63,326 nucleotides of DNA, taken from positions 1,819-65,144 of the forward strand of contig JAWAEZ010000001.1 in the NCBI GenBank assembly GCA_038890975.1, read 5' to 3'. Of the stretch, positions 1 through 63,326 are shown piece after piece (the stretch's first letter is position 1; the number at the start of each line of letters is the position of its first letter). Position numbers and translations under genes: made by a program. Source of the stretch: Candidatus Woesearchaeota archaeon. GTDB lineage: Archaea > Nanobdellota > Nanobdellia > Woesearchaeales > CAIVOO01. The notes under the pieces are model-generated. The model had not been told where the DNA came from. It saw nothing but the letters and a program-made list of their open reading frames with translations, and searched no databases.

Positions 1-991
1 GCATAGAACCTGGCTCTCCCTGATGCCCTGTAACGATGAGTAAATATTTGCTTCTGTTTTTTTCAACCTCTCTTAATTTCTTCTTAACTTGGCTTGTATA
101 TCTTGCCATCTCACAACTCTTTGAGAAATTAACTATTCTTACCCTCTCACCAGCAGTGATGTATTTATCAAGAGATCTTCCTAATATTAGCACTTTTCTT
201 TTCAAAATTTTTCCAAATTCAATTATTGACTTTATCCTTGCCAGATGAGAAGAAAAAGTGGTAACAATCATCAATCTCCCTCTGGACTCCACACCAAGCA
301 TAACCTCTCTTAACATTTCTTTTGCAACAGCTTCTGAAGGAGTTTTTTTTGCTTCGTTTGAATAAATCGAATCCAAAAATAAAGCAAGAATTTTTCCTTT
401 TCCTATTTCTCTTAAGCGCTCATAGTTGGGAGGTTGCCCCAGTACTGGTGTCTTATCAAACTTAAAATCGTTTGAATAAACTAAAGAACCTTGTTTTGTG
501 TGCAATACTACTGTTACTGTCTGCGGTATTGAATGGGTTGCATTAATGAATTCAACTTTTATATTTTTAGATAATCTTATAGAAGAATTGACATTTACTA
601 TTTTTATTCTATTTGATATTCTTACTTTTTGATCCGTTGCTAGTGATTTAATAACTTCTGCTGTAAAAGGAGTGCATATTATCGGCGCTTTAAATCTGTC
701 TGCTAAAAAAGGAATCGCTGCCACGTGGTCCATATGCGCATGGCTAGGGATTATTGCCTTTACCATCTTTTTCCAATCTTCTATTATGTGAATGTCTGGC
801 AAAGCTCCTTCTCTTATTAACTGATCTGGGCTTATGTATTTTCCTTCTTCGAACTCCTTATTGAATAGTATGTATTTATCCATAAAAACGCCCATATCAA
901 GAATTACTACTTCGTCTTCTACTTTTATGGCGGTCATATTTTTTCCTACCTCGCTATAACCGCCTACTGTGCATACTTCTACCATCTCCAT
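1..991 (-). CDS. RNase J-like beta-CASP / metallo-beta-lactamase ribonuclease, N-terminal ~330 aa only (C-terminus runs off the left edge; absent from the ORF track)
   Basis: Own minus-strand translation from ATG at 989-991: MEMVEVCTVGGYSEVGKNMTAIKVEDEVVILDMG...IIPSHAHMDHVAAIPFLA...LLIVTGHQGEPGS. It has the HxHxDH zinc motif (HAHMDH). The frame stays open to position 2. Confidence 0.7.
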   Translation of the reverse strand, partial: MEMVEVCTVGGYSEVGKNMTAIKVEDEVVILDMGVFMDKYILFNKEFEEGKYISPDQLIREGALPDIHIIEDWKKMVKAIIPSHAHMDHVAAIPFLADRFKAPIICTPFTAEVIKSLATDQKVRISNRIKIVNVNSSIRLSKNIKVEFINATHSIPQTVTVVLHTKQGSLVYSNDFKFDKTPVLGQPPNYERLREIGKGKILALFLDSIYSNEAKKTPSEAVAKEMLREVMLGVESRGRLMIVTTFSSHLARIKSIIEFGKILKRKVLILGRSLDKYITAGERVRIVNFSKSCEMARYTSQVKKKLREVEKNRSKYLLIVTGHQGEPGSM

Positions 992-1066
992 TGAATTCAA
1001 TCCTTTATTTATAAAGTTTGTTATTAAAAAAATTTAAAAACAACTTATAATAACTAAAAAAAACAT

Positions 1067-1165
1067 GCGGGGATGCCGGAGTGGTCAAACGGGATAGCCT
1101 CAAGGTCGGGAGATGTGTAAGCTATTGGCTTAGTGCCTACGCAGGTTCGAGTCCTGCTCCCCGCA
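1067..1165 (+). tRNA. tRNA-Leu(CAA), class II, with a 15-nt intron at the canonical 37/38 site
   Basis: Acceptor GCGGGGA/TCCCCGC plus discriminator A. Anticodon stem ATAGC/GCTAT, loop CTCAAG..A, anticodon CAA at 1101-1103. Intron ~1105-1119. Long variable arm TGGCTTAGTGCCTAC. T arm GCAGG-TTCGAGT-CCTGC. A TATA-like cttataata lies ~20 nt upstream. Confidence 0.85.
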
Positions 1166-1178
1166 TAAAAATTTTATT

Positions 1179-1475
1179 TTGAGCATATTAAATCAAAAAA
1201 TGAAAAAAGTATGTAGTATTTTAACCGAAGGAAAAAAAGTTTATGATATCTATGAAGAAGGAAAAAAACTATTTACGAAAATAGATAACACCTTTTTTGA
1301 AATAGAAGGTTTTGCTAGTTTAAGAATTCACCCCAAACTTGTCAATGAACTCGCACCATCTGAAATTAAAAAATATTCTATTTCTAAAAAAATTGAGCCA
1401 AGAAGGTATATGATTATAAATATTTCAAAAAATAAATGGATTGGCACTAGTAAAATAGAAAAAATAATTGAATAA
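1179..1475 (+). CDS. hypothetical small protein (ATG at 1200, MKKVCSIL..., is the more likely start)
   Basis: ORF track. No recognisable motif. Sits in its own intergenic slot between tRNA-Leu and gatC. Confidence 0.4.
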   Translation: MSILNQKMKKVCSILTEGKKVYDIYEEGKKLFTKIDNTFFEIEGFASLRIHPKLVNELAPSEIKKYSISKKIEPRRYMIINISKNKWIGTSKIEKIIE

Positions 1476-1585
1476 AAAAGAAAAATATTTAAAATTGTTT
1501 CTTAAAATATTTATTTTTAACCCAACAAATTTAAATATCTTTAAAATCCATTAATTATTTAAATGAAATCTTTTATTTTACTGTT

Positions 1586-1870
1586 ATGATAATTGATGAA
1601 ACACTTGTAAAAAAAGTAGCCAAAAACGCTAGGATAGAGCTTTCAGAAAACGAAACAAAGGAGTTCATAAAAGAATTAAGAGAGATTCTTGAAAATTTTT
1701 CTAAACTTGATAAACTTGACACTAAAAACACGAAACCAAGTTTCCACCCTATTGAAATTAAAAACCATTTAAGAGAAGATGAAAAAAGAAATTGCCTATC
1801 CAACGAAGAGGCGTTAAGGAATGCCGCCCATAAAAAAGACGGATATTTTAAAGGCCCGAGAATTGTATAG
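1586..1870 (+). CDS. gatC: Asp/Glu-tRNA amidotransferase subunit C
   Basis: 94 aa, starts MIIDETLVKKVAKNARIELSENE..., immediately upstream of gatA and gatB (gatCAB order). Confidence 0.85.
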   Translation: MIIDETLVKKVAKNARIELSENETKEFIKELREILENFSKLDKLDTKNTKPSFHPIEIKNHLREDEKRNCLSNEEALRNAAHKKDGYFKGPRIV

Positions 1871-1900
1871 CCAAAAATAAAAAAATAATAATCAGTAAAT

Positions 1901-3325
1901 ATGAGAACATTAGAATTTATTGAAGAAATTAAAAAAGGAAATATAAGTGTAGAAGAGAACACTCATAAATTTATTGAAGACGCTGAAAAGATTGACAAAG
2001 AATTCGCTTATTTTAATACAATTTCAAAAGAACTTGCAATAAAACAAGCAAAAGAAATTGATATTTTAATAAAGCAAAAAAAAACAAGGGGGCTACTATT
2101 AGGCATCCCTGTTTCTGTAAAGGACTGCATTGTTGTTAAGGATGTTGAATCTTGTGCCGGTTCAAGAATACTTAAAGGTTATGTGCCAACATTCAATGCT
2201 ACAAGCGTCCAGAGATGTATAGAAAATGGCGCAGTGATTGTTGGGAAAACTTCACAAGACGAGTTCGGCTTTGGAAGTTTCTCTGTAAATGTTGGGAAAG
2301 GTTTTCGTGTGCCAAAAAATCCTTTTGATAAAGAAAGGGTTTGCGGGGGAAGCTCAGGAGGCAGTGCGGGAATTACCCAAAAAACAAAATTTAATCATAT
2401 TTCTCTTGCTGAATCGACAGGAGGTTCTATTGTCGCGCCTGCTTCTTTTTGCGGCGTTGCTGGTCTTTGCCCTACATACGGCCTCGTATCTAGATACGGC
2501 CTAATCGATTATGCAAATTCTCTTGATAAAATAGGCCCCATAGGAAAAAGTGTAGAGGATTGTGCTTTGATGCTGAATGTTATTAGCGGTTATGACAAAA
2601 AAGATTCCACTTCTTTGAATATTAAAAAAGAAGATTATCTTGAATATTTAAAAGATAATAATAAAAAATTCAAAGTAGCGATAATAAAAGAAGCATTTGG
2701 AGAAGGAACAGATGAAAATGTGAAAAATATTGTTCTTGATAAACTCGCAAAAAGTTGTATTGAATATGAAGAGATATCTTTACCTATAACTTACGAGTAT
2801 TCTATTGCAGATTATTATATTCTTGCTACAACAGAAGCTTCAACTAATCTTGCAAAGTACTGCGGTATGAGATACGGCGCTGCGGAAAAATTAGAAGGAA
2901 ACTTTAACGAATATTTTTCAAAAGTTAGATCATTAAACTTTGGAGAAGAGGCTAAGAGAAGAATAATTCTCGGCACATTCGCAAGAATGGCAGGTTTCAG
3001 AGAAGCATATTACCTTAAAGCCCTTAAGGTAAGAACTAAAATAATTGAAGAATATAAAACTGCATTTAAAAAATATGATGTTCTAATAAGCCCTACTATG
3101 CCTATACTCCCCCCAAAATTTTCTGATATCAAAAAATTAACTCCTTTACAAAATTATATGATAGATATTTTGACCGTAGGTCCTAATATATCCGGTATGC
3201 CTCACTTGTCACTAAATGCAGGAATGAAAAATGGCCTCCCAGTGGGCATTTTAGCAATCGCTGATCATTTACAAGAAGGAAAATTAATCAGTTTTTGTAA
3301 AGATATAGAAAATAAAACAAATTAA
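1901..3325 (+). CDS. gatA: Asp/Glu-tRNA amidotransferase subunit A (amidase signature family)
   Basis: Amidase signature GGSSGGSAG and KDCIVVKD. 474 aa. Confidence 0.9.
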   Translation: MRTLEFIEEIKKGNISVEENTHKFIEDAEKIDKEFAYFNTISKELAIKQAKEIDILIKQKKTRGLLLGIPVSVKDCIVVKDVESCAGSRILKGYVPTFNATSVQRCIENGAVIVGKTSQDEFGFGSFSVNVGKGFRVPKNPFDKERVCGGSSGGSAGITQKTKFNHISLAESTGGSIVAPASFCGVAGLCPTYGLVSRYGLIDYANSLDKIGPIGKSVEDCALMLNVISGYDKKDSTSLNIKKEDYLEYLKDNNKKFKVAIIKEAFGEGTDENVKNIVLDKLAKSCIEYEEISLPITYEYSIADYYILATTEASTNLAKYCGMRYGAAEKLEGNFNEYFSKVRSLNFGEEAKRRIILGTFARMAGFREAYYLKALKVRTKIIEEYKTAFKKYDVLISPTMPILPPKFSDIKKLTPLQNYMIDILTVGPNISGMPHLSLNAGMKNGLPVGILAIADHLQEGKLISFCKDIENKTN

Positions 3326-3331
3326 ATAAAA

Positions 3332-4762
3332 ATGAAGCCGGACACAATAATAGGTCTCGAAATACACGTTGAACTTGATACAGAAACTAAACTATTCTGT
3401 TCTTGCCCTACCGAGTCCGAAATGCCCAACACAACTACTTGCGAAGTTTGTCTTGGGATGCCTGGTAGCAAACCTGTTGTTAATAAAAAAGCAGTGGAAT
3501 ACGCCTTAAAGTTATGCGTTGCCTTGAACTGTAAGATATCTCCTGAACTCGTTTTTTCAAGAAAAACTTATTTTTATCCTGATATGTCAAAGAATTATCA
3601 AATAACCCAATACGAAATGCCTTTGGGGGAGGATGGTTTCATTGAACTATCAGAAAATAAAAAAGTTGGTCTTATCAGAATTCATTTAGAAGAAGACCCT
3701 GCGTCTCTTATTCATTTAGGTGGTATATCAACATCCCCCTTTGTGCTTGTAGATTATAATCGTTCCGGTAGGCCTTTGTGCGAGATTGTTACAAAACCTG
3801 AAATATATTCTGCTGAAGAAGCAAGAGATTTCATGAAGAAACTTATTACAATACTTTGTTTTTTAAAAATTTTTGACAATAGAAAATGTATAATAAAAGC
3901 AGATGTTAATGTGTCTATTAAAGAATCAGGATATGTCCGCGTAGAACTAAAAAACATAACTGGCTTTAAAGAAATAGAACGCGCTTTAATCTATGAAATA
4001 GAAAGACAAAGAAGAGAATTTCGCGAAGGTAAAAAGATATTACAGGAAACAAGAGCTTGGAACTCCGAACTTGGCATAACAACCTTGTTGAGGACAAAGG
4101 AAAGTGAAGAGGACTACGGCTACATATTTGACCCTGACCTTGTCCCGGTGGATATAACAAAAGATTTACTAGAAAAAATAAGAAGTGAGTTGCCAGAACT
4201 CCCTGCTGAAAAGAAAAAGAGATACATTCAGGAATTAAAAATAAATAAAGACGATGCTAACATAATATCTTCGGATTATGTTCTATCAGAAATATTTGAA
4301 AGGATGGTAAAAAGGAAGATAAGTCCAATTATCGCCGCGGATTGGGTTAGAAGAGAACTGCCGAGGGTTGCAAATTATAATAATAAGGAAGTTGAAGATA
4401 TTTTACAAGAAGAAAATTTCACAGAACATTTCCAAGAAATACTTGAATTATTTTCTAATAAAAAAATAACCAACATTGTTGCAAGGGAATTACTAAATAA
4501 GATATCTGATAAAACATTATATAAAGAAGCAAAATCTCCTTTAGAATATGTTAAAGAAAAAAACTTGTTTGCTGTTGTTGATTATTCTGAAATAGAAGAT
4601 GTATGTAAGAGCGTATTAAAAGAAAATGAGAAAGCTGTAGAAGATTATAAAAAAGGGGAAGAAAAAGCATTAAATTTTATTATAGGAAATGTTATGAGAA
4701 AAACAAAAGGAAAAGCAAACCCTGAGGAAGTTAAGAAGATTATTAAAAAATTACTTTCCTAA
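3332..4762 (+). CDS. gatB: Asp/Glu-tRNA amidotransferase subunit B
   Basis: N-terminus IGLEIHVELDTETKLFCSCP, then YFYPDMSKNYQITQ and IHLEEDPA. C-terminal YqeY-like tail. Confidence 0.9.
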   Translation: MKPDTIIGLEIHVELDTETKLFCSCPTESEMPNTTTCEVCLGMPGSKPVVNKKAVEYALKLCVALNCKISPELVFSRKTYFYPDMSKNYQITQYEMPLGEDGFIELSENKKVGLIRIHLEEDPASLIHLGGISTSPFVLVDYNRSGRPLCEIVTKPEIYSAEEARDFMKKLITILCFLKIFDNRKCIIKADVNVSIKESGYVRVELKNITGFKEIERALIYEIERQRREFREGKKILQETRAWNSELGITTLLRTKESEEDYGYIFDPDLVPVDITKDLLEKIRSELPELPAEKKKRYIQELKINKDDANIISSDYVLSEIFERMVKRKISPIIAADWVRRELPRVANYNNKEVEDILQEENFTEHFQEILELFSNKKITNIVARELLNKISDKTLYKEAKSPLEYVKEKNLFAVVDYSEIEDVCKSVLKENEKAVEDYKKGEEKALNFIIGNVMRKTKGKANPEEVKKIIKKLLS

Positions 4763-6270
4763 AAGTGACCGTTTTTGTAAAACATGCTCGCGTATCTTTC
4801 TTCTATTGTTTTCTGGTCAAGTAGCAAAGATTCAAAAATTTCAAGTATTTCGGCAGAGTACCCATTTAGTTGAAGGGTTGTTAAGGCATCTTCAAGAGTT
4901 CCTTTTTGTCCTGCTTTGCTTGACAAATCGTCTAACGGACCGCTTCCTATATGATTTGTTGTATAAACCACGCATTCTAATAAATCTGCTTGTTTAGACA
5001 AAATATTATTATCTGCTTTATCATTAATAGATTTTGCTATTCTTATAACTTCGTTTATTATAGCTGGAGGTAGTTTATTTTTATCAATTTTTTTAATAGA
5101 TTCGAATTTTTTTGATAAGTTGTTTGTTGCTTCATCAAGATTATTGGTTTCCCCTTTTGTTAAAGGCAAAAATGTTAATGCTAGCACAGAAGATAATAAG
5201 CTTGTTTTTCCTAAAGGAAAGTACTCTTTTCTTTTTTCTTCGGGGAGCATATTAAATATTTGTATAGTGTAAAGATTTGACATTTCTACAAATTCTTTTG
5301 TTTCTGCATCGTATTCTTTTAATGGGTTTTGTAGGTTATATCTCTCAAAAATAAAATTGCATATTTTTTGGAAATCTTCTTTTGCCTTCTGAAGATTAGC
5401 ATCAAACTTAGAACCTTTTTTATAAAATACCCCTATTTCTTTTGGTGTGTCTTCTATTTCGGGTTCTACCATCTGTTGGTTTCCAAAATTTTGGATTTCT
5501 CCCATAACCCATTTTTGCACAGCTTCTTTACCGAATTGTTGTTCTGTACACTCTACAAAATGTTGAAGTGCTTTTATTAAATCCCTATCTGCTTTTATGA
5601 TTGTATCTATGTATGAAATGATTTTTTCTAACCCTGCTGCTAATTTTTCTTCTCCAAAATGTTCAACTTGTTTTTTTGGTATTCCGTATATTTCTAATGT
5701 CGCTACATGAGAATCGCTTCCCTCTGGCTGTAATCTTGAAGTGAATAAAAAGTAATCCTGAAAATTTTTTGGCCCAAATGGAGCGGGGTGTTTCACTAAT
5801 TTATTTGTCGGCTCTGTCAAAGGGTCTGGGATATTTTTGTTTGCTTTTGCATTTTTAATCTTATTTCTTAATTCTCTTTCTGCTTCTTTCTCTTGAAGTT
5901 TGTATTGTTCTGAAATTTTTTTTACAAGCGCGGGGTTTACTTTCCAATAATATTTTTTAAAATTGTAACTTTCCATTTCTTTAGGTAGAAAGATCTGAGG
6001 GATGTTTAGCTCAATTTTTATGTTTATAGCGTCAGTTATTTCCATTAAAGTATCCACTAACGATTTATAGAAATCTTCCTTGTTTTTATTACCAGTTGTA
6101 TCCCTGATTTTATCAATCCTATCAACATAGGATTGCCACCAACTTTCGCCGTTTAACTGAGTGGTCTTGCTTAGTTCTTCTGCTTTTTTTGATAAATATT
6201 CTATATGTTTCGCATTATTTTGAATATCTTTTAGTATTTCTTCTAGTCCTTTGTTATTATTTTCATTCAT
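4759..6270 (-). CDS. hypothetical protein, 503 aa, soluble, no recognised domain
   Basis: Long uninterrupted ORF. Convergent with gatB, with a 4-nt stop overlap. Confidence 0.6.
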   Translation of the reverse strand: MNENNNKGLEEILKDIQNNAKHIEYLSKKAEELSKTTQLNGESWWQSYVDRIDKIRDTTGNKNKEDFYKSLVDTLMEITDAINIKIELNIPQIFLPKEMESYNFKKYYWKVNPALVKKISEQYKLQEKEAERELRNKIKNAKANKNIPDPLTEPTNKLVKHPAPFGPKNFQDYFLFTSRLQPEGSDSHVATLEIYGIPKKQVEHFGEEKLAAGLEKIISYIDTIIKADRDLIKALQHFVECTEQQFGKEAVQKWVMGEIQNFGNQQMVEPEIEDTPKEIGVFYKKGSKFDANLQKAKEDFQKICNFIFERYNLQNPLKEYDAETKEFVEMSNLYTIQIFNMLPEEKRKEYFPLGKTSLLSSVLALTFLPLTKGETNNLDEATNNLSKKFESIKKIDKNKLPPAIINEVIRIAKSINDKADNNILSKQADLLECVVYTTNHIGSGPLDDLSSKAGQKGTLEDALTTLQLNGYSAEILEIFESLLLDQKTIEERYASMFYKNGHF

Positions 6271-6341
6271 ACTTTCGTATTTGCAGAACTAATATATAAA
6301 TTTTTCTATTTTTTATCACTTAATAGTGACTAAAATTGTTT

Positions 6342-7250
6342 TTATTTCCCCTTTAAGCTTAATCTATTACGCTCTTTTTCTTCTTTTTTACGCTTCCTTG
6401 CTGCTTTTATTTTCTGAGCAATCATCACCCCTGCTTTTGTTCCAGGAATAAAATCAGTGATAAACTCCGTACCAATTTCAAAAAGATCCCCCTCATGGAA
6501 TATCTCTGCCAACGCTTTACCTACCATTGAACCTTTTTTAACTTCTCCTGTTAAAGCGTCAACATCAAGAATATATCTCTTGCCGCTTTTTGAATCAATA
6601 AATTCAAAAGAATAAATAGGTCTAAAATAAAGAGCAAGTTTTGTTATAACCACTTCCTCTTTAATTACTTTATCCGCTTCAAAAGGTTTTATTAAATCTT
6701 TAATAAGCTGCCTTACTAAAAAAGATGCTTTAACTTTAGCTGGCACAACAACTGTCTTCTCTTTCATTAATTCTTCTGTCTGTTCTATTTTATAAGTTTT
6801 AAAATCAAGATATCTTTTATAATCAACATTAGCTCCTGTATTTGCATCTACGAAAATCTCTTTTTTAAAATGTTCAAAACAATGGTCCTCTGCAATAAAA
6901 GAACAATAGTTTGTCCCTTCTCTTATTTCATAAACTTTTCCTTCTATTTTTACAGATTTAACTTCGGGTCTCACATCGAAACCGTACTCTGTTTTTCTTT
7001 TATATTCAAGATTACTTTCGCCTAATAAATGCCAAAATGGTTCGTATCTTTTCTCAAAATTTGATAGTTTTATATTATCCTTTGAACTAACAAGTTTCTT
7101 AAATTTTGAAATTATACCAAACCCCTTCTCTTTTTTTCCTATAGCGATCCCTTCACATTCTATTTTAGAATAAACGTCTTCAAACACTTGTATGTTCTGT
7201 TTTTCTACATTAAACTTTAATTCTACCATTAATTTTTTTAAGTGTGGCAA
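6342..7250 (-). CDS. hypothetical protein, 302 aa, Lys-rich C-terminal tail
   Basis: ORF track. No motif recognised. Confidence 0.55.
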   Translation of the reverse strand: MPHLKKLMVELKFNVEKQNIQVFEDVYSKIECEGIAIGKKEKGFGIISKFKKLVSSKDNIKLSNFEKRYEPFWHLLGESNLEYKRKTEYGFDVRPEVKSVKIEGKVYEIREGTNYCSFIAEDHCFEHFKKEIFVDANTGANVDYKRYLDFKTYKIEQTEELMKEKTVVVPAKVKASFLVRQLIKDLIKPFEADKVIKEEVVITKLALYFRPIYSFEFIDSKSGKRYILDVDALTGEVKKGSMVGKALAEIFHEGDLFEIGTEFITDFIPGTKAGVMIAQKIKAARKRKKEEKERNRLSLKGK

Positions 7251-7375
7251 ATTTTAAAAATGTTTCTATAATAAATTTTATATCTTTATTTAAATAAAAA
7301 CTCTAAAAAGATAGATGGCTCAAGTGCTTTAAAGTTAATATCTGTTTAAATTTTTATGCAACTATTATTTTGAAC

Positions 7376-8569
7376 TTAATCCAACTTTAATATTTTAGTG
7401 ACTTCTTCATAAACTCTTTTTTCAAAATCCAGCGTTCTCTCCGCGTCTCCTCTTTCTTCTGCCAGAACAGACAGCAAAGAGAATAATTCTGATTTTTCAA
7501 TACCGAGCTGACATAAATTTTCTTCAATAATTTTTTCTTCTATATTCTCCAAAGAACCGGAGATTCTTATGACTTCAAACTGCTTGGAGGTAAGAGCATA
7601 AATATTTTTGAGCACTTCAACTGCACCTTTCTCTTTTATTTTATAAACTAACTCTTTAAAGTCAATATCAAGCGGTTTTCCTTCCTTGAGTATACCATAC
7701 AATCTTAACGTTACTATTTTACCTTTAAAATCCTTGTTTGTTATTTCTTTTACAACAAGCGACTCTATCTCGGCAGGTTTTTTATTATTACAATCTATTT
7801 TTATTGTTATGGTCTCGTAAATCTTCACAGGAATAAATTCTACTTTGTCTTCTTCTACAATATAAAAACCCCCAAAACCGAATTTTTCTAGTTCTTTAAA
7901 ATTATTCGGGAATAAAGCGCCGGGGTAAGCTATTATTCCGTACCCTTCTATTTGTGTTTTTATAATCTCGTGGATATGACCTCCTGCGTAATAATTAAAA
8001 TTTCTCGGGAGTAAAGAGATAGATGTTGAATCCATATGTTCCATTCCTTCGGTCTTTAACTCATTAATCGCTGTATGAAACATAAATATCTTATATCCTC
8101 TCTCCTTTTCAAGCGGTTCTAAATTCAAAGATTCGTAATATTTTTTTTCAAGCATTCCTTTTCTGCCGAGCATTCCTGTTATTTTAGCGCCGGTTTTTTT
8201 GTCTATTGTGAAATAAAGGTTTAATCTTTTTTTATCATCTATAAATCCTCTCACAACATTTTTTACAAACCCTGCTTCTTCAAGCACTTCAATCTTTGTT
8301 TTCCCTGAAGGAGAAAAATCATGGCTACCCGCGATTATATAAACAGCTACCCCTCTCTCTTTTAACTCTCTTAATTTTTTGAATACAACCTTTTCTATTT
8401 CTATAGGGGGTAACGAAGTGTTAAAAAGGTCCCCTGACATTAATACAAAATCAACATTTCTTTCTAAACATAAATCTATTGCTTCAATGAATGCTTTAAT
8501 AGATGCTTCTTTAAGAATCGGTTCCCTCCACCCCCCAATATGACAGTCAGCGAGATGCGCGAATTTCAT
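7376..8569 (-). CDS. mre11: Mre11/SbcD-type metallophosphoesterase nuclease
   Basis: Calcineurin-like motifs in order: HLADCHIG, SGDLF, AGSHD, MFHT, GGHIHE. Confidence 0.75.
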   Translation of the reverse strand: MKFAHLADCHIGGWREPILKEASIKAFIEAIDLCLERNVDFVLMSGDLFNTSLPPIEIEKVVFKKLRELKERGVAVYIIAGSHDFSPSGKTKIEVLEEAGFVKNVVRGFIDDKKRLNLYFTIDKKTGAKITGMLGRKGMLEKKYYESLNLEPLEKERGYKIFMFHTAINELKTEGMEHMDSTSISLLPRNFNYYAGGHIHEIIKTQIEGYGIIAYPGALFPNNFKELEKFGFGGFYIVEEDKVEFIPVKIYETITIKIDCNNKKPAEIESLVVKEITNKDFKGKIVTLRLYGILKEGKPLDIDFKELVYKIKEKGAVEVLKNIYALTSKQFEVIRISGSLENIEEKIIEENLCQLGIEKSELFSLLSVLAEERGDAERTLDFEKRVYEEVTKILKLD

Positions 8570-8685
8570 AGTTATAAAATCAAAACAAGAGATATTAATT
8601 ATTTATTTAATCACTAAAAAGTAATAAAAAAGGAAAGATTTATATAGTGGTATTTATAAAAATATTTATTAGAAGCGTGAAAAAA

Positions 8686-9270
8686 ATGAAAAACCAGCAA
8701 GGTAACATAGTTAGTAACTTAGAAAATCATCTTAAAAAGTTAAAAAGTTTTCTTGAAAAATATAATACCAAACTAACAATTCAAGATTACGAAAAAGATT
8801 GCGAAGAAGAAAAAAATTCATTAGTGTCCGCCGTAGAACTTCCCAGAAGATTAAACATTATAAACTCCTCACAATATTCTCGTTTTCAAAACAAAGAAAT
8901 AGAAACACGAATTGCAGAAAGTCGCGAAGAAAAAAATCTCGAAGTATATCTTTTAATTAATTGTAGAGAAGAATTAGTCGCTTCAAAAATTGCAAAAATA
9001 TATATTGGTAGGTTAGCATCTTTTGAAGAAGAACTTATAGATGCAACTATTACCCATCTATTGTGGTTAGGTTTAAGTGTTAAAGAGAATAACTTATTTT
9101 TTCCAAAAAATCTTTATCCGTATATAAATGAATCGCATTATGATATAGAATTATTAAAAAGTAAAATTGGGCCTTTTTTATTTAATTATAATCCCCCATA
9201 TTTTCATATTTTTAGTCCTAAAGACATAAAGCAGGTTTTTGAAAATTTCAAATTCTCAGATAACTGTTAG
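8686..9270 (+). CDS. hypothetical protein (track ORF begins at 8647; ATG at 8686, MKNQQGN, preferred)
   Basis: ORF track. No motif recognised. Confidence 0.45.
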   Translation: MKNQQGNIVSNLENHLKKLKSFLEKYNTKLTIQDYEKDCEEEKNSLVSAVELPRRLNIINSSQYSRFQNKEIETRIAESREEKNLEVYLLINCREELVASKIAKIYIGRLASFEEELIDATITHLLWLGLSVKENNLFFPKNLYPYINESHYDIELLKSKIGPFLFNYNPPYFHIFSPKDIKQVFENFKFSDNC

Positions 9271-9271
9271 A

Positions 9272-10081
9272 TTATGCGAATTTAATTTGAGAAAACTGCT
9301 TTTCAATATCTTTAGAAATTTTGAATGGTAATTGTTCTTTCTCCCCGATATAAAAATTAATTATGTTGTATACATTATCCACTAATTTATTCCATAATAT
9401 AAAAAAATTTTTAATATTGTTCTTAAGGGTGTCTTTATCCTTTTCTGAAACAAGGTTCTCTTCCTTTTTTGTGTAGATAGAAATCAACGAAGCTAAGTTT
9501 TCTGCTTCTGATTTTATGGATTGTAGGATGAATACTGCTTTTTTATAATCTCCCTTAATTTTTTTTAAAGGTTCAATCATCTGACTTATTTCTATTAAAG
9601 ATTTTACAACCCTGTCATCCCGATTACCTAATATGTTACTGAAAGTTCTTAAACATGCCATAATCGAATTTATATCTGTAATTATATCTATCTCTGGTTT
9701 TTTAATGTTAAATTTATAAATAGCATATTCTATGTTTTCTATTTGTAAATATTTTTCAAGATTTTTTTTCATTTCAAAAAGTATTTCTCTTTGATTAATT
9801 AGTAGTTGCTTTTCTTTTTTTGAACCTTCATCTTTTCTATTTTCTATGTAACTAAGCTCAGAAGTTATCGCTGCGATATAACTATTACAAATTCTTAATA
9901 ACTTCTTACAGTCATTTAAAAAACCTGCTGATAATTTTATCAATTTTTTTTTAATAAAGTCGCTTGTTTTTTCATCTTGGGCATTAGAATATTGCATAAG
10001 TAAAGTGTAAATATCATTCCATACTTTCTTAACAGAATTAAAAGAGGTAACCAGTTTATTAAAATCTGTCTGATCCATCAA
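9272..10081 (-). CDS. hypothetical helical protein, 269 aa
   Basis: ORF track. K/E/N-rich and probably all-helical. Lies downstream of the HerA-like gene but shows no NurA-like motifs. Confidence 0.5.
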   Translation of the reverse strand: MMDQTDFNKLVTSFNSVKKVWNDIYTLLMQYSNAQDEKTSDFIKKKLIKLSAGFLNDCKKLLRICNSYIAAITSELSYIENRKDEGSKKEKQLLINQREILFEMKKNLEKYLQIENIEYAIYKFNIKKPEIDIITDINSIMACLRTFSNILGNRDDRVVKSLIEISQMIEPLKKIKGDYKKAVFILQSIKSEAENLASLISIYTKKEENLVSEKDKDTLKNNIKNFFILWNKLVDNVYNIINFYIGEKEQLPFKISKDIEKQFSQIKFA

Positions 10082-10123
10082 TTTATAAAAAAAATATCAT
10101 ATTTATAAATTTTTTTGAATAAA

Positions 10124-11644
10124 TCAAACCAATCTTACTCCTAAGTATTCTTGTTGGTATGATTTTATTGGTCTGTTAATTTCTTTATCAGCACCAAAAA
10201 GCGGGATCTTTATAGGAACAGCAAATTTAAGAAAATTTGAAGTTACTATCGCCTCTCCTCTATCAAGAGAAGCTATTGCTCTATCATCTTTACTTAAATC
10301 TTGAGCAGCGGAATCTATTATCGCTTGCCTTTCAGGAGCCATTTCTATTCCTAGTATTACTTTTGTATTCATATTAGTTAGTATTTCTCTTGGGATTAAA
10401 GAAGGAAGCTGAGTAATGGCTGTTAAACCAATTTTAAATTTCCTGCCTTCCCTAGCAATTCTTTCAAATATATTTGACCCTTTCTCTAAAACATTTTTTC
10501 CTAATACTCTTGGTGCTTCTTCAATAACTATCGAAACCACAGGTTTATTTTTCAATACTCCTGATTGGTTGTAATATCTATACCTATTAAAAATTTCACA
10601 TGCAAGAAGAGAACCGAGAAGAATCTCCGCGTTTTCTTGAAGAGAGGAGGTATCTATAATAACCACTTTTGCATTTTCTAAGTCATTTGCTATGTCTTTT
10701 ATTATAGTTTGACCTGTAAATACATCAAATATCCCTGAACTAAAGAAACCTTCTTCTGTTTTTTTTAACTCTAAAATTGATTGTATTTTTCTTTTCAAAA
10801 CATTTAGTGTAGAATCTTGAAACCCCTCTACATGGCTACCTGATAAAACTGCTGTAACCCAATCTTCTTTGTATAGTTTATAATAAGAATAAAGAGCTTC
10901 TTCTTGTGCTTCTGACAAAGACAAAACTCCTTTAAAATGCAAAGGCTTAATTGCCTTAACATTTATTTTTAATGTTCTCCCGCCTGGTGGAGGGTTTCTT
11001 GAATAAAAAACAACTTTATCTTTTCTTGGGTGATCTTTAAGTCCTATTGTATTCCTCCCGAAATATTCGTCATGAGGGTCCAAAACGAGAATGCCTGCAT
11101 AATTCCTATTTAAAATATGCCAAAGCATATTTTTTACAAAGTTACTTTTCCCTCTTCCTGTTGTAGCCGCTATTAAGATATGGTGTTGGAGTACTTTTAT
11201 ACCATCCACTTCAACAGGCAGGTCTATTGCATGCGAGCCAGATCTTAATTTGCCTAAAAATAGCGGATTTTCGGGGTCTGTAAAAAAAGTTATATCTTCT
11301 TTATTAATAGCATTAACATTTGAAAAAAATTCTGGAAGGTTTTTTGAAACAAACGATTCATTATTCTTTATATTAACTAAGTTTTTCGCTTTTACAAGAA
11401 TATAATTTCTTACTTGAGGGTTCATGAACTCCATATCAGTATTCTCTTCAAGAACCATCCCGGATATTAATTCGAGATTTTGTTGTGATATCTGACTTCC
11501 GTAAGATATATCATATACTTGTAAAATGATTTTAGAGCCGTTGCTTTCTGAAACAAGGAGTTCCCCTATTTCTATGCTCTCGCCTGCTTTTTGCCTTATT
11601 ATAAGCTCCCCGAATTTTCCGCCAACTATTTGACCTTTAGGCAT
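10124..11644 (-). CDS. HerA-like (DUF87) hexameric ATPase
   Basis: Walker [11 protein letters not shown], Walker B-like [12 protein letters not shown]-terminal barrel-like segment, C-terminal LTAITQLP. Confidence 0.75.
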
Positions 11645-11797
11645 CTTATTTTTTTATGATAAATATTTTATAAATATTACTGTTTTCTCTTTAACTATTT
11701 GAAATGTATAATTATAAATTTATAAAAGCGTTTAGTTATAATAAAGTGTTATTAAATGATTATACTAAAAGATTTAAAATAAAATTTTAATTAGAAA

Positions 11798-12787
11798 ATG
11801 GAATATAAGATAAAACAACTCCCAGAGGACTTTATTGTAAAGGAGATAATCCTATTAGAATGTGCCGAGGGGGGAATATTTTCTTATTATAATATGACAA
11901 AAAAGAACCTTACCACCTCCCAAGCTGTTGATATAATCTCAAAAAGGACAGGGATTAATAAAAAATTTATAAACTATGCTGGAACAAAAGATAAAAGAGC
12001 AATAACAGAACAAAAGATATCAATAAAAAACGGCCCTGAAAAAAATTTTGATTTTGGTGATTTAAAATTAGAATTTATTTGCAAAGGAAAGGAAAGAATA
12101 AATTTAGGCAACAATATTGGAAATTTTTTTGAAATTGTCATACGTAAAGTTATAAAAAAACCAAAAAAAATAAAATATTTTGTTAATTATTTTGACGACC
12201 AAAGGTTTTCTGATAATAATGTTTTGATGGGAAAATTGTTAATTAAAAAAAATTTCAAAAAAGCAGTAGAAATTTGTGCGGAAGATAAAAAATACGGGAG
12301 AATCATTAAAGAACACATTAAAAAAAATAAAAATGATTATATTGGTGCTTTAAGAAAGATTGACAGAAAAATTCTGAAGATGTTTATTCATGCATATCAG
12401 TCATATTTGTGGAATATTTGCGTATCTAAAAAATTAGAAGAATACAGCTACAAAAAAATAAAATGTTCTACATACCTATTAAATGTTCCATCAAAAAAAA
12501 TAAAAAACTTTTATTATCCCATAGTGGGTTTCGGAACAGAAGAAGACGATATAATCAAAGGAATGCTTAAAAAAGAAGGTATAGACAAAAAAAATTTTGT
12601 GATAAGAGAAATTCCTGAATTATCATGTGAAGGTTCTGAAAGAAATGTTTTTTCTAAGGTCAAAAATCTTTTTATTTCAGAGGTTGAAGAAGATGAGATT
12701 AATAAAGGAAATAAAAAAATTAAAATATCTTTTGAGCTGGAGAAGGGAAGTTATGCAACCATGGCAATAAAACAAATGTTTATTTAA
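11798..12787 (+). CDS. truD: tRNA pseudouridine synthase TruD/Pus7 family
   Basis: QLPEDFIVKEI, catalytic-Asp motif AGTKDKRAITEQ, and NYFDDQRF. Confidence 0.8.
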   Translation: MEYKIKQLPEDFIVKEIILLECAEGGIFSYYNMTKKNLTTSQAVDIISKRTGINKKFINYAGTKDKRAITEQKISIKNGPEKNFDFGDLKLEFICKGKERINLGNNIGNFFEIVIRKVIKKPKKIKYFVNYFDDQRFSDNNVLMGKLLIKKNFKKAVEICAEDKKYGRIIKEHIKKNKNDYIGALRKIDRKILKMFIHAYQSYLWNICVSKKLEEYSYKKIKCSTYLLNVPSKKIKNFYYPIVGFGTEEDDIIKGMLKKEGIDKKNFVIREIPELSCEGSERNVFSKVKNLFISEVEEDEINKGNKKIKISFELEKGSYATMAIKQMFI

Positions 12788-13403
12788 GAGAGTTGATTAT
12801 AACTTTAAATAATTCTTTTATGGGCTGATTGCCATTAACTTTGATAAGAATTTTTTTCTTTTTATAAAAATCAATTAGAGGTTTTGCTGTTTTTCTATAT
12901 AACTTTAACCGATTCTTTATTATTGCCGGCTTGTCGTCGTTTCTTATGTAAATTTTTCTCCCACAAATATCGCATATTTCATCTTTTTTCGGAGGGTTAG
13001 TAATCATATTATACACCCTACCACAATAACATTCTCTTCTTGCAGATAATCTTTTAATAATTATTGAATCAGAAAGATCTATATATATTACTTTATCTAT
13101 CTCAAATTTTTTATCAAGCATCTTCGCCTGCTGAACATTTCTTGGGAATCCATCTAAAATAAAACCTTTTTTACAATCATTCCTCCTAATTCTCTTAAAA
13201 GTTATATCTGCTGCGATTGTATCGGGTATAAAAAACCCTTTATCTATTCGCTTTTTTATCAACTTTGCAATAAGTGTGTTTTCTCTTTCTAGTTTTCTAA
13301 GAATCTCACCTGTTGATATATGGGGGATTCTTAACTTTTTAGAAATCAACCCTGCTTGCGTACCTTTACCGCTACCTGGTTTCCCAAGAATTACTAACTT
13401 CAT
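12780..13403 (-). CDS. adk: adenylate kinase with a zinc-lid (track ORF extends to 13436; MKLVILG start preferred)
   Basis: P-loop ILGKPGSGKGTQA. Lid has CYCG...CDICG. DGFPR motif present. Confidence 0.85.
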   Translation of the reverse strand: MKLVILGKPGSGKGTQAGLISKKLRIPHISTGEILRKLERENTLIAKLIKKRIDKGFFIPDTIAADITFKRIRRNDCKKGFILDGFPRNVQQAKMLDKKFEIDKVIYIDLSDSIIIKRLSARRECYCGRVYNMITNPPKKDEICDICGRKIYIRNDDKPAIIKNRLKLYRKTAKPLIDFYKKKKILIKVNGNQPIKELFKVIINSLK

Positions 13404-13469
13404 ATATAAAAATATTTTAAAGACATTTTTAAACATTACTTTTTCTTTTAGAATATATTAAAAAATTAA

Positions 13470-13557
13470 AGCCCCCGGCGAGATTTGCACTCGCGACCTG
13501 CTGATTACAAGTTTCGGCTAGTTATAACAGCCGCTATGGCTACTAAGCTACGGGGGC
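13470..13557 (-). tRNA. tRNA-Thr(UGU) with a 15-nt non-canonical intron in the anticodon stem (30/31)
   Basis: Reverse complement reads GCCCCCG-TA-GCTT-AGTAGCCA-TAGC-G-GCTG[TTATAACTAGCCGAA]A-CTTGTAA-TCAGC-AGGTC-GCGAG-TGCAAAT-CTCGC-CGGGGGC-T. Removing 13513-13527 restores the GCUGA/UCAGC stem. Anticodon at 13507-13509. TATA-like tgtataaaatt lies ~24-34 nt upstream. Confidence 0.7.
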
Positions 13558-13652
13558 TCAACGATTAATATTGAGTTTAATTTTATACAATTAGTGTTTT
13601 TTCAAAAAAAAAGAAAAAACTATATAAAATTTACTACACAAAGATACTTGTA

Positions 13653-14231
13653 TTAGCCAAGACCCCTTAAAGGGTGAAGAAGTTCTGACTTTGGTAAAAA
13701 ACCTTTAAGTTCTAAAAATTGTTTTATGTCGTGTTGTAAAGAAAACATCTCTGATTCTAAATCTTTTTTATGCTGCTCTATTTCCTTTCTATAAATTTTT
13801 TTCCTAAACATATTCGCAATGCCTCTTAAAAGCGACTCTTTTAATTGGAATTCTGCCTCTGTTTCAAGATAACAGTTTATAAGAATCTCAACTTCTCCTT
13901 TATTTACTTTTATTTTCATTCCTTTGTGCATTATCTCTACATCCTTCATTCCTAAAACATGATAATCAATATTCAACACATATTTGAAATATTTACTTCC
14001 GTGAGGTATTTTAGAAGTTCGCCACCATATCCATAATTCTTTCGCACCTCCAGAATGCTTTTCTAAATAGAACTTCTCCATTTTTTCATCTTTTTTATTA
14101 GAAGCGTATTCATTTGCTATTAACCATTCCCTAATCATCTTGTATAAACTTTGCAAACTAAAAACATCTTCATATTTTATGCTCAGAGAGTCGCTAACCC
14201 TGGACCCGCTAATAGGAATTTTTTCTCCCAT
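13653..14231 (-). CDS. hypothetical protein, 192 aa
   Basis: ORF track. No motif recognised. Confidence 0.5.
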   Translation of the reverse strand: MGEKIPISGSRVSDSLSIKYEDVFSLQSLYKMIREWLIANEYASNKKDEKMEKFYLEKHSGGAKELWIWWRTSKIPHGSKYFKYVLNIDYHVLGMKDVEIMHKGMKIKVNKGEVEILINCYLETEAEFQLKESLLRGIANMFRKKIYRKEIEQHKKDLESEMFSLQHDIKQFLELKGFLPKSELLHPLRGLG

Positions 14232-14251
14232 CTTTCGCCTTTATTATTATC

Positions 14252-14938
14252 TCAAATTTTTTTGTTTATAAACCTTTTTATTCCAAAAAAAATCCACACC
14301 ATTACTTTAATATAATTTTTAATAGTCAGCGGTCTTGAAACTAATTTTAATCTATTATTTTTAATTGCTCTTATCAAAGAAGAAATGTTCTTTTTTGAGT
14401 CTATAAGAGTATAAGTAAAATTAATTCTCCAAAGATGATGAGCATCAGAAGTGCCAATGACTGGTTTATTATTCTCTTTTGCGAAGCGTAAAGCTTTCTT
14501 GTTTGGGGCGTTTAAATTTTTAACATAGAAGTGTGAATATTCTATAGCATCAAAGAGAAAGAGATATTTCTTTAATTTTTTTCCTAAACTATTAAATAAG
14601 TAAAAAGGGTGTGGAGCAATAATCAGCACATTTTTTCTCTTTTTTAGTTTTTTTAAATCCGAAAAAGTTTTTATTTTTTTAATATCTTTATTGGTTATAT
14701 TATAAATGAGCACATCACTGCCATCAATTCTAAGTTCTGCTCCTGGCAAGAGCAAGATGTTGTTTTTTTCTGCAATTTTTCTTAGATTTTTGTTATAAGT
14801 AACTTTATTGTGATTAGTTATCGCTAAAACATCAAAACCTAATTGTGAAGCATATTCTATAAGTTTTATTGCATTATACTTTATTTCTGGGTGATAACTA
14901 TCTTCGGAAGTGTGTATGTGAAGATCCGCTTTGAGCAT
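14252..14938 (-). CDS. PHP-domain metal-dependent phosphoesterase
   Basis: ADLHIHTSEDSYH, LAITNHN, IIAPHP, GTSDAHH (PHP histidine/aspartate motifs). Confidence 0.7.
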   Translation of the reverse strand: MLKADLHIHTSEDSYHPEIKYNAIKLIEYASQLGFDVLAITNHNKVTYNKNLRKIAEKNNILLLPGAELRIDGSDVLIYNITNKDIKKIKTFSDLKKLKKRKNVLIIAPHPFYLFNSLGKKLKKYLFLFDAIEYSHFYVKNLNAPNKKALRFAKENNKPVIGTSDAHHLWRINFTYTLIDSKKNISSLIRAIKNNRLKLVSRPLTIKNYIKVMVWIFFGIKRFINKKI

Positions 14939-14989
14939 TATTTTAAAAAATACAATAATTATTTAAATAATTATCTTAATCAAAAAGAT

Positions 14990-16183
14990 ATGATAATCGG
15001 AATCGTTGGCAAACCTAATTGTGGTAAATCAACATTTTTCAAAGCTTTAACACTCGCCGATGTTCTTATAGCAAATTACCCTTTTGCAACAATCAAACCA
15101 AACAAAGGTTTCGGGTATGTTAAAGTTGAATGTGCTGACAAATTTTTCAATACGCAATGCAACCCGCGTTTTGGGTTTTGCATAAATCACAAAAGATTCG
15201 TTCCTGTGGAGGTTATAGATGTTGCGGGGCTTGTTCCAGGAGCGCACGAAGGGAAAGGAATGGGTAACCAGTTTCTTGACGATATAAGACAAGCAAACAT
15301 ATTAATACATGTTATTGACTGTTCAGGAGGCACTAACGAAAAAGGAGAACCTGTTAATCCGGGGGATTACGACCCAAAAAATGACATACGTTTTCTTGAA
15401 TTCGAGCTTGATATGTGGTATTTTCAGATTATAAAAAGAGGGTGGGAGAAATTTGCAAGAACAGTTCAGCAAGAACATAAAGATATTAAAAAAGCCATAG
15501 CAAAACAATTTTCTGCGTTTAATGTAACTGAAGAATTAGCAGAAGAGGTTATTAAAAATGCAGGAGTTGATGTTAAAACTCCTTCTTCTTGGACAGATGA
15601 AGAATTAAGAAAGATCGCCACAGATTTAAGAAAAGAAACTAAAAAAGTGATAATCGCTGCTAACAAAATAGACATTGAAGTTGCCCAAAAAAATCTTGAA
15701 AGGATAAAAAAAGAATTTCCTGAATATAAAATAATAGGTTGTTCTGCAGAATCCGAATTAGCTCTAAGAGAAGCAGCAAAACATAACTTAATAAAGTATA
15801 TCCCTGGGGAAAGCAATTTTGAAATTATAGGTGAATTAAACGAAAAACAGAAATTGGCGTTAGATTTTATAAAAAGAAATGTACTTGAAAAATTTGGCTC
15901 AACAGGAGTTCAGGAGATAATAGATTGTGCAGTTTTTGAAATATTAAATTACATCGCGGTTTTCCCAGGAGGAGTTAATAATTTAAAGGACTCTGAAGGA
16001 AGAGTTCTTCCTGACTGTTTCTTACTCCCACAAAATTCTACCGCTCTTGATTTTGCTTATAAGATACACACAGATCTCGGGAATAATTTTATAAGGGCTA
16101 TTGATGTTAAGACAAGAAGGGTTATAGGAAAAGAGCACCTATTAAAAAACGGAGATGTTATTGAGATTATAAGTAGCAAATAA
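14990..16183 (+). CDS. Obg-like (YchF/Ygr210-type) GTPase with a C-terminal TGS-like domain
   Basis: G1 GKPNCGKST, G3 DVAGLV, G4 ANKID, C-terminal GDVIEI. The track ORF start at 14891 overlaps the divergent PHP gene, so the internal ATG at 14990 is preferred. Confidence 0.8.
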   Translation: MIIGIVGKPNCGKSTFFKALTLADVLIANYPFATIKPNKGFGYVKVECADKFFNTQCNPRFGFCINHKRFVPVEVIDVAGLVPGAHEGKGMGNQFLDDIRQANILIHVIDCSGGTNEKGEPVNPGDYDPKNDIRFLEFELDMWYFQIIKRGWEKFARTVQQEHKDIKKAIAKQFSAFNVTEELAEEVIKNAGVDVKTPSSWTDEELRKIATDLRKETKKVIIAANKIDIEVAQKNLERIKKEFPEYKIIGCSAESELALREAAKHNLIKYIPGESNFEIIGELNEKQKLALDFIKRNVLEKFGSTGVQEIIDCAVFEILNYIAVFPGGVNNLKDSEGRVLPDCFLLPQNSTALDFAYKIHTDLGNNFIRAIDVKTRRVIGKEHLLKNGDVIEIISSK

Positions 16184-16211
16184 AACCTTACAAATCGGTT
16201 TTTTAATCTTA

Positions 16212-16622
16212 TTATTTTTTCCTTTTATTTTTTTTCTTTTTTGATTGTTTTCTAATATGATTAAATGTTGTTGGGAGATCAATAATATATTTTCCCTCGC
16301 CTACTTTGTAGATTAGAGGATCCTTCTTAAACAAATGAACAAGGTCCAGTTCAAACTTACCCGGCTTTAAAATTCTTATAGATTCAAAATCAAGAATTAT
16401 GGGCTGTTCTTCCTTTGCTCTTTCTTCTCCTACAAGGTCAAGAACATCTCTCTCTATTGTTTCTTTTTCACGAACAGTGAGTTTTGTTGTTACCTCTTCT
16501 GCTTTTTTAAGTGCTTCTTTTCTTATATAAAAGAACAATTTCGCCCCGCAGGGACAACCTTTTAATATTTCGTAAGAACCATCGTCATAAATTTTTCCGC
16601 ATCTTACGCATTGGTGTGGCAT
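16212..16622 (-). CDS. Zn-ribbon protein (DUF2072-like, from memory), Lys-rich tail
   Basis: N-terminus MPHQCVRCGKIYDDGS...GCPCGAKLF (CxxC...CxC). Last gene of a three-gene GTPase cluster. Confidence 0.6.
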   Translation of the reverse strand: MPHQCVRCGKIYDDGSYEILKGCPCGAKLFFYIRKEALKKAEEVTTKLTVREKETIERDVLDLVGEERAKEEQPIILDFESIRILKPGKFELDLVHLFKKDPLIYKVGEGKYIIDLPTTFNHIRKQSKKKKNKRKK

Positions 16623-16623
16623 C

Positions 16624-17019
16624 TTATTTTTTCTTTTTTCTCTTTACATTTAACTCTTTTGTCAATAGCTGTATCTTTGTAGGATCCTTTTTTATTGCTT
16701 TAACAATAGAAGCGGGGCCTAATATCGTTAAACCTAATCGATTCCCCGCAATCATATCTATAAGATTTACCTTAAATGTTTTAAATAAGTTCTTTTCTTC
16801 TTTTTTAATAGGATAAATAACCGCTAATTCTATTCCCTTGAACTCGTCATTTATTTCTTCCATAGTAGTTTTTATTAACTCTGCTTCCTCTTCTTTTTTT
16901 AGCCTACCTTCAAGAAGCACAATTTTATTCTCCTTAGCAATCTTCAAAAGTTTCTTAATTCTGCCGATAGAACTTAAATTTTCAATTTCGTGATAAGGTA
17001 CAAATTCAAGTGTTAGCAT
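16624..17019 (-). CDS. small conserved archaeal protein (DUF2073-like, from memory)
   Basis: 131 aa. Lies between the GTPase and the Zn-ribbon gene, with a 1-nt gap to the latter. Confidence 0.5.
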   Translation of the reverse strand: MLTLEFVPYHEIENLSSIGRIKKLLKIAKENKIVLLEGRLKKEEEAELIKTTMEEINDEFKGIELAVIYPIKKEEKNLFKTFKVNLIDMIAGNRLGLTILGPASIVKAIKKDPTKIQLLTKELNVKRKKKK

Positions 17020-17068
17020 TTTAACCTCTTTTTTTATTTTTGTTTATTTTTATCGAATTTATTATTCA

Positions 17069-17698
17069 TTAAACTATTGCAAATAGTGCTTCATAAAACT
17101 CGTCCATATTTGTCCCGTATCTTGCGGATATTCCGACAACAGGATATTGCGGGTAAGCCGCCTGTATTTTTTTAACTTTCGCTTTTTTTAGATCTATTTT
17201 GTTCGCTACAATAAGTACGGGAATTTTTCTAGCAGCGAGATTACCGATAATTGTTATATTAACCTGTGAAAAAGGGTCTTTTGTTGCGTCTAATACGACT
17301 ATGACAATATCCATGTGGTCAAGCCATTTTATTGCTTCTATAACGCCCTTTGTTGCTTCCTTCGCTCTTTTCTTTGATTCTTTTTCGCTTAGACCTTTCT
17401 TCATAAAATCCTCGTAATCAATTCGTGTCGCTATCCCCGGAGTATCCACTAAACTAAATGTTAACTCTTTTTTACCCGATTTTACTGTTATATCTTCTTT
17501 AATTTTTATTTCTCTAGTTTCGTGGGCGATTGGGGAAACAGTCCCTAACTCCTCCCCGAGCCAGTCCTTTGTTATTCTATTGGCTAGTGTTGTTTTTCCG
17601 CCATTTGGAGGGCCATAAAGACCTATTTTAAGTTTCTTTTTGCCTTTAAATAAGCTACTAAATACTCTTGATATGAAAGAAGATATAAAATTAATCAT
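17069..17698 (-). CDS. small Era/EngB-like GTP-binding protein
   Basis: G1 GPPNGGKTT, G3 DTPG, G4 NKID, G5-like ISA. Confidence 0.75.
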   Translation of the reverse strand: MINFISSFISRVFSSLFKGKKKLKIGLYGPPNGGKTTLANRITKDWLGEELGTVSPIAHETREIKIKEDITVKSGKKELTFSLVDTPGIATRIDYEDFMKKGLSEKESKKRAKEATKGVIEAIKWLDHMDIVIVVLDATKDPFSQVNITIIGNLAARKIPVLIVANKIDLKKAKVKKIQAAYPQYPVVGISARYGTNMDEFYEALFAIV

Positions 17699-18046
17699 AA
17701 CTCGTAAGGCATAAAAGTTCTATATAAACTTTTTGTTTTAGATTTGTATTTAAAAATTAATTTTATAATTTAAATAAGATAACAAAAATAAATTGTATTG
17801 ATAGTAACTATGACATTTTATAGTTTTTTATGTTTTTTAAAAGGGTGTAAAAATGAATAAAAATTTATTAAAAAGATGTAAAAATTTGTTTATAGACAGG
17901 AATTCAATAGCGCTGCTGTTTTTTATGCGTGTTCTAAATCGGAGTAATTATGTTATTGATTAAATATTTTTTTATAATTTAATTATTAATAAAAAAGAGG
18001 TTATAAACAAAAATTTATAAACAAATGAAAAATAAAAAAAATATAT

Positions 18047-18598
18047 ATGAATGAAGCTGTTAAAAAAGATATCATCTCACTCTTTGACTCTGTAATTGAT
18101 ATTTTAGAAAGTGAAGAGGAAAAAGACCTCCTTGAACTTTCGGAACTCAGCGATCATGTGATACATAATGCGAGCATATTCCAAGATGAATATTCTGTGT
18201 CTGCCGCGCTAATGGTTTATTCCATTTATAAAACATTCTCAAGAGGTAGGAAAGAAGAAGTATATAAAAGAATAATGCCCATACTAAAACAGGCAAGAAA
18301 AATGCTGATTAAAGACGATATTAAAAACTTCAAAAAAAAATTAAAGAATATATTTAAAATAATAAGAGAAATAGACGAAAAGGTTAGTATTTATGTTGAT
18401 GAACTTTTAGATAAAGCGAAGTTAAAAAAAGGAGCAAAAATTTACGAGCATGGAATATCTGTAGCGAGAGTTTCAGAAATAGTAGGGATATCTTTGTGGG
18501 AGCTTTCTTCTTATGTTGGTAAAACAATATTGCCTGAACACAAAGAAGCGGTAAGTTTAGAAAAACGTCTACAAATAGCGAGAAGTTTATTCAACTAA
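18047..18598 (+). CDS. hypothetical protein with a possible C-terminal helix-turn-helix
   Basis: GISVARVSEIVGISLWELSSYV resembles an HTH. A 2-nt gap separates it from the next gene. Confidence 0.5.
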   Translation: MNEAVKKDIISLFDSVIDILESEEEKDLLELSELSDHVIHNASIFQDEYSVSAALMVYSIYKTFSRGRKEEVYKRIMPILKQARKMLIKDDIKNFKKKLKNIFKIIREIDEKVSIYVDELLDKAKLKKGAKIYEHGISVARVSEIVGISLWELSSYVGKTILPEHKEAVSLEKRLQIARSLFN

Positions 18599-18600
18599 AA

Positions 18601-19296
18601 ATGAAATCAATATTTTTTGATGCTGGCCCAATAATAAGTTTATCAACCAATAATCTTTTATGGATCCTTGAAGATTTAAAAAATATTTACAAAGGAAAAT
18701 TTTACTTTTCTGGCTCTGTAAAAAATGAACTTATAGATGTTCCCTACAAAATAAAAAAATTCAAATTTGAAGCCATACAAATAATGAAAGCGGTTGAAAG
18801 AGGAATTTTTGAAGTGATTCCGCAAGAAAAAACTTCTCAGCTTGCTGAACAATTATTAGAAATCGCTAATGGGGTTTATTCTGTCCAAGGAACAAAAATA
18901 AAAATCGTTCATAAAGGAGAGATTGATACAATAGCAGGGGCAAAACTAATGGGCTCGGAAGCAGTAGTTATTGACGAAAGAACTACACGAATGCTTATAG
19001 AAAATCCTTACGAATTAAAAAATTTATTAGGAAGCAAACTCCACAAAAAAATAAGGGTAGACGAAGAGAATCTTAAAAAACTTAGAGACGCTGTTGAAGG
19101 AATAAAAATTATACGCTCCGCAGAGCTTGTAGTTGTTGCTTACGAAAAAGGTCTCATCGAACAATATCTGCCTCGTGTCCCAGAAGCTAAAAAAGAACTT
19201 CTTGATGGTATTTTGTGGGGGGTAAAACTTAACGGCTGTGCTTTATCAAGAGAAGAAATAGACAAGATAATAGAAATAGAGTTAAGAAAAAGATAA
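18601..19296 (+). CDS. PIN-like domain protein (by-eye assignment)
   Basis: N-terminal IFFDAGPIISL, then NEL, GEIDTIA and VVIDERT, i.e. spaced acidic residues as in PIN nucleases. Confidence 0.45.
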   Translation: MKSIFFDAGPIISLSTNNLLWILEDLKNIYKGKFYFSGSVKNELIDVPYKIKKFKFEAIQIMKAVERGIFEVIPQEKTSQLAEQLLEIANGVYSVQGTKIKIVHKGEIDTIAGAKLMGSEAVVIDERTTRMLIENPYELKNLLGSKLHKKIRVDEENLKKLRDAVEGIKIIRSAELVVVAYEKGLIEQYLPRVPEAKKELLDGILWGVKLNGCALSREEIDKIIEIELRKR

Positions 19297-19377
19297 AAAT
19301 AAAAAAGTATTTAAATATGTATAACCTCATCAAACTAAATTTATCGAATAAAATTCAAAAAAAAGGAGGTTTTTAAT

Positions 19378-19620
19378 ATGGCTGAAAAAGTAGCAAAAGT
19401 AGGAGTAAAAAAAGAAGATGGGTATCTATACTTCGTAGATAAAAACGGAGACATATCAAGAGCAAAAATGGCCAGAGCAGGTAAGAAAGGAGGAAAAGTT
19501 GAAAAAGTAGCAAAAGTAGGAGTAAAAAAAGCAGCAGGATATTTATACTTCGTAGATAAAAACGGAGACATATCAAGAGCAAAAATGGTAAGAGGGAGGA
19601 AGAAAAAGAAGAAGAAATAA
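19378..19620 (+). CDS. small highly basic protein made of two 39-aa tandem repeats, poly-Lys tail
   Basis: Strong SD aaaGGAGGtttttaatATG. Sequence is (EKVAKVGVKK..GYLYFVDKNGDISRAKM) x2, ending in KKKKKK. Confidence 0.7.
   Translation: MAEKVAKVGVKKEDGYLYFVDKNGDISRAKMARAGKKGGKVEKVAKVGVKKAAGYLYFVDKNGDISRAKMVRGRKKKKKK
19384..19617 (+). repeat. 117-bp direct tandem duplication (2 copies) inside the small basic ORF
   Basis: gaaaaagtagcaaaagtaggagtaaaaaaag... begins at both 19384 and 19501. The copies are in frame and differ at a few positions. Confidence 0.85.
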
Positions 19621-19699
19621 GTTCTTCCCTTTGTTTTTTTTCTTTTAAAATTTACAAATAAAAATATTTATAATATCTGGTTTTTATTTTTTTATCTAA

Positions 19700-19926
19700 G
19701 GGCCTGTAGCGCAGCTTGGATAGCGCGGCAGCCTCCTAAAGTCAATGAAGATATCACTCTGAGTGCCTTTAATGGCAGAAAGAGAGTTAGCAGAGACTGC
19801 TGAAAGCTGTAGGTCGGGGGTTCGAAAATGTTCGGGCGAACTAAAATCTTCATAAAATAATATTAATCAAATGTAAACTAAAACTAATGCTAAAAAAGCC
19901 CTACTTTGAAAGTCCCCCCAGGCCCG
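19700..19926 (+). tRNA. tRNA-Arg(CCU) interrupted by two introns (about 66 nt at 37/38 and about 86 nt in the T-loop near 59/60)
   Basis: Exons: GGGCCTG-TA-GCGC-AGCTTGGATA-GCGC-G-GCAGC-CTCCTA | A-GCTGT-AGGTC-GGGGG-TTCGAA | T-CCCCC-CAGGCCC-G. The joined exons are nearly identical to the intron-less tRNA-Arg(UCU) at 38105-38179. TATA tttataat at 19667-19674. Confidence 0.75.
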
Positions 19927-19948
19927 TTTTTTAATTTTTTTACTTAAT

Positions 19949-21784
19949 TTACAATTTTTGATATTTTTTTATCAGTTCTATTATTTTAAAAGAATCTCCT
20001 TTCCCTCTTAAAACAGACATAACTGCCGCCACCATTTTATTAAATTCTAATCCTTGATTTTCTTTTACTATCCTCTTCACTTCTGCTTCAAGTTCTTTAT
20101 CTTTAAGAATCTTAAATTTATTTATGTTAAGATTTTTTGTTGTGTAGTAATCAAAAATAATTTCTGGTATTATCTCCTTTGAAATCTCGTTATTATTTAA
20201 TGCTTCAAATATTTTTTCAAATATTTCAAAAGGTACTCTTATCTCTTTTTCGTATTTTCGGCTCAAAGATTTTTCTACGCCGAAATATGTTTCGGCAATG
20301 AATGCTGGTTTTATATTTTGAAATTTATTCACTAGTTTTTCAAAATTTTCAGAATTTTGAGAATAAGCTGCAAATTCTGCTAAGTCAAAACCTAGATTAT
20401 AGTCCTTTCTATACCTTTGAATTTTGTCTGTTATTAGTTCTGGTAAAGAAATATCGGAGATATCTGGCACTATTGGAGGGATGTCTGTTTCTGGGTACAT
20501 TCTTGAAGAACCTGGCATAGGCCTGAGAAATGTTGTAGTCCCTTCAGGGTTTGCGTTTCTTACTTCTTTAGGCACTCCTTCAAAACATTCGTATATTCTT
20601 TCAACCGCTGCCTTCATCGCTTTTTCTGATTTTTCTTTTTTATCTGCAATTATTATAAAAGCGTCTTGCATTCCTATGCCAAGAAATTTTGAAAGTTCTT
20701 CTATTTCTACTCTAGAAATATTGTACCTTTCAAGATTTTCATCCGAATGTATTATGCCGCCAACCCCTCCGATTATCTTTGCTCTATCTGAAATTTCTGT
20801 TCCTAAACGCCTTCCTCGTTGTAATTCTTTACCTAATAGTTTTGAAAAGAAAGGAACAGCTATAGCAAGAACAACACCTCCTTCTGATAATGCTTTTTTT
20901 ATTATTTCTGAATTTGTATTTCTAAATATTCGTGTAGCATCTTTTACTTCTATTTTTGTTTTTTTTGCAAATCTTCTATAAAGCTCTTTCTTTATTTCTA
21001 TTAGGTTAAGTTGTCTTATAATTTCTAACTCTACAATTTTGGGGATTAGATTTAAATCTTGGGCACCTTTTATCTCCACTCGATTTCCTTCTGCTATGGA
21101 TACGTTTATATCTTGCCTTACTGTTCCGAGACCTCTTTTTGATTTTCCTGTGCTTCTGATAACCATCCCTATTTTTTCTGCAACTTCTTTGCATTGATCA
21201 GGGCTCTTAATTTCAGGCCCCGTAGCCACCTCTATTAAAGGAATTCCTAAACGGTCTAATCTATAAATCACAGTTCCATCTTCTTTTGCTATCTGCCTTG
21301 CTGATTCTTCTTCTATACATATTGTAGGTATAGTAACTCTTCCTTGGCTTGTTTCTATGTAACCTTTAGTTGCTATTAAAGCCGTCCTCTGAAAACCAGT
21401 AGTATTTGACCCATCTATTACTGTTTTTCTCATGATGTTTATTTCATCAACAGGTTTAGCGTTAAGAAGTAAGCTAACTTGTAGCGCTGTTTCTAAAGCT
21501 TCTTTATTCATAGGATTAGGGGGTGCTTCATCAAATTCTACTAAACAAGTAGTATCGTAATATCCCTCGTAGATAAATCTTCTTCCCTTTAACATTTCGT
21601 AAGCAGCAGCTACATCAATATCTCCCATTTCTCCTTCAACTGCTCTTAAAGTTCTACTAACAACAAAATGAGGTTCCTCATTCTTTAAAACAGAATCGCA
21701 ATTGCAGAAAAGTTTTTTTGTTTCAAGTTGTTGGTGTATTTCCAACCCGCACTTTAAACCAAATTTTTCGTAGTTAATTATCAT
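19949..21784 (-). CDS. gatE: Glu-tRNA(Gln) amidotransferase subunit E (archaeal)
   Basis: GLKCGLEIHQQL, GatB-like core with an inserted domain, 611 aa. gatD lies just upstream. Confidence 0.9.
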   Translation of the reverse strand: MIINYEKFGLKCGLEIHQQLETKKLFCNCDSVLKNEEPHFVVSRTLRAVEGEMGDIDVAAAYEMLKGRRFIYEGYYDTTCLVEFDEAPPNPMNKEALETALQVSLLLNAKPVDEINIMRKTVIDGSNTTGFQRTALIATKGYIETSQGRVTIPTICIEEESARQIAKEDGTVIYRLDRLGIPLIEVATGPEIKSPDQCKEVAEKIGMVIRSTGKSKRGLGTVRQDINVSIAEGNRVEIKGAQDLNLIPKIVELEIIRQLNLIEIKKELYRRFAKKTKIEVKDATRIFRNTNSEIIKKALSEGGVVLAIAVPFFSKLLGKELQRGRRLGTEISDRAKIIGGVGGIIHSDENLERYNISRVEIEELSKFLGIGMQDAFIIIADKKEKSEKAMKAAVERIYECFEGVPKEVRNANPEGTTTFLRPMPGSSRMYPETDIPPIVPDISDISLPELITDKIQRYRKDYNLGFDLAEFAAYSQNSENFEKLVNKFQNIKPAFIAETYFGVEKSLSRKYEKEIRVPFEIFEKIFEALNNNEISKEIIPEIIFDYYTTKNLNINKFKILKDKELEAEVKRIVKENQGLEFNKMVAAVMSVLRGKGDSFKIIELIKKYQKL

Positions 21785-21785
21785 T

Positions 21786-22025
21786 TTAGTTATTTCTTCG
21801 CCAAATTAGTTTATCTTCTTTTCTTATTTCTTTTATTCTATGGAGAGGTATTTCGATTTCTTTTCCCTCGTTATTCACAATAAAAAAATTATTTTCAATT
21901 TCTTTTATTTCCGTAAATCTTATCCCTTGAATCGTTCTTGATGCCCTATCTGAGTAAAAAATGATGTATTTTTCTTTATCTTTTTCGTGCCATTTAATTC
22001 TGTTAAGTTCTTCTCTTATGGTCAT
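21786..22025 (-). CDS. small conserved archaeal protein (UPF0248/DUF504-like, from memory)
   Basis: 79 aa: LNRIKWHEKD...IPLHRIKEIRK. Sits between gatD and gatE with a 1-nt gap to gatE. Confidence 0.5.
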   Translation of the reverse strand: MTIREELNRIKWHEKDKEKYIIFYSDRASRTIQGIRFTEIKEIENNFFIVNNEGKEIEIPLHRIKEIRKEDKLIWRRNN

Positions 22026-22058
22026 TCAAATTTTTAATTGAAGTATTTATGTTTAATA

Positions 22059-23369
22059 TTATTTTAGGAAGGTGTCTGGTGTTTCTCTATCTGTTATTTC
22101 ACCTGCAATATTTAAGAGCATCAGCGACTTTATATCTTCTAAATTTTTTGCGTGAGCCAAGGCATACATTAATTTAATATAAGCTACCTCTGGAAGCATA
22201 TCCTCTACAAAAATGCTTTTTAGTTCTATTGAAAGCTTCCTAAGGTTTGTATACACATAAGGGTGTACTCTTCCGTAGATTGTTTGAGATGCTATAACAA
22301 CAGGAATGTTCTTTTTAATTGCTCTTTCTATAGCTGGGATAAGAGTTTTTGTATTGTTTGTAGGAACATGCCCGAGAGCTGTTGCTGATATGACAATGCC
22401 TTTTGCTCCTTTATTTATGTGGTAATCAATTATTCCGGGTTCCATACCTGGATAAACAAGAACAAGGGCAACTTTTTCGTTTATCTTTGTATCAAGAACA
22501 GGCGCTTTATTTTTATTGTCTTTCTCAATAGAATATCTTCTGTTATAATTTGTTGTAAGAACTTCAACTTCTCCCTTAATATTTATTTTTGCTATTGCAT
22601 TATCATTCACGGGTCTAAAAGCATCTCTTCTTGATGCGTGCATTTTTCTTACTTTTGTCCCCCTTATAAGAAGACAATAATCATCGTTTATTGTTCCATG
22701 CATGCATGTCATAACTTCTGCTCCATCAAATTTTGCAGCTGCTTGAACTGCACAAATAAGATTCATAAATGCGTCAGAAGACCCTCTGTCTATTGATCTC
22801 TGAGCTCCTGTTATTATTATTGGTTTGTTAGGTTTTTGAATCATAAAAGAAAGCGCTGCTGCTATGTAGTGCATAGTGTCTGTGCCGGTTGTTATAACAA
22901 CGCCGTCACATTTTTTAAGTTCTTTGAAGGTTTCTTCTGCTATTTTGATCCAATCTTTTGGCATTATATCCTCGGACATCGCTGACATAATTTTCCTAGT
23001 TCTAATGTTTGCTATTTCTTTAAGCTCGGGACACATAGCAACTAAATCTTCACTTGTAAAATATGCAGAAACCCCGCCTGTAGTATAATCAACTTTGCTT
23101 GATATTGTTCCCCCTGTTGACAATATTGTTACAATAGGAAGTTTTTTATTAAATTTTAATTTAATTTTCTTTTTTGTTTTTTTTGGTTTATATTTTTCCA
23201 ATACTTCTATTCTCTTGATTTTTTTTTTATCAACTCCTATGTTATAACCGTTATCAAGTTTAATAACAATAAAATCTTGTGGCAATAATGAAGGTCGTTG
23301 TATAAGAACTCCTTCAATAATTGAATCTTGGCAAATAATTTTTACTCTGTCGCCTGCTTCAGCAACCAT
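22059..23369 (-). CDS. gatD: Glu-tRNA(Gln) amidotransferase subunit D (asparaginase-like)
   Basis: STGGTISS and HGTDTM-like TTGTDTMHY asparaginase motifs. 436 aa. Confidence 0.9.
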   Translation of the reverse strand: MVAEAGDRVKIICQDSIIEGVLIQRPSLLPQDFIVIKLDNGYNIGVDKKKIKRIEVLEKYKPKKTKKKIKLKFNKKLPIVTILSTGGTISSKVDYTTGGVSAYFTSEDLVAMCPELKEIANIRTRKIMSAMSEDIMPKDWIKIAEETFKELKKCDGVVITTGTDTMHYIAAALSFMIQKPNKPIIITGAQRSIDRGSSDAFMNLICAVQAAAKFDGAEVMTCMHGTINDDYCLLIRGTKVRKMHASRRDAFRPVNDNAIAKINIKGEVEVLTTNYNRRYSIEKDNKNKAPVLDTKINEKVALVLVYPGMEPGIIDYHINKGAKGIVISATALGHVPTNNTKTLIPAIERAIKKNIPVVIASQTIYGRVHPYVYTNLRKLSIELKSIFVEDMLPEVAYIKLMYALAHAKNLEDIKSLMLLNIAGEITDRETPDTFLK

Positions 23370-23546
23370 TTAAAAATAGATTTTTACAATATTATATAAA
23401 ATTATCGTCATAAAAGTAGAAAAATTTATATAATGATTTTTTAACTATTTTTTAGTAATTAATTTATCAATGAAGATTAACGCGTGTAGTTTGTTATTGC
23501 ACATTTTTAAAAATGTTTATATTTTAATATTTTCTATCCATAATCT

Positions 23547-24029
23547 ATGAACAAAAAACTAAAGCTCATAGAATTCTTATTAATCTTTTTAGTTATCATT
23601 CTATCATCGTATATTATTTTCTTATTATTTTCCAAAAGCGGCGAAGAACGCATCTTAGTGAAAGATTTATTTAATAAAACAATTATAAAAGAAGAAAATA
23701 TTTCTTGCGAAAAAAACTATTCTGTCGCTGAACAAATAAAGTGCTTTACTGAAAACGCTATAAAAAACAAAGACATCAATTTTTGCAACACAAATATATC
23801 TTCTAACGAAACCGTAGCTGTGGGGGAATGGCAAATCTCATGTTATTTTGCTGTAATAAACGAAACAGGAAATTATAGTTTATGCGAGCATATTGAAAAA
23901 ACAGGAACAATATCCACAGATACCTGCTACCTTAATGTTGTAATATACACAAAAGAAAAAAATTTATGTAGAAAAATAAAAAACGAATCATTAAGAGAAT
24001 ATTGTTATAAATTTAAAATGTTATCTTAA
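23547..24029 (+). CDS. membrane-anchored or secreted Cys-rich protein with several N-x-S/T sequons
   Basis: N-terminal hydrophobic helix LIEFLLIFLVIILSSYIIFLLF. Regularly spaced Cys. NIS, NYS, NET and NES sequons. Confidence 0.55.
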   Translation: MNKKLKLIEFLLIFLVIILSSYIIFLLFSKSGEERILVKDLFNKTIIKEENISCEKNYSVAEQIKCFTENAIKNKDINFCNTNISSNETVAVGEWQISCYFAVINETGNYSLCEHIEKTGTISTDTCYLNVVIYTKEKNLCRKIKNESLREYCYKFKMLS

Positions 24030-24046
24030 CATTAATAAAATTAAAA

Positions 24047-26332
24047 TCAGCCGTAATAAATTGGCTTTTCTTCCTTCATTTCCCTGCCTCGTGCCGATTT
24101 GAAATGCTCCCTTATTTCTTCGTAAGCTTGTTTAATCTCCTTTGTTGTAGAAGGTCTCACCTTTAACAGCGCTTCCTCAAAATCTTTCGCAGTAACTTCT
24201 TTAGCATTCATATTTTTTCTTAAAGCAAGTATCGCCGCTTCCCTGCATAAAGCCTCTAAATCTGCTCCTACATATCCTTCGGTTTTCTTAGCTAATTCAT
24301 TAAGATTCACGTTTTTCAAAGGCATTTTGGCTGTATGAACTTTCAGTATTTCCAATCTTGCTTTTTCGTTAGGAACATCAACAAGAATTATTCTATCAAA
24401 CCTTCCTGGTCTTAATAATGCACTATCTATCATATCTGGTCTGTTAGTTGCTGCTATTATTATAACATCGTTTAAAGATTTCAACCCGTCCATTTCGGTT
24501 AGTAATTGATTAACTATGCGCTCGGTTACGTGACTATCGGAGCTTATTCCTCTTTTTGGGGCTATAGCATCAAGCTCGTCAAAGAAAATAATTGTAGGGC
24601 TCGTTTGTCTCGCTTTTAAAAATACTCTCCTAACAGCTTTTTCGCTTTCTCCAACCCATTTACTTAAAAGTTCTGGCCCGTTGACGCAGATAAAATTGGC
24701 CTGCGACTCTGTCGCTACTGCTTTTGCAAGCAATGTTTTTCCTGTGCCTGGCGCGCCGTAAAGAAGAATTCCTTTTGGGGGGCTTACCCCTAATCTCTTA
24801 AAAGAATCAGGGTTTTTAAGAGGCCACTCAACTGCTTCTTTTAATTCTTGTTTAACATCTTCCAACCCTCCTATGTCCTCCCATTTTACATTTGGAACTT
24901 CTATAAGTACTTCTCTCAAAGCGCTAGGCCTTACAATCTTTAGTGCTTCTTTAAAATCCTCCTGTTTTATAATAAGTTTTTCAAGCACCTCTTTAGGTAT
25001 TTGCTCTCCCTCTTTTAATCTTAAATCAGGAAGCACTTTTCTTAAAACAATCATCGCTGCTTCTTTTGCCAAAGCCGCCAAATCTGCCCCTACAAAACCA
25101 TAAGTTATTTCAGCAATTTCTTTCAAGTTTACAGATTCGTGAAGAGGCATATTTCTTGTGTGGATCTTCAGTATTGTATGCCTACCTTCCTTGCCAGGTG
25201 CTCCTATCTCTATCTCCCTATCAAACCTTCCGGGTCTCCTTAACGCAGGGTCCAATGCATTAGGAATGTTTGATGCTGCTATTACAATTACTTTTCCTCT
25301 TGTTTGCAACCCGTCCATCAATGAAAGAAGCTGAGCAACAACCCTCTTCTCCACTTCACCATGTGTCTCTTCTCTCTTCGTAGCAATAGCATCTATTTCG
25401 TCTATGAAAATTATTGAAGGAGCATTTTTTTCCGCTTCTTCAAACTTTTTTCTTATGTTCTCTTCGCTCTGACCGTAATATTTTGACATTATTTCTGGAC
25501 CGTTTATTAATATAAAATTCGCATCTGTTTCGTTTGCTACAGCTTTCGCGAGTAGTGTTTTTCCTGTTCCTGGCGGGCCGTGCAACAAAACTCCTTTAGG
25601 AGGGTCTATACCCAACCTTTCAAATATCTCTGGATGTTTTAGAGGAAGCTCAACCATTTCTCTTATTTTTTTTATTTCTTCGTCAAGGCCCCCTATATCT
25701 TCATATGTAACCTCGGGCATCTTTTCTTCTTCTTCTAATTCCACAGCTTCCGGGTTAAGTTCTATGTGCGTGTTTTCTGTTATCAAAACTGCTTGTTTTG
25801 GATTAGTATCTACAACAAGAAATTTAATATCTGAAAACCCAAAACCTATCATTCCGTCCTCGTCAAGCATGCTAAAAACATCTGCGAAGAAAGGGCTTTC
25901 AAGCATTATGCTTCTTCTCCTTTTTGTGCCCCCGAGGGATATGATATCTCCTTTTACAACAGCCCTGCCAAGAAGCCCCCTTCTAAAAATCTCTATTGGC
26001 GCTTTTATAAGTATTCCTTTTCTTGCAGGTGCGATTATTACTTTTTTAGCTTCTTTGATGTCTGCTTTTTTTATAGTAACTATTTCGCCCAGTCCTGTTT
26101 TTGCGTTTTTTCTGGTTATACCATCCATCCTTACAATATTGAGACCTATGTCTCCCGGATATGCCCTGTCTACTATTGCTACGGTTTTTTTATTACCCTC
26201 TATTTCTATTATGTCCCCAACTTTTATCCCCGCGTCTTTTAAAATAGAAGAATCTATTCTTACTATACCTTTATTAACATCGTCTTGAAACGCTTCTACT
26301 ACTTTTAGTTTTATGATTTTCTCTTCAACCAT
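24047..26332 (-). CDS. Cdc48/VCP-type double AAA+ ATPase
   Basis: Two [15 protein letters not shown] / [15 protein letters not shown] Walker A modules, an N-domain, and a C-terminal ...IYYG end consistent with an HbYX-type tail. Confidence 0.92.
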
Positions 26333-26492
26333 TGCCTTTGATTATCTTTTTATTTGTTTATAAAGATTTTTATTTATCAATTTTTTTGCTACTATATAGT
26401 GAATACAAACAAAAGGTTTATAAAATTTTTTATTTTTAGAATAGCTTATTAATGTTTTTATTTTAAATTTTATAGTTAATTACTCTAAAAAA

Positions 26493-26924
26493 CTAACCGC
26501 TAACCTTCACCTTGGGTAAAGGTACAGGTGGAGGTAGATTAACCTCTCTCGCGAGGAGTATCGCTTCAATATTGCATTTTGACAATATTGTATTTATAAC
26601 AGGGGTAGCGACCTCTTTGTGAAGTTTTTTGTTCTTATTCCATTCGTTGATTATTTCTTTCACTTTCTCAACTTCGTCAATCGCTATGAGGTCTCCTACC
26701 AGAAGAATCTTGCCGCCTTTCGGTTCATAATTAGCGCTGTATTCAAAACTAAATTTTAACGCCTCTTGCTTGGTTTTACCTAAAAATAAATCTGTCTTTT
26801 GAACATTCTTAAACTGAACATTATATTTTATGCTTATTTTACCTTTAATTTCTGGCTCCTTTTCTACGCTAATTTTTGTTATATTAAAAGCGATTATTCC
26901 TACCATAAGATCACCTTCACCCAA
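26493..26924 (-). CDS. hypothetical protein, 143 aa
   Basis: ORF track. No motif recognised. Confidence 0.5.
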   Translation of the reverse strand: MGEGDLMVGIIAFNITKISVEKEPEIKGKISIKYNVQFKNVQKTDLFLGKTKQEALKFSFEYSANYEPKGGKILLVGDLIAIDEVEKVKEIINEWNKNKKLHKEVATPVINTILSKCNIEAILLAREVNLPPPVPLPKVKVSG

Positions 26925-27065
26925 ATAAAAAGCGGTTGTTTAAATATGTTTTGGTATAAACCTCTACATTTTCAGCAGAGTAGAACATTTATAAATAAAA
27001 ATCATTTTAACACATTTTTAATTAATTTTAATAATCACAAACACCCTTCGAGTGCTGTTTATAAA

Positions 27066-27998
27066 ATGAAACCAATAAAACAAATAGATATCTCTCGTGG
27101 AATGAAAGTTTCTGAACTTGTAAAAGAAATGCTAAATTCGGGAGTTTTCGGTGCTGGGAGAGTAGGGCGCGCGAGCGAAATTTTTAAAGAAATGATTAAT
27201 GACGAAAAATGCACAATATTTTTCGGCCTTGCTGGAGCAATGGTCCCTGGAGGGATGAAAAATATAATAATAGATATGCTTGAAAACAAAGCCATAGATA
27301 TTTTTGTAACAACAGGAGCTAACCTAACGCATGATATTATTGAAGCACTTGGTTATAGTCATTATGTTGGTGATGCACACGCGGACGACAAAGAACTTAA
27401 TAAAGCGAACATAGATAGAATTTATGAGGCGTATATGCCTAATGATGTGTATGAAGGTCTTGAAAATTTTTTTAATGAAATTTTTGAAGAACTCCCGCAA
27501 GAAAGTAATATAAAAGATTTTCTATGGGTGCTCGGAAGCAAATTAAAAAATAAATCAATAATCAGAGTTTGTTACGAAAATAAAATTCCAATATTCTGCC
27601 CAGCAATAGCTGACTCGGGTATAGGATTAATGATGTGGGGGAAAATTGCTTCTGGTAAAAAAATAAAAATTGACGCCTTTGAAGATATGAAAGAAATAAT
27701 GCGACTTAGTTGGGATTGTAAAAAAGCAGGTGTCTTTTATGTAGGAGGCGGGGTACCTAAAAATTTTATACAACAAGCAATGCAGTTTGCTCCAAAAGGG
27801 GCTGACTACGGAATACAGATAACGACAGATACTCCTCACTACGGAGGAAGCTCTGGTGCTGAACTAAGGGAAGGAATATCCTGGGGTAAGATAAGCAAAG
27901 AAGCTAAATTTGTAGATGTTTATTGCGATGCGACAATTGCGTTGCCATTAATCTGGGCTGCTGTAAAAGAAGAAACAAAAAGAAGAAGCATAAAATAA
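27066..27998 (+). CDS. dys: deoxyhypusine synthase
   Basis: GLAGAMVPGGM, TTGANLTHD, GGGVPKNF. The track ORF start (26799) overlaps the convergent upstream gene, so the ATG at 27066 (MKPIKQ) is preferred. Confidence 0.85.
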   Translation: MKPIKQIDISRGMKVSELVKEMLNSGVFGAGRVGRASEIFKEMINDEKCTIFFGLAGAMVPGGMKNIIIDMLENKAIDIFVTTGANLTHDIIEALGYSHYVGDAHADDKELNKANIDRIYEAYMPNDVYEGLENFFNEIFEELPQESNIKDFLWVLGSKLKNKSIIRVCYENKIPIFCPAIADSGIGLMMWGKIASGKKIKIDAFEDMKEIMRLSWDCKKAGVFYVGGGVPKNFIQQAMQFAPKGADYGIQITTDTPHYGGSSGAELREGISWGKISKEAKFVDVYCDATIALPLIWAAVKEETKRRSIK

Positions 27999-28001
27999 AA
28001 G

Positions 28002-28526
28002 ATGAGATTGTTTATTGCTATAAATTTTAATGAATTTGCTGATTATTTCATAAAATTACAGAAACAACTACCAGAAGCAAAACATACTTTCGCAAAAGAT
28101 TTTCATCTGACCCTTAAATTTCTTGGAGAGGTTGATGACAATAAACTAGAAGAAATTAAAAAAATTCTTTCAGAGATAAAATTCCGAAGTTTTAATTGCG
28201 AAACTACTGAACTAGGGTATTTCAATAAAAAATTCTTGAGAGTAATTTTTGTTTCATTAAATTGTTCGGAGAATATAGAAAAACTTCAAAAAAAAATAGA
28301 TGCTGCATTAAGCAACTTATTCAAAAAGGAAAATAATTTTACACCTCATATAACAATAGCAAGGGTAAAAATAGTAACTAACAAAAATTCGTACATAAAC
28401 AAGATTAAGAAGATTAGAATAGAAAAACTTTCAAAGAGAATAAACTCTTTTGAGCTTATAAAAAGTAACCTTACTCCGGAAGGGCCTATTTACGAGGTAT
28501 TAGGAGAGTTTAAAGCGAATGATTGA
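28002..28526 (+). CDS. thpR: RNA 2',3'-cyclic phosphodiesterase (2H phosphoesterase, ThpR/LigT family)
   Basis: Two HxTx motifs: FHLTLKFLG and PHITIAR. Confidence 0.8.
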   Translation: MRLFIAINFNEFADYFIKLQKQLPEAKHTFAKDFHLTLKFLGEVDDNKLEEIKKILSEIKFRSFNCETTELGYFNKKFLRVIFVSLNCSENIEKLQKKIDAALSNLFKKENNFTPHITIARVKIVTNKNSYINKIKKIRIEKLSKRINSFELIKSNLTPEGPIYEVLGEFKAND

Positions 28527-28614
28527 TTATTAAATTTTTATTAAGGTATAATAAATATGGATATTAGGGTTAAATTTATAAAGTAGTTCTTTTCCCTTCT
28601 TTTTTATTACCAAA

Positions 28615-28692
28615 GTTTTAAGGTATTAACGCCTTAAAACATCGCTTGCTGAGGTGAAAAAAATGCAAGTTCCTTCTTTGGAATTTGCTTAA
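28615..28692 (+). promoter_or_regulatory. uS2 leader: perfect 9-bp hairpin followed by an SD-preceded 9-codon mini-ORF
   Basis: gttttaagg (28615-28623) pairs with ccttaaaac (28632-28640). GAGGTGAaaaaaATG at 28651-28665 opens MQVPSLEFA*, whose stop (28690-28692) is 8 nt before the uS2 ATG. TATA-like taaatttataaag at 28571-28583. Confidence 0.4.
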
Positions 28693-28700
28693 AAAGTAAT

Positions 28701-29303
28701 ATGACAGAAACACAAGAACTTTTGGTACCTGTTGATACATACTCAAAAGCGGGGGTACATATAGGTACGAAGTTTAAAACAAAGCATATGGAAGAGTTCA
28801 TTTATAAAACGAGACCTGACGGACTTGTTATAATGAACCTACAAAAAATAGACGAAAGATTAAGAATAGCTTCTGACTTTATGTCTCATTACTCCCCCGA
28901 AGAGATTGTAATAGTCGCAAAAAGAGAAAATTCTTGGAAACCATTAAAACTTTTTAGCAAACTTACAGGCATAACTGCTTATGCAGGGCGGTACGCCCCA
29001 GGGACCTTAACAAATACTGCACTTAAAAATTTTGCAGAATTCAAATTGATGATTGTTGTAGATGCGTGGGTTGACAAAAATGCTGTAAATGATGCAAAAA
29101 AAGTAGGTATTCCTGTAATTGCTTTGTGCGACACTAATAATGTAGCCAACGAATTAGACTTTGTGATTCCGTGCAACAACAAAGGAAGAAAATCTCTTGG
29201 GCTGGTTTTGTGGATTCTTGCAAGAGAATACTTATACAAGAGGGGGCTGTTACAAAGAGGCGTATCCCCAGATATATCTCTTGACGAGTTCTGGGAAGAT
29301 TAA
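28701..29303 (+). CDS. rps2: ribosomal protein uS2
   Basis: LLVPVDTYSKAGVHIGTKF and TNTALKNF...DTNN, typical of the archaeal S2 family. Confidence 0.9.
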   Translation: MTETQELLVPVDTYSKAGVHIGTKFKTKHMEEFIYKTRPDGLVIMNLQKIDERLRIASDFMSHYSPEEIVIVAKRENSWKPLKLFSKLTGITAYAGRYAPGTLTNTALKNFAEFKLMIVVDAWVDKNAVNDAKKVGIPVIALCDTNNVANELDFVIPCNNKGRKSLGLVLWILAREYLYKRGLLQRGVSPDISLDEFWED

Positions 29304-29360
29304 ATTTACTTTTTTGATGAACTTATCGTATTTAAAAATAGATTAAGCATAAAAACTATT

Positions 29361-30059
29361 TCAAAATATTTTAAACCCCTTTCCCTCCTTTGTTTCTACT
29401 ATGCCCTCTTCTTTTATTTGGAATACTATTTCCCTTTCTCCTAACGATCTATGTTTTTTTAATATGGCCCTTCGCTTATTATCAGGGGTTATCTGAAGTT
29501 CAATAAGACATTTACTACCATATTTTAAAACATCTCCTCCTACAATGTTTACCTTATTTTTGTCTTCAAAATTAGAATAAACTTGATTTGTTATAATTAC
29601 GGGTATTTGTTTTTTTCTTGCTATCTCGGTAAGCAAGGCCACCTGTTGCGCTAATTCTCTATTAATATCGTGAATGTTTTCTTCCTGTTTAAGTTCTAAC
29701 CGGTAAAGCATAGATATGCTGTCTATAATAATAAGCCCTACATCGCTATTTATTATGTTCTTAAGTTTTTCAAAACTTTTTTTCTGCTCTTCAAAATTTG
29801 TTGGTTTTAAGAAAAGTATGTTTCCTATAATTTTCTTGTAATCTTTAAATAATTGGCTCATCCTTAAAACCGAAAACCCGCCTTCTGTATCAAAATATAT
29901 CACTCTTTTAGTTTTTGCAACAGATATGGCTACGAGGAGGCATAAAAGTGTTTTGCCCGAACCTGCAGGACCATAAATAGTAGTAATGATGTCTTTCTCG
30001 TAACCACCCCCAAGAAGATTATCCAAAAGTGGGCTTCCTGAACTTATCGTCTGTTCCAT
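29361..30059 (-). CDS. radB: RadB-type RecA-superfamily ATPase
   Basis: SSGSPLLDNLLGGGYEKDIITTIYGPAGSGKTLLCL, Walker B LIIIDS. Short (232 aa), with no N-terminal HhH domain. Confidence 0.8.
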   Translation of the reverse strand: MEQTISSGSPLLDNLLGGGYEKDIITTIYGPAGSGKTLLCLLVAISVAKTKRVIYFDTEGGFSVLRMSQLFKDYKKIIGNILFLKPTNFEEQKKSFEKLKNIINSDVGLIIIDSISMLYRLELKQEENIHDINRELAQQVALLTEIARKKQIPVIITNQVYSNFEDKNKVNIVGGDVLKYGSKCLIELQITPDNKRRAILKKHRSLGEREIVFQIKEEGIVETKEGKGFKIF

Positions 30060-30140
30060 TGGGTAAAATTTAATGCAGTTTTTTTTAAATAATTTGCTAA
30101 AAATATATAAAAAGAGAGAGGTTCAGTTTTTACTAATACT

Positions 30141-31697
30141 ATGAAAGATTACATAAAATCAAAAGAAAAAAAAATTAAAGAAGTTTTGAGCGGTATAGAC
30201 AAAAACTCTAAGAAAAAAAAGTTTATTCCTGAAATTATTGTGTGGTCGCTTTTTTTTGCTGTCTTATCCCTAAGATTGTTTTTAGCTTTTAAGACACATT
30301 ATTTTAGTTACGAATCCTATTTTAATATAAGAGAGGTTCAAAATATATTAGAAAAAGGGGGATTTTTTAAAGACCCTCTCACGCAGGGTGGTATCCTAAT
30401 TATGCCCCCTCCTTTATTTTACTATTTTATTTCGCTATTATCCTTTTTATTCCCGTTAGATCTTATTGCTAAAATAGTCCCAAACATTTTTTATTCTCTC
30501 CTGATACCAATTTCTTATTATTTTTCTTTTAGAACTGTTGAAAATCGTAATTTGGCAATTTTCTCTGCACTTTTCGTAGCTTTTTTTCCTTCGTTATGGT
30601 CTACTATTAACTATTTTAGCCCTTTCTCATTGGCGGTTATTCTTATCTTTTATGGGTTTTATTGTGTCCTAAGAATAAAAGAAAAAAAATATCTTAATAT
30701 TTTCATTGTTTCTGTTATAATCTCGGCATTTTCAAGCCCCATCACACTAATAATTATACCTACACTTTGGCTTTTTATATTACTCCTCAAAATAGAGAAG
30801 ATAAAAGAAAGAAATATTTTCGTAGAAGCAACAACTTTCCTGACATTTCTTATTCTTCTTATAGAGTTTTTAATCTACAAAAAAGCCATATTTATACATG
30901 GTTATAAAATAATATGGAGAAACATCCCCCAAGCGATTTTACAAAGATTTTTTGAAAATATCACTATTATCGATTTAGTGGTTTCCGTCGGTATACTCTC
31001 TTTTGTATTTGGTATTTATGCTTTATATAAAACAACTTATACAAAAAAAGACAGAAATGTAAGTCTAACAATATCTATTATAATTGTATCTTCTCTGTTT
31101 ATGTGGTTAAAACTTATAGAAAAAAGAGAAGGAATTATTTTCCTCGGGGTTTCGTTAGCAATTATGTCCCCATCAGCCATTAAGTTATTCATGGACTATT
31201 TCAAAAAAGTAAAAATAAAAATTTCTTCTACCCAAATTAAAATTTTAATTATTGTACTCTTACTAATAACCACTATACCGCCGTCTATTAAAGAAATAAA
31301 AAATCTTCAAAAAGAAACTCCTGAAAAATACGAAATTGAAGCTATGCTCTGGCTAAAAGAGAATAGTAGCGAATTTTCAAGAGTGGTTGCTGCTCCTAAA
31401 GAGGGATTTTTAATTAACGCAATCGCGAAAAGAAATAATGTAATAGATTATAATTTTATCAACGAAAAAAATAGCGATGCTGTATATAATGATGTTTCAG
31501 AAATATACCAAACACAATTTGAAACGAGGGCTCTTGAACTTCTTAATAAACACCGCGCGAAGTATATCATACTTTCCAGGAATGTTCTTGAGGAATTTAA
31601 TGTTTCTAAATTAATTTATGCAGAGAAAGATTGCTTTGCTACATTTTATGAAAATGAAAAAGTTAAAATAATAAAGACCTGGTGTGAATTAGAATGA
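30141..31697 (+). CDS. polytopic membrane protein, GT-C-like (PMT/ArnT-like) glycosyltransferase candidate with a C-terminal soluble domain
   Basis: Many TM helices followed by a ~140-aa hydrophilic C-terminus. No WWDYG motif seen, so not called AglB. Confidence 0.5.
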   Translation: MKDYIKSKEKKIKEVLSGIDKNSKKKKFIPEIIVWSLFFAVLSLRLFLAFKTHYFSYESYFNIREVQNILEKGGFFKDPLTQGGILIMPPPLFYYFISLLSFLFPLDLIAKIVPNIFYSLLIPISYYFSFRTVENRNLAIFSALFVAFFPSLWSTINYFSPFSLAVILIFYGFYCVLRIKEKKYLNIFIVSVIISAFSSPITLIIIPTLWLFILLLKIEKIKERNIFVEATTFLTFLILLIEFLIYKKAIFIHGYKIIWRNIPQAILQRFFENITIIDLVVSVGILSFVFGIYALYKTTYTKKDRNVSLTISIIIVSSLFMWLKLIEKREGIIFLGVSLAIMSPSAIKLFMDYFKKVKIKISSTQIKILIIVLLLITTIPPSIKEIKNLQKETPEKYEIEAMLWLKENSSEFSRVVAAPKEGFLINAIAKRNNVIDYNFINEKNSDAVYNDVSEIYQTQFETRALELLNKHRAKYIILSRNVLEEFNVSKLIYAEKDCFATFYENEKVKIIKTWCELE

Positions 31698-33043
31698 AAG
31701 AAATAATTGATAAAAAAATAATTTATCTGATAATTATTGCTGCGGCTGTTTTGGCCGTTCCGTTCGTTTACAGGAATTTATTTTTTGAAAAAACTATCCC
31801 GGGACAGGAAGCGTATTACTATTTAAAAAATATAAATTCCAAAAATGATTCAAATAGTCAATTTTGGGCTTATGATTATCTATTAATGATTTTTCTGAGA
31901 GCAGGAATTGATATAAGAATTGGTTCATTAATAATAGGTGTATTGTCTTGTTTATTTTTTTATCTTTTGCTTCGTAAGATAGGTTTTGACGATAAAACTG
32001 CTTTTTATTCTTCACTAATTTTTATTCTTTCTCCCACTTTTATTTATTTGTTTTCTACGGCAACATCTGACATCTTATCCCTATTTCTCATTATTCTTGG
32101 TTGTTACCTCCTTGTTAATGAGAAAACGTTCTACTATTCATTTTTATCTTTCCTTTTTTCTATAAAAGATTTCATAACCGCAATTTTAATATTGATAATC
32201 CTCTTCAGCTTTTTTATATGGCAGAAGAAGAGATTATACGAAATTGTAATTGTATCAATTTTAATTTTTTCATTTTCATTTTTTGTAGAAAAAAATTTTA
32301 ACAGTCATTATGCTATTAATAACTTAAACATTTTAAGTCAGCTCTTTTCTGACATCGGGGGTCTTTATGGGGTGTCTATTTTTTCGTCGGTATTTGCACT
32401 TATGGGATTTTTTAATGTCAGAAAAAAATTATATCTTTACCCTTTAATCATTTTTTTTATCGTTTCTTCTTTTGTAAATTATCGTACCATTATCTACGCG
32501 AATGTTTTATTATCCGCTCTGGGGGGGTTTGGTGTTGAGAGTATAATAGAAAAAAAATGGAAACTTTCTACTTTAAAAGATATAATGATTTTTATTATTA
32601 TCTGCGGTATTCTTTTATCAGCGCTGTCGCATATAAAACTTGTTTCAAATGAGAAGCCTTCAATAGAGATTATCAAAGCGTGCGAATGGTTAAAAAACCA
32701 AAGTATAAATGGTGTGAATGTTCTTTCCAGCGAAGATAATGCTTACTTTATAGAATATTTCGCAAATAAAAATGCTGTATTCAAACCTTATTATGCAAAA
32801 GATAAAAATTTTAAAAATATTTCCCTAGATATGAAAGAAATATTTTTATCTCGACGTATGAACTCAACAGAATCTCTTTTACAAAAGTATGAAATAGGTT
32901 ATATACTGATTGACGATGATATGCTCAAAAAAATCTGGCAAGAACCTGATGAAGGGCTTCTTTTTCTTTTAGAAAATAAAAAAAAGTTTTCACTTGTATA
33001 TAACGAAAGCGGGGTTAAAATATGGAGATATAAATATAAATAA
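31694..33043 (+). CDS. second polytopic GT-C-like membrane protein
   Basis: 4-nt ATGA overlap with the preceding gene. Same architecture: a TM bundle plus a C-terminal soluble domain. Confidence 0.5.
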   Translation: MKEIIDKKIIYLIIIAAAVLAVPFVYRNLFFEKTIPGQEAYYYLKNINSKNDSNSQFWAYDYLLMIFLRAGIDIRIGSLIIGVLSCLFFYLLLRKIGFDDKTAFYSSLIFILSPTFIYLFSTATSDILSLFLIILGCYLLVNEKTFYYSFLSFLFSIKDFITAILILIILFSFFIWQKKRLYEIVIVSILIFSFSFFVEKNFNSHYAINNLNILSQLFSDIGGLYGVSIFSSVFALMGFFNVRKKLYLYPLIIFFIVSSFVNYRTIIYANVLLSALGGFGVESIIEKKWKLSTLKDIMIFIIICGILLSALSHIKLVSNEKPSIEIIKACEWLKNQSINGVNVLSSEDNAYFIEYFANKNAVFKPYYAKDKNFKNISLDMKEIFLSRRMNSTESLLQKYEIGYILIDDDMLKKIWQEPDEGLLFLLENKKKFSLVYNESGVKIWRYKYK

Positions 33044-33119
33044 AATTCATAATTTTTATAAAATATAATATTTTAAAACTTTAAACAAGTAAAACATAGC
33101 GACGATAGACCTGTTAAAA

Positions 33120-34364
33120 ATGAATAATATAGCGAATATCATCTTATGGATTGTTTATGTGTTATCTTTGTTTTTCGCAATATTCTGGTTTTTAGTACTT
33201 ATGGAAGGAGTCCAAAAGGAAAAAAAGAAGAAACTAAGTTATTTTCCTTCAGTAACTATCGCTATTCCAGTGTATAACCGAGAAAAAAGCGTTGCATTAA
33301 CTATTGATTCTGCTCTTGCATTAAACTACCCGAAAGATAAGTTAGAGATAATAGTGGTTAATCACGGCTCTACGGATAACAGCAAAAAAATTATTGAAAA
33401 ATACAGAGGTAAAGTAAAAATTGTGAATATTAAGAGAAAAGCGGGTGAAAGAAAAGGCGCCCCAATGAATGTCGCACTTAAAATGGCCAAGGGTGAATTT
33501 TTTGTATGCCTCGATGCCGACTCTATAGCTACTAAAAACGCATTAGTAGATATGCTTCCTTACTTTGAAGATAAAGATGTAGGGTGTGTTCTCCCTTCTA
33601 TGAAAGTTTATTCCCCAAAAAATTTTTGGCAGAAATTACAAAGAACAGAGTACCTTGTTAATATGTTTTATAAACGACTTATGAGTAAAATAAATTGTGT
33701 TCATGTTGCTCCGGGTCCCTTCAGTATTTTTAGGACAGATATTTTAAGAAAAATCGGGGGGTATGATAGTTATAATCTGACAGAAGATCTCGAACTAACA
33801 TATAAACTACAACAGCATAATTACAAAATAATACAGCTCCTCAATACTGAAGTGTTTACAATAGCCCCGTCTTCATTTAAAGAAATTTATGCTCAAAGAA
33901 ACAGGTGGTTTAAAGGAGCTTTTCTGAATACGCTAAAATACAAGAAAATGATATTCAACAAAAAATACGGCGACTTTGGCTTTATCCAGCTGCCATCGGT
34001 AATTCTTTCGGCGTTTATCGCAATTTCGCTTTTAATAATAACTATTTATTACTCCTTAAAACCTCATATAGATTTTATCTCAAATATGAAATTTGTTAAT
34101 TTCGATTTCGTGACAATAATAAAAAATATATCCTTAAATTTCCACATACTTGACTTAGATTACTCTCTTGTATTTATAGGGATAGTAACATTTTTAATGT
34201 CATCGATTGTTCTTATCAAATCGCATAAGTATAATCAGGAAAAAACATTAAAATTCGGGCTACTGCCATTAGCGGTATTTTTTTTGTATTATTACATAAT
34301 TATGGGCATTGCGTGGCTTGGAGTAGCAATCGATTTTATAATAGGAAAAGATAGAAACTGGTAA
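33120..34364 (+). CDS. membrane-embedded family-2 glycosyltransferase of the processive synthase type
   Basis: N-terminal TM, VTIAIPVYN, CLDADS, TEDLE, and the Q-x-x-R-W motif (AQRNRWFKGA), followed by C-terminal TM helices. Confidence 0.75.
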   Translation: MNNIANIILWIVYVLSLFFAIFWFLVLMEGVQKEKKKKLSYFPSVTIAIPVYNREKSVALTIDSALALNYPKDKLEIIVVNHGSTDNSKKIIEKYRGKVKIVNIKRKAGERKGAPMNVALKMAKGEFFVCLDADSIATKNALVDMLPYFEDKDVGCVLPSMKVYSPKNFWQKLQRTEYLVNMFYKRLMSKINCVHVAPGPFSIFRTDILRKIGGYDSYNLTEDLELTYKLQQHNYKIIQLLNTEVFTIAPSSFKEIYAQRNRWFKGAFLNTLKYKKMIFNKKYGDFGFIQLPSVILSAFIAISLLIITIYYSLKPHIDFISNMKFVNFDFVTIIKNISLNFHILDLDYSLVFIGIVTFLMSSIVLIKSHKYNQEKTLKFGLLPLAVFFLYYYIIMGIAWLGVAIDFIIGKDRNW

Positions 34365-34366
34365 AA

Positions 34367-35056
34367 ATGGTGAGAGAAATTAAAGGAAAATATTTTATTG
34401 CTGCTTTTATCACAGCAGCGATATTTCTCTTAGGTATGCTCTTTGGTATGGTAATAGAAGGAAAAAGATCAGATCTATTAAATGGTGTTGTGGAAGAACA
34501 AAAACTATTTTTTGGAAGCTTACAACTGCAATACCAACTAATATCCGAATTTGAACAACAAAAAAATTGTCCAGCAGTTTCAGCTACATTTGAAGAGTAT
34601 GTAAAAGAACTCGTAAAAGCTCAGGAAAGGCTTGATAAATACGAGAAAGATTCTACTGGTATTAACAAAGAAAATTTTCTTATGCTTAAGCAAGAATATA
34701 CCCAAGCAGAAATAAATTATTGGCTTCTTGCGAGAAAAACAAAAGAATTATGCGATAGAGATTTTGTTACGATACTATTCTTTTATGCACCTGAAGAACA
34801 ATGTGTCTATTGTAACGAACAGTCTTTTGTACTTACTTACTTAAAGGAGCTATTAAAAGAAAAAGTTTTGATTTTTTCTTTTGACGCCACCCTCGAGAAA
34901 GAGCCCTTAATAAAAATGCTTATAAACATTTATAATATAAAAAATTATCCTGCTATTGTCGTAGATGGCAAACCTTTCGAAGGACTTCAAGATAGAGATT
35001 TCATACTAAAACTCGTTTGTAAAGAGTTTAAAGAAAAACCAAAAGTTTGTCAGTAG
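34367..35056 (+). CDS. membrane-anchored thioredoxin-fold-like protein (CxxC)
   Basis: N-terminal TM YFIAAFITAAIFLLGMLFGMVI. C-terminal CVYC...YPAIVVDGKPF resembles a thioredoxin/glutaredoxin fold. Confidence 0.5.
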   Translation: MVREIKGKYFIAAFITAAIFLLGMLFGMVIEGKRSDLLNGVVEEQKLFFGSLQLQYQLISEFEQQKNCPAVSATFEEYVKELVKAQERLDKYEKDSTGINKENFLMLKQEYTQAEINYWLLARKTKELCDRDFVTILFFYAPEEQCVYCNEQSFVLTYLKELLKEKVLIFSFDATLEKEPLIKMLINIYNIKNYPAIVVDGKPFEGLQDRDFILKLVCKEFKEKPKVCQ

Positions 35057-35075
35057 CAATAAAGATTATTTTTCT

Positions 35076-35525
35076 TTACCCTTTCTCTTTTTTAAATGTT
35101 TTTAAAATATCCCCTATTGTAAAAGAAGTTTCGGATTTTTTAGTAACAATTTTTTCTGTTTTTATTTTCTTTATTAAATTTATTTTTAAAATTTTTTGTA
35201 ATTTTTTAGCAGTTTCTATAGTAGGTTTAATTCTTCCTGACTCCATTGCTTGTATAGTAGAAATCTTTTCGTTTAATTTTTTTGCGAACTCTTCTTGAGT
35301 CATGTTTAATTCTTCTCTCTTCTTCTTTATTATCTCCGCAAAATTATCAACAATTACTTCTTCATCAATTTCTTTCTCCTCTTTCCTAAGTGTATTAACA
35401 GTTGAAGAAACAGGTTTTATTAAGCGATGCCCATATTTTAAACAGGAATTACAAACCTTAAGTTCAACCCCCTCGATTAAAGCGGAAAATTCTGCTTTAC
35501 CCTTTCCGCAAAGCTCGCATTGCAT
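35076..35525 (-). CDS. archaeal MBF1 (Zn-ribbon plus XRE-type HTH)
   Basis: MQCELCGKGKAEF...CNSC, and LNMTQEEFAKKLNEKISTIQAMESGR. Confidence 0.8.
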   Translation of the reverse strand: MQCELCGKGKAEFSALIEGVELKVCNSCLKYGHRLIKPVSSTVNTLRKEEKEIDEEVIVDNFAEIIKKKREELNMTQEEFAKKLNEKISTIQAMESGRIKPTIETAKKLQKILKINLIKKIKTEKIVTKKSETSFTIGDILKTFKKEKG

Positions 35526-35531
35526 ATTATC

Positions 35532-35939
35532 TTATATATTTTCTTTTATTATTTTAATATAAATCTTTCTATTCCTTGGACCGTCAAATTCGCATAAAAA
35601 AACACTTTGCCAAACACCAAGAAAAAGATCCCCTTTGTGTATAGGCATTAGTTGAGAAGGCCCAATTAGTGAAGCTTTTATGTGAGCTGCTGCATTATTA
35701 TCTACCATATCATGCTTGTAATTATCATGTTCCGTTATTATCTTATTAATAGTCATCAAAAAATCTTCCTTAATATTAGGATCCGCATTTTCATTTATTA
35801 GAAGTGCTGCTGTAGTATGAGGCACGTAAACAAAACAAATACCTTCTCTAACTCCTGACTGAGAAACTATTTCTCTTATTATTCCTGTGATATCTATTAG
35901 TTCGTTCTTCTTAGAAGTTTTTATTGTAATTGCGTTCAT
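35532..35939 (-). CDS. YjbQ/UPF0047 family protein
   Basis: VPHTTAALLINENADP, NAAAHIKASLIGPS, LGVWQSVFLCEFDGPRNR. Confidence 0.8.
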   Translation of the reverse strand: MNAITIKTSKKNELIDITGIIREIVSQSGVREGICFVYVPHTTAALLINENADPNIKEDFLMTINKIITEHDNYKHDMVDNNAAAHIKASLIGPSQLMPIHKGDLFLGVWQSVFLCEFDGPRNRKIYIKIIKENI

Positions 35940-36028
35940 TTTAAAAAATGAAATTGTTTTTATATAAAAACATTTACAGAAAGGAAAAGTATTTAAATTT
36001 AAAAGAATTAGTATTGTAAAGGTGTTTT

Positions 36029-36664
36029 ATGAAAATTGCTATCCATTTGTTTTGTGTAATTGTTCTCTCACAAATTATTCTAGCTGCGGGGCCGCAAGGC
36101 GTCCACGAACCTGGGACTGCCATTAAAAACAATGAGATAAGAGAAACTCAACAGAAATACATAGGGGTGCCCGCCCAAAAAGAAATACAAACAGAGAATA
36201 TTTTAAGAGCGGGAAATTATCTACTAGAAACAGGAGACCCCATAAGTATTGATTTAGTTGAGCAAGGAGAAACTAACAGAATAAGATTAAGGGTAAGAAA
36301 TGTTTCTGCTCATATAAATGGCACAATATTACAAGAACAAGTACAAAACAGAACGCGTTTAATGATGAGGTTAAGTGATGGAGGGCTTTTTTATATAAAA
36401 ATTATGCCAGACAGAGCATCTGAAATAGCAATCCAAAGATTAAGATTAAGGTTTTGTTCTGTTGAAAACAACTGCCAGCTAGAACTTAAAGAGGTTGCTG
36501 ATAAAGGAAATGTAAGAGCAGTTTATGAAGTCCGCGCTCAAAAAGAAGCAAAAATTTTTGGAGTTTTCAAAAAGAGGATGCAGCTAAAAGCAGAGATAAA
36601 TGCTGAAAATGGAGAAATTATAAGGACAAGAACGCCATGGTGGGCTTTTTTAACAAACGATTGA
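36029..36664 (+). CDS. secreted protein with a Sec-type signal peptide, function unknown
   Basis: MKIAIHLFCVIVLSQIILAAG signal. C-terminal ...NGEIIRTRTPWWAFL. Confidence 0.55.
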   Translation: MKIAIHLFCVIVLSQIILAAGPQGVHEPGTAIKNNEIRETQQKYIGVPAQKEIQTENILRAGNYLLETGDPISIDLVEQGETNRIRLRVRNVSAHINGTILQEQVQNRTRLMMRLSDGGLFYIKIMPDRASEIAIQRLRLRFCSVENNCQLELKEVADKGNVRAVYEVRAQKEAKIFGVFKKRMQLKAEINAENGEIIRTRTPWWAFLTND

Positions 36665-36799
36665 AGTGTTTTATTTTTTAATTGTTAAACCTTCACATCA
36701 TTAATAAAGTGACATGTTAAATTATCAGCTACAGTATTTGATTCTTAAACAAGTTTCGCCCTGTTATGAAAATATTTAAATATTACCCTATTATAAGTT

Positions 36800-36855
36800 T
36801 CTGCAGGCGATGAGGTCCGCCGAGGCGAGTGCCTAAACCGCTTTAGCTGATGACT
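36800..36855 (-). other. GC-rich island resembling the 5' half of tRNA-Cys (fragment or pseudo-tRNA), or alternatively a structured 5' leader of the 36878 ORF
   Basis: tctgcaggcgat (36800-36811) is identical to 37605-37616, the anticodon stem-loop of tRNA-Cys. gcctaaaccgctttagc (36831-36847) resembles the tRNA D-arm gccttagccgcttggct. A 19-nt GC-rich insert separates the two. No T-arm or 3' half lies nearby. Confidence 0.35.
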
Positions 36856-36877
36856 TCTTCTTAGAGGTGAGATAAAT

Positions 36878-37090
36878 TTGCAAAGGTATTTTATTCAAGC
36901 TTTGTTTGCAATATCTGGGGGGGTTGTAATATGGATAATGATATTTCTAGCAATTTATCCTCATTTTCCGCGGATGGAGAAACAAAAAAGAATCGTATTT
37001 AGCGTATTAAGCGCAACAATTGCTGCACTAGCACTGGCAGTGATGTTATTTGTTAGTGCGTATTTAATAATTAATTTTATATTAAAATGA
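36878..37090 (+). CDS. small two-TM membrane protein (TTG start)
   Basis: SD aGAGGTGAgataaatTTG. Hydrophobic 70-aa product. Confidence 0.5.
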   Translation: MQRYFIQALFAISGGVVIWIMIFLAIYPHFPRMEKQKRIVFSVLSATIAALALAVMLFVSAYLIINFILK

Positions 37091-37506
37091 AGATTACAAA
37101 AAGAGATAAAGAGTATATTTTAGAATTCTTGATGCAAGGTAATAGTTTGTACGATTCACTAGAAATTTTAGCAAATATTTGTGAAAATCTCAATCTCACT
37201 TATTTAAACCCACGAATAAAACATTTTAGGTATTTCCAATTTACTTTTTTTGGGTTTATTGTTAAAGTTAATGGTATAATAGATAGGATGATATTTAGAG
37301 CGGATTTTTTGAAAAATAACATCCCCGAGTTTGGTGAGGTATACTCTACTTTAAAAAAATTAAAAAATAATATGGAAATGACCTATAAATCTATAAGTGA
37401 AAAAGAAATGGTTAAGGGAAAAAATCAAATAATTGAATTATACAATGATTATTCAAAGATTTTTGCAGGTATAATTAAAATATGTAAAAAACTGATTTTA
37501 GTATAG
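37087..37506 (+). CDS. hypothetical protein, 139 aa
   Basis: ATGA overlap with the preceding ORF. No motif recognised. Confidence 0.45.
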   Translation: MKITKRDKEYILEFLMQGNSLYDSLEILANICENLNLTYLNPRIKHFRYFQFTFFGFIVKVNGIIDRMIFRADFLKNNIPEFGEVYSTLKKLKNNMEMTYKSISEKEMVKGKNQIIELYNDYSKIFAGIIKICKKLILV

Positions 37507-37530
37507 TAATGTTCTAAAAATTATTAAAAA

Positions 37531-37642
37531 AGCGGGGAGGGGGACTCGAACCCCCGAATAATCGCTGTCCGCTTTTCATCAACATTGTATGTTTCAACAC
37601 AGCGTCTGCAGGCGATCGCCTTAGCCGCTTGGCTACCCCCGC
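37531..37642 (-). tRNA. tRNA-Cys(GCA) with a 39-nt intron at 37/38
   Basis: Reverse complement reads GCGGGGG-TA-GCCA-AGCGGCTA-AGGC-G-ATCGC-CTGCAG[39 nt]A-GCGAT-TATTC-GGGGG-TTCGAGT-CCCCC-TCCCCGC-T. Intron 37567-37605. G37 fits tRNA-Cys. TATA-like ttttataaag lies ~25-34 nt upstream. Confidence 0.8.
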
Positions 37643-37681
37643 TTATATTTAAAAATCTAAAACTATTCTTTATAAAATTTT

Positions 37682-38089
37682 CTAACCCAAAACATTTTTT
37701 ATTTCTTCTAGTTCCGTTTGTGAAATACGAGCTCTTCTTATTTTTAACTGGTGTTTATAGAGATTATCTTTATATCTTCTAGGGATTAAATGAAAATGGA
37801 GGTGCTCTTTTTTGAGTTTTCCTTCTTTTAAAAAAGGTCTGTAATTTTGTCTTAAATCCACTCCTTCTATTTTTAGTTTTGAAATCATTTTTTCTTCAAC
37901 CTTTTTTATTGTCTTTATTATATCAAAAAGTTCTTTATTTGGTATTTGAGTTATTGATTCGTAATGTTTTTTTGGTATAATCAATGTGTGATACTTTGAT
38001 AAAGGATACTTATCGGCTATTACATAGCAGAATTCTGTCTCTATTAGTATTTCTTTTTTATTTAGATTACAAAATACACACTTCTTCAT
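37682..38089 (-). CDS. HIT-family nucleotide hydrolase/transferase
   Basis: Histidine triad HLHFHLIPR. N-terminal CVFC. Confidence 0.8.
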   Translation of the reverse strand: MKKCVFCNLNKKEILIETEFCYVIADKYPLSKYHTLIIPKKHYESITQIPNKELFDIIKTIKKVEEKMISKLKIEGVDLRQNYRPFLKEGKLKKEHLHFHLIPRRYKDNLYKHQLKIRRARISQTELEEIKNVLG

Positions 38090-38104
38090 TTTAACCTGTG
38101 TAAA

Positions 38105-38179
38105 TGAGCCCGGGGGGATTCGAACCCCCGACCTACAGCTTAGAAGGCTGCCGCGCTATCCAGGCTGCGCTACGGGCCC
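38105..38179 (-). tRNA. tRNA-Arg(UCU), no intron
   Basis: Reverse complement reads GGGCCCG-TA-GCGC-AGCCTGGATA-GCGC-G-GCAGC-CTTCTAA-GCTGT-AGGTC-GGGGG-TTCGAAT-CCCCC-CGGGCTC-A. TATA-like attttataaataa upstream. Confidence 0.9.
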
Positions 38180-38228
38180 GTTAGTCACAAAGGAGGATAA
38201 TTTATTTATAAAATATTCGATGGACTAT

Positions 38229-39323
38229 TTAAGGAAGCCAGCTTTTTGGGTCTGCAAGTTTTCTCGGCAAATAGTCCGATATAACAAAATTAAGTCCATG
38301 CGCTGCAAGTGCTTGTTGTTCTGCTCTTTTTTTCATAAGCACTATATCATTTAATGCTTTCTGCCATTCCTTATGTTGTTGCACAAAAGGATCATTTTTA
38401 ATTCCATCCTTGACTCTTTTCACATCAATATCTTTTAAAGGATGTGTTGGTAAATTATACTCTACTATGTCCTTGGCAGTTATTCCTATAAATTTTGCTT
38501 GAGGAACACAGAAGTATTTATTTATGTGGGCTGCGTTACCCGACCCAACTTTTAGCGTTCTGTAAATATTGAGCCAACCGTAAGGATCCCCATCAGTGAA
38601 GACATAAACAGGAATATTTTTTTCGTCAGCTAATCTTCTTATAAATCTCCTACATGCTCTAGTAGGAACCCCTCCTAACGATATTAATATGCAATTTGCT
38701 TTTTTCCAATAAGCGTGCTTCACTAATCTTTGGTACATACCTGCTGTTTCTATTGCTAAAATAAACTCTGCTTTTGTTTCAAATTTTAAGTGTTCAACAG
38801 AGCTAGGTATAGAATAAGCTCCTGTCCCCATCTGAGTGCAGTCAATCTTTATTTCTTTTCCTGTTGTTGGGTCTATGTCTATGACTACTAATTTTCCTGC
38901 AACATCCCCTCCTTTTTCTTCTGGTATGAAACCAAGTTGCTCCCTATTTACCATAAACATTGCTTCTATGTCGTCCATAACCGCATCAGAATCTGCTTGT
39001 TCTTGGAATCTTGCTTCCCCCCAATTTTTTGAAACATAGTACGCTTCTCTTTTTGTGGCGATGTCGTCAGTTTCTACAAGTTGTTTTGAGAGCCCTAACA
39101 TTTTCAGAGTCTGAGCGAAGGTTTTTATTGTATTAACAGTCAAAGTCCTCTCTTTAAATTGTCCGTTAAGTTCAAAATATCCTTTCTGTGGGTCGTATGT
39201 TACATTTGTGAGAGACCTTAGCGGCATTTTTAGTTCTGGTTTCTTTTTTTCCATTATTTTTTTATAAACATCGCTAGCGATTTCCCTTATCTTTTTGAGT
39301 GTGTTGTTCTCTGTTTCTTTCAT
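38229..39323 (-). CDS. top6A: DNA topoisomerase VI subunit A (Spo11-like)
   Basis: Toprim [16 protein letters not shown] region, 4-nt overlap with top6B. Confidence 0.9.
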
Positions 39324-40951
39324 TCTTCGTCACTCCAATCTTCTGCAAGTATTCCTATTTTTTCTTCTGAATCTGTATGTTCAACAGTTTCAAGTTCTTC
39401 TATTTTTCTTGTCTTTTCAAGTATTTCAATGAGTGAAATTTTTATTCGTTCTTCTTCTTTTTCTGAGAGCCCTAGAAGTTCTTTTAATGCTTCGCTCACG
39501 TGGGGGAGGTACTTTTCTATGTATCCTTTTTTCTTAAGTGCGTCTTGGACTCTGTTCTTTTTGGTAACATATCTCATTAACTCCCTGCCGCACTCCTGCA
39601 AAGCAAGTTTTATTTCTTTAATAATTTCTGGATAATGGGCTATCGCTTCTTTTGCTTCCGAAGTAAAAGGAGGCCATACCGAAGCCAGATGAACAGCGAC
39701 AACAACAGGTCCTATCGGAATTGCTCCTGTACTTTGGTTAAGCCCATAAGCGCGCCAATTTGTTGAGACGATTGATTTTGTAATGGCGCAGGCTCCTGCC
39801 TGGTACAATAAAGGAACCCTGTTAGCGAATCGCATCACTTTTATGGGATCTTCTTTACCAAGGTTGCCTCCATAACAGATAGCGCACTCAACAACAAAAG
39901 GCATACCTCTATAAACGCTGGGAGGCCTTGTCACAGATGTATAAAACTCAGCAGGTATCTCTTTTTTTAGACCTGCTTCAAGAAGCTCTGCTCCTATGGG
40001 GGATATACAATCTGTTGGTGGAGCCATTATTTTTGTTTCCCTTATCGCTTTTATTAAGCGTTCCGCCATTTGCATATTTATCTCCGAAGGTTTTTGTGTT
40101 GGTTGTATTAATGCTCTCTCGCATATTTCTTTTACTGTTGTTGGTCCTACTCTTGAAAACTCGTTTGTAAAAAAACTTTGTAATGTGCGTGCATCTGTTG
40201 TTTTAAGCATCTTCATAAGAACTCCTAGTTCTACACCGTAAGGATGTGGTTTTATTTCTTTTGGCTCTATCGGTAGTTTTTCTGTTGTTCTAGCAAATAT
40301 AAACTGCTCAGCTTTAGGGTTCGTATAGATTATCGTAGCGTGGGGATTTACTATTGCTGTTTCTTTAAGATATTCGTCTACGCTTTGTAGGCCTTTTTGG
40401 TAAGTTGCTTCTATATCCATCTCCACTCTTGTTCCGTGTTCTTTTTTCCATTCTACTATATCCTCTTTAACTATCTGGGGAGAGTTTTTCTGCGTGTCTA
40501 TGTGAAGTTCGTAATAGTACGCTTGGGGGTCTTTTTGTATTTTTGACACTATTCTCGTAGGTCTTCCTGTAGTAAGTTGTGAGTAAAGAACCGCTGCGCT
40601 TATTCCTATACCTTGCTGACCTCTTTGCTGTTTCAAGGTATGAAACTTACTTCCATACAAAAGTTTGGCGAAGATGTTAGGAATTTGCTTTTTAATAATG
40701 CCTGGGCCATTATCCTCTACAATAACTCTGAATCTGTCCTCCCCCATTTCTATTATTTCTACATTTATCTCTGGCAATATTTTTGCTTCTTCGCAAGCGT
40801 CAAGAGAATTATCAACAGCTTCTTTCACAACTGTTAGGAGTGCCTTTTTTTTGTTGTCAAAACCTAACAAATGTCTGTTTCTTTCAAAGAATTCTGCTAC
40901 AGAAACTTCTCTCTGTTTTTTCGCAAGCTCCTCTGCAATGTTTTCTTTCAT
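39320..40951 (-). CDS. top6B: DNA topoisomerase VI subunit B (GHKL ATPase)
   Basis: Bergerat-fold motifs [22 protein letters not shown]. Confidence 0.9.
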
Positions 40952-41006
40952 TTTTTAGCCGTAAAAAATTTTAAATATAATTATTTTACATTGAATATTA
41001 ATTATT

Positions 41007-41573
41007 TTACGTCGTTCTAATCTTGGTTATTTTTTCAGCACCTATGAATGACTTTATTCTTAACTCTTTTCTTTTTTTCTCAAGCCAACTATACACTTTT
41101 GAATGGGGGCTTCCTTGCAATATGCTTTCAACGGCTCTTTTTGCAATAGCAACCTTTTCTACTTCTCCTATTAACGCTATCGTTTTTCCATAAATAGATA
41201 TGTTTGTTTCGGTAAGATTTTCTATATTTTTTCTTGATTTTCCTCCGGCGCCTATCACCCTTCCTTTTAATCTAACTATGTCTTTTTTTGTATTTCTTGA
41301 GTAATCATTTATATCAACCATTTCTATGCAGTAGTCCGCCTTGAGAAGATTCATAGCGATATCAGGATTAAACCCTCTTCCTATGGCATTTACTATCTCT
41401 TTCGCTGTTACAAGTCCTAAACTATCTTTCCCTTGAATGAATACATCTCCTTCTTTTGAGTCTATTTTTATTTTTGATTTCGTAGCTTCTTCTATCTCTT
41501 TCTTTACTTTTCCTTTTGTTCCTATTAACACAGCTATTCTTTCTTTAGGAATTTTTATTTCGTATTGGTACAT
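41007..41573 (-). CDS. double-KH-domain RNA-binding protein (Dim2/Pno1-like)
   Basis: Two KH GxxG-type motifs (IGTKGKVKK, IGAGGKSRK). Overlaps the upstream rio1 gene. Confidence 0.75.
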   Translation of the reverse strand: MYQYEIKIPKERIAVLIGTKGKVKKEIEEATKSKIKIDSKEGDVFIQGKDSLGLVTAKEIVNAIGRGFNPDIAMNLLKADYCIEMVDINDYSRNTKKDIVRLKGRVIGAGGKSRKNIENLTETNISIYGKTIALIGEVEKVAIAKRAVESILQGSPHSKVYSWLEKKRKELRIKSFIGAEKITKIRTT

Positions 41574-42268
41574 TTTATTTTTTCTATAATCTCAGCTTCG
41601 CTGGTTTCTAAGCCAATTTTTTTGAAATATCTCGCAATATTTTTTACATCTCTTTTTAAAAGTTCTTCTGAACCGGGATTTTTAATTAATGTTGATTGTG
41701 AAAAATCTATGAAATACGGTTCTTCCCTATAATTTAGTATGTTGTACTCGCTTAAATCACCATGCACAAGACCTGCCTTATTAAGTTTTTTCATATTCTC
41801 TAAAACTTTTTTAAAAAAAAGTTTTTTGTTTTTGGGAATTTTATCTTTTAGTCTTGGTGCAGGCGCATTATCGCCTATTAATTGTAGCACGAGGATATTA
41901 TTGAGAAAAATCAAGGGGGTTGGCACATTTACTTTTCCTTCTCTGGCTATCATTAGATTTCTGTACTCTCTTTGTACCCAAGCGAATATTACCCTTCTTC
42001 TTTGCTTTTTAATATTCGGGTATCTTATGTCGCTCTTTATGTAATCAAACATTTTGTTGAAGTCGCAGGATTCTAAACGGTATATTTTAACTATTACAAA
42101 TTCCGACCTTTTTGAGGCAAGGAAAACATTAGATTCCTTTCCTACAAAGATAGGGCTTTTTAGTTCTTCAAAGTGGCCTTGGGACGAAAGTTTGTTTAGG
42201 GTTTGTTCTGTGAAATTGTCAAATACATTCTTATATACTTTGAATTTTTCTTTTGTTATCCTTCCCAT
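41555..42268 (-). CDS. rio1: RIO-type serine kinase
   Basis: GKESNVF, VKIYR, LVHGDLSEYNIL, IDFSQS. Confidence 0.85.
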   Translation of the reverse strand: MGRITKEKFKVYKNVFDNFTEQTLNKLSSQGHFEELKSPIFVGKESNVFLASKRSEFVIVKIYRLESCDFNKMFDYIKSDIRYPNIKKQRRRVIFAWVQREYRNLMIAREGKVNVPTPLIFLNNILVLQLIGDNAPAPRLKDKIPKNKKLFFKKVLENMKKLNKAGLVHGDLSEYNILNYREEPYFIDFSQSTLIKNPGSEELLKRDVKNIARYFKKIGLETSEAEIIEKIKCTNTK

Positions 42269-42394
42269 CTTTTATAGTTGTCTTAAAAAGTTTTTATATA
42301 CTTTTTGTCTTTGCATAGTAGTTAAAAACGAAACATTTATATATAAGTTATTACTACTTAATAGTTACACTCATCTAAACACCTCTTTTACCCA

Positions 42395-42418
42395 GCAGGC
42401 AACCCTCAGGGTTGCTTG
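42395..42418 (+). other. isolated GC-rich hairpin followed by a T-run in an AT-rich intergenic region (terminator-like or small RNA 3' end)
   Basis: caggcaaccc-tca-gggttgcttg (9 of 10 bp) followed by tatggtttttt. TATA-like acatttatatataag at 42333-42347 lies ~50 nt upstream on the same strand. Confidence 0.35.
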
Positions 42419-42566
42419 TATGGTTTTTTAACGCATTTTATTATACTCCAATAAACAAATTTTTAGTTCTAAAAACGCACAGCCAATTATAAAATATTTT
42501 AAACCCGAATATTTAAAAACATATTATTCAATAATGACCGTTAATATAAGTATAACAAAAACTTAG

Positions 42567-43118
42567 TTATCTGCTGCGTAATATTCTGCTCTTAGCAATA
42601 TTGTTTTTTATAAAGTAATATAAAAAAATAACAAACAAAATAATCGATAAAAAAACAAAAATAAAAAATAACATATCGAAATTTGAAACTCTTTGCTGCT
42701 GTATTGCTAAAGAATACTCGTAAGATTTTTGTTGAACCATTAAAATATTCTTAGCATCTTCTTGTCTTTTGTATAAAAAACTTAATAAAATCCCGCCTAT
42801 TGAAAAAATTAAAGGTATTAATAGTACTTGTAGTTTCTTTTTTTCCGGGTTTAATAATTGTTTAGCTTTTTCTGTCAATAAATAATATTTCCACTTATAC
42901 CCCTCATCGGATTTTAAAACCAAACCTGAATTTTCAAGGATTGTAAGGTGTTCTTTTATCGCGGGGGGAGAAATATTTAAGTTTGCAGCAAGCTCAGCTT
43001 GTGTATGCCTCCTTTTTTCAAGTAATTTTAATATTTTCACCCGCGTATCAGCAGATAACGCTTTAATTATTACTCTATCAATTTTTAAGTTATTAACGGA
43101 TTCTTTTTTATAAAACAT
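42567..43118 (-). CDS. ArsR-like winged-helix regulator fused to C-terminal TM helices
   Basis: IKALSADTRVKILKLLEKRRHTQAELAANLNISPPAIKEHLTILENSGLV, followed by two hydrophobic helices. Confidence 0.7.
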   Translation of the reverse strand: MFYKKESVNNLKIDRVIIKALSADTRVKILKLLEKRRHTQAELAANLNISPPAIKEHLTILENSGLVLKSDEGYKWKYYLLTEKAKQLLNPEKKKLQVLLIPLIFSIGGILLSFLYKRQEDAKNILMVQQKSYEYSLAIQQQRVSNFDMLFFIFVFLSIILFVIFLYYFIKNNIAKSRILRSR

Positions 43119-43233
43119 AGTTTCTTTTATTAAAAAAGGACATTTTAAAAAGTTTTGTATCTTAACAATTTCAAAAAATAAAAAGAAAAGAAAAACTTAT
43201 AAAATGTAAAATAAGGTGCAATTTTAAAAAACA

Positions 43234-44028
43234 ATGAAAAATAACACTTTAAAAAAAATTGTTGATGTTTTTAGTGAAACGAGAAAAGAGAAAAATTTAA
43301 TATTAAAGATTTCTATTCTTAGTTTACTAATGTTTTTATCTATTTACGTTCTTTCTTTAGTTTATAATTGGTTAATAATAAAAAATCAACTTGCATTAAG
43401 CAAATCATCGCTTTCTGTTACACCTCAAATAATCGTTATCTTATTATTTTCATTTGTTTATTCATGCATAGTTATTTTTATTTATTCTGTATTCAAAATA
43501 ATGGCGATAAATCTTACTCAAAAGAAAAAAATTAACAGAAAAATATTCTACTATCTTGGTAATTTCTTCATATTGAACCTGATAATTTTTTTTGGCGGGA
43601 GCGCAGCTTTTTTGATTTTAGGAACTATTATTAATTATACTTTCAATGGCCGAATAATACCCTATTCTGTTTATCTATTTATCTTTTTGCTATTTACTTA
43701 TGGAGCTACTAATTTTACGCAAATAGAATTCTTAAAAGGCGCAAAAAAAATAAAGGCCATCCGGAACGGGGTAAAGGACTTTTTTTTGAATTTCAAAAAA
43801 TACGCTTTGCTTATTTTTATCAACTTTATTGTTATCGCTGGAATTTTAACTTTTTTTCTTTTTTTAAAGATGATTTATAAAATAATATTTTTTAAAAACA
43901 ATACTCAGATAATAAAACCGACCGCATATGAGGCAGCGTTCTTTTTTATATTTTACTTTGTAATTATATTTATGATGAGTAATAACTTATATTTTTTTAA
44001 TAAAATAGTAAAAGAAAAATCCTTATAA
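43234..44028 (+). CDS. polytopic membrane protein, function unknown
   Basis: About six hydrophobic helices. No catalytic motif recognised; in particular no GxGD-type prepilin peptidase motif. Confidence 0.55.
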   Translation: MKNNTLKKIVDVFSETRKEKNLILKISILSLLMFLSIYVLSLVYNWLIIKNQLALSKSSLSVTPQIIVILLFSFVYSCIVIFIYSVFKIMAINLTQKKKINRKIFYYLGNFFILNLIIFFGGSAAFLILGTIINYTFNGRIIPYSVYLFIFLLFTYGATNFTQIEFLKGAKKIKAIRNGVKDFFLNFKKYALLIFINFIVIAGILTFFLFLKMIYKIIFFKNNTQIIKPTAYEAAFFFIFYFVIIFMMSNNLYFFNKIVKEKSL

Positions 44029-44059
44029 AAAAATTTTTTACTATTAAAATGGTATTATT

Positions 44060-44512
44060 TCAAAAATTTAATAAATATAAAATTGTAAAAGAAAGAATAA
44101 TGAAAAAAAGTATTTTTTCTAAGATTCCTCCTGTCTTCACTAAACCTCTTATTCTCATTTTTGATAAAGGATGAAAAAGCATCACTCCTTCTTTTGTTAA
44201 TAAATCCATAACTATATGAGAAAGATATCCTGTTAAAAGAGGTATTGAGTAATAATTCGTTCTTGTAAGATAAAAAATTATTAAAGCTAAGAGAGGCATT
44301 ACGAAAAGACTATGGAAAAAACCCCTATGTTCAAAAAACATACTTATTATTTTAAAATTTTTACCTATCTTTGATTTGGGGTGGTCTATATCTGGAAGTA
44401 AAGATCCTATAACTACGAGAGCAGTAAATAGTATCTGATTTTTGTAATTAATATGTTCAATTAGAAATAAAGCAGCAAGAAACCCTACCACTATATGAGT
44501 TCTAAACATCAA
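44060..44512 (-). CDS. membrane-bound metal-dependent hydrolase, YdjM/DUF457-like
   Basis: LPDIDHPKSKIG and HRGFFHS in a four-TM frame. Confidence 0.65.
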   Translation of the reverse strand: MMFRTHIVVGFLAALFLIEHINYKNQILFTALVVIGSLLPDIDHPKSKIGKNFKIISMFFEHRGFFHSLFVMPLLALIIFYLTRTNYYSIPLLTGYLSHIVMDLLTKEGVMLFHPLSKMRIRGLVKTGGILEKILFFIILSFTILYLLNF

Positions 44513-45516
44513 GATTGCATCACTTGTTTTTTCGCTAAATCTTCCTCCAAAATTTTTATTTCTTCTTCAACATTTAATTCGGGAAAAACAAGTTGAGCTA
44601 TTAATTCCTTACGATCAAAAAACTGGTTTTGTTTTATCAATCCGCATACCTTAATTGTTTTCCCAAAAATTTCACTTTTGATAATGTCCATTTTAAGATT
44701 ATCATCCTTGGCAGAAAGAATTTCGTTCTCTTCTCTTTGCAAAACTCTTTCTGCTTGTTGTTTGTATAATATTACCCTTATATTATCTGTGCCATCATCC
44801 ACAACTATATTAAAAACATAAGAGTGTTTAGGATTTTCAATTTTTCCGTGTATTTCGCAAAAAAAACCTTCTTCTTTTTGTCTTGCTCGCTTCATACATT
44901 CCGGGCAGAGTTCAAAAAATCTTGGATCAAAGATTTGCACGATTGTCCCGATGATTTCAACATTATCCCCTTCATTTACTTCGCATAAATATTTTTTATC
45001 AAACCTTCTTTTTATTTCTTTTATTGTCTCTCCTTCGGGATTAATCAAAAGTAAACTTTTGTCCCCTAAATGTAACTCCTTAAAATTATTATTTAACTTA
45101 ACATATCCATTTTTAATTTTTACAATGTCCCCCTCTTGTATAGATCTCAAAGTTTCTGCTATTTCCCCCCACAAAGCAACTCTTATCGTTCCTGTCTCGT
45201 CGCCAATAAAAAACGAAGCAACCTTGCCTATACGCTCATTAACATTAAACTCTCTTAATTCAAACTTTTTTACAACCCTTCCGACTACCTCTACGCCTCT
45301 CATACCCGGATTCAAATCGTGTATTTTAATTTTTTTTTCTACGCTAATTAAGGATATTCCAAGCTGGTTTGCTACTATGTGGGCCGCCCCTTCTTTTGAC
45401 ACTAAATCGGAAAGCTGAGATATTTTTTCGTTTATTCTTTTTGTAATTTCTTCTTCTGAAAGTCCTGATTTTTCTTTTATTATTTCCACGATTTTTTCAT
45501 AACTAAGATTGAGCAT
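44509..45516 (-). CDS. RPA-like single-stranded DNA-binding protein (OB folds plus zinc finger)
   Basis: OB-fold-like repeats (VEVVGRVV..., VEIIGTIVQIF) and CPECMKRARQKEEGFFCEIHG. Confidence 0.7.
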   Translation of the reverse strand: MLNLSYEKIVEIIKEKSGLSEEEITKRINEKISQLSDLVSKEGAAHIVANQLGISLISVEKKIKIHDLNPGMRGVEVVGRVVKKFELREFNVNERIGKVASFFIGDETGTIRVALWGEIAETLRSIQEGDIVKIKNGYVKLNNNFKELHLGDKSLLLINPEGETIKEIKRRFDKKYLCEVNEGDNVEIIGTIVQIFDPRFFELCPECMKRARQKEEGFFCEIHGKIENPKHSYVFNIVVDDGTDNIRVILYKQQAERVLQREENEILSAKDDNLKMDIIKSEIFGKTIKVCGLIKQNQFFDRKELIAQLVFPELNVEEEIKILEEDLAKKQVMQS

Positions 45517-45573
45517 ACTCTAAAAATAGAAGGGTTGTTTATAAAGATTTATTTTTTTAAGTTAATATTAAAT

Positions 45574-48500
45574 TTATATAATACCTAACGCTTTGAATAT
45601 GGGTTCGTCTATGCTTTCTTCTTTAGAAGGGATATTTCCTATTTTAGCAATTATTTTTGTTTCGCAGTCAGGCGCCTGTATTATTTCTTTACCGCTCATA
45701 CTAAAAACATTCATATCACTATTCGGACATTTTTGATAAATTTCAAAACTCATCTTGTCCTTAATTTTTTCTTCAACCTGCGTTCCGTCTATATAAAATG
45801 AAGGTACATCCCACTTAATTTTAACTGATTTTTCGTTAAGTGATTGTTTAGTAACTGACACCAAACCTGGGGGGATATCATTAACCGATGTACCTAAAGG
45901 CGTTTTTAAAAAAGAAGTGCTTTCTTGGTCTTTCCTATCAATAGCTGTGACACCGTAATAATATGAAATATCATCTTCCACAGAAAGAACATAATAAAAC
46001 TTACCAGTTTCTTCTTCGTAGATTAGCTGGTCCTGTTTTATTTCCATCAAACTTTGATCCCCATCTTTTGAATATTTAACTGCTAAAACATAATCACAAA
46101 CATTATTTTGTAAATTGCACCGCACCCCCACAAATTTATATACACTAATTGCTGAACCAACATCAATATTTTTTACTAGATTTATGTCTGGTGAAGATTT
46201 TGCTTTTTCTAAATCTAAATTATTGAATGCTCTCTGTGATTCATAAATCTTGTAACCTACAACATCTCCAGCTACACTTTTGTCCCAGCTTAATAATAAA
46301 AGTTGTTTTCTTCTCTTTAAATCCTCTGCTTTGACATCCTCTACCGGTGGTGGAGGGAGGTCTTTAGTCTCTAAAGCGAATCTATAAACCAAAGGTGTTT
46401 CCTCAAGTTTTCCATCCATTTGGTTTATGCCAAATACTTTATTTTTCTTACTAACAGCGCAAATTTTAATTATGTTGTTCTGTGAAATGTCACATTTAGG
46501 TAAATTCGCCTTATCTTTCTCAAAAGATAACTTTTTTTCTTTGTAATATCTCAAGATGTAATTTTTCTCTTCTAGGTAATTATTGAAAATCATTCCATTT
46601 GTTCTTATTTCCTTGGGGAATATTGTATTGAAAACTCCTGAGTATAATTCCAAAGAATAAGGAATATTGGGCGCAACTAATAAAAAATCTTTAGGGGTTA
46701 TTTCAGTTACTACTATTTTTAAATTTGGAATGTTTCTAATTTCTGGAATTTCACAATAACAACTATCTGTTTGGGAATCTCTACAATCCTCATACCTTTC
46801 TACAAAATCATTAATAAAAGCTTCTTCTTTTCTCTCACAATAAGTATACCACCCATTATCGTTTGTTGTTTGTCCTTGCTTTTTAAAATAAAAAGAAAAA
46901 TCTTCATTCGATCTTGACTTTTCTGAAAAACATTCTAAAATATTTTTTTCGTTGCGGCACTGCTCAAAATATTCTCTTGAGTAATCTTCCAATAATCGGT
47001 ATTCAGAAAAATCTTTATCCACTTCTACGCTGAAAGAAGGGAAAACGTTATAAGCGCCATATAATATTTCCTCTTCCGGAGAGTTTTGCACAGAAATAGG
47101 CGGACAGAGTTCTGGGGAGCCATATGCGAATGCTTTTGGTATGACTACAATAAAATTTGCTACTTTCCTATCAACACTGCTTTTAAGTACTTTGTTTTGT
47201 CCTTCATAATTGTAATACATCTGTGTAGAACCTCCGCCATCAAGGTCTAGTGCGTCTTGACAATTTTCGTTATCGCGTAAATAATCTAAAAAAACTTGTA
47301 TATTTCCTCCACTCTCAGTAGTTATAAGTTTTAATTTATTTTCTTTAGTGATACATACACCTGTTAATCTACTTCCGGAATCTTCTCCAGCTTTCAAAAT
47401 TCCATTCACAGCATATTGTATATCGCTGTTTTCTCGTAGTAATACCTTCTTAGCTTCTTCAACATTGGGCACTTCCAAAATTTTTGGTTGCCCATTTTGT
47501 ACCACAAAATAACCTTTTTTCTTTGTATAATAGAAGGGACTAATAATTTTTCCATCCTCTATATAAATCCCTTGTGGCCTTCCATAAAGCTCATAGTTAC
47601 TAACCATACCTTCATACTCATTGTAATTCGGATGCTCGTCAGTGTCTTTAACTTGGTTCCCTCTCTCAAAAAAAGCGGCATTCACCGCTGCCACCACGTT
47701 CAATTGATTCCACTTTATATCAGAAATAGATAATCTACAATCGTTATTACATTTTTTTCTTGTTCTATCCATTATAGTTTTAGCTGACATTGTTCTTACA
47801 TCGAAATAATTAACATCTATTTCTATTATGTTCATCAAACCAAAATTTGTTTGTTTTGTTGTTAAGGAAATCGCATCTTTAGGGATTTTTTTAATTTCTG
47901 TTTTTTTATAATCTTCTTTAATGTAATTTGTAGGGTCTAAGATAATTTGTTGGTCGTTATCCAGAGTTATGGCATTATGTGTTTTGTATAAAGTTGTTGC
48001 GCCTTCCCCGCTTCTCTCCCTTTCCAACACACTATCTTGAAGAGGCCATTGACATAAATTTTTATCTTTACTTTTTGCTCGCTTCCAATAATTACTGCCG
48101 TACTCAAAATGCCACCCCTCATGATGGTAATTAACCCATCCTGCTTGGCACGCAATTTTTATTTTTTCTTCATAAGAAATATGCTCGCGTGATGGGTCGT
48201 TCGGATCGCACTCCACCCAAATATCCATTGCATAACCATTATAATGAGGGCAATGTTTAAAGTTTTCTTCTGTGTACCCCTCTTTCATAATTTTACCTGC
48301 ATCGTCTCTAGGAGGACAGTTTGTTTGAGGATTTTTTTCACTGGCGTCCCACTTCTCTTTGTATATCTTAAGGGATCTAAAGGGCGAAACTATTTTTAAT
48401 TTACAACCTCTTTGTTTGAACAGGGTGTAAAGCGGATAAATTTGTCTCACTGCTCCTTCTTTCAAAACGCAACAATCACCTGGTTCGCTGAAACAAACAT

Positions 48501-50670
48501 TTGTATTTACGCAAATTTTTTCCCCTTCAATTTCCGGGATAGGAACTAAATCTTGTCTTGAAAGGTCCTCATTTAAAACACCACCACCATAAACATCTCC
48601 TGGTTGGCAGTTTTCATTTACAAGTGAAGAGAATTTCTCTTCTCCGATACCTTGTAAAGATTTTATCCCTCCTTCGGTAACTAAAACTGCACTTAATAAA
48701 CAACCAACACCTTGATATCCATTTTGTTTATAATCACTAAAAGATTTTATTCCTTTACAAATATTGTTTTTAGATTCGTCATCTTTAAAACTTTTAAAAT
48801 ATTTCTGTCCTTCTTTTATGTACATAGAAGAAGTCCCCCCACCATCAATTTTAATTGCGTAGTTACAGTAATTTTTTAATTGGTCCGCTAAATTTCTCAA
48901 AGTTATATCATTTAGATAAACAAATAACCCTATTGTTCCATCTTTTCCGATACATATACCATTTTTTTCTTTTCCTTTAGGGTGTTTTTTTTCATAGGCA
49001 TATTCTGGATCTTTATCATTAAAAGAAGAAACTTTACCTTCATCAACCAAAAGCACCCCTTGTAATGCGTATTTAATATTTGTTTTAGAAGGAAATAATC
49101 TATTAAATTGTTGTAAAGACACAATACCAAATTCGTCATTATTCGTTATATAAAAAACATGACGTGTTTCACAAAAATCTAAATTTTCATAAGGAAAATG
49201 TTGTTTTCCTTCTTCAATGTATAAACAAGTGGAGCCTACACTTTTAGTAGAACTGCCCCTTACTAAATTAGTATAGCCAAAAAAACCCCCATTCGTTGCC
49301 GCCGCTATTTTTAGACCCTTATTATTGGCGCTGTCAACAATTGTTTTAAGTGTAGCGAGATCCTGCCCAGTAATTTCCGTAGCACTACGTATTTTCAAAT
49401 ATTTTGGGGAAGATACCCATATCATCTTTAAATCGGAAGTTCCAGAATTTTGATTGCAATCCCCTTCTAATATTTTTCCTGTTGCTGCTTCCACGGGGCA
49501 TATTTTAAGTTTCCCATTTTCTGCTGCTTCCACAAGAACAAAAATGTTTTTGTTAGGGTAACCTCTTAACTCGTGTGACGAAGCAGTTCCCACAACAATT
49601 TGTTCCGTGTTCTCATCTATTTTGTTTCTTATATAGCAATGTTGATGGCCGGAGAATATTGCTATTATATCGTTATTCTCTTTAGCAATTGTTTGAAGAT
49701 TATTATTATACACATCATCCCTGCAGCTGGGGGAAGTTTTAATTGCTGGGAGATGAGTTATTATTATTGTGGGTTTATTCTTATTTTTTTCCAAATCTTT
49801 TTTAAGCCACTGGACATTTGCGTACTGGTTCTTATAATCAAGGAAAACAAAGTGGTAACCTTTGTAATCAAAAGAGTAAGAGTGAGCCCATTCGCCTTCT
49901 ATTGCTATGTTTTGTGGTTTTTTATCTGCCCAAAATTTATTGTAAGAACTTATCGTTTCTTGCTTATCATATTCGTGGTTTCCTGTTGTAGGGAATATTG
50001 GATAATTTTTTAGTTCTTTATACTCGGCAAAATTAAATTGCGTATTTGGCAAACAACAAGAAAAATCGCCTGCGTGCAATATTATTTCTGGGTCTAGTTT
50101 TTTAATTGTGTTGGATAAATCGCTACTGCTTATTCCCTTACTTGTGTGAGTATCGCTTATTACTACGAATCTGAATGCTTCTGCGTTGCTAGAAAGAATT
50201 ATTGAACAGAATGTTATAGTAAAAATCATAACTCCTACTTTTTTAAGATGTTTTCTTCTCAATAGAAAAATAATAAAAAAAATGAATATCACCAACAAAA
50301 ATGAAAAAATTATTATTTTCAAAATGATGTTTTCTTTTTTTACTTTTGTTTCTTCGCCTGATAAGTAAAATTCTTCCGCAAAAGAATTTGCCTCTTCTTC
50401 ACTATACCCCGCTTTTAAATATTTTTCTTTTATTTCTTCTTTTGTCAAATAGTTACATTTTCCTTTACAACATACCTCATTAACAAAGTCGCTGGTATTT
50501 TTTATTATTATTCCTATGCATTTTTGGTAATCTCCGCAAACTGCGATTCCTCCTGCCTCTGAACATGTTACTCCGTAGGCGTTTATTTCCTGCTGCGCAG
50601 AAATAGTTCTATTTATTAAGATAACAATTGCCAAAAATAATAATGTTTTAACAAAATCTTTGCGTTTCAT
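45574..50670 (-). CDS. 1698-aa secreted/membrane multidomain protein: Cys-rich N-terminus, 2 TM helices, metallophosphoesterase, NAGPA-like domain 1, M15/VanY-like peptidase, NAGPA-like domain 2, Fn3-like modules
   Basis: Signal MKRKDFVKTLLFLAIVILINRTISA. Metallophosphoesterase motifs VISDTH, HAGDF, GNHEYD, ITHLP, SGHQHC (nt ~49516-50175). NGGFF...IDGGGTSSMY (~48676-49428) and NAAFF...LDLDGGGSTQMY (~47131-47868). SPFRS...HYNGYAMDI...EGWHFEY (~48085-48468). C-terminal PPPPVED...LSWDKS...VGYKIY. SD AAGGTGA and an ATGA overlap with the SLT gene. Confidence 0.8.
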   Translation of the reverse strand: MKRKDFVKTLLFLAIVILINRTISAQQEINAYGVTCSEAGGIAVCGDYQKCIGIIIKNTSDFVNEVCCKGKCNYLTKEEIKEKYLKAGYSEEEANSFAEEFYLSGEETKVKKENIILKIIIFSFLLVIFIFFIIFLLRRKHLKKVGVMIFTITFCSIILSSNAEAFRFVVISDTHTSKGISSSDLSNTIKKLDPEIILHAGDFSCCLPNTQFNFAEYKELKNYPIFPTTGNHEYDKQETISSYNKFWADKKPQNIAIEGEWAHSYSFDYKGYHFVFLDYKNQYANVQWLKKDLEKNKNKPTIIITHLPAIKTSPSCRDDVYNNNLQTIAKENNDIIAIFSGHQHCYIRNKIDENTEQIVVGTASSHELRGYPNKNIFVLVEAAENGKLKICPVEAATGKILEGDCNQNSGTSDLKMIWVSSPKYLKIRSATEITGQDLATLKTIVDSANNKGLKIAAATNGGFFGYTNLVRGSSTKSVGSTCLYIEEGKQHFPYENLDFCETRHVFYITNNDEFGIVSLQQFNRLFPSKTNIKYALQGVLLVDEGKVSSFNDKDPEYAYEKKHPKGKEKNGICIGKDGTIGLFVYLNDITLRNLADQLKNYCNYAIKIDGGGTSSMYIKEGQKYFKSFKDDESKNNICKGIKSFSDYKQNGYQGVGCLLSAVLVTEGGIKSLQGIGEEKFSSLVNENCQPGDVYGGGVLNEDLSRQDLVPIPEIEGEKICVNTNVCFSEPGDCCVLKEGAVRQIYPLYTLFKQRGCKLKIVSPFRSLKIYKEKWDASEKNPQTNCPPRDDAGKIMKEGYTEENFKHCPHYNGYAMDIWVECDPNDPSREHISYEEKIKIACQAGWVNYHHEGWHFEYGSNYWKRAKSKDKNLCQWPLQDSVLERERSGEGATTLYKTHNAITLDNDQQIILDPTNYIKEDYKKTEIKKIPKDAISLTTKQTNFGLMNIIEIDVNYFDVRTMSAKTIMDRTRKKCNNDCRLSISDIKWNQLNVVAAVNAAFFERGNQVKDTDEHPNYNEYEGMVSNYELYGRPQGIYIEDGKIISPFYYTKKKGYFVVQNGQPKILEVPNVEEAKKVLLRENSDIQYAVNGILKAGEDSGSRLTGVCITKENKLKLITTESGGNIQVFLDYLRDNENCQDALDLDGGGSTQMYYNYEGQNKVLKSSVDRKVANFIVVIPKAFAYGSPELCPPISVQNSPEEEILYGAYNVFPSFSVEVDKDFSEYRLLEDYSREYFEQCRNEKNILECFSEKSRSNEDFSFYFKKQGQTTNDNGWYTYCERKEEAFINDFVERYEDCRDSQTDSCYCEIPEIRNIPNLKIVVTEITPKDFLLVAPNIPYSLELYSGVFNTIFPKEIRTNGMIFNNYLEEKNYILRYYKEKKLSFEKDKANLPKCDISQNNIIKICAVSKKNKVFGINQMDGKLEETPLVYRFALETKDLPPPPVEDVKAEDLKRRKQLLLLSWDKSVAGDVVGYKIYESQRAFNNLDLEKAKSSPDINLVKNIDVGSAISVYKFVGVRCNLQNNVCDYVLAVKYSKDGDQSLMEIKQDQLIYEEETGKFYYVLSVEDDISYYYGVTAIDRKDQESTSFLKTPLGTSVNDIPPGLVSVTKQSLNEKSVKIKWDVPSFYIDGTQVEEKIKDKMSFEIYQKCPNSDMNVFSMSGKEIIQAPDCETKIIAKIGNIPSKEESIDEPIFKALGII

Positions 50671-51860
50671 CCGTCACCTTGGCTTGTTATTTGCAGTTGT
50701 TCAAATTTATGTTTCAACGCCATAACTCTTTCAACATATCTCTCTGTTTCAGCGGGGATTTGTTGTAATGTTCCTTCTGCCGCAATTATATCTTCCCATT
50801 GAACCTCTTCAGGATTTTTAGAAATTTTTTCTGCCACTTTTTTGATTTTTGTTTTGTTTAATCCTCCGTTATAGGTTGCAAGAGCGAATCTTATATTATC
50901 TTTATATCCACCATAAACTTTATAAGCAAGATATTTCAGGTATTTAACTGCGGCTTTTATACTTTCTTCGGGGTCTGTTCTATAATCGTAATCTTCGCAA
51001 GGTTTTTTTCCTCCACCGCCCTTGCTACAAAGACCGTAACTTGCCGCTGTTCCAGGCATAAATTGTGTTAAACCAACAGCACCTACATAACTTCTTGCAT
51101 TAGGATTCCCCCCTGACTCTTGCATTATTAAAGCAACAATAAGCGATTCTGTAATGCCTGGAATCTCAGATGCTCCACCCTCTTCTTCTATTGCTTTTCT
51201 TATGAATTCTCCATATTTTAGGTATATCTGCTTTAGTTTTTCTTCTTCGCTACCTCTTATTTTAATATCTTGAGCGGTATTATAAGTTGTGTAACTAACC
51301 CCTGGCGTTATTACTCCTTTCTTTATTTCTAAACTTAGGGGAAGTTTTGCGTCGCCTGTTACTAATGTCTTTGGAGAAGAAGAATCACCGATGTTTACTA
51401 CGCTTATTTCATAATTTTTGTCCGTAGGTATCATAAGAGAAGGGGATAAACGAAAATATTCGTCTAATAAATTATTTAAGCTTTCGCCATATGCATTTTG
51501 AAGATTTTTATTTTTAGTATTATCCGCGTCTGGGATGCATTTGTCGTTGTCTAACTCCCAAACCGCAAAACCTGCATATCTTTGGCAATCCTCTGGCTTC
51601 TCTGGAAAACCTCCCATTCTGGCTGTTCTTAGAAATGCTTCTTGGGCTGCGAGTTTGGCTGATGTGTCGACATAAAATAGTGTTTCTTCTGCATCTTGGT
51701 ATGAAGAAAATAAAAGTACGGCCTTTAAACCTATGTTCCCTGCGAATTGTTTTTGCTCTCTTATTATGTAAAAAAGCATCGTGACCTGTGCTATTATCAG
51801 TCCTGTTACTACTATTATTATGAAAAATTTCGCTTTTTTATTTTTTATTATTTTTTTCAT
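50667..51860 (-). CDS. membrane-anchored lytic transglycosylase (SLT / GH23 domain)
   Basis: N-terminus KNKKAKFFIIIVVTGLIIAQV. SLT motifs LIVALIMQESGGNPNARSYVGAVGLTQFMPGTA...YNGG (nt ~50856-51233; putative catalytic Glu codon 51117-51119). Confidence 0.8.
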   Translation of the reverse strand: MKKIIKNKKAKFFIIIVVTGLIIAQVTMLFYIIREQKQFAGNIGLKAVLLFSSYQDAEETLFYVDTSAKLAAQEAFLRTARMGGFPEKPEDCQRYAGFAVWELDNDKCIPDADNTKNKNLQNAYGESLNNLLDEYFRLSPSLMIPTDKNYEISVVNIGDSSSPKTLVTGDAKLPLSLEIKKGVITPGVSYTTYNTAQDIKIRGSEEEKLKQIYLKYGEFIRKAIEEEGGASEIPGITESLIVALIMQESGGNPNARSYVGAVGLTQFMPGTAASYGLCSKGGGGKKPCEDYDYRTDPEESIKAAVKYLKYLAYKVYGGYKDNIRFALATYNGGLNKTKIKKVAEKISKNPEEVQWEDIIAAEGTLQQIPAETERYVERVMALKHKFEQLQITSQGDG

Positions 51861-52351
51861 TGTTTATCAAACGCATAAGAGGAGGCGGTTATTACCTTAC
51901 GCCTTGGTGTAGGAAATCTAATTTCAGTAACTTTTATATGAGATGACAAAGAATCGCAATTATTCGTTAATGGGGATATTACAATTATTTCGTTTTTTTC
52001 TTCAAAATTAAAGGATATGCAAGATATTGATGAGTATATTTTATTTTTTTCTAAAGTTTCAATTATTTTGTCTTTTACTTCTTTGTTTCTTTTTAAATCG
52101 TAATCAATAAGGTAATCTGCTATTGTTTTTTGTTCGTCTACTGGTGTTTTTAAAATATTGAGCAGTTCCATTGTTTTTTCTTCTTTTAACAATTCATAAT
52201 ACATCGCGTAGTCAATCCTTGTAGAAACAGTTAATGCGATGTAAATTACTAAGAAGACCAAAAAATAAGCTATCACCGCCCACACATCTATTATTAACGA
52301 TGTCGCTATTCCTTTTTTATTTTTGATTATTTTATTTTTCACTAGTTTCAT
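51857..52351 (-). CDS. pilin-like protein (class III signal peptide-like N-terminus), 164 aa
   Basis: MKLVKNKIIKNKKG/IATSLIIDVWAVIAYFLVFLVIYIAL. ATGA overlaps on both sides. Confidence 0.6.
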   Translation of the reverse strand: MKLVKNKIIKNKKGIATSLIIDVWAVIAYFLVFLVIYIALTVSTRIDYAMYYELLKEEKTMELLNILKTPVDEQKTIADYLIDYDLKRNKEVKDKIIETLEKNKIYSSISCISFNFEEKNEIIVISPLTNNCDSLSSHIKVTEIRFPTPRRKVITASSYAFDKQ

Positions 52352-52896
52352 GTTTTAGGCACCAAAACAACGAAATTTATAAAAGCGGGGTACATTTCTC
52401 CGTTATCTAAAACAATAACATATCTTCTAGTTTCTATTTTTTCCACTTTTCCTATTCCTACAAAAAAAACATTTGATAGAGGAAGCCAATTAAAATACTT
52501 TTCTCTGTTGTAAAATAACTCAATTTTTTTAACTTCTTCTTTTCCTTCTTCTTTTTTGACATTGTAGGTTAGCGTGATGTTTGCAGCTATCATATTATTA
52601 ATTTCGCCGAAAAACATTGCTTTTTCTAGAGTCGTTTCTGATAGTTTATTTATATCAACTACTCCATAAATAGTCCTTCCCGTGCTTGGGTCGGTATAAG
52701 GCAATGCGTTTGGGTTGTAGAGCATGTATCTCACGAAAATTTCTGCTTCTTGTTTTGTTGTATCTAGCGTTTGCGAATCGTAATAGCGCGCTAAAAAGTA
52801 AATAAAAAAAAGCATTAATAATACAAAAAGTATTCTCGCAGACCAATAAACAGCGTCGTAAGCGTTTATTCCCCTTTTTGATTTTGCAATTTTCAT
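52348..52896 (-). CDS. pilin-like protein, 182 aa
   Basis: MKIAKSKRG/INAYDAVYWSARILFVLLMLFFIYFL. Confidence 0.6.
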   Translation of the reverse strand: MKIAKSKRGINAYDAVYWSARILFVLLMLFFIYFLARYYDSQTLDTTKQEAEIFVRYMLYNPNALPYTDPSTGRTIYGVVDINKLSETTLEKAMFFGEINNMIAANITLTYNVKKEEGKEEVKKIELFYNREKYFNWLPLSNVFFVGIGKVEKIETRRYVIVLDNGEMYPAFINFVVLVPKT

Positions 52897-52912
52897 ATTT
52901 TCATTTTAAAAA

Positions 52913-53839
52913 TTATTTACCAAAATATTCATTTATCGCCCCGCCTATTTCATTAATTATTGTGCCTCTGTTAAGAGATCCTATTTCTATTCTTAATATT
53001 GTAGTTGGTTGCGAATCAAAATCGCCTATATTAATTGTAGCTACCAAATTTTGTTTGTATATCCGATTTTTTATAATGCATGCCAATCTTCTTGATTTTC
53101 TTTCGCTGTTGATGTAAATTTTTGCTGAAGAATCCTCTATATAATCTACTCCTCTAATTTCAATGAATAGTGCTGTTTTTTTATTTTGAAATTCTTGTTC
53201 AAATTTTTCTTTGTCTGTATAGTATCGTGCTTCTAAACCGGGCTGTAAAGAAGGTATGAGGGATTGTTGAATCAATTTATTAATTTCTTCTTTATTTTTT
53301 TTATCAAAAAATTGTAAACCCTGTCCTGTGCTGTCGTAAATAAAAATTAACTTTTCGTCTTTTGAAACATCAATTTTTTCGCAGTTCATAGATTCTAAAG
53401 TTAAATCGTTATTGTTTATGAAAAAATCTGGTGGTGTCTTTTTAAAAGAAAGAACTGTCCTGTTTTGGTCTTCTAGCGGATAAATTTTCTCTTTTGGTAT
53501 GATAAAATTCAAAGCTAAGTCCTTTGGAAAAAAATAATAAGTGTTTGAATCTTTTGTAACATCTTCGTCAATAGAATAAACATTTATCCTATTATTTAAA
53601 AACCCGTACACGAATCCTCTCAAATCTGCATAACTTAAAAAAACAGCGCCAGGAGATGCTTCTATTGCCTCCATAGTGAGTGCTAAATCTCTTGCTGTTT
53701 TTTCTTTTAATAATCTTGTTCCTGTTCCTACTGAAACAGCATAAGAAATGGCTGCTGTTGTTACCATAATCGCTAGAAAAATCTCAATAATTATTTTATA
53801 AAGCTCTTTCATACCTCTTTTTTGCTTAAAAATAAGCAT
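52913..53839 (-). CDS. pilin-like N-terminus plus a C-terminal amidase_3-like domain whose zinc ligands appear substituted
   Basis: KQKRG/MKELYKIIIEIFLAIMVTTAA. C-terminal half has LIFIYDSTGQG (compare iDpGHGG), ALFIEIRGV (compare SiHaNa), TILRIEIGSLN (compare vLvElGFlsN) and IGGAINEYF. Confidence 0.55.
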   Translation of the reverse strand: MLIFKQKRGMKELYKIIIEIFLAIMVTTAAISYAVSVGTGTRLLKEKTARDLALTMEAIEASPGAVFLSYADLRGFVYGFLNNRINVYSIDEDVTKDSNTYYFFPKDLALNFIIPKEKIYPLEDQNRTVLSFKKTPPDFFINNNDLTLESMNCEKIDVSKDEKLIFIYDSTGQGLQFFDKKNKEEINKLIQQSLIPSLQPGLEARYYTDKEKFEQEFQNKKTALFIEIRGVDYIEDSSAKIYINSERKSRRLACIIKNRIYKQNLVATINIGDFDSQPTTILRIEIGSLNRGTIINEIGGAINEYFGK

Positions 53840-53874
53840 ATCAATTTAAATTAAAAATATCTTCTTTTAAAAAT

Positions 53875-54735
53875 TTATTGTTTTACGACGCATTTAACTA
53901 TTTCTCCTTCTTTTGATAATGTGCATGCTCCTTTGCAAACTTTATCACAAATATCTAATGGAACTTTGGAACAATCAATATTTTGGCTGCAAGGGATACA
54001 TCTTCCTATATCTTGTTCTTCTTCCCAATAGCAGGTTATGCCTTCTTTATCGAAACCGCAAGGGTCTCCTAAACATTGTCTTTTGTGTAATTCATAATTT
54101 TCTTCATTTTTGTCAATACTAAAACTAAATTCTGGCTGACCAAAAGTTGTTGATTCAGAAAGAGTTAAAGAATACTGTTCGCATTTAAAAGTTGAGAAAC
54201 AATTTTTGCATTTACCTGTATAAATTATACATTTGTAATTCGTACAAAGATTTAGGTCTTCAATTCCTTCACAAGATATACCCTGTTCTGATTTGATTAT
54301 TTCTTTGTTAATTTCAAAATTGATGTACTGTACTCCGGCATATGAGTAGTGAAAGTGCATAGGGGGAGTTTCTTTTTTGAAACAATCGATATTATAAATT
54401 TTTAAACCGCAACCTTTTTTAACGCCACTCATAGAAATGTCGTCTTCTTTACAAAGGCATATACAATCTTTGGAACAATAGTTATCTTCTGAGTTAGTTG
54501 TTATTTTAAAATCTTCACCTATTTGAATGGGTACAGTAAATTTTCCTTCATTAACATTTTTGAATAAGTAAACAATTCTTTCGTAACTTTGCTCTGTTAC
54601 ATAATCCGGCCTCTTGATTAAAAGATTATAAGCTTTTGTAATAAGTGGAAGAATGACAAAAGTTATAACGATAAACGCTATAACAACGCCCATTAGTGTT
54701 GTTATAGCGATTTCTATAGATTTCTTGTTAATCAT
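53875..54735 (-). CDS. pilin-like N-terminus plus a large Cys-rich ectodomain (22 Cys by my count)
   Basis: MINKKS/IEIAITTLMGVVIAFIVITFVIL. The internal ATG at 54735 is preferred because the track start at 54771 overlaps the upstream gene. Confidence 0.6.
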   Translation of the reverse strand: MINKKSIEIAITTLMGVVIAFIVITFVILPLITKAYNLLIKRPDYVTEQSYERIVYLFKNVNEGKFTVPIQIGEDFKITTNSEDNYCSKDCICLCKEDDISMSGVKKGCGLKIYNIDCFKKETPPMHFHYSYAGVQYINFEINKEIIKSEQGISCEGIEDLNLCTNYKCIIYTGKCKNCFSTFKCEQYSLTLSESTTFGQPEFSFSIDKNEENYELHKRQCLGDPCGFDKEGITCYWEEEQDIGRCIPCSQNIDCSKVPLDICDKVCKGACTLSKEGEIVKCVVKQ

Positions 54736-54736
54736 T

Positions 54737-55003
54737 TTATGTTTCTGAAACACAACAAACCTTACCTTCACCGCAATCGAATCTCCCTATATTAACTGTT
54801 CCGGGAGGACAAACTTTACCTTCTAAACACTGACCATTCCTTGCAGAACAACTTATTATTCCTTCCGCTGCTTTTGAAGATTTTTTTGTTTCACTATAAA
54901 ATATGTACGCCAATATTGCTAATACAATAACTGCTAAAACGAAACCTACAACAACCCAATTAACTTCTGCCTTCCTTGATTTTGTGTTATTTTTCACTTT
55001 CAT
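54737..55003 (-). CDS. mini-pilin paralog 5 (88 aa), six-Cys head
   Basis: MKVKNNTKSRKA/EVNWVVVGFVLAVIVLAILAYIF...CSARNGQCLEGKVCPPGTVNIGRFDCGEGKVCC. Internal ATG at 55003 preferred over the track start at 55090. Confidence 0.65.
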   Translation of the reverse strand: MKVKNNTKSRKAEVNWVVVGFVLAVIVLAILAYIFYSETKKSSKAAEGIISCSARNGQCLEGKVCPPGTVNIGRFDCGEGKVCCVSET

Positions 55004-55289
55004 ATTTAATACAACACGCCTGAAGTTTTTCGCCGCTATCGCCAATACTTTCACAACCTTTTGTGTATATGATATATTCACTCCCCTCACACTTCTGTCC
55101 TGGGGGCGTGATGCATCTTCCTCCTTGGGCTTTGCATGGTTGCGAAGTTGACTTAGTAAAAATTTGTGATTTAGAAGAAAAAATGAATATCAAAACAGCC
55201 AAAACAACAAGAGAGATAACAGCGATTATTATAATATTTATGCTTAGTTCTGCTGCTATTTTTTTAATTTTTTTATTATGTTTGTTCAT
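54987..55289 (-). CDS. mini-pilin paralog 4 (100 aa), six-Cys head
   Basis: KKIKKIA/AELSINIIIIAVISLVVLAVLIFIFSSKSQIF...CKAQGGRCITPPGQKCEG...GCES...ACC. Confidence 0.65.
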   Translation of the reverse strand: MNKHNKKIKKIAAELSINIIIIAVISLVVLAVLIFIFSSKSQIFTKSTSQPCKAQGGRCITPPGQKCEGSEYIIYTKGCESIGDSGEKLQACCIKYESEK

Positions 55290-55524
55290 TTTTTTCTATA
55301 GGCATACAACATTTTCCGCTGTCACATTTCCCCCCTAATAAAGGTGCGTGGGTTGAAGGGCATCTTTCTAAACAGACCCCTCCTTGGGCTTCGCAACTTG
55401 CTGTTGTTCTTGAAAATACCCCAAACTTTCCACTAAATATTATTATTGAAACAACAAGAGCTATTAGGAGAATAATCACCACAACTATCATAGTTAAAGT
55501 TAGTTCGGCACCTTTTTTATTCAT
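55276..55524 (-). CDS. mini-pilin paralog 3 (82 aa), six-Cys head
   Basis: MNKKG/AELTLTMIVVVIILLIALVVSIIIFSGKFGVF...CEAQGGVCLERCPSTHAPLLGGKCDSGKCC. Confidence 0.7.
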   Translation of the reverse strand: MNKKGAELTLTMIVVVIILLIALVVSIIIFSGKFGVFSRTTASCEAQGGVCLERCPSTHAPLLGGKCDSGKCCMPIEKNEQT

Positions 55525-55526
55525 TT

Positions 55527-55823
55527 TTATGTAAATTTACAACAACAACATTTACCAATCCCTCTTGTCTGCGTATCTCTGCAAGTGAAACCTTCCGGAA
55601 AATTTACTTCTTCGTCTCCTTCTAAACATATATCCGAACAATAACGGCCCGTCCCAGGTATGTCACAAACTTTGGGGTTATAAACTTTTGATGTTTCTTC
55701 TGAAGTTTTCTGAAAAAAACCCATCTTCCCAGAGAATATTATAACCACTACAACAAGAGCAACTATTAAAATTACTGCTACAATTATCAGATTCATGGAC
55801 AATTCTGCGGCTTTCTTTCCCAT
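55527..55823 (-). CDS. mini-pilin paralog 2 (98 aa), eight Cys ending in CCCC
   Basis: MGKKA/AELSMNLIIVAVILIVALVVVVIIFSGKMGFF...CDIPGTGRYCSDICLEG...FTCRDTQTRGIGKCCCC. Confidence 0.7.
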   Translation of the reverse strand: MGKKAAELSMNLIIVAVILIVALVVVVIIFSGKMGFFQKTSEETSKVYNPKVCDIPGTGRYCSDICLEGDEEVNFPEGFTCRDTQTRGIGKCCCCKFT

Positions 55824-55835
55824 TTTATTCTACTA

Positions 55836-56144
55836 CTATTCTACCCCTCCTGCCCCTACAGTCACACAACAAAAACCGTCTGAATCTTTGTTGTTGAAAT
55901 TAAACTTTCCGTCCCCGTTTAAATCGCACGCCCCCCAAGAAATTTTGTCGTAAGCGCCGTTACAATCAGTTTCTACCGCAACGCATCTTCCTGCATTGCC
56001 GTACTTAGTTGTACATTTGTCAGATTCCCTTACAAATATTCCTGTTCTCCCAGTAAAAATTATAGACAATACTACGAGAACAAGCAGTCCGAGTGCTGCT
56101 ATTATCACAACATTTAAAGACATTCCTTGCGCTTTTTTTACCAT
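55836..56144 (-). CDS. mini-pilin paralog 1 (102 aa), six-Cys head; candidate major subunit
   Basis: MVKKAQG/MSLNVVIIAALGLLVLVVLSIIFTGRTGIF...C..C..C..C..CC. It is the only gene in the operon preceded by a ~100-nt gap and by a strong SD (GAGGTGATtagATG). Confidence 0.7.
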   Translation of the reverse strand: MVKKAQGMSLNVVIIAALGLLVLVVLSIIFTGRTGIFVRESDKCTTKYGNAGRCVAVETDCNGAYDKISWGACDLNGDGKFNFNNKDSDGFCCVTVGAGGVE

Positions 56145-56147
56145 CTA

Positions 56148-56226
56148 ATCACCTCTTTACCCGTTATTATTACGGATTAATGGAAAGGTATCCACTTGTT
56201 ATTTAATAATAGTAGTATTTAAATTT
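56148..56226 (-). promoter_or_regulatory. putative internal promoter plus Shine-Dalgarno for the mini-pilin array
   Basis: Minus strand reads GAGGTGAT (56148-56155) 3 nt before the ATG. A/T-box aatttaaata (56216-56225) lies ~70 nt upstream of the start. This is the only sizeable intergenic gap in the 18-kb operon. Confidence 0.4.
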
Positions 56227-56246
56227 TTTGAATATTATTTAAATGG

Positions 56247-57230
56247 TTAACATACCTTACCTTTGTAGCAGCAGCTTGTGTACTGGGGCTTATCGTTAAT
56301 AGGTGTTTGGATAATGAGTGATTCGCATTCTAATAATTTTCCTTTATCATCTTTTATTTTACAGAGATTGGAATTACAAGAATCTACAAGCGGGTAATCG
56401 TAGTTTTCTATATGGATTATGTTATATTTTTCACAATCATTCTTGCTATTCTCAATAATGCTTTTACAACTATAGCAAGATGTTGTTTTTGTTGTTGTTG
56501 TTTTAAACTCGTACGCGCATCTAGGAACTTCTTCTTTATTGATTATATCCTTTACAATAGCGAGAGATACACAATAAGATGGATTTTTATTGTTTGCTTT
56601 TTCACAATTTGCAAAACCGCATTTAAGTTTTCCTTCATCAGACCAGCTTACACAAAATTTATGACTTTTTTCCGGGTTACAATAACTATTTATATCTTCT
56701 TCACTCATTTTTTCGCAATCAACAATTTTTTTAATTAAGTTTATGTTTCCAGTAGCCACTTCTGCCCCCTTCGTGTTCGGATATTTTTCTGTTAGCTTCT
56801 GAAATTTTTCAAGAAATTTTCTTAGTTCGTCTTGAAAATCTTGAATATTGGTTGTTCCTTCATATTGGAGTTTAGAGAATTCTTCGCTTATTTTATAAGC
56901 TTCACAGTTTGCTTCTGCTTCTCTTTTTATTTTTGTGTATTTGTTTATTAAGAGTGAATTCTCTTCTTTAAGATTTCTTATTTCTTGTTCTATGCTCAAT
57001 TTGGCTTGGCAAGAAGTGGGCAGATTGACTGATTTTTCTAAAAGCTCAGCAAACCTTTCTTCTGCTTCTTCACTTGTTCCTACACTTTTTGCTATGTCTG
57101 AAAAAAAATTTTTTGCAGGCGCATCTTCTTTTAAAAAAAAATTAAATATTATGACTGCAACAACAACGATAACTATTACTATTAAAGCTGCATTTTTTAT
57201 TTCGTTTGAAACTGCTTTTTTGTTTTTCAT
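56247..57230 (-). CDS. pilin-like N-terminus, helical middle, Cys-rich C-terminal domain (18 Cys by my count)
   Basis: MKNKKA/VSNEIKNAALIVIVIVVVAVIIFNF. C-terminus ...TTTTKTTSCYSCKS...SCCYKGKVC. SD GGAGGG lies inside the upstream micro-ORF (TAAATG junction). Confidence 0.6.
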   Translation of the reverse strand: MKNKKAVSNEIKNAALIVIVIVVVAVIIFNFFLKEDAPAKNFFSDIAKSVGTSEEAEERFAELLEKSVNLPTSCQAKLSIEQEIRNLKEENSLLINKYTKIKREAEANCEAYKISEEFSKLQYEGTTNIQDFQDELRKFLEKFQKLTEKYPNTKGAEVATGNINLIKKIVDCEKMSEEDINSYCNPEKSHKFCVSWSDEGKLKCGFANCEKANNKNPSYCVSLAIVKDIINKEEVPRCAYEFKTTTTKTTSCYSCKSIIENSKNDCEKYNIIHIENYDYPLVDSCNSNLCKIKDDKGKLLECESLIIQTPINDKPQYTSCCYKGKVC

Positions 57231-57383
57231 TTACCCTCCTATTTGTAGTATTGAAGCTAATTTATTCCAAAGGTCTGAAGCATTCCCCGATAAAATTGTG
57301 ATAATAACAATAAGAGCAATTATTAAAAGGAGAATTATAACCCACTTAGCAATCTCGTCCCAAGTTATTGAAGCTTTCCCCAT
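57231..57383 (-). CDS. unlisted 50-aa micro-ORF, Flp-like minimal pilin or single-TM peptide
   Basis: Own translation: MGKA/SITWDEIAKWVIILLLIIALIVIITILSGNASDLWNKLASILQIGG*. It falls below the track's length cut-off. Its stop TAA abuts the next ATG, and its last codons supply that gene's SD. Confidence 0.5.
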   Translation of the reverse strand: MGKASITWDEIAKWVIILLLIIALIVIITILSGNASDLWNKLASILQIGG

Positions 57384-57425
57384 TTTTAAATTACAAATTT
57401 TTGTTTTATTAAAATATTTTGTTTT

Positions 57426-58310
57426 TTATCTTGTTCTGAGGGATATGGGTAAATATTGGCACCCTAACTCTTTAAGTGTTTCTTCATTTTCGTAAGGTAA
57501 GAAGGATATCATCGCTATACTATCCGAGTTCCCCCCACTAAATATAGATGTTAATAATTCTAAACCTCCAACCACAACCGCCCCTCCTGTTGCCAACATA
57601 AACGAACCTCCAGCCAGAATCACTGCTATGCCTGTCCCTGCAGCAGAAATAACCCCCATAGATATAGCCCCAACCAGTTTATTTTTCTCAGCGCCAAGAG
57701 TAACTAACTTACTAAAAAAAATTTTTACTTCGTCAATAGTGCTCAATTTTTTTTGATAAATGAACACGACCGCATATTTTTTAGATGTGTCTATAACCCC
57801 CTCACCTACTTCTCCACTAATTTGTTTGGCTATTCCGTTGGTAAAATAAGTTACATAATCAACATTTTCAAAAGGAACATTATTCTCTAACAAATATCTA
57901 TTAAAATCTTTTATTTCCTTATTTTTTTCTTTAAAATCTATTAATGCGTAAACTGCGCAATAAGTTCCTGACTCTTGAAAAAGATCAATATTCCCTCTCC
58001 CAAAAACATCCCACGCTTCTGCCATCGTAATGGCTATCTCCTTTTTCATTTTCTCTGCTTGTTTTGGTATCTCTGGATTACCAGTTAGTGTTAATTCTAG
58101 AAGTGGGCATTCTATCGTGTAAGGTCTTAGTTCATAACCTTTAATGGTTGTTAGGGAATATAAAAGAACGGAGTTTTTGCATTGCCTCTTGTGTATCTCC
58201 CTCTCGTTTGCTTCTTTAACTTTTGAAATAAAAGTTAAATAAAATATCGCTGCAACTATTACAATTAAAAACCCTGCTATTATCTTCGTGCTAAGCGCTT
58301 TTTTGTTCAT
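57426..58310 (-). CDS. pilin-like N-terminus plus a C-terminal Gly/Ala-rich hydrophobic segment
   Basis: MNKKA/LSTKIIAGFLIVIVAAIFYL. C-terminus GAISMGVISAAGTGIAVILAGGSFMLATGGAVVVGGLELL. ATG at 58310 preferred over the track start at 58331. Confidence 0.6.
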   Translation of the reverse strand: MNKKALSTKIIAGFLIVIVAAIFYLTFISKVKEANEREIHKRQCKNSVLLYSLTTIKGYELRPYTIECPLLELTLTGNPEIPKQAEKMKKEIAITMAEAWDVFGRGNIDLFQESGTYCAVYALIDFKEKNKEIKDFNRYLLENNVPFENVDYVTYFTNGIAKQISGEVGEGVIDTSKKYAVVFIYQKKLSTIDEVKIFFSKLVTLGAEKNKLVGAISMGVISAAGTGIAVILAGGSFMLATGGAVVVGGLELLTSIFSGGNSDSIAMISFLPYENEETLKELGCQYLPISLRTR

Positions 58311-58311
58311 A

Positions 58312-59028
58312 TTAGTTAAGCAGCATTTCACATCCTAATTTTTCAATTTCTTTATCTTTTACCAATACTACTGCTGAAAAAGGTGTGCCTCCTATACTCA
58401 TTGAAGGAATATTAAAATATTTCTTCATTTCATCAGGAAACTTTAAATTAGGAGAATCTACAATCGCTACGAAAACAACATAATAATTTGAGGATGTGGA
58501 TATTGGCTCTTCAAAATAATATCTTTTCTCTTCATTAAAAGATAAAAAATCTGAATAAGAGAATTGAGCTCCTGTTGGAATATTCTTATCAAGCCAATCT
58601 TTCATATTTTCTATTGTGAGACCTTTTTTCTCAAAATAAATAATTGAACATAACAAACATGCTTGGTCGTCGGCGCCAATAAATTTATTCGTAAAATCAT
58701 AATATTTTCCTTTTCCCATTTTGTACCAACAATCATACATAGCATCTGCTATTTTTCTAGAAATATAATTTTTAATTTTATCATCTTCTTTCGGCAGTTC
58801 TGAATTTTTTATGTATATGTATTGCATTGGGCAATCTAAATTAAATATGGTCTCTTTACCTCCTATTTTCGCGGCTTGCTCCGCTTCAACACTTAACCTA
58901 CAATACTCTCTTATATTTGTTTTTTTTAAATAAAAATTTATTTTGTTAGTAAGAACTAAAATTATTATAAATACTACTATTAGGATTATTAATGTCAGTA
59001 GGCTTACCTGCACTGCTTTTTTTCTCAT
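58312..59028 (-). CDS. pilin-like protein, 238 aa
   Basis: MRKKA/VQVSLLTLIILIVVFIIILVL. Confidence 0.6.
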   Translation of the reverse strand: MRKKAVQVSLLTLIILIVVFIIILVLTNKINFYLKKTNIREYCRLSVEAEQAAKIGGKETIFNLDCPMQYIYIKNSELPKEDDKIKNYISRKIADAMYDCWYKMGKGKYYDFTNKFIGADDQACLLCSIIYFEKKGLTIENMKDWLDKNIPTGAQFSYSDFLSFNEEKRYYFEEPISTSSNYYVVFVAIVDSPNLKFPDEMKKYFNIPSMSIGGTPFSAVVLVKDKEIEKLGCEMLLN

Positions 59029-59165
59029 CTAAGCACCTTCAAAACATAATTCCTAAATATTATCATTAGTATGATAAAAATAACTATTGCTATTGTTATC
59101 CACATCAAGGTTGTCATAAGCCCTGTTTCTTGTTCAATTTCTTGTGCCTTTTTATTTAACTGCAT
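59025..59165 (-). CDS. 46-aa single-TM micro-protein (short version of the 74-aa track ORF)
   Basis: MQLNKKAQEIEQETGLMTTLMWITIAIVIFIILMIIFRNYVLKVLR. The longer track ORF would overlap the upstream gene by 94 nt. Confidence 0.45.
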   Translation of the reverse strand: MQLNKKAQEIEQETGLMTTLMWITIAIVIFIILMIIFRNYVLKVLR

Positions 59166-59713
59166 AAGGATAATTCCACCGTCAGTGTTTGGGGGTATAA
59201 CGGAAGATAATAAAAATCCTTTTGGATGTACTGGCTCTCCTCTATACATTTTTCAATACCATAAGATATGTGTATTTGGGGATTTTCTTTGCTTATATAC
59301 GCCATAAACTCATATTTTTTATTCCAAACTTTTAATGTGTTGTTGAGCAAATTTTCTATTATTGTTGACAAATAACTACAGACATAACTTTCTTCTATAT
59401 AAATATCCCCTTCAACACCTCCTCCGCAGATTCTGCAACTAGTAGTTTCTTGCCCTGCGGGAGCGCACCTACCGCAATCTATCAGCAAAGTGCTAATTCT
59501 ATCGTTATTACAATTCGTAGAGGTTGAAAGTAACGCGCCTAAGATATTAGTTGCCATTTGTTTTTCTGAAAACTCTCTTTTTTGTTCTGTAACCCTTGTA
59601 CGTTTCATAGTATTGCTAACTAAAATTAGTATTCCTATTGATAATATTATAACTACTATTGCTATTCCCAACATCTCCGTCTGAGATTTTTTTTTATTCC
59701 TAAATTTTATCAT
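59156..59713 (-). CDS. pilin-like protein, 185 aa, with a 4-Cys cluster
   Basis: RNKKKS/QTEMLGIAIVVIILSIGILILV. Cys cluster CNNDRISTLLIDCGRCAPAGQETTSCRICGGG. Confidence 0.65.
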   Translation of the reverse strand: MIKFRNKKKSQTEMLGIAIVVIILSIGILILVSNTMKRTRVTEQKREFSEKQMATNILGALLSTSTNCNNDRISTLLIDCGRCAPAGQETTSCRICGGGVEGDIYIEESYVCSYLSTIIENLLNNTLKVWNKKYEFMAYISKENPQIHISYGIEKCIEESQYIQKDFYYLPLYPQTLTVELSLCS

Positions 59714-59715
59714 TT

Positions 59716-60237
59716 TTATCTTTGTTTGACATAAACAGCTACATTAGCGTAACCGAATGAAAAACGCATTTCTATAGGATTATAAATAGCAATTGGTATT
59801 TGCGTTGTTATATAACCTGAAATGTTCCCGCCAGTAAAATCGTAAATATTCCATTCCTTTTTTACAGGATACATCGAATAAATTGTTATATTTGCAAAAC
59901 CAAAAGAATTAAAATAGTGTTGAATAGCTCCTTGGTCTTTTTCTTCCATTATAATTTTTTGCATTGCTTCTATTTTATAAACATCAAAACAGCTAAATTT
60001 TATAACTTCTAATATAGAGCATTGAAGTTCTGGAAGAAAAGAAACCGTCTGGGCCACTCTTATTGCTCTTGAAATTATATCAACTTCTTGTTGCTCTTTT
60101 ATAGATGTCTGGCTGTACCTTGACCAAAAAATCATACCCATTATTACTAAAACAAAAAATATCAAAAGCACTGCTACACTCTCGCCTATTTTTATTTGCG
60201 ACTTCTTCTTTGCTTTCTTTATTTTTATAAACCTCAT
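59716..60237 (-). CDS. pilin-like protein, 173 aa
   Basis: KKAKKKS/QIKIGESVAVLLIFFVLVIMGMIF (Q at +1 and E at +6). Confidence 0.65.
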   Translation of the reverse strand: MRFIKIKKAKKKSQIKIGESVAVLLIFFVLVIMGMIFWSRYSQTSIKEQQEVDIISRAIRVAQTVSFLPELQCSILEVIKFSCFDVYKIEAMQKIIMEEKDQGAIQHYFNSFGFANITIYSMYPVKKEWNIYDFTGGNISGYITTQIPIAIYNPIEMRFSFGYANVAVYVKQR

Positions 60238-60259
60238 TTTTTATATAGCTTATATTTTT

Positions 60260-61300
60260 TTAATAAACTGCTGCACATGATTTTTCAAGCACTTGGCGGT
60301 TAATGTTGTTTATTATTGTCATTTTGTTTGTTATCTTTTCTATATCCGGCGGTGTTGAATTTGCTGCTTCTACAATTTCTAAAATGTCGCTGTACGCTCT
60401 TGATACCGACTTACAATCAGGATTATCTTTGTAGTCCATTTCTAAATTTTTTTCTCGCTCAGCGTATATCTGGCTAACATAGAGCAATCTCTTAAAAGCT
60501 TTATAATATGAACAATTAAATAATTCTCTATTTTCGGAAAATACTGCTCCATACTTAAGAGGATCCCCTACTATTGTTATAGGAAGATAGCCAAACTCTT
60601 GTAATTTATTTCCTTTCTTAACAAAAAATCTAACAGCATCATTAGGGTAATTTATTAGCTGGACTGCACTAACGCTGTCATCGCCCATATTCTTAATAAA
60701 ATTTGGGAGAAAATCATTATTCGTTATTGTTGATACGGGTGTATCTTCAAAAAATATTAGTTTTATTTTATAATTATTTTTGTCTCCTAAGTTTTTAAAA
60801 TCTCTATAGTTTATAACTTCCTTGGTAATGTTATCTGGGAGGGCTAAAAAAAGTTCTTCAGCAGACCTCTTTGCGGTATTATAGTAAATAACGTATCTTA
60901 CATTCTCAGTTGTCATATAAAGAAAATTAGCTGTTTTATAGGGGACATTCCAATCTTGGCTCCACACAATCATCTGCCTGCCTTTTAATAAATCCGGTCC
61001 GAAAACAATTCTGTCCTGAAACTGCTTATCAATTCCTAATGCTGTTATCCTATCACACCCGAGATTGAAATCTATTTTAGGCATGTCAAAAATTTGACCT
61101 GTTTTGGGTATTGTAAGAGCTCCGCTTATTATTAGGTCTATTTTTCCTAGGATGTCAAATGCTAGTTTTTTATCTGCTGCTTTTTTTTGAGCATCAACTA
61201 CTGCTATGAAAAACAGTAGTATAATTGCCCCTACTATGAGTATAAAAACCCAGTTAAACTGGACTTCTATCTGAGATTTTTTTTGTTTTCCGTAGAACAT
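60260..61300 (-). CDS. pilin-like protein, ~346 aa
   Basis: MFYGKQKKS/QIEVQFNWVFILIVGAIILLFFIAV. ATG at 61300 preferred over the track start at 61342. Confidence 0.65.
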   Translation of the reverse strand: MFYGKQKKSQIEVQFNWVFILIVGAIILLFFIAVVDAQKKAADKKLAFDILGKIDLIISGALTIPKTGQIFDMPKIDFNLGCDRITALGIDKQFQDRIVFGPDLLKGRQMIVWSQDWNVPYKTANFLYMTTENVRYVIYYNTAKRSAEELFLALPDNITKEVINYRDFKNLGDKNNYKIKLIFFEDTPVSTITNNDFLPNFIKNMGDDSVSAVQLINYPNDAVRFFVKKGNKLQEFGYLPITIVGDPLKYGAVFSENRELFNCSYYKAFKRLLYVSQIYAEREKNLEMDYKDNPDCKSVSRAYSDILEIVEAANSTPPDIEKITNKMTIINNINRQVLEKSCAAVY

Positions 61301-61301
61301 A

Positions 61302-61790
61302 TTAAGGCAGGGATATTTTTGCTTTATCACCGAACCCCTCAATTCTCACAGCAATCGTGCCTTGTTTAACAGGAAAACAGAGGAAACCTCCATTGTCACT
61401 GACCCATAATTTATCAATATAAAAAGGAACCCCATCTGGAAGAGGGAACACATTATTGTTTACTTTATCAGCAACGCTGTTTGCTATAATTGGGTACTTT
61501 AAGCTGTCTATGGGGCTTGCGTCGCCTCTTGCTATTAGAGAGGGATCAACAAAACATACCTCTGTAAATTTAACAGGCACAGAAAATGACTCTACTCTAA
61601 CAGTGCCGTAGTCAGAGCTTGTATAAACTATTGTATCTCCAATATTTCTTTGAAATTTGACTAATGCGAGTTGCTCCTGTTTTTTTCCTATATTTTTAAC
61701 TGCTGCGTAACCATAATAAAGAATAAGTACAACTATTATCGTTGAGATTATATAAATAAAAATCTGACCTATTTGTGATTTCTTCTTCAT
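61302..61790 (-). CDS. pilin-like protein, 162 aa
   Basis: MKKKS/QIGQIFIYIISTIIVVLILYYGY. Confidence 0.65.
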   Translation of the reverse strand: MKKKSQIGQIFIYIISTIIVVLILYYGYAAVKNIGKKQEQLALVKFQRNIGDTIVYTSSDYGTVRVESFSVPVKFTEVCFVDPSLIARGDASPIDSLKYPIIANSVADKVNNNVFPLPDGVPFYIDKLWVSDNGGFLCFPVKQGTIAVRIEGFGDKAKISLP

Positions 61791-61801
61791 TTTTAATCGG
61801 C

Positions 61802-63326
61802 TTATCTATTTTTATTATTCTTTTTCTGTAATTTTTCAAGTTTTTCAGGGGATTTCCCTTTTCCTATTTTTTCAAGTTTTTCGAATGCTTCTTCTTCCTT
61901 AATTTTTTCTAATTTTTCAAAAACTTCCTCTCTCTTTTTTTCTAATTCTTCAAGGCGCTTAAATTCGTCTTTTTGTATTGTTAGTGGTTGTTTTGGAATT
62001 ACCCTCTTAGGCATTGGCTTTAATTTTTGAATGATTCTCGGCAGTATTACCTTCTGCGCAGGTTGTTGCATTTTCTTAGAGTTCTCTTCTCTTAACTCTC
62101 TTGGTTTTCCAAAAATTCCAAAAATTTTTTCTCTTTCAATTTCTTTTTGCGCTCTTTCCTTTTCTTTTCTCGCTTCTAATTTAATCTTTTCTACAATAGA
62201 AAGCGGTTTTGTTTTCTGCCCTTCCTTAACGGCTGGTGTTCGTAGTTGTTGTGGTGCCGGCTTAGGTTCCTCTTTTTTAGTCGCTTTTTTAACATAATAT
62301 TTCTTATAAAATAAATAACCAGAACCTCCTGATGTGGATAATAAACCAACAATTAATATTAGTATTTTTATTATTTTCAATAAGGTTAGGCCCCTTATTT
62401 CTGCCTCGCTTATTATCGAAACATTACCCTCTATTGGTGGCTGTACGCATTCTTTCGCGAAACATTTGCCTGATAAACAATCAGAATCTACTAAACAGTA
62501 TTTTCCTACACTACATTTTGGACAATCAACGCCGCCACAATCAACATCAGTTTCGTAACCATTTTTCAAAGAATCGTTACACAAATGAATTGCGCATATT
62601 TTATTCACACTACAATAATTTGTTATGCAATCGTTATCTGAGCCGCATCTTTGGTTAATTTCGCATTTTGCACAATCAATGCCGCCACAATCAACATCAG
62701 TTTCGTAACCATTTTTTATCCCATCATCACAAGAAGGCTGTTTGCATATTCCGTTAGCACAAAATAAAGATAGACAATCTGAATCTATACCGCAGGTTTT
62801 TTCAATATCACATCTTCGGCAGGTACCTCTTCCGCCACAATCAACATCAGTTTCTTCGTAATCTTTTATATTATTCGAACAGTGGTCAGCGGCTATAATT
62901 TCTATCTTTTCGTTTCCTCTTGCTTTGTTACCTGCAATGTCTTGTGCTTCGTAACAAAAATAAGATGTTGAAGAAACACTAACAAGATATGCTTCTCTTT
63001 GGGTATCATATTCCAAAGGCGACATTGTACCGATACAACTAGGACTGTTAGATATTAAATATCGATAGGATGAATTATCACATCTTGTTTCTGCGTCTAT
63101 ACAAACAAAAGAAACTTCCACGCCGGAGGGGGTTAAGTTTCTCTTTAGAAATATTGATGGTGGTTTATTATCGCAAAGTACGCCTGATTCGTCATAAATT
63201 ATTATATTGCCCGATCCTACATCTCCTTCAATCCCAACATTGTTTACGGCTCTTGCTGAAAAACCGTAACTAGCCGCGTTTGTAAGATTTAGTTTATTGC
63301 CTTTTTCATCCCTATCCACGGACAGT
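61802..63326 (-). CDS. large surface protein, partial (N-terminus off the right edge): Ig/Fn3-like segment, three Cys-rich 50-aa repeats, one TM helix, K/E-rich cytoplasmic tail
   Basis: The frame is open through 63326; the track start at 63319 is a GTG. ...EAQDIAGNKA..., then 3x (NGYETDVDCGG..C..C....C..D.DC.S..C....C), TM LLKIIKILILIVGLLSTSGGSGYLFY, and a tail with an EKLEK periodicity. Confidence 0.7.
   Translation of the reverse strand, partial: LSVDRDEKGNKLNLTNAASYGFSARAVNNVGIEGDVGSGNIIIYDESGVLCDNKPPSIFLKRNLTPSGVEVSFVCIDAETRCDNSSYRYLISNSPSCIGTMSPLEYDTQREAYLVSVSSTSYFCYEAQDIAGNKARGNEKIEIIAADHCSNNIKDYEETDVDCGGRGTCRRCDIEKTCGIDSDCLSLFCANGICKQPSCDDGIKNGYETDVDCGGIDCAKCEINQRCGSDNDCITNYCSVNKICAIHLCNDSLKNGYETDVDCGGVDCPKCSVGKYCLVDSDCLSGKCFAKECVQPPIEGNVSIISEAEIRGLTLLKIIKILILIVGLLSTSGGSGYLFYKKYYVKKATKKEEPKPAPQQLRTPAVKEGQKTKPLSIVEKIKLEARKEKERAQKEIEREKIFGIFGKPRELREENSKKMQQPAQKVILPRIIQKLKPMPKRVIPKQPLTIQKDEFKRLEELEKKREEVFEKLEKIKEEEAFEKLEKIGKGKSPEKLEKLQKKNNKNR
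62435..62884. repeat. three in-frame 150-bp tandem repeats (coding, Cys-rich module)
   Basis: ccgccacaatcaacatcagtttc recurs at 62532, 62682 and 62832, an exact 150-nt period. Confidence 0.85.

Follow-up and report, generated by a model that had tools for sequence, protein, structure and literature searches.

A Woesearchaeota gene cluster encoding both type-IV-pilin-like proteins and peptidoglycan hydrolases

INTRODUCTION

Enzymes of the SLT, M15/VanY, M23, Amidase_2 and Amidase_3 families are specific for murein containing MurNAc and D-amino acids, and pseudomurein does not have these bonds. To our knowledge, archaea do not make such murein. Proteins with SLT domains have been published for Woese- and Pacearchaeota (PMC8204110, PMC9723730), and according to published analyses the peptidoglycan hydrolases of DPANN archaea do not act on pseudomurein (PMC12352652). 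The Epd pilins of M. maripaludis carry class 3 signals with a Gln at position +1; their genes are distributed over no fewer than four loci, with a separate locus for the pilus ATPase and platform genes of this organism (PMC3875500). One preprint reports that DPANN genomes lack components of type IV pili (10.1101/2020.05.14.094862).

Here, we describe a gene cluster in a 63,326-nucleotide stretch of Woesearchaeota DNA (the window), which an earlier note had interpreted as a pilus operon with its own wall-cutting enzymes. Both the pilin-like cluster and the swapping of its catalytic heads appear to be undescribed.

RESULTS

A packed gene cluster in archaeal DNA

Based on the ORF list and on reading of the letters, positions 45574-63326 contain 21 tightly packed genes (W01 to W21), all on the minus strand, to which all coordinates below refer. 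We verified the ATGA overlaps at 50667-50670, 51857-51860 and 52348-52351, and the single large gap measures 102 nt, so that the packed single-strand unit described before stands. Since the reading frame of W21 is still open where the window ends, the cluster extends past 63326. The 102-nt intergenic region (56145..56246) shows, when its letters are read directly, a TATA-like box, TTTAAATA, as well as a Shine-Dalgarno-like sequence, GAGGTGAT, ahead of W11, and probably acts as an internal promoter from which the small-subunit genes are transcribed.

The archaeal context claimed previously was evident from Topo VI, RPA, RIO kinase, GatDE, Cdc48 and intron-bearing tRNAs, and the cluster shares the uniform GC content of the window. 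The GC content is ~0.31 on both sides of the 45.5-kb boundary, and both GC and skew are continuous there. Just outside the system lie an RPA-like OB-fold protein and YdjM (44060..45516, identified with Pfam), which serve as boundary marker. Wherever the DNA fetched from other genomes extends to this 3' flank, the cluster is followed by RPA (12 loci) and by YdjM (7 loci). Moreover, 13 kb of the locus was reproduced exactly in an independent Logan assembly. No integrase was found at the window boundary, no Mur-type synthesis genes in the window, and a search of 2.9 million IMG/VR viral contigs yielded zero relatives.

Among the GTDB species genomes scanned, a W19 relative is encoded in 329 (Woesearchaeota/Nanoarchaeia, GC 30-59%). 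The W19 family comprises 2097 clusters at 50% identity and the W11 family at least 2241 members. The examined loci repeat the gene order from W21 to W01, and all named homologues belong to Woesearchaeota or Nanoarchaeia, in line with the DPANN-like host that had been proposed. The cluster is therefore lineage-wide, common to hundreds of DPANN (Woesearchaeota) archaea, and no curiosity of one genome. Complete Woesearchaeal genomes with the cluster include OZ246410.1 (774 kb) and CAZJXP010000001.1 (969 kb).

Prepilin-like N-termini

As the earlier note had read them, the N-termini of 19 products consist of a basic leader and a G/A/S residue ahead of a hydrophobic helix that is 18 or more residues long. 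In a fixed N-terminal test, requiring [KR][GAS], no more than 11 residues after it and then a stretch of 18 hydrophobic residues without charge, the whole beginning within the first 45 aa, 14 of the 18 cluster genes (greedily called) passed versus 1 of 49 in the rest of the window; of the outside genes with an N-terminal TM segment, 1/8 passed. The [KR][G/A/S] site is conserved, and in 85-99% of the orthologues of W02, W07-W11, W17, W19 and W20 G/A/S comes directly after the last basic residue. As in archaeal pilins of the EppA type, position +1 is frequently a Gln. Because the motif is kept in genomes of 57-59% GC, where the site persists as R[GA]/Q (the slash marks the putative cleavage site), a Lys bias cannot explain it. 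In W17, W18 and W19 a Glu close to the helix start is invariant or nearly so, and additional pilin-like proteins upstream of the cluster open with [KR][GSA]Q[IV][TS][LM]. Residue -1 is often Ala or Ser and not Gly, and the Glu is at +3 or +6 and not at +5; the bacterial N-methylation pattern PS00409 matched only 1 of 2821 ORFs. W04, W13 and W16 have a putative site without a conserved small residue. Overall, these data support the view that the cluster N-termini resemble class III (prepilin-type) signals in their behaviour.

The AlphaFold model of W18 (pLDDT 85) shows a 53-residue helix (14-66) whose first residue is the predicted +1 Gln (Q14); two short helices and an antiparallel sheet of four strands come after it. 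That of W19 (pLDDT 91) has an N-terminal helix of 55 residues (9-63), followed by an alpha/beta domain. A Foldseek comparison, one of the checks suggested earlier, did not match either model to solved pilins: the best TM-scores were 0.25-0.4, to unrelated folds, with no significant match for W18 and no PDB match for the alpha/beta domain of W19. Pilin or class III signal families were not matched by 142 orthologues (Pfam) or by the window products (Pfam and NCBIfam).

As to an assembly machinery, a T2SSE-type ATPase and an A24-like peptidase motif were absent from the window and from the fetched DNA of 84 loci (reaching at most 10 kb to the left and right of the matched gene), and neither the window ORFs scanned nor the precomputed Pfam listings of other loci contained T2SSE or T2SSF families. 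Thus, neither the window nor, in the loci examined, the surrounding 10 kb yielded a PilB/FlaI ATPase, PilC/FlaJ platform or prepilin peptidase. Of the pilus with its own wall cutters, the prepilin-like N-termini and the hydrolases (see below) hold up, and because pilin HMM or fold matches and a nearby ATPase, platform and peptidase were not found, the pilus itself remains something that we infer. The Epd pilins of M. maripaludis, with their +1 Gln and assembly genes elsewhere, provide a precedent for a cluster without its own motor.

Large and single-copy subunits

W21 (61802..63326, open frame), 5'-truncated at the window edge, is not pilin-like; it is a large surface protein in which three Cys-rich 'DVDCGG..C..C' repeats are combined with a C-terminal TM segment and a tail rich in Lys and Glu. 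Its homologues, of 950-1680 aa, have the same position in 65 loci, and upstream of them lie giant adhesin-like proteins (CarboxypepD_reg, Big_13, TSP3_bac, Laminin_G_3) or pilin-like proteins of ~400 and ~750 aa. The next four genes encode pilin-like proteins. W20 (162 aa, MKKKS/QIGQIFIYII..., 61302..61790) has homologues in 70/84 loci, 89% of them with G/A/S after the last basic residue. W19 (346 aa, KQKKS/QIEVQFNWVFILIVGA, 60260..61300) is the most conserved marker of the cluster, its residues E12, Q14, W17 and four Cys being invariant or nearly so. In the family of W18 (173 aa, KKKS/QIKIGESVAVLLIFF, 59716..60237; homologues in 81/84 loci) E19 is invariant and KKSQ almost so, and in that of the Cys-rich W17 (185 aa, KKKS/QTEMLGIAIVVIIL, 59156..59713; 76/84 loci) the site has G/A/S in 97%, with Q11, E13 and G16 invariant.

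W16 (59025..59165, ORF) is a small membrane protein of ~46 aa when read from an internal Met (MQLNKKA/QEIEQE...TM), and at its position in three other loci (L003, L089, L091) genes of 42-44 aa are called. The paralogues W15 (238 aa, MRKKA/VQVSLLTLIIL, 58312..59028; homologues in 34 loci, 80% with G/A/S at the site) and W14 (294 aa, MNKKA/LSTKIIAGFLIV, 57426..58310, start taken from the Logan gene call; 31 loci) are pilin-like, and W14 has a Gly-rich hydrophobic C-terminus. W13 (50 aa, MGKA/SITWDEIAKWVIILLL, 57231..57383) is a small membrane protein with homologues in 10 loci; its site is not conserved, and genes of 51-62 aa are called at its position in L002 and L003. The pilin-like W12 (327 aa, MKNKKA/VSNEIKNAALIVIV, 56247..57230, ORF), which has a coiled-coil region and a C-terminus rich in Cys, is poorly conserved in sequence, and similar-sized genes are found at the same position elsewhere.

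Small subunits and left half

W11 (102 aa, MVKKA/QGMSLNVVIIAALGLLVLVVL..IFTGR, 55836..56144) is a small pilin-like protein with a disulfide-rich C-terminus and the family consensus KK[AGS]QGxSxNxIIIAAIALxVLVVLxxIFTGR. Its orthologues and paralogues (n=89) have G/A/S at the site in 98%, and W11 is a candidate major subunit. It is followed by its paralogues W10 (98 aa, MGKKA/AELSMNLIIVAVIL, 55527..55823, ORF and family alignment), W09 (82 aa, MNKKG/AELTLTMIVVVIIL, 55276..55524, ORF), with a 6-Cys C-terminus and a sub-threshold Defensin_beta match (7.2e-4), and W08 (100 aa, KKIA/AELSINIIIIAVIS, 54987..55289, ORF), with a sub-threshold AtDEF-like match (3e-4), and by W07 (88 aa, SRKA/EVNWVVVGFVLAVIVL, 54737..55003, ORF and gene call), which is also small, Cys-rich and pilin-like. 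The pilin-like W06 (272 aa, MINKKS/IEIAITTLMGVVIAF, 53875..54693, ORF) has a very Cys-rich ectodomain. W04 (182 aa, SKRG/INAYDAVYWSARILFVLLML, 52348..52896; homologues in 22 loci) is N-terminally anchored with a weakly conserved site, and W03 (164 aa, NKKG/IATSLIIDVWAVIAYF, 51857..52351, ORF) is again pilin-like.

Murein hydrolases and head swapping

The earlier note had recognized three murein hydrolase-like products, and all three assignments stood up. W02 (397 aa, NKKA/KFFIIIVV..., 50667..51860) joins a pilin-like N-terminal module of ~200 aa to an SLT (GH23) lytic transglycosylase head (Pfam 1.3e-24, aa 230-341). Its catalytic E-S, GLTQ and YNGG motifs align with those of MltC and Slt70, indicating that the SLT domain is intact. 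The N-terminal module of W02 was found in 28 loci, with alternative heads by lineage: M15/VanY, M15_3, Amidase_2, M23 and, weakly, 3D. The swapping affects a single N-terminal module whose position is fixed, directly upstream of a gene resembling the C-terminal part of W01. This architecture shows W02 to be a putative modular pilin, with a conserved pilin-like stem and a catalytic head.

W01 (1698 aa, 45574..50670; Pfam, with M15 assigned by homology and Zn motifs) comprises a Sec-type signal, a Cys-rich mini-domain, a TM segment, Metallophos (aa 166-346), NAGPA (~456-623), M15/VanY (~736-857), a second NAGPA (991-1176) and a conserved C-terminal module of ~500 aa, which in many loci is a separate protein of ~550-600 aa right after the hydrolase gene. 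The Metallophos and the two NAGPA domains had been missed before. The M15/VanY domain scored 17.8 bits against Pfam, below the cut-off of 25. It is homologous to proteins at the orthologous position that pass the Pfam cut-offs (phmmer 1.6e-10) and retains the Zn-ligand motifs, so the predicted M15/VanY assignment is confirmed through orthologues and motifs. W05 (308 aa, KQKRG/MKELYKIIIEIFLAI, 52913..53839, from alignment) has a pilin-like N-terminal domain of ~140 aa and a C-terminal domain whose window copy gave zero Pfam matches. The W05 orthologue in locus L061 is an Amidase_3 (7.6e-13), the family profile matches amidase 7rag (E=0.005), and the GHGG and SxH Zn ligands are lost in the window copy, showing a degenerate domain of Amidase_3 ancestry. 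These results support the conclusion that the murein hydrolases are real, and integral and positionally conserved members of the cluster. Because these enzyme families cut murein, which archaea are not known to make, their target would be the bacterial wall.

DISCUSSION

We consider it rather probable that this is an ancient, vertically inherited Woesearchaeota (GTDB Nanoarchaeota) cluster that encodes a multi-subunit surface apparatus of type-IV-pilin-like proteins armed with peptidoglycan hydrolases. A possible, and less likely, reading is that the products are type II N-terminally anchored proteins, neither processed nor polymerised, which form a fixed envelope complex or tethered exoenzymes that scavenge amino sugars and peptides from bacterial wall debris. 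This would fit the failure to find an assembly ATPase, platform or peptidase close to any of the loci examined, the lack of pilin HMM or fold matches, the sites of W04, W13 and W16, which want a conserved small residue, and the preprint on DPANN genomes cited above. However, a plain anchor leaves unexplained why G/A/S follows the basic residues in 85-99% of proteins from families that are 25-50% identical and span 30-59% GC, and why the +1 Gln and early Glu are near-invariant. It also does not account for the ~53-residue helices from the predicted cleavage site, nor for the tandem array of five tiny paralogues, which has a promoter-like element of its own.

The same structural evidence would suit a competence-like uptake pseudopilus, a short fibre for DNA or nutrient uptake, whereby fratricin-like hydrolases lyse bacterial neighbours and the auxotrophic archaeon imports DNA and nucleotides. 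Murein hydrolases linked to competence in streptococci are an established precedent (10.1101/2024.09.27.615381), and the phosphoesterase and phosphodiester glycosidase domains of W01 could serve such a role. However, a ComEC-like channel, DNA-binding domain or nuclease was not identified in the cluster, and the giant adhesin-like proteins and swappable wall-cutting head fit host contact better, making this reading improbable. It is in any case a sub-case of the armed surface apparatus and not an exclusive rival.

Bacterial lytic transglycosylases of envelope-spanning machines, such as VirB1, FlgJ or EtgA, cut the sacculus of the producer, yet it is very unlikely that the hydrolases described here remodel the archaeon's own wall for fibre passage, considering their specificity for murein, the different bonds of pseudomurein, the published inactivity of DPANN hydrolases on the latter, and the missing Mur-type synthesis genes in the window. 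Foreign DNA is less likely still: the enzyme domains are of bacterial type and one related contig was binned as 'Candidatus Binatia bacterium', but the lack of an integrase at the window boundary and of relatives among 2.9 million IMG/VR viral contigs speaks against a virus or mobile element, and a chimera near 45.5 kb, which the earlier note had raised, is refuted by the unbroken GC and skew and by the conserved synteny, including the RPA and YdjM flank, in independent assemblies, one of which matches 13 kb exactly.

For the armed surface apparatus, the following mechanism can be envisaged. The genes would be co-transcribed from right to left, with an extra promoter before the small-subunit genes. 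The ~19 products with a short basic leader and long hydrophobic helix would be inserted in the membrane, after which a class III signal peptidase, encoded elsewhere, may cut after [K/R][G/A/S], often exposing a +1 Gln. The five tandem small Cys-rich proteins W07-W11 might be the shaft subunits of a pseudopilus or thin fibre, with the larger, single-copy W03-W06, W12, W14, W15 and W17-W20 as minor or tip subunits, and W21 and the giant upstream proteins as putative adhesins. The stem of W02 would present the catalytic head, SLT here and M15/VanY, M15_3, Amidase_2 or M23 in other lineages, W05 with its catalytically dead amidase_3 domain is probably a murein-binding module, and W01 may contribute its phosphoesterase, two phosphodiester glycosidase domains and M15 peptidase. 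The apparatus would then bind a bacterial cell and locally open the sacculus for attachment, penetration or feeding. The presence of pilin-like proteins and wall cutters in one cluster points to an apparatus with which these archaea may attach to, or attack, bacteria.

Layout, surroundings and spread of the cluster

As the earlier note had described, the cluster at 45574–63326, with 21 genes running from W01 (45574–50670) to W21 (61802 to the edge), is a single-strand unit: each sizeable ORF from 45574 to the right edge lies on the minus strand, the three ATGA start/stop overlaps are exact, and there is only one large gap, of 102 nt at 56145–56246. The frame of W21 is open up to base 63326, and the unit is therefore cut by the window. 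A 13.1-kb Logan contig that falls within the window reproduces 13 kb of the locus, and with the internal Met starts of an independent gene call on it the bigger apparent overlaps in the longest-ORF list vanish. The archaeal character of the rest of the window was also confirmed, with genes for Topo VI A/B, an RPA-like protein, RIO kinase, a KH/Dim2-like protein, GatD/E, GatA/B, Cdc48, deoxyhypusine synthase, RadB and HerA. The GC content is about 0.31 on either side of 45.5 kb, and all named homologues come from Woesearchaeota, Nanoarchaeota or Nanoarchaeia. The single large gap (56145–56246) contains, on the minus strand, an A-run followed by TTTAAATA, and GAGGTGAT lies 5 nt ahead of the W11 ATG. 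This TATA-like box and Shine-Dalgarno-like element precede W07–W11, which encode tandem small Cys-rich subunits, and the gap looks like an archaeal promoter and ribosome-binding site for these genes.

W19, the most conserved marker of the cluster, has 45 word-indexed homologues. A profile scan with W19, in which each GTDB species was represented by a single genome, gave relatives in 329 genomes, and an exhaustive HMMER search returned 2097 clusters at 50% identity, 1077 of them with E≤1e-30, while the family of the small subunit W11 has at least 2241 members. From the profile scan 80 loci were fetched, and 84 loci were used in the ORF comparison; GC content over all fetched loci ranges from 0.30 to 0.59. 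Comparison of the window proteins with the ORFs of the 84 loci using phmmer established that the order W21-W20-W19-W18-W17-(W16)-W15-W14-W13-W12-small subunits-W06-W05-W04-W03-W02-W01 recurs. W19 was found in 84 loci, W18 in 81, W17 in 76, W20 in 70, W21 in 65 and W11 in 62, the values for distal genes being minimum numbers, because the flanks extend over 10 kb only and the sequences diverge. For the fetched loci the first in-frame start codon was taken, which may make some N-termini too long. Where the fetched DNA extends that far, the RPA-like gene (12 loci) and the YdjM gene (7 loci) follow the cluster, as they do in the window. Upstream of W21, other loci encode either giant proteins of 1700–2300 aa with CarboxypepD_reg, Big_13 or TSP3_bac domains, or pairs of ~750- and ~400-aa proteins, one with Laminin_G_3; the counterparts in the window would lie beyond the right edge.

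Some database records and loci deserve mention. L049 (DATILO010000105.1), a locus of 59% GC with a full archaeal cluster, was deposited as 'Candidatus Binatia bacterium', a label that is probably due to mis-binning, and many loci are titled 'uncultured Methanosarcinales archaeon' though their relatives are Woesearchaeota. In some lineages unrelated genes are inserted within the cluster (L086 6535–9943; L089 5080–6780 and 11131–11694; L092 5155–6855), encoding a Ser/Thr kinase and an AsnC-type regulator, a Na+/H+ exchanger with TrkA_N, and an opposite-strand dCTP deaminase.

Prepilin-like N-termini

The N-termini were examined with a fixed test, in which [KR][GAS] and at most 11 residues are followed by 18 uncharged hydrophobic residues, starting within the first 45 aa. 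This test was passed by 14 of the 18 greedily called cluster genes versus one of the 49 genes in the other 45 kb; among the outside genes with an N-terminal TM segment, one out of eight passed. Once the four small genes that the overlap filter had removed are counted as well, the basic leader, small residue and hydrophobic helix proposed in the earlier note were found in 19 of the 21 products, W04 and W13 having the least canonical N-termini. The orthologue consensus is KK[AGS]QGxSxNxIIIAAIALxVLVVLxxIFTGR for W11, KKxQMEIxGLAIVVIL for W17, KKSQIKMGExIAVLxIFF for W18, KKAxIEVQFNWIFILIVGA for W19 and KKAQIxGQIFIYIL for W20. The last basic residue is followed by G, A or S in a fraction of 0.98 (W11), 0.97 (W17), 0.99 (W19), 0.89 (W20), 0.93 (W10), 0.85 (W08, W09 and the SLT protein W02) and 1.0 (W07) of the orthologues, and across ten families this site is kept in 85–99% of them. 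Genomes of 57–59% GC have it as well (MRRG↓QILGQ, MKRA↓QIKLFE, MARG↓QMEILG and MKRA↓QGISIN, with the arrow at the predicted cleavage site), and since the motif persists at this GC content, the Lys-richness of AT-rich genomes is not its explanation. Among the small-subunit paralogues, only K/R-[G/A/S]↓ fits all; in W08–W10, 'AE' stands in place of 'QG↓', the alternative cleavage site. The ~400- and ~750-aa proteins encoded upstream in other loci begin with [KR][GSA]Q[IV][TS][LM].

Judged from sequence, the short leader, small residue at −1 and frequent Gln at +1 are the layout of an archaeal class 3 signal. The EppA substrates of Methanococcus maripaludis have a 5–13-aa leader ending in Gly, Gln at +1 and Glu at +5 (PMC3875500). 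The comparison with EppA-type pilins, drawn in the earlier note, gave a mixed picture: Gln at +1 is present in W11 and W16–W20, and nearly invariant in the W17, W18, W20 and W11 families, and there was no DUF361 match. The −1 residue is Ala or Ser as often as Gly, and Glu is located at +3 (W17, W19) or +6 (W18), not at +5, and is absent from the W11 family. The models sought were Class_III_signal/DUF361, archaeal Pilin_N and N_methyl, and the NCBIfam archaeal flagellin N-terminal-like domain. No window product matched a curated pilin or class III model in Pfam and NCBIfam (E≤0.05–1), and a comparison of 142 orthologues with Pfam at E≤0.1 gave no pilin or class III signal family. The only relevant matches, far below cut-off, were to type_IV_pilV (E=0.032) and Flp1_like (~0.05), the others being generic TM-segment noise. 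The bacterial prepilin N-methylation pattern PS00409, [KRHEQSTAG]-G-[FYLIVM]-[ST]-[LT]-[LIVP]-E-[LIVMFWSTAG](14), was found in no window product and in one of 2821 ORFs, in L069. This ORF (18581–18829), a small-subunit orthologue from a high-GC genome, starts with MLWMKRG↓FTTVEIIAIMVVV (MKRG↓FTTVEI...) and is a full match to the pattern.

Predicted folds and the small Cys-rich subunits

The model of the pilin-like protein W18, based on a 37-sequence alignment (pLDDT 85), consists of a helix at residues 14–66, two short helices and a four-stranded antiparallel sheet, and the long helix starts exactly at the predicted +1 Gln. As modelled, W18 resembles in its general architecture a type IV pilin, whose fold has an N-terminal helix of ~50 residues packed against an antiparallel β-sheet. 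The W19 model (pLDDT 91) has a helix at residues 9–63, followed by a large alpha/beta domain. Foldseek searches against the PDB with both models gave no significant match and no solved pilin, and the fold evidence is therefore suggestive rather than a family assignment. Profile searches against the PDB with the W11, W17, W05 and W02 N-terminal families likewise found nothing significant except an amidase; for W11 the best match, an archaeal 'flagellin-like' filament subunit, had E=1.7 and was not counted.

The C-termini of the small subunits (window 54737–56144; orthologues in L002–L084) contain 4–6 Cys, arranged as C-x6-C-x3-C-x12-C-x4-CC in W09. Sub-threshold matches to defensins recur, with values of 7.2e-4 for Defensin_beta, 3e-4 for an AtDEF-like family and 7.8e-5 for Defensin_beta_2, and with Defensin_big matching in 3 orthologues. 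This resemblance may be a mere shared Cys pattern, or may reflect a defensin-like knot on a pilin-like helix.

Murein hydrolase domains and head swapping

The SLT domain of W02 is well supported (Pfam 1.3e-24, 86.4 bits versus a cut-off of 21.3), and alignment to MltC (7.7e-10) and Slt70 showed that the catalytic Glu-Ser (ES) is conserved, as are GLTQ and YNGG, its forms of the GLMQ and AYNxG signatures. The 1698-aa protein W01 contains Metallophos, two NAGPA phosphodiester glycosidase domains and an M15/VanY-like segment. The direct match for this last assignment, made in the earlier note, is sub-threshold: the segment (~aa 736–857) scores 17.8 bits against a Pfam cut-off of 25 (E=0.003) and has no PDB sequence match, but its homologues (phmmer 1.6e-10) in L067 (46.7 bits), L074 (33.9 bits) and L071 (31.2 bits) are above cut-off, and L033 likewise has a homologue of the segment that passes the Peptidase_M15 or VanY cut-offs. 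The motifs SPFRS, CPHYNGYAMD and EGWHFE of W01 align with those of the Pfam-passing orthologues, corresponding to the substrate motif SxxRS and to the Zn-binding motifs H-x6-D and ExxH/ExWH. These enzyme domains are extra parts, fused in the window to a conserved ~500-aa C-terminal module that is a separate protein elsewhere. The N-terminus of W01 (aa 1–165; window 50176–50670) consists of a Sec-type signal and a Cys-rich mini-domain, then a strong TM segment and a further signal-like stretch that ends in AEA, as if a small secreted protein had been fused to the enzyme array; in L006, an ORF at the locus end (20583–21020) is homologous to W01 aa 9–83 (9.5e-14).

All orthologues of W05 have a ~140-aa pilin-like domain, and some have a C-terminal domain in addition. 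In L061 this C-terminal domain scores as Amidase_3 (7.6e-13), and the profile of the family matches the amidase 7rag. The window copy has no Amidase_3 match, and its Zn ligands (the GHGG His, the Glu and the SxH His) are replaced by DSTGQG and EIRG. The homology to L061 and 7rag, together with the lost zinc ligands, therefore makes 'degenerate amidase_3' a correct description, and by its sequence the domain appears to be a degenerate relative, not an active member, of the family.

In 28 loci, the gene immediately upstream of the gene for the W01 C-terminal module encodes the same ~200-aa N-terminal module, with a [KR]K[AGS] leader, a TM helix, the motif 'IG..Q..L....AE..LFY.DQSAK' and two invariant Cys, and the C-terminal head on this W02 stem varies by lineage. 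The head is SLT in the window, L002, L006, L007, L011, L019, L062 and L089, Peptidase_M15 or VanY in L033, L067, L071 and L074, Peptidase_M15_3 in L028 (1.8e-11), Amidase_2 in L039 (1.5e-28), Peptidase_M23 in L064 (5.3e-18), and a sub-threshold 3D domain in L017 and L070; the SLT heads of L019 and L089 also score for Phage_lysozyme2. Thus, at least five Pfam murein-hydrolase families, acting on glycosidic, amide and peptide bonds, are exchanged on one stem at one fixed position, indicating that murein cleavage is the conserved function of the W02 position. The choice of head would follow the wall chemistry of the target.

Other features of the window

A fluoride riboswitch (crcB motif) was detected on the plus strand at 36797–36866 (43.4 bits versus a cut-off of 34), ~10 nt upstream of a 70-aa hydrophobic ORF (36878–37090) and ~220 nt upstream of a 139-aa ORF (37087–37506). 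Three Rfam tRNA matches of 88–112 nt (1067–1165, 13470–13557 and 37531–37642) have a length that can accommodate an intron; ARAGORN missed two of them and read the third as tRNA-Tyr with anticodon 'ata', which is probably an intron artefact. A GatA/GatB-type amidotransferase pair and a GatD/GatE pair are both present within the 63 kb (1901–4762 and 19949–23369), and the genes for a Mre11-like phosphoesterase (7376–8569) and a HerA-like protein (10124–11644) lie on the same strand, ~1.5 kb apart. The region 30141–35056 encodes two multi-TM proteins (518 and 449 aa) without a Pfam match, followed by a GT2 glycosyltransferase and a 229-aa anchored protein starting with VREIKG↓KYFIAAF, the only non-cluster product to pass the N-terminal test.

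Assembly machinery and possible explanations

Among the window ORFs scanned with Pfam there was no T2SSE ATPase (PilB/FlaI), T2SSF platform protein (PilC/FlaJ) or A24 prepilin peptidase (PibD/FlaK/EppA), and an A24-like GxGD peptidase motif was found neither in the window nor in the 84 loci (fetched DNA, up to 10 kb on each side). A Walker-A motif scan of the 84 loci returned only RadA, MCM and Rad50-type proteins, and the precomputed Pfam listings for long contigs that carry four homologues of the small pilins or of W19 contained no T2SSE, T2SSF or A24 peptidase. A machinery unlinked from the pilin genes is usual for archaeal pili: in M. maripaludis, the pilin genes are spread over four or more loci, apart from the locus of the ATPase and platform genes (PMC3875500). 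Nanoarchaeal TFF ATPases for which no pilins could be identified were noted by Makarova et al., and He et al. stated that T4P components are missing in DPANN (10.1101/2020.05.14.094862).

From this computational analysis, we consider it rather probable that the cluster encodes a fibre or pseudopilus of pilin-like proteins or, if not that, a surface complex derived from pilins. Its subunits would be cleaved at the predicted site and polymerise, with the small Cys-rich W07–W11 forming the shaft, and with numerous minor subunits, adhesins and pilin-anchored murein hydrolases that would act on bacterial walls. A bacterial target is suggested because the enzymes belong to families, such as SLT and M15, with an established specificity for murein containing MurNAc and D-amino acids. 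A possible but rather doubtful alternative is that the products are unprocessed anchored exoenzymes or a complex. A competence-like uptake fibre with fratricin-like lysins, a sub-case of the pilin-like fibre, is unlikely. Remodelling of the producer's own wall by the hydrolases is highly improbable, as the producer has no sacculus and the target is therefore another cell. Least probable of all is an artefact or mobile element: the assembly chimera near 45.5 kb that the earlier note had considered, a joined bacterial fragment and a virus are excluded by the conserved synteny with the RPA/YdjM flank and by the lack of any viral relative of the cluster in IMG/VR.

Going beyond the pilin-derived fibre as such, we tentatively propose that it might be an unrecognised organelle and a hallmark of Woesearchaeota, with a shaft of tiny defensin-like knotted subunits and a tip that carries interchangeable SLT, M15, M23 or Amidase_2 heads on a common stem, the head matching the walls of bacterial hosts or prey in their chemistry and thereby determining the host range. 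Such a fibre may be assembled by machinery that is too divergent, or too unlike canonical TFF motors, to be recognised by current models.

Comparison with known systems and significance

The EppA-dependent Epd pili of M. maripaludis, archaeal TFF 'system 1', likewise comprise many pilins, both very small (67–76 aa) and much larger, and share with the cluster the short class 3 signals with +1 Gln and the separation of pilin genes from ATPase and platform genes (PMC3875500). System 1 has been reported from a few DPANN archaea and noted for its high pilin variety (10.64898/2026.04.22.720090). In contrast to Epd, the cluster has no DUF361/Class_III_signal HMM match and no eppA, differs in the −1 residue (A or S as often as G) and in the position of Glu (+3/+6, not +5), and has disulfide-rich heads and murein hydrolases, the latter being absent from Epd loci.

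The Streptococcus sanguinis pilins PilB and PilC carry a functional module grafted on a pilin stem, and the fibre displays the activity (PMC8179133). W02 and W05 resemble these modular pilins in combining a pilin-like N-terminal module with a C-terminal functional domain. However, the modules in the cluster are peptidoglycan hydrolases, exchanged between lineages (five Pfam families at one position) in an archaeon without murein, and W02 and W05 are candidate fibre components. VirB1 of type IV secretion, FlgJ and EtgA are also SLT-family enzymes encoded inside the operon of an envelope apparatus. These enzymes open the producer's own sacculus, and unlike them W02 has a pilin-like N-terminus instead of a Sec signal.

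Saccharibacteria and other CPR episymbionts are ultrasmall and host-dependent and bind their host by type IV pili (PMC11623550), and cryo-TEM has shown CPR pili reaching into host cells. Those pili are bacterial and have canonical PilB, PilC and PilD, whereas the cluster belongs to an archaeal symbiont and no motor was found near the loci. We know of no hydrolase fused to Saccharibacteria or CPR pilins. In phage endolysins and tail lysins, and in T6SS hydrolase effectors, glycosidase, amidase and endopeptidase cassettes are swapped, in response to the target wall, on a module for delivery or binding that stays conserved. The cluster shows the same cassette-like exchange of heads, but it has no viral relatives, is chromosomal and vertically inherited, and its delivery module is pilin-like.

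SLT proteins of Woesearchaeota and Pacearchaeota (fam00969; GH23) have been linked to binding or degradation of bacterial walls, with bacteria as possible hosts or prey (Castelle et al. 2021, PMC8204110; Vigneron et al. 2022, PMC9723730; PMC12352652). These papers treat them as isolated large extracellular enzymes, whereas here they are embedded among about 20 pilin-like genes. Castelle et al. (PMC8204110) also reported 51 mostly unannotated families as a module specific to Woesearchaeota and Pacearchaeota, which may overlap the cluster. The full-text literature searched, which covers few subscription journals, contained no description of the pilin-like cluster, the shared stem or the head swapping; these are apparently new, while the SLT proteins and the idea of bacterial walls as their target were already known.

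Woesearchaeota are among the most widespread DPANN groups, and we know of no cultured member. The cluster may supply pilins that have been overlooked in DPANN genomes; it would represent modular pilins in a second domain of life and could yield new archaeal wall-lytic enzymes. The swappable heads can be read from genomes and set against the co-occurring bacteria and the chemistry of their walls, and the conserved, lineage-wide coupling of pilin-like surface proteins and murein hydrolases lends concrete molecular support to the view that many Woesearchaeota live on, or prey on, bacteria and not archaea.

Follow-up and report, generated by a model that had tools for sequence, protein, structure and literature searches.

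A giant modular protein with predicted envelope-hydrolase domains, encoded in a conserved gene cluster of a woesearchaeal genome

A conserved cluster and its largest gene

The window (the whole stretch of DNA analysed, 63,326 nucleotides) has an archaeal gene content, including Topo VI, RPA, RIO, Cdc48 and intron-bearing tRNAs, which places the host among archaea of the DPANN/Woesearchaeota type. On the minus strand lies a conserved operon, the last member of which is a giant gene that follows a lytic transglycosylase (SLT) gene and a series of small anchored proteins (Table 1). The giant gene runs from ATG to stop through 1,698 codons without interruption, while the plus-strand translation of the same interval is riddled with stops. 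Given the base composition of the window, the expected chance of 1,698 stop-free codons is ~1e-63.

Table 1. Genes and predicted features of the locus (coordinates are positions in the window; aa, residues of the giant protein unless a protein length is given; NAGPA, phosphodiester-glycosidase-like domain)
Feature	Coordinates	Strand	Residues	Remarks
Giant modular envelope hydrolase gene	45574..50670	-	1698 aa	One ORF; orthologues P0002, P0003, P0007
Signal peptide, Sec-type	50596..50670	-	aa 1-25	...ISA/QQ; hydropathy peak aa 6-24; kept in P0002, P0003
6-Cys module	50446..50583	-	aa ~30-75	Pattern C-x3-GG-x2-VC...CC-x3-C
Two TM helices (hairpin anchor)	50182..50337	-	aa 112-142 + 145-163	Hydropathy
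Calcineurin-like metallophosphoesterase	49621..50175	-	aa 166-350	Pfam PF00149; five motifs
NAGPA-1, phosphodiester-glycosidase-like	48667..49437	-	aa 412-668	Pfam 40 bits; variable cassette position
LAS-fold M15 (VanY/LdcB-type) zinc peptidase	48016..48513	-	aa 720-885	S762, R765, H809, D816, E851, H854
NAGPA-2, phosphodiester glycosidase	47116..47853	-	aa 940-1185	Pfam 65.8 bits
Conserved Cys-containing domain	46351..47088	-	aa 1195-1440	Fold without assignment; also in P0004, P0009, P0011
C-terminal region	45577..46350	-	aa 1441-1698	Possibly two Fn3-like beta modules; conserved in orthologues
SLT lytic transglycosylase, N-terminally anchored (upstream gene)	50667..51860	-	397 aa	Pfam SLT E 1.3e-24
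About 18 (at least 18) small N-terminally anchored proteins, many Cys-rich	51857..63319	-		Co-directional; class-III-signal-like N-termini

The unusual length of the gene, and a domain content that is entirely 'bacterial' within an archaeal bin, are what might be expected of a chimeric fusion of several genes or of a bacterial contaminant contig. The frame is, however, unbroken, and at least four other assemblies (L001/L002, L003, L004, L068 and L067) carry a scaffold of equal length at the corresponding genomic position. Independent NCBI, ENA, Logan and JGI assemblies contain the same scaffold with the same archaeal neighbours (RPA, YdjM and Topo VI), and the GC content of the giant-gene region is uniform with that of its flanks. 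Because positional orthologues recur in this way, the gene is not a fusion or frameshift artefact, a danger that the first-pass annotation of this DNA had itself raised; the synteny already refutes such an origin, to which we assign virtually no probability. A proviral origin was also rejected, on the basis of the uniform GC content and of a scan of viral contigs in which no relatives were found.

The stop of the SLT gene and the start of the giant gene overlap by 4 nt. The SLT protein carries the motifs QESGGNP and GLTQF and keeps the catalytic Glu; its orthologues occupy the matching position in other genomes, and its anchor domain is common to M15 proteins of ~340 aa. The small upstream proteins are encoded collinearly in L001, L003 and L068. 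None of them matched a Pfam or NCBIfam pilin model (the best were PilV, E 0.032, and TadE, E 0.15), and no HMM supports a pilin identity, in favour of which there is only the N-terminal pattern, a short basic stretch and then a hydrophobic helix. Weak Pfam 'defensin' matches among them were taken as a sign of a Cys-rich knot, not of homology.

Domains of the giant protein

Searches of the giant protein show a set of predicted domains with intact catalytic motifs, in an order that the first-pass annotation had read from the translation almost residue for residue, the Fn3 part aside. At the N-terminus, hydropathy and Cys positions confirmed the signal peptide, the Cys-rich module and the two TM helices. 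The six cysteines (C36, C45, C51, C67, C68 and C72) are conserved in P0002 and P0003, and no Pfam family matched the module. The two-TM layout is identical in both orthologues; the second helix terminates in a signal-like AEA site. A cleaved signal peptide together with a two-helix hairpin would place the Cys module and an enzyme array of ~1,500 residues outside the cell, and from this we infer an extracellular topology.

The metallophosphoesterase (MPE), which had been proposed with all five metal-binding motifs, was borne out by a PF00149 match at aa 166-346 (67 bits, cutoff 21.5, E 4e-18) and by the positions of the motifs: SDTH 172-175, GDF 201-203, GNHE 230-233, THLP 305-308 and GHQH 341-344. 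Weak similarity to the purple acid phosphatase 6GJA (E 0.002) and to LpxG was also apparent.

Both of the NAGPA-like domains proposed earlier exceeded the PF09992 gathering cutoff of 25 bits when each copy was scored separately, copy 1 at about aa 456-623 and copy 2 at aa 991-1176. Single-sequence PDB searches with either copy gave no match and profiles were needed: that of NAGPA-2 found 3OHG (E 6e-13) and 6PKI (E 1.6e-12). In this family the DGGGS catalytic loop is invariant (D286 in human NAGPA), and the human enzyme coordinates phosphate through R316 and T260 (PMC13474241). NAGPA-2 has DGGGS at 1144-1148, aligned with the loop of 3OHG and 6PKI; its R1168 (DRKVANF) aligns with the Arg of 'PRKVTN' in 3OHG, and a Thr is retained in RLTGVC, residues that are presumably the equivalents of human R316 and T260. 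In NAGPA-1 the loop reads DGGGT (609-613), Thr conservatively replacing Ser. Equivalents of the phosphate-binding Arg and Thr were not found in its alignment, which has KN and no Arg there, and this copy appears to be without the putative phosphate-binding residues seen in NAGPA-2. By Pfam and profile the two copies belong to the same family as the NAGPA 'uncovering enzyme' and bacterial DUF2233 proteins (6PKI, 6PKU, 3OHG; PMC13474241), with which they have the DGGGS loop (DGGGT in copy 1) and, in copy 2, the aligned downstream Arg in common. What differs is the presence of two copies per chain, fused to a phosphoesterase and a peptidase, and the substrate, which here cannot be a lysosomal M6P glycan.

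The Pfam families by which the domains were to be checked gave a divided result: PF00149 and PF09992 scored above cutoff, but VanY (PF02557) reached only 13.5 bits with the whole protein and 18.2 bits with the isolated M15 segment, against a cutoff of 25. As a single sequence the segment matched nothing in the PDB, and tblastn against phage genomes returned E~10 noise only. The homologues P0009, P0011, P0015 and P0019 do exceed the VanY cutoff (27.5-30.7 bits), and a 16-sequence family profile found VanY/LdcB structures in the PDB at E 2.5e-9. An AF2 model of the domain (pLDDT 83.3, pTM 0.79) retrieved LAS peptidases at all Foldseek ranks from 1 to 17 (prob 0.85-1.0, TM 0.39-0.50), followed by Hedgehog-N; a single-sequence AF2 model of aa 676-900 was unusable (pLDDT 43).

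In LdcB the active site comprises the zinc motif H-x(3-6)-D...H, the Arg of SxxRS and a catalytic Glu that precedes the last His by three residues (PMC4087270). Within the 16-sequence family R765, H809-x6-D816 and E851-x2-H854 show no or almost no variation, and they align with the LdcB/VanXY motifs, so that the zinc ligands first numbered as H809, D816 and H854 were placed exactly. Because the family profile, the AF2/Foldseek result and the exact motif matches agree, the assignment stands despite the Pfam miss; we consider the predicted identity of the M15 domain, and the resemblance to VanY/D,D-carboxypeptidases noted in the first pass, to be established by profile and model. Fold (Foldseek prob 1.0) and active-site constellation (SxxRS Arg, H-x6-D, E-x-x-H) are those of the LdcB, VanY and VanXY carboxypeptidases (e.g. 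4MPH, 4OX3, 4MUR; Hoyland et al. 2014, PMC4087270). The best matches, which are LdcB/VanY-like, are nevertheless only 16-22% identical, and the subfamily is set apart by a signature (HCPH, C-x-P, WHFEYG and conserved Cys pairs), an insertion of ~20 residues and, here, a position embedded in a giant protein.

For the Cys-containing domain that follows NAGPA-2 no credible PDB match was found; a T4 RNase H match at aa ~1227-1286 (E 0.0014), covering 60 residues and without functional logic, was rejected as spurious. The two Fn3-like modules claimed for the C-terminal region were not established: a profile of the orthologues matched only Fn3-containing proteins, at sub-significant E-values of 0.26-1.4, and the region had no match in Pfam. 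No LysM, SH3b, PG_binding, SLH or similar wall-binding domain was detected in the giant protein.

Family members and their cassettes

An exhaustive HMMER search revealed a small family whose members combine a constant scaffold with exchangeable cassettes. In a word-index search the full protein returned itself and P0002, the M15 segment returned nothing and an alignment query returned three proteins. Scanning close relatives in GTDB gave none with the single protein, and with the alignment query only a genome already known; a metagenome scan added two partial orthologues. The taxonomy labels 'Methanosarcinales', 'Vicinamibacteria' and 'Acidobacteriota' attached to related contigs were disregarded; those of the low-GC contigs L008, L009 and L066 are probably binning or labelling errors, and the related contigs L010 and L012 have a high GC content (~0.67).

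Comparison of the orthologues shows swapping of predicted cassettes: the slot at aa ~400-685, here NAGPA-1, holds GH3 or CE4 instead. In P0002 the M15 domain is retained although predicted to be catalytically dead, so that one lineage or more can do without M15 activity. The cassettes found in relatives (GH3, CE4, SLT, Amidase_3, Glucosaminidase and NlpC/P60) are all of murein- or GlcNAc-directed types. Four other architectures (P0004, P0010, P0115 and that of the P0002/P0003 orthologues) also combine NAGPA with MPE; SLT is fused to M15 in P0009 and joined to shared modules in P0008 and P0009. The earlier statement that the architecture is not recognisable in any described protein thus holds for the exact string of domains, but not more widely, given these family members and the published murein-degraders of Woesearchaeota and Pacearchaeota.

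Possible functions of the locus

We lean towards the view that the giant protein is a surface multi-enzyme protein which, with the SLT, dismantles the wall of a bacterium (host or prey) on contact; the activities and substrates are those predicted from the domains, and the bacterial target and contact dependence are presumed. The SLT, presumably co-transcribed and membrane-anchored, would cut the MurNAc-GlcNAc glycan, and the VanY/LdcB-type zinc peptidase would cleave D-Ala-containing stem-peptide bonds. NAGPA-2, and perhaps NAGPA-1, would cleave GlcNAc-alpha-1-phosphate glycosidic bonds, which occur in teichoic-acid and secondary-polymer linkage units and in poly(GlcNAc-1-P), and the metallophosphoesterase would remove or cleave the phosphate thus exposed. 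The small anchored Cys-rich proteins encoded upstream are probably the contact structure, and the exchange of NAGPA, GH3 and CE4 at aa ~400-685 between lineages presumably tracks target wall chemistries. The envelope-polymer theme of the first-pass annotation remains the best biochemical reading; however, the host is archaeal, and therefore the wall under attack is most likely another organism's and not its own.

In favour of this view are the overlapping SLT gene, the collinear cluster in other genomes, the murein- or GlcNAc-directed cassettes of relatives, the recurrent pairing of NAGPA with MPE, the SLT-M15 fusion in P0009, the distribution of the M15 subfamily and published precedents. Against it stand the VanY score below the Pfam cutoff, the lack of a recognised wall-binding domain, the apparent loss of phosphate-binding residues in NAGPA-1, the absence of pilin matches upstream, the dead M15 of P0002 and two points of chemistry. 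To our knowledge, the NAGPA family members characterised to date remove terminal GlcNAc, whereas the GlcNAc of teichoic linkage units is substituted, which makes the teichoic-linkage idea an extrapolation. Enzymes of the LdcB/VanY type do not break cross-links. They are carboxypeptidases that trim stems (PMC4087270), and lysis would therefore not be automatic.

The same enzymes might serve nutrition if free bacterial wall debris (necromass) were digested with no attack on a specific host, so that an auxotrophic archaeon with a small genome could draw GlcNAc, amino acids and phosphate from it. The metallophosphoesterase and NAGPA would free phosphate and GlcNAc, the GH3 (NagZ-like) and CE4 cassettes of the orthologues are typical recycling or processing enzymes, LdcB-type peptidases trim, and a recycling 'shunt' in DPANN archaea is discussed by Vigneron et al. 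(PMC9723730). We nonetheless regard scavenging as fairly unlikely: a membrane-anchored protein encoded in a tight operon with ~18 surface-structure-like proteins fits a contact apparatus better than bulk digestion, the flanks of the cluster showed no genes for sugar or peptide transport, and the rapid exchange of cassettes resembles target tracking more. That the enzyme-like domains mainly bind wall glycans and peptides for attachment, with catalysis secondary or lost, seems quite improbable to us, since the MPE, M15 and NAGPA-2 motifs are intact in the giant protein and invariant across the family, and the neighbouring SLT retains its catalytic Glu. An adhesin of this kind would accord with the dead M15 kept in P0002, the apparently missing phosphate-binding residues of NAGPA-1, the long stalk-like C-terminal region with its (weak) Fn3-like signatures and the lack of a classical binding domain, in whose place catalytic folds could bind.

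It is also conceivable that the proteins act as autolysins on a murein-like or phosphodiester-linked polymer of the archaeon itself, allowing insertion of the surface structure encoded upstream. The operon layout is analogous to that of bacterial pilus and secretion operons containing SLT genes; in bacteria, SLT genes of pilus, T4SS and flagellar operons serve local wall opening. Pseudomurein, however, is without D-Ala and the beta-1,4 MurNAc bond, which these enzymes recognise. No Mur or pseudomurein genes were present among the ORFs scanned in the 63-kb window, which is part of the genome only, and murein is not known in DPANN archaea (PMC8204110). Self-directed remodelling is accordingly very improbable.

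A more far-reaching possibility, which we think unlikely as a whole, is that the ~23-kb cluster (51857-63319 plus the SLT and giant genes) encodes an undescribed cross-domain contact organelle by which a DPANN archaeon parasitises bacteria. A filament or adhesion structure of small, Cys-knot-tipped anchored proteins would position a membrane-tethered 'wall drill'. NAGPA and MPE would then be the first system to cut the LCP-made GlcNAc-1-phosphate-MurNAc linkage, stripping teichoic acids and other wall polymers, after which M15 and SLT would open the murein; the host range would depend on which of NAGPA, GH3 or CE4 fills the cassette slot.

Contact-dependent dismantling of a bacterial wall, the reading we prefer, has published counterparts. 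Large extracellular murein-lytic-transglycosylase proteins (fam00969) have been described in Woesearchaeota and Pacearchaeota (Castelle et al. 2021, PMC8204110; Vigneron et al. 2022, PMC9723730). They come from the same archaeal group, are giant and secreted or anchored with bacterial-type murein-degrading domains, and have the same proposed role in attachment to, or attack on, bacterial walls; the set of MPE, two NAGPA and M15 is not mentioned in the portions of these papers considered here, and in the present locus the SLT domain is not within the 1,698-aa protein but in the separate adjoining gene. Strock et al. (2025, PMC12352652) reported modular archaeal peptidoglycan hydrolases that kill bacteria and interpreted them as anti-bacterial weaponry. 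These too are signal-peptide-bearing murein hydrolases with domain shuffling and a patchy distribution, but by definition each pairs a catalytic domain with a recognised wall-binding one, and they are small, secreted and plasmid-encoded, whereas the giant protein has no recognised binding domain, is predicted to be membrane-anchored, has four catalytic-type domains and belongs to a conserved chromosomal operon. DPANN peptidoglycan hydrolases are already published; what is new is the cassette swapping and the putative teichoic-linkage chemistry of NAGPA and MPE.

The debate on whether, and how, Woesearchaeota and other DPANN archaea depend on bacteria has been argued mostly from isolated SLT genes. 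What the locus adds is a defined, conserved set of genes amenable to experiment, with three predicted catalytic domains whose active sites are intact and which lend themselves to separate expression, and natural cassette variants (NAGPA, GH3, CE4 and the dead M15) that allow target specificity to be compared. If NAGPA-2 and the phosphoesterase do cleave GlcNAc-1-phosphate wall linkages, this would give prokaryotic NAGPA/DUF2233 proteins a function, and would supply a new tool, and an antibacterial activity, against Gram-positive wall glycopolymers.

Predatory and epibiotic bacteria possess comparable toolkits: Bdellovibrio uses DD-peptidases, CE4 deacetylases and lytic transglycosylases, and CPR/Saccharibacteria use pili and hydrolases. 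Peptidase, glycan-cleaving and deacetylase activities directed at another cell's murein, along with surface filaments, are the common elements; in the bacteria the activities are spread over many separate proteins, whereas here a single archaeal polypeptide would combine them and add phosphodiester-directed domains. The M15 subfamily itself occurs almost exclusively in DPANN archaea and CPR bacteria, two episymbiont radiations that may draw their 'attack' hardware from a shared pool of genes.

An intact gene in a conserved archaeal operon

The giant gene forms one uninterrupted minus-strand frame of 1698 sense codons, ATG through stop, as first read; the plus-strand frame of the same interval has stops throughout. 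At the composition of the window (32% GC) the probability that chance alone yields so long a stop-free run is ~1e-63. Hydropathy places a signal-peptide-like segment at aa 6-24 and adjacent hydrophobic helices at aa 112-142 and 145-163, with no hydrophobic segment C-terminal to aa 163. Between segment and helices lies a module of six cysteines (C36, 45, 51, 67, 68, 72), and the signal peptide, Cys module and two TM helices of the first-pass annotation are thus borne out.

The window is archaeal chromosomal DNA, with genes for Topo VI A/B, RPA with DUF2240, RIO kinase, a KH/Dim2 protein, Cdc48, GatD/E, deoxyhypusine synthase, Mre11/HerA and over-long (intron-type) tRNAs. The closest Topo VI-B is from an 'uncultured archaeon' (79%), followed by Candidatus Woesearchaeota MAGs (69%). 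There is a 4-nt overlap between the start of the giant gene and the stop of the gene for a lytic transglycosylase (SLT, E 1.3e-24), which has an N-terminal anchor and intact QESGGNP and GLTQF motifs. The order SLT, giant gene, RPA, YdjM recurs in six other loci: L001 (NCBI GCA_964485195.1), L002 and L004 (Logan assemblies), L003 (ENA assembly), and L067 and L068 (JGI contigs). This recurrence across assemblies rules out a contaminant and the artefactual fusion or frameshift considered earlier. GC content is uniform around the giant gene and no viral relatives of it were found, which, together with the conserved arrangement, speaks against both a proviral origin and a recent transfer. In more distant Woesearchaeota the gene is absent from the corresponding position, and the scaffold is carried by one of 185,579 species-representative genomes.

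Coordinates of features in the window
Feature	Position	Strand	Length
Giant gene	45574-50670	-	1698 aa
Cys module of giant protein	50446-50583	-	
SLT gene	50667-51860	-	397 aa
Small-ORF cluster (~18 co-directional ORFs upstream of SLT gene)	51857-63319	-	
C-terminal Cys modules in the cluster	54737-56144	-	
Protein with Cys-rich repeats	61802-63319	-	505 aa
Fluoride riboswitch (crcB motif)	36797-36866	+	
ORF downstream of riboswitch	37087-37506	+	139 aa
Over-long tRNA gene	1067-1165	+	
Over-long tRNA gene	13469-13558	-	
Over-long tRNA gene	37531-37642	-	
Mre11-like protein and HerA (DUF87) helicase	7376-8569 and 10124-11644	-	

The enzyme domains

All five phosphoesterase motifs are found where they were claimed, and Pfam recognises a calcineurin-like metallophosphoesterase (MPE) at aa 166-346 (E 4e-18). 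The M15 call was the weakest element of the earlier reading: on the giant protein Pfam VanY scores 13.5-18.2 bits, under the cutoff of 25, and the segment, as a single sequence, has no matches in the PDB or in phage genomes. When 1.8 billion representatives were searched exhaustively with HMMER, relatives that match this segment alone were recovered at E 1e-12 to 1e-26, comprising ~340-aa proteins and several giants; four of these (P0009, P0011, P0015, P0019) lie above Pfam thresholds for VanY or Peptidase_M15. A 16-sequence alignment yields the signature S-x-YRS, C-x-P, HCPH-x2-G-x-A-[VI]-D, E-x-WHFEYG, in which S762, R765, H809, D816 and E851 never vary and H854 hardly does. Solved structures matched by the profile, with the motifs aligned, are VanY-like/LdcB proteins (E 2.5e-9 to 9e-8) and VanXYc, VanX and Ply500 (2e-5 to 5e-4). 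The AlphaFold2 model built from the alignment (pLDDT 83.3, pTM 0.79) retrieves, with Foldseek, LAS-family peptidases exclusively in its top 17 matches (prob 0.85-1.0), then Hedgehog N-domains, the classic distant relatives of LAS peptidases. In LdcB the active site consists of Arg120, His153, Asp160, Glu204 and His207 (H-x6-D...E-x-x-H; PMC4087270); R765, H809, D816, E851 and H854 of the giant protein correspond, with identical H-to-D and E-to-H spacings, and the zinc ligands proposed earlier (H809, D816, H854) are therefore correct. By family profile, modelled fold and active site, then, the segment is an LdcB/VanY-type LAS peptidase of a divergent subfamily.

Among the loci matched in species genomes (L013-L051), nearly all full-length members of this HCPH / E-x-WHFEYG subfamily belong either to DPANN archaea (Nanoarchaeota, Woesearchaeota, Pacearchaeota) or to CPR/Patescibacteria (Peribacteria, Kerfeldbacteria, Saccharibacteria, Gracilibacteria, Magasanikbacteria); the match in Desulfovibrionaceae and Brevibacillus is limited to the short C-terminal motif.

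Both NAGPA-like domains claimed at the outset independently pass the curated PF09992 cutoff (40 and 65.8 bits against 25). With a profile of 14 sequences, matches were obtained to 3OHG, a bacterial DUF2233 structure (E 6e-13), and to the vertebrate uncovering enzymes 6PKI, 6PKG and 6PKU (1.6e-12 to 8e-9). In the human NAGPA structure (2026) the DGGGS loop (D286) is invariant, and R316 and T260 serve as ligands of the phosphate (PMC13474241). NAGPA-2 looks catalytically complete, because it has both DGGGS (1144-1148) and an Arg, R1168 (DRKVANF), aligned with that of 3OHG PRKVTN. NAGPA-1 has DGGGT (609-613) and, judged like NAGPA-2 by sequence alignment, seems to be without both the phosphate-ligand Arg and Thr; it may have a different specificity or a binding role. 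Catalytic motifs are intact in MPE, M15, NAGPA-2 and the neighbouring SLT.

A conserved Cys-containing domain (aa 1195-1440), common to P0004, P0009 and P0011, gave no credible match. For the two Fn3-like modules proposed at aa 1441-1698 the pattern W...Y-x-I-Y...YYYGVTA-x-D fits and makes the assignment plausible; it is not established, since Pfam found nothing and the sole matches of the orthologue profile (Fn3 of fibronectin, titin and NCAM) are non-significant (E 0.26-1.4).

Scaffold, cassettes and proposed target

Pairwise mapping and Pfam show that positional orthologues share the Cys module, two TM helices, MPE, M15, NAGPA-2, middle domain and C-terminus (P0007 excepted) and diverge at aa ~400-685. 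This cassette is NAGPA-1 in the window protein and a CE4 polysaccharide deacetylase in P0003 and at L068, with no other differences. In P0002 it is GH3 (E 1e-51), and there M15 is predicted to be catalytically dead because the zinc-site core is deleted (SASGDSITID) and E-x-W-H mutated (NGAVFEY). P0007 also has GH3, and in place of Cys module, TM helices and MPE carries CE4 after the signal peptide. All alternative cassettes are murein- or GlcNAc-directed enzymes. Looser relatives carry these modules in new combinations with further murein hydrolases: SLT and NAGPA (P0008); VanY, SLT and middle domain (P0009); Amidase_3, C39, M15, VanY, Glucosaminidase and NlpC/P60 (P0011). NAGPA and MPE co-occur in several unrelated architectures, among them three more of the looser relatives: MPE with two NAGPA (P0004); NAGPA, Ig domains and a purple-acid-phosphatase-type MPE (P0115); and, in a 649-aa protein (P0010), T4SS_pilin (PF18895), NAGPA-2-type NAGPA and MPE, which in another organism connects the pair straight to a pilin module.

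No described protein with this architecture had been recognised at first. The exact string MPE, NAGPA, M15, NAGPA is indeed confined to the window protein among order-resolved relatives (1.8 billion representatives searched); the kind of system is already known. Available portions of PMC8204110 and PMC9723730 describe murein-degrading capacity in Woesearchaeota and Pacearchaeota, interpreted as a sign of bacterial hosts or predation, and those of PMC12352652 report archaeal peptidoglycan hydrolases, abundant in Nanoarchaeota, that kill bacteria experimentally. The same portions of the three papers do not describe this string, the recurrent NAGPA+MPE pairing, a separate SLT partner in a conserved ~23-kb anchored Cys-rich cluster, cassette swapping among positional orthologues, or the DPANN/CPR-restricted M15 subfamily. 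The locus is solid and testable, with some surprising details; it agrees with an existing hypothesis and does not overturn one.

The signal peptide and TM hairpin would place Cys module and enzyme array alike on the extracellular side. SLT would cleave glycan strands and M15 the D-Ala-containing stem bonds; enzymes of the LdcB/VanY type are stem trimmers and leave cross-links uncut. NAGPA would cleave GlcNAc-alpha-1-phosphate glycosidic bonds, with MPE acting on phosphate alongside it; to our knowledge, the NAGPA enzymes characterised so far have terminal GlcNAc as substrate. Wall teichoic acids, like other secondary polymers, are attached to murein through a GlcNAc-1-P-6-MurNAc linkage, and PhoD, of the metallophosphoesterase fold, is a known teichoic acid degrader.

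Murein synthesis is not known in this archaeal group, as far as the available part of PMC8204110 extends, so a bacterial wall, whether of a host or of prey, is the simplest target; remodelling of the archaeon's own wall is correspondingly improbable. We lean, with little to spare over an even chance, towards contact-engaged attack on such a wall; no canonical wall-binding domain was found in the giant protein. Scavenging of debris is a less probable, still tenable use of the array. That the enzyme folds serve as adhesins is unlikely, if slightly less so than own-wall remodelling, and an artefact, given the syntenic loci, is scarcely credible.

The Cys-rich cluster and other features

Most of the small upstream ORFs begin with a short basic stretch that leads into a single hydrophobic helix (e.g. 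MNKKGAELTLTMIVVVIILL), and many end in six-Cys modules; the array is collinear and conserved in L001, L003 and L068. Their N-termini look like the class-III-signal/pilin type, with no match to Pfam or NCBIfam pilin models. The Cys module of the giant protein (C-x3-GG-x2-VC...CC-x3-C) resembles those of the small proteins (CEAQGGVC...CC, CKAQGGRC...CC), which give weak 'defensin' Pfam matches (E 3e-4 to 7e-4); the two may represent a shared docking or knot domain. In the 505-aa protein three Cys-rich repeats (NGYETDVDCGG-x-DC-x-KC...) precede a TM helix and a tail that is long and rich in Lys/Glu; the protein has neither a Pfam match nor an orthologue in the compared stretches of L001 and L003. 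Homologues of the SLT-protein anchor (aa ~5-186) form the N-termini of VanY-type M15 proteins of ~340 aa (P0044, P0093, P0117, P0015, P0009; E 2e-18 to 3e-10), and one anchor type thus bears SLT or M15 depending on the genome.

Elsewhere in this archaeal genome, the riboswitch passes the gathering threshold with 43.4 bits, and the ORF downstream presumably encodes a fluoride channel. The three over-long tRNA genes (88-112 nt) have lengths consistent with archaeal introns; ARAGORN reads one as tRNA-Tyr with anticodon 'ata', probably an intron-induced miscall. The second, unrelated Mre11-like metallophosphoesterase, close to HerA, is ordinary archaeal DNA-repair machinery, separate from the giant gene. 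Low-GC contigs recorded as 'Methanosarcinales' include L008 and L009, with Topo VI-B 67% identical to that of the window's DPANN-type genome, and L066 (the L001 contig CAZAIK010000001.1), which carries the syntenic locus; these labels are probably taxonomy or binning errors. Topo VI-B matches of 51-58% identity also occur on high-GC contigs (~0.67) labelled 'Vicinamibacteria' and 'Acidobacteriota' (L010, L012).

Follow-up and report, generated by a model that had tools for sequence, protein, structure and literature searches.

Tandem six-cysteine, pilin-like proteins with a predicted beta-defensin-like head in a conserved operon of Woesearchaeota

Characterised archaeal pilins bear an Ig-like beta-sandwich head. 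Epd-like type IV filament systems have been described in DPANN archaea, where the major Epd pilin is very small and headless (preprint 10.64898/2026.04.22.720090). Murein transglycosylases are normally absent from Archaea (PMC8204110); Woesearchaeota and Pacearchaeota have in common a module of lineage-specific unknown families and lytic transglycosylases, for which an action on bacterial walls has been suggested (PMC8204110, PMC9723730). Little is understood of the ways in which DPANN archaea take hold of their partners and exploit them; that some of them may have bacteria, not archaea, as hosts has so far been argued mainly from stray lytic transglycosylase genes.

The consensus framework of beta-defensins is C-x4-8-C-x3-5-C-x9-13-C-x4-7-CC, with disulfides C1-C5, C2-C4 and C3-C6. 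Trans-defensin-type folds are reported from animals only, with no archaeal example, in the literature searchable to us. Among prokaryotes, defensin-like bacteriocins occur in bacteria, including cis-defensins (PMC11561630) and laterosporulin, a small six-cysteine peptide whose disulfide pattern resembles that of human beta-defensins (PMC5396196). Here we describe, within a 63-kb window (the whole stretch of 63,326 nucleotides that was analysed), an array of five small genes whose products join a pilin-like N-terminus to a predicted beta-defensin-like head, and compare their locus with these systems.

The array (positions 54737–56144) consists of five co-directional minus-strand genes, tightly packed with spacings from +12 nt down to small overlaps (Table 1). 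In each product (82–102 amino acids), a KK[G/A] N-terminus leads into a hydrophobic helix ∼23 residues long, followed by a six-cysteine head that ends in CC. A first-pass annotation, made from the DNA letters, had proposed five very small tandem paralogs with such heads, and the open reading frames and cysteine counts bear this out, including the CCCC ending of the second paralog. Some details required correction: the proposed size range of 88–102 amino acids fits every paralog except P3, the post-helix motif quoted for the array is present in P1–P4 and absent from P5, and the last loop of P3, at 4 residues, falls outside the 5–18 allowed by the proposed cysteine pattern, which otherwise holds. 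An extended form of P5 starting at a GTG (117 amino acids) is unlikely, because its orthologs begin at a KKADVNW-type N-terminus.

Table 1. Features of the array and of the surrounding operon (positions within the window).
Feature	Coordinates	Strand	Description	Cysteine spacing	Post-helix motif
1,698-aa protein, 47 cysteines	45574-50670	-	Metallophos and NAGPA (phosphodiester glycosidase) domains; last operon gene		
Peptidoglycan lytic transglycosylase (SLT domain)	50667-51860	-	Pfam SLT, 1.3e-24		
Four downstream operon genes	51857-54735	-	KKG, KRG or KKS+helix N-termini		
P5	54737-55003	-	88 aa counted from ATG	6-5-11-5-CC	absent
P4	54987-55289	-	100 aa	6-7-11-12-CC	IFIFSSKSQIF
P3	55276-55524	-	82 aa; canonical beta-defensin spacing	6-3-11-4-CC	IIFSGKFGVF
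P2	55527-55823	-	98 aa; eight-cysteine CCCC subtype	8-3-14-10-CCCC	IIFSGKMGFF
P1	55836-56144	-	102 aa; first and most conserved paralog	9-6-11-18-CC	IIFTGRTGIF
Spacer upstream of P1	56145-56246	-	102 nt; BRE/TATA-like element and Shine-Dalgarno		
Headless helix protein	57231-57383	-	50 aa (MGKASITWDEIAKW...); conserved in L001, L003, L005, L007		
Upstream operon genes	57426-63326	-	homologs in same order, L001-L007		

In P1 the N-terminus reads KKAQG followed by MSLNVVIIA, the post-helix motif comes before the head, and the loop between the fourth and fifth cysteines is DLNGDGKFNFNNKDSDG; its orthologs are 66–88% identical. The P2 head is delimited by CDIPGTGRYC and CCCCKFT, that of P3 is CEAQGGVCLERCPSTHAPLLGGKCDSGKCC, and the N-terminus of P4 is KKIAAELSINIIII. 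P5 has a divergent N-terminus (KAEVNWVVVGFVLA) that resembles those of the headless 50-aa proteins of the operon; its orthologs read KKADVNWVVV, and a related N-terminus occurs at locus L005. The spacer before P1 contains a BRE/TATA-like element, TTTAAATA, at 56223–56216 and a strong Shine-Dalgarno sequence, GAGGTGAT, at 56155–56148. Within this spacer AAACCTTTAAATACT and AAAGAGGTG are kept in six genomes while the remainder diverges, suggesting a putative promoter for the array.

These proteins belong to a real, large and unannotated family, comprising 5,283 clusters at 50% identity and found only in metagenome-assembled genomes of Woesearchaeota/Nanoarchaeota. Its cysteine module is not a chance feature, since six or eight head cysteines ending in CC are present in 111 of 120 listed homologs, the same module recurs in 139 of 144 further representatives, and the six cysteines are invariant in an 80-sequence alignment. 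Across the family the cysteines are almost invariant. The most frequent lengths of the first three cysteine loops are 6, 3 or 6, and 11. Many metagenomes contain the conserved CCCC subfamily, recognisable by the motifs CD(V/I)PGTGRYC and GKCCCCKF, and the module is also found as tandem repeats within large structural proteins.

The N-terminus had been called prepilin-like, and a pilin-like character is what we find. The boundary motif is near-invariant (KK[A/G]QG[MIL]S[LM]N or KKGAELSLN), and KK[G/A] is followed by A or Q in P1–P3 and family-wide, P4 having KKIAAE and P5 RKAE; the residue at +2 (E or G) lies outside the FlaFind-type pattern. In an AlphaFold2 model of full-length P1 (pLDDT 81.6), a 32-residue helix spanning residues 10–41 (pLDDT ∼92 over residues 11–30) is followed by a compact head with a short helix (44–51) and three strands. 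The uncharged hydrophobic run of ∼23 residues differs from the Sec-type leaders of giant proteins in the same operons. Over the whole family, the mean frequency of the top residue is 0.62 across 43 N-terminal columns vs. 0.30 for non-cysteine head columns; that the N-terminus is the most conserved part is the pattern expected for pilins and not for disposable Sec signal peptides. At other Nanoarchaeota loci, unrelated heads follow the KKGAELSLN helix, a modularity typical of pilins.

Searches against described pilins gave little. Among 81 members, no Pfam or NCBIfam profile for pilins or class III signals matched at threshold, the sub-threshold matches being to Flp1_like (four members, best E=0.0047) and PilX_N (two members), and NCBIfam gave no match for the five array proteins or the neighbours tested. 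A full-length family profile searched against PDB sequences recovered generic transmembrane helices and weak defensin matches, with no archaeal pilin or archaellin helix, and the full-length P1 model was uninformative in Foldseek (five poor matches, with hBD1 third). Within 10 kb on either side, at seven loci (L001–L007), neither an ATPase nor a platform protein of type IV filaments was called, nor a prepilin peptidase, and none was found among the scanned proteins of the window.

The array forms part of a conserved operon of ∼20 genes, most of whose products begin with KK[G/A/S] and a helix: an N-terminus of [KR][GAS] plus a hydrophobic stretch is found in 14 of 19 operon proteins vs. 1 of 49 elsewhere in the window. 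Gene order in the operon is conserved in L001–L007. Upstream of the array, seven proteins have KK[A/S](Q)+helix N-termini (e.g. KKSQIEVQF, KKSQIGQIF) and a cysteine-rich giant protein runs off the end of the window; none of these upstream proteins matches Pfam or NCBIfam. Within this operon the 50-aa protein is a candidate for a headless pilin of Flp/Epd-like type. Of the four downstream genes, one encodes a 286-aa protein with 22 cysteines, giant adhesin-like proteins are also encoded, and the 1,698-aa product of the last gene is conserved in its C-terminal part in L001 and L005.

These properties bear on whether the proteins are instead uncleaved type II signal anchors, the helix staying in the archaeal membrane and holding the knob on a short stalk, for example in a zone of host contact, with no filament formed. 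A single N-terminal hydrophobic helix behind a basic cytoplasmic leader, the lack of nearby assembly genes at the seven loci and the absence of a pilin profile match would all suit such anchors. However, the polar stretch that separates KK from the helix (AQGMSLN or GAELSLN) shows strong conservation across thousands of clusters, as do specific helix positions, which would be unexpected for a mere anchor, and the leader type is common to ∼15 operon proteins, as in pilin clusters. We regard the anchor explanation as unlikely.

The tiny three-disulfide head was said in the first-pass annotation to recall knottin or defensin-like scaffolds, and the second half of that comparison has stood up: the head is predicted to be beta-defensin-like and three-stranded, not knottin-like. 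P3 matches Pfam Defensin_beta (PF00711) with E=7.2e-4 and 20.0 bits, just under the cutoff of 21, its residues 41–73 aligning to profile positions 2–35 of 36, and P5 matches with E=0.07. Defensin_beta matches with E<0.1 were obtained for 6 of 34 heads, none of which reaches the gathering threshold. The consensus framework is fitted by P3 and P5, the loops of P1, P2 and P4 being longer. When all PDB sequences were searched with a profile of the head alone, only proteins of the beta-defensin fold were recovered (best E=0.002), and hhalign paired the head with a beta-defensin alignment at P=5e-4 (probability 31%).

Structure prediction points the same way. An AlphaFold2 model of the P3 head alone (pLDDT 81.3) has three strands, and ∼32 of its 38 Foldseek matches in the PDB are beta-, big or alpha-defensins or defensin-like peptides. 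TM-scores are 0.42–0.63 overall and 0.5–0.63 for the best beta- and big-defensin matches, with an rmsd of 1.3–2.9 Å for matches to these two groups; E-values are ∼1 because the domain is so short. The lean of AlphaFold2 towards a defensin fold may be due simply to the cysteine pattern. Knottins were rejected, none appearing among the Pfam, PDB-sequence or Foldseek matches. Against hand-typed control alignments, hhalign aligned only 8 columns with cis-defensins (CS-alpha-beta; P=0.06) and 3 with alpha-defensins (P=0.28), and both were set aside. Laterosporulin-type bacteriocins gave no match in the sequence or fold searches.

A defensin-like head raises the question of whether it is secreted or released as an effector, the freed head acting on a bacterial partner in the manner of a defensin or bacteriocin, e.g. 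by binding lipid II or the envelope alongside peptidoglycan hydrolases. The framework and predicted fold, the existence of such peptides in bacteria and the hydrolases encoded in the same operon in all lineages examined are consistent with this. Yet the heads are acidic or neutral, with a median core charge of -2 and a charge of +2 or more in only 1–4% of members, compared with +4 to +11 for hBD1–3, and the action of a classical cationic antimicrobial peptide was rejected on this ground. The length and conservation of the hydrophobic segment exceed what a disposable Sec signal would show, the sequences inspected have no obvious small-residue site for signal peptidase I after it, and the repeats within large structural proteins also speak against a free effector, which seems to us rather improbable. 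Very improbable indeed is a role as protease or carboxypeptidase inhibitors, shielding the apparatus or acting against host peptidases, for although a tick carboxypeptidase inhibitor is the best PDB sequence match of the head profile and 1 of 81 members matches Pfam Inhibitor_I68 (E=0.002), the match rests on the common beta-defensin framework (C.KGG.C...CC), no peptidase target is evident, and the tick protein works via its C-terminal tail, whereas no conserved tail is seen in the archaeal heads because their tails after CC vary in length and sequence.

It had also been proposed that the heads diverge much more than the N-termini, in keeping with antigenic diversification or interchangeable subunits. 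Divergence of this kind is seen across the family, as the column frequencies above indicate, but not between orthologs of P1 and P2, whose heads are as conserved as their own N-termini (78% and 73% amino-acid identity, respectively). In head and helix halves alike, non-synonymous differences (pN 0.18–0.33) are far fewer than synonymous ones (pS 0.7–0.9). Synonymous sites are saturated even against the closest locus, L007, so no dN/dS ratio is given for head vs. helix, and pN and amino-acid identity were used. The five paralog types hold their order and identity in the related genomes L001, L007, L009, L010 and L011: the CCCC subtype is the second gene in L001, L007, L009 and L010, and P4 has positional orthologs in L001, L007 and L011. 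Antigenic variation is rejected because the five types are such stable positional orthologs, and interchangeability of the subunits likewise finds no support.

The operon always includes a gene for a peptidoglycan hydrolase, which was seen at no fewer than 10 loci and in every lineage examined. In the window the enzyme is an SLT protein that starts with KKA+helix and has an N-terminal module of ∼190 amino acids. This module is conserved: relatives in other lineages keep it and have the catalytic domain replaced. The operon hydrolases carry five catalytic domains in all (SLT, Muramidase, VanY/M15, Amidase_2 and 3D). Archaea are not known to have peptidoglycan, and the wall being cut must therefore be foreign.

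We propose, with about even confidence, that the five proteins are pilin-like subunits with class III signals, part of an apparatus on the cell surface for contact with, or attack on, bacteria. Each would be a small extracytoplasmic protein of two modules, from a large family confined to DPANN archaea (Woesearchaeota/Nanoarchaeota). The first module would be the type-IV-pilin-like N-terminus, in which a short basic leader with KK[G/A] at its end precedes a strongly conserved hydrophobic alpha-helix; we infer that a class III (prepilin) signal peptidase cuts after KK[G/A], leaving A or Q at +1. The second would be a knob of 30–50 residues with three disulfides and a beta-defensin-type fold. Once polymerised, the helices would pack centrally, as the core of a filament on the cell surface or of a short pseudopilus, with the acidic, protease-resistant knobs forming its exterior. 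This filament would belong to an apparatus specified by the surrounding operon, together with the further pilin-like proteins, the headless pilin candidate, the giant adhesin-like proteins and helix-anchored enzymes directed against peptidoglycan and the bacterial envelope, with which the archaeon may bind and breach bacterial cell walls. It is a long shot that the heads are true relatives of animal trans-defensins, with a source in prokaryotes or an ancient transfer between domains of life behind the kinship, serving as filament-mounted binders of the bacterial envelope in a DPANN organelle, so far undescribed, for gripping and opening bacterial walls.

The locus offers a concrete, conserved and testable gene set for DPANN attachment to partners: ∼20 surface proteins that begin with pilin-like leaders, a bacterial cell-wall hydrolase that is always present although its domains are swapped, and an array of mini-subunits that is apparently highly expressed. 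If the animal-only record holds, this would be the first archaeal family of the trans-defensin type, and a very large one, with implications for how defensin folds arose or converged. Protein engineers, too, may take an interest in a compact disulfide-stabilised scaffold borne on a helix that would self-assemble.

Set beside described pilins, the array proteins have in common with archaeal type IV/Epd-type, bacterial Flp/Tad and Geobacter-type truncated pilins a putative short basic leader just ahead of a conserved hydrophobic N-terminal helix, and a very small size. They also share with them the clustering of pilin-like genes with the same leader and the joining of a conserved helix to variable heads. 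In contrast to known pilin systems, the array has no curated profile match, an atypical +2 residue and no adjacent ATPase, platform or peptidase genes, and whereas Epd, Flp and Geobacter pilins are headless, its subunits bear a predicted three-disulfide, beta-defensin-like knob.

For the knob, there is a close likeness to beta- and big defensins (PF00711, PF14862), with which it has in common the framework C-x6-C-x3-5-C-x11-C-x4-5-CC (P3, P5), a GG-x-C before the second cysteine, the terminal CC and the predicted three-stranded sheet, to which P1 adds a short preceding helix; the TM-scores of 0.5–0.63 are to hBD2, hBD4 and big defensin. Big defensins, like the archaeal proteins, consist of a hydrophobic N-terminal part and a C-terminal defensin-like domain. 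However, beta-defensins are cationic and the archaeal heads acidic, the Pfam score of the heads stays just under the cutoff, and the loops of P1, P2 and P4 are much longer. The defensin leader is a Sec signal with a propeptide; in the archaeal proteins a membrane helix or a class III-like signal takes its place. Beta-defensins come from animals and these heads from archaea, and the likeness is compatible with homology or convergence. In the tick carboxypeptidase inhibitor (two beta-defensin-fold domains; PDB 1zlh, 2k2z), the best match of the head profile at E=0.002, all six cysteines and the CKGKGGEC/C.xxGGxC motif align with the heads, but architecture, organism and genomic context differ, and the archaeal proteins have no conserved tail after CC. 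Laterosporulin-type bacteriocins differ in being free, secreted, cationic products of Firmicutes, with neither a helix anchor nor such an operon.

For the operon as a whole, the nearest parallels are modular pilins such as Streptococcus sanguinis PilB, since here likewise enzymes and adhesin-like modules are grafted on a pilin-like N-terminus, as in the SLT protein, and the specialised lytic transglycosylases of bacterial trans-envelope machines, in whose manner a hydrolase is constant in the gene cluster of the operon. Whereas those modular pilins and machines are bacterial, the operon described here is archaeal, and its catalytic domain is swapped between lineages.

The five genes P1–P5, numbered in transcription order, are tightly packed on the minus strand of a window that has a G+C content of ~31% and whose tRNA genes, probably intron-containing, mark it as archaeal; relatives of the array come only from Woesearchaeota and Nanoarchaeota MAGs. 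In each product, a short, basic MxKK[G/A] leader and a polar AQGMSLN or AAELSMN motif lead directly into a ~23-residue hydrophobic run free of charge; in P1–P4, an IIF(S/T)G(K/R)xGxF-type motif separates this run from the C-terminal head, which in all five proteins contains six cysteines and ends in CC (CCCC in P2). The first-pass annotation had described these paralogs correctly, apart from the size of P3 and its four-residue last loop. P1-type heads carry a loop between the fourth and fifth cysteines (residues 74-90 of P1, DLNGDGKFNFNNKDSDG) whose sequence is reminiscent of calcium-binding motifs (DxNxDG) of the EF-hand or dockerin kind; Pfam lends it no support, and similar DxNGDGK loops occur in the family members P0064, P0074 and P0094.

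Features of the window and of homologous loci in other genomes (L-numbers)
Feature	Location	Strand	Remarks
Array P1–P5	54737-56144	-	
P1	55836-56144	-	102 aa; cysteine spacing 9-6-11-18, then CC
P2	55527-55823	-	98 aa; 8-3-14-10, then CCCC
P3	55276-55524	-	82 aa; 6-3-11-4, then CC
P4	54987-55289	-	100 aa; 6-7-11-12, then CC
P5	54737-55003	-	88 aa; 6-5-11-5, then CC
Spacer upstream of P1	56145-56246	-	TTTAAATA at 56223-56216; GAGGTGAT at 56155-56148
Array-flanking helix-leader proteins	53875-54735; 56247-57230	-	cysteine-rich: 22 and 18 cysteines
Headless helix protein	57231-57383	-	just upstream of array; KKA-T/S-x-x-W-D/E-E-I/V-AKW...
Orthologs of headless protein	L001 8686-8874; L007 8656-8808; L003 8276-8434; L005 9644-9799		
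Peptidoglycan hydrolase	50667-51860	-	pilin-like KKA+helix leader; conserved ~190-aa N-terminal module
Metallophos+NAGPA (phosphodiester glycosidase) protein	45574-50670	-	1,698 aa; 47 cysteines; Sec-like leader; operon end
Tandem six-cysteine C...CC modules	L018 10702-12516; L021 10740-12224, 15291-16313; L027 10707-12278; L005 11819-13039		
KKGAELSLNFIIIAAI helix with different head	L018, L020, L021, L024-L027, match at about 10001		proteins of 124-143 aa; head with 6-8 cysteines, no terminal CC
Fluoride riboswitch RF01734	36797-36866	+	Rfam 43.4 bits (gathering score 34); next plus-strand ORF 37087-37506
tRNA genes (88-112 nt)	1067-1165; 13470-13557; 37531-37642	+; -; -	probably intron-containing; two missed by ARAGORN, found by Rfam

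The mini-protein family is real and very large. A profile of P1–P5 retrieved 126 relatives (78-121 aa), and six or eight head cysteines with a CC end were found in 111 of the 120 listed. Exhaustive HMMER searching of 1.84 billion cluster representatives returned 5,283 clusters at E<=1e-3, falling to 2,633 at E<=1e-10, with the six-cysteine module present in 139 of 144 new top matches. All 22 confirmed loci among GTDB species genomes lie in Woesearchaeota or Nanoarchaeota MAGs, three of them labelled Methanosarcinales, which we take as mislabels. No Pfam or NCBIfam family covers P1–P5, and most named relatives are called hypothetical at source. Across the family, conservation is far higher in the 43 N-terminal columns (mean top-residue frequency 0.62, entropy 1.53 bits) than in head columns outside the cysteines (0.30 and 3.02 bits).

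The order P1-P2-P3-P4-P5 is kept in L001, L007, L009, L010 and L011, with some paralogs undetected in some loci; more distant clades have one to five detected copies, the first P1-like in most. Between the window and L007, head identity is 78% for P1 and 73% for P2, equal to the conservation of their N-termini, and 35-54% for P3–P5. In both head and N-terminal halves pN (0.18-0.33) lies well under pS, which at 0.7-0.9 indicates saturated dS and hence yields no trustworthy dN/dS ratio. This stability in order and identity, together with the low pN, argues against the antigenic variation or interchangeability of subunits proposed in the first-pass annotation and favours five distinct, maintained roles. 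Two elements 5' of P1, the BRE/TATA-like AAACCTTTAAATACT and the strong Shine-Dalgarno sequence AAAGAGGTG, are conserved in six genomes, the remaining spacer diverging; their retention suggests a strong internal promoter that would drive the array hard, as for structural subunit genes.

Several lines of comparison link the heads to beta-defensins. P3 scored 20.0 bits (E=7e-4) over the whole Pfam Defensin_beta model, just below the cutoff of 21, and P5 matched at E=0.07; among 34 isolated heads, six matched Defensin_beta at E<0.1, one matched Crotamine (also of beta-defensin fold), and two unrelated families were each matched once. Searched against all 177,635 distinct PDB sequences, a head-only profile gave 18 matches at E<=10, every one a beta-defensin-fold protein, including tick carboxypeptidase inhibitor (TCI; E=0.002), gallinacin-11, penguin defensin, Defensin-BvL, hBD1, crotamine and platypus DLP-1. 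In profile-profile controls, for which the reference defensin alignments were compiled by hand, all six cysteines aligned with those of ten beta-defensins (34 columns, P=5e-4), as against 3 columns for alpha-defensins (P=0.28) and 8 for cis-defensins (P=0.06); by these controls, the sequence match is specific to beta-defensins. An AlphaFold2 model of the P3 head (34 archaeal sequences, no templates; pLDDT 81.3) has three strands, and ~32 of its 38 Foldseek matches in the PDB are defensins of the beta, big or alpha class or defensin-like peptides, with the top beta-/big-defensin matches reaching TM 0.5-0.63 (rmsd 1.3-2.9 A) at E-values near 1, as expected for a ~35-residue domain. The full-length P1 model (pLDDT 81.6) places residues 10-41 in a 32-residue helix and 44-51 in a short one, and also has three strands; in hBD1 and hBD2, a short helix likewise precedes the sheet. 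Together, profiles and models support a beta-defensin-like head, sharing fold and framework with beta-defensins, be it through homology or convergence.

All genes from 45574 to the window end are on the minus strand, and a [KR][GAS]+hydrophobic N-terminus occurs in 14 of 19 operon proteins vs. 1 of 49 elsewhere in the window; several read KKSQI, in the manner of class III signals whose +1 residue is Q. The operon (~20 genes) has homologs that keep their order across the distant relatives L001-L007, running from giant adhesin-like proteins (Big_13, TSP3_bac, CarboxypepD_reg) through ~8 unknown helix-leader proteins, a ~50-aa headless helix protein, 2-5 tandem mini-proteins and 4-5 further unknown proteins to a bacterial cell-wall hydrolase, beyond which lies housekeeping RPA. 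The headless protein is a candidate Flp/Epd-like major pilin; its L005 copy (KKADVNWEIVG) has the same type of N-terminus as P5. The two array-flanking proteins lack any family match and the six-cysteine module. Hydrolase orthologs occur in L001, L003, L004, L005, L007, L009, L010, L012 and L019, the catalytic domain being swapped by lineage: SLT (window, L001, L007, L009, L010, L019), Muramidase PF11860 (L002/L003, with a Peptidase_M15_4-containing giant protein nearby), VanY/M15 (L004, a weak Pfam match), Amidase_2 (L005/L006) or 3D (L012). The Metallophos+NAGPA protein may act on phosphodiester-linked wall polymers.

In related Nanoarchaeota loci, some larger cysteine-rich operon proteins carry the six-cysteine module at their C-termini, repeated two to four times in tandem, and the KKGAELSLN helix is fused elsewhere to unrelated heads of 125-143 aa. 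The N-terminal module is thus common to several head types, and both helix and head behave as mobile modules.

Because the helix is the most conserved part, the leader motif operon-wide, the heads modular and the genes apparently highly expressed, the most economical reading is that P1–P5 are pilin-like subunits, with putative processing and assembly; DPANN archaea are reported to possess type IV filament systems of the Epd type, in which the major pilin is tiny as well. Since no ATPase, platform protein or peptidase is encoded near the array, no curated pilin model matches P1–P5, and the evidence is that of sequences and models, we give this reading about an even chance. The same null results would suit uncleaved surface anchors, which, set beside the operon-wide leader and the strongly conserved polar motif, we consider unlikely. 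Release as a defensin-like effector, which the fold might suggest, is somewhat less probable again: unlike beta-defensins the heads are acidic (median core charge -2; 1-4% of members at +2 or more), hence functionally different. A TCI-like inhibitor is very improbable, for all that TCI is among the profile matches. For pilin-like subunits, acidic disulfide knobs would serve as a durable outer coat or a surface for binding rather than as a membrane-permeabilising peptide.

That an archaeon should always carry a peptidoglycan hydrolase in this operon suggests that the apparatus is directed at bacterial cells, in agreement with earlier suggestions made from transglycosylase genes only (PMC9723730, PMC8204110, PMC12352652). 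Castelle et al. noted an unannotated module specific to Woesearchaeota/Pacearchaeota, with which the operon probably overlaps. Our literature search for defensins in archaea or DPANN returned nothing relevant, and both the pilin-like architecture and the defensin-like fold of these proteins appear to be previously undescribed. Within the searchable literature, trans-defensins have been described in animals only and bacterial defensins are so far cis-defensins (PMC11561630), with a beta-defensin-like disulfide pattern described for the bacterial peptide laterosporulin (PMC5396196); the novelty here lies in the head and the context of these pilin-like proteins, both unprecedented.
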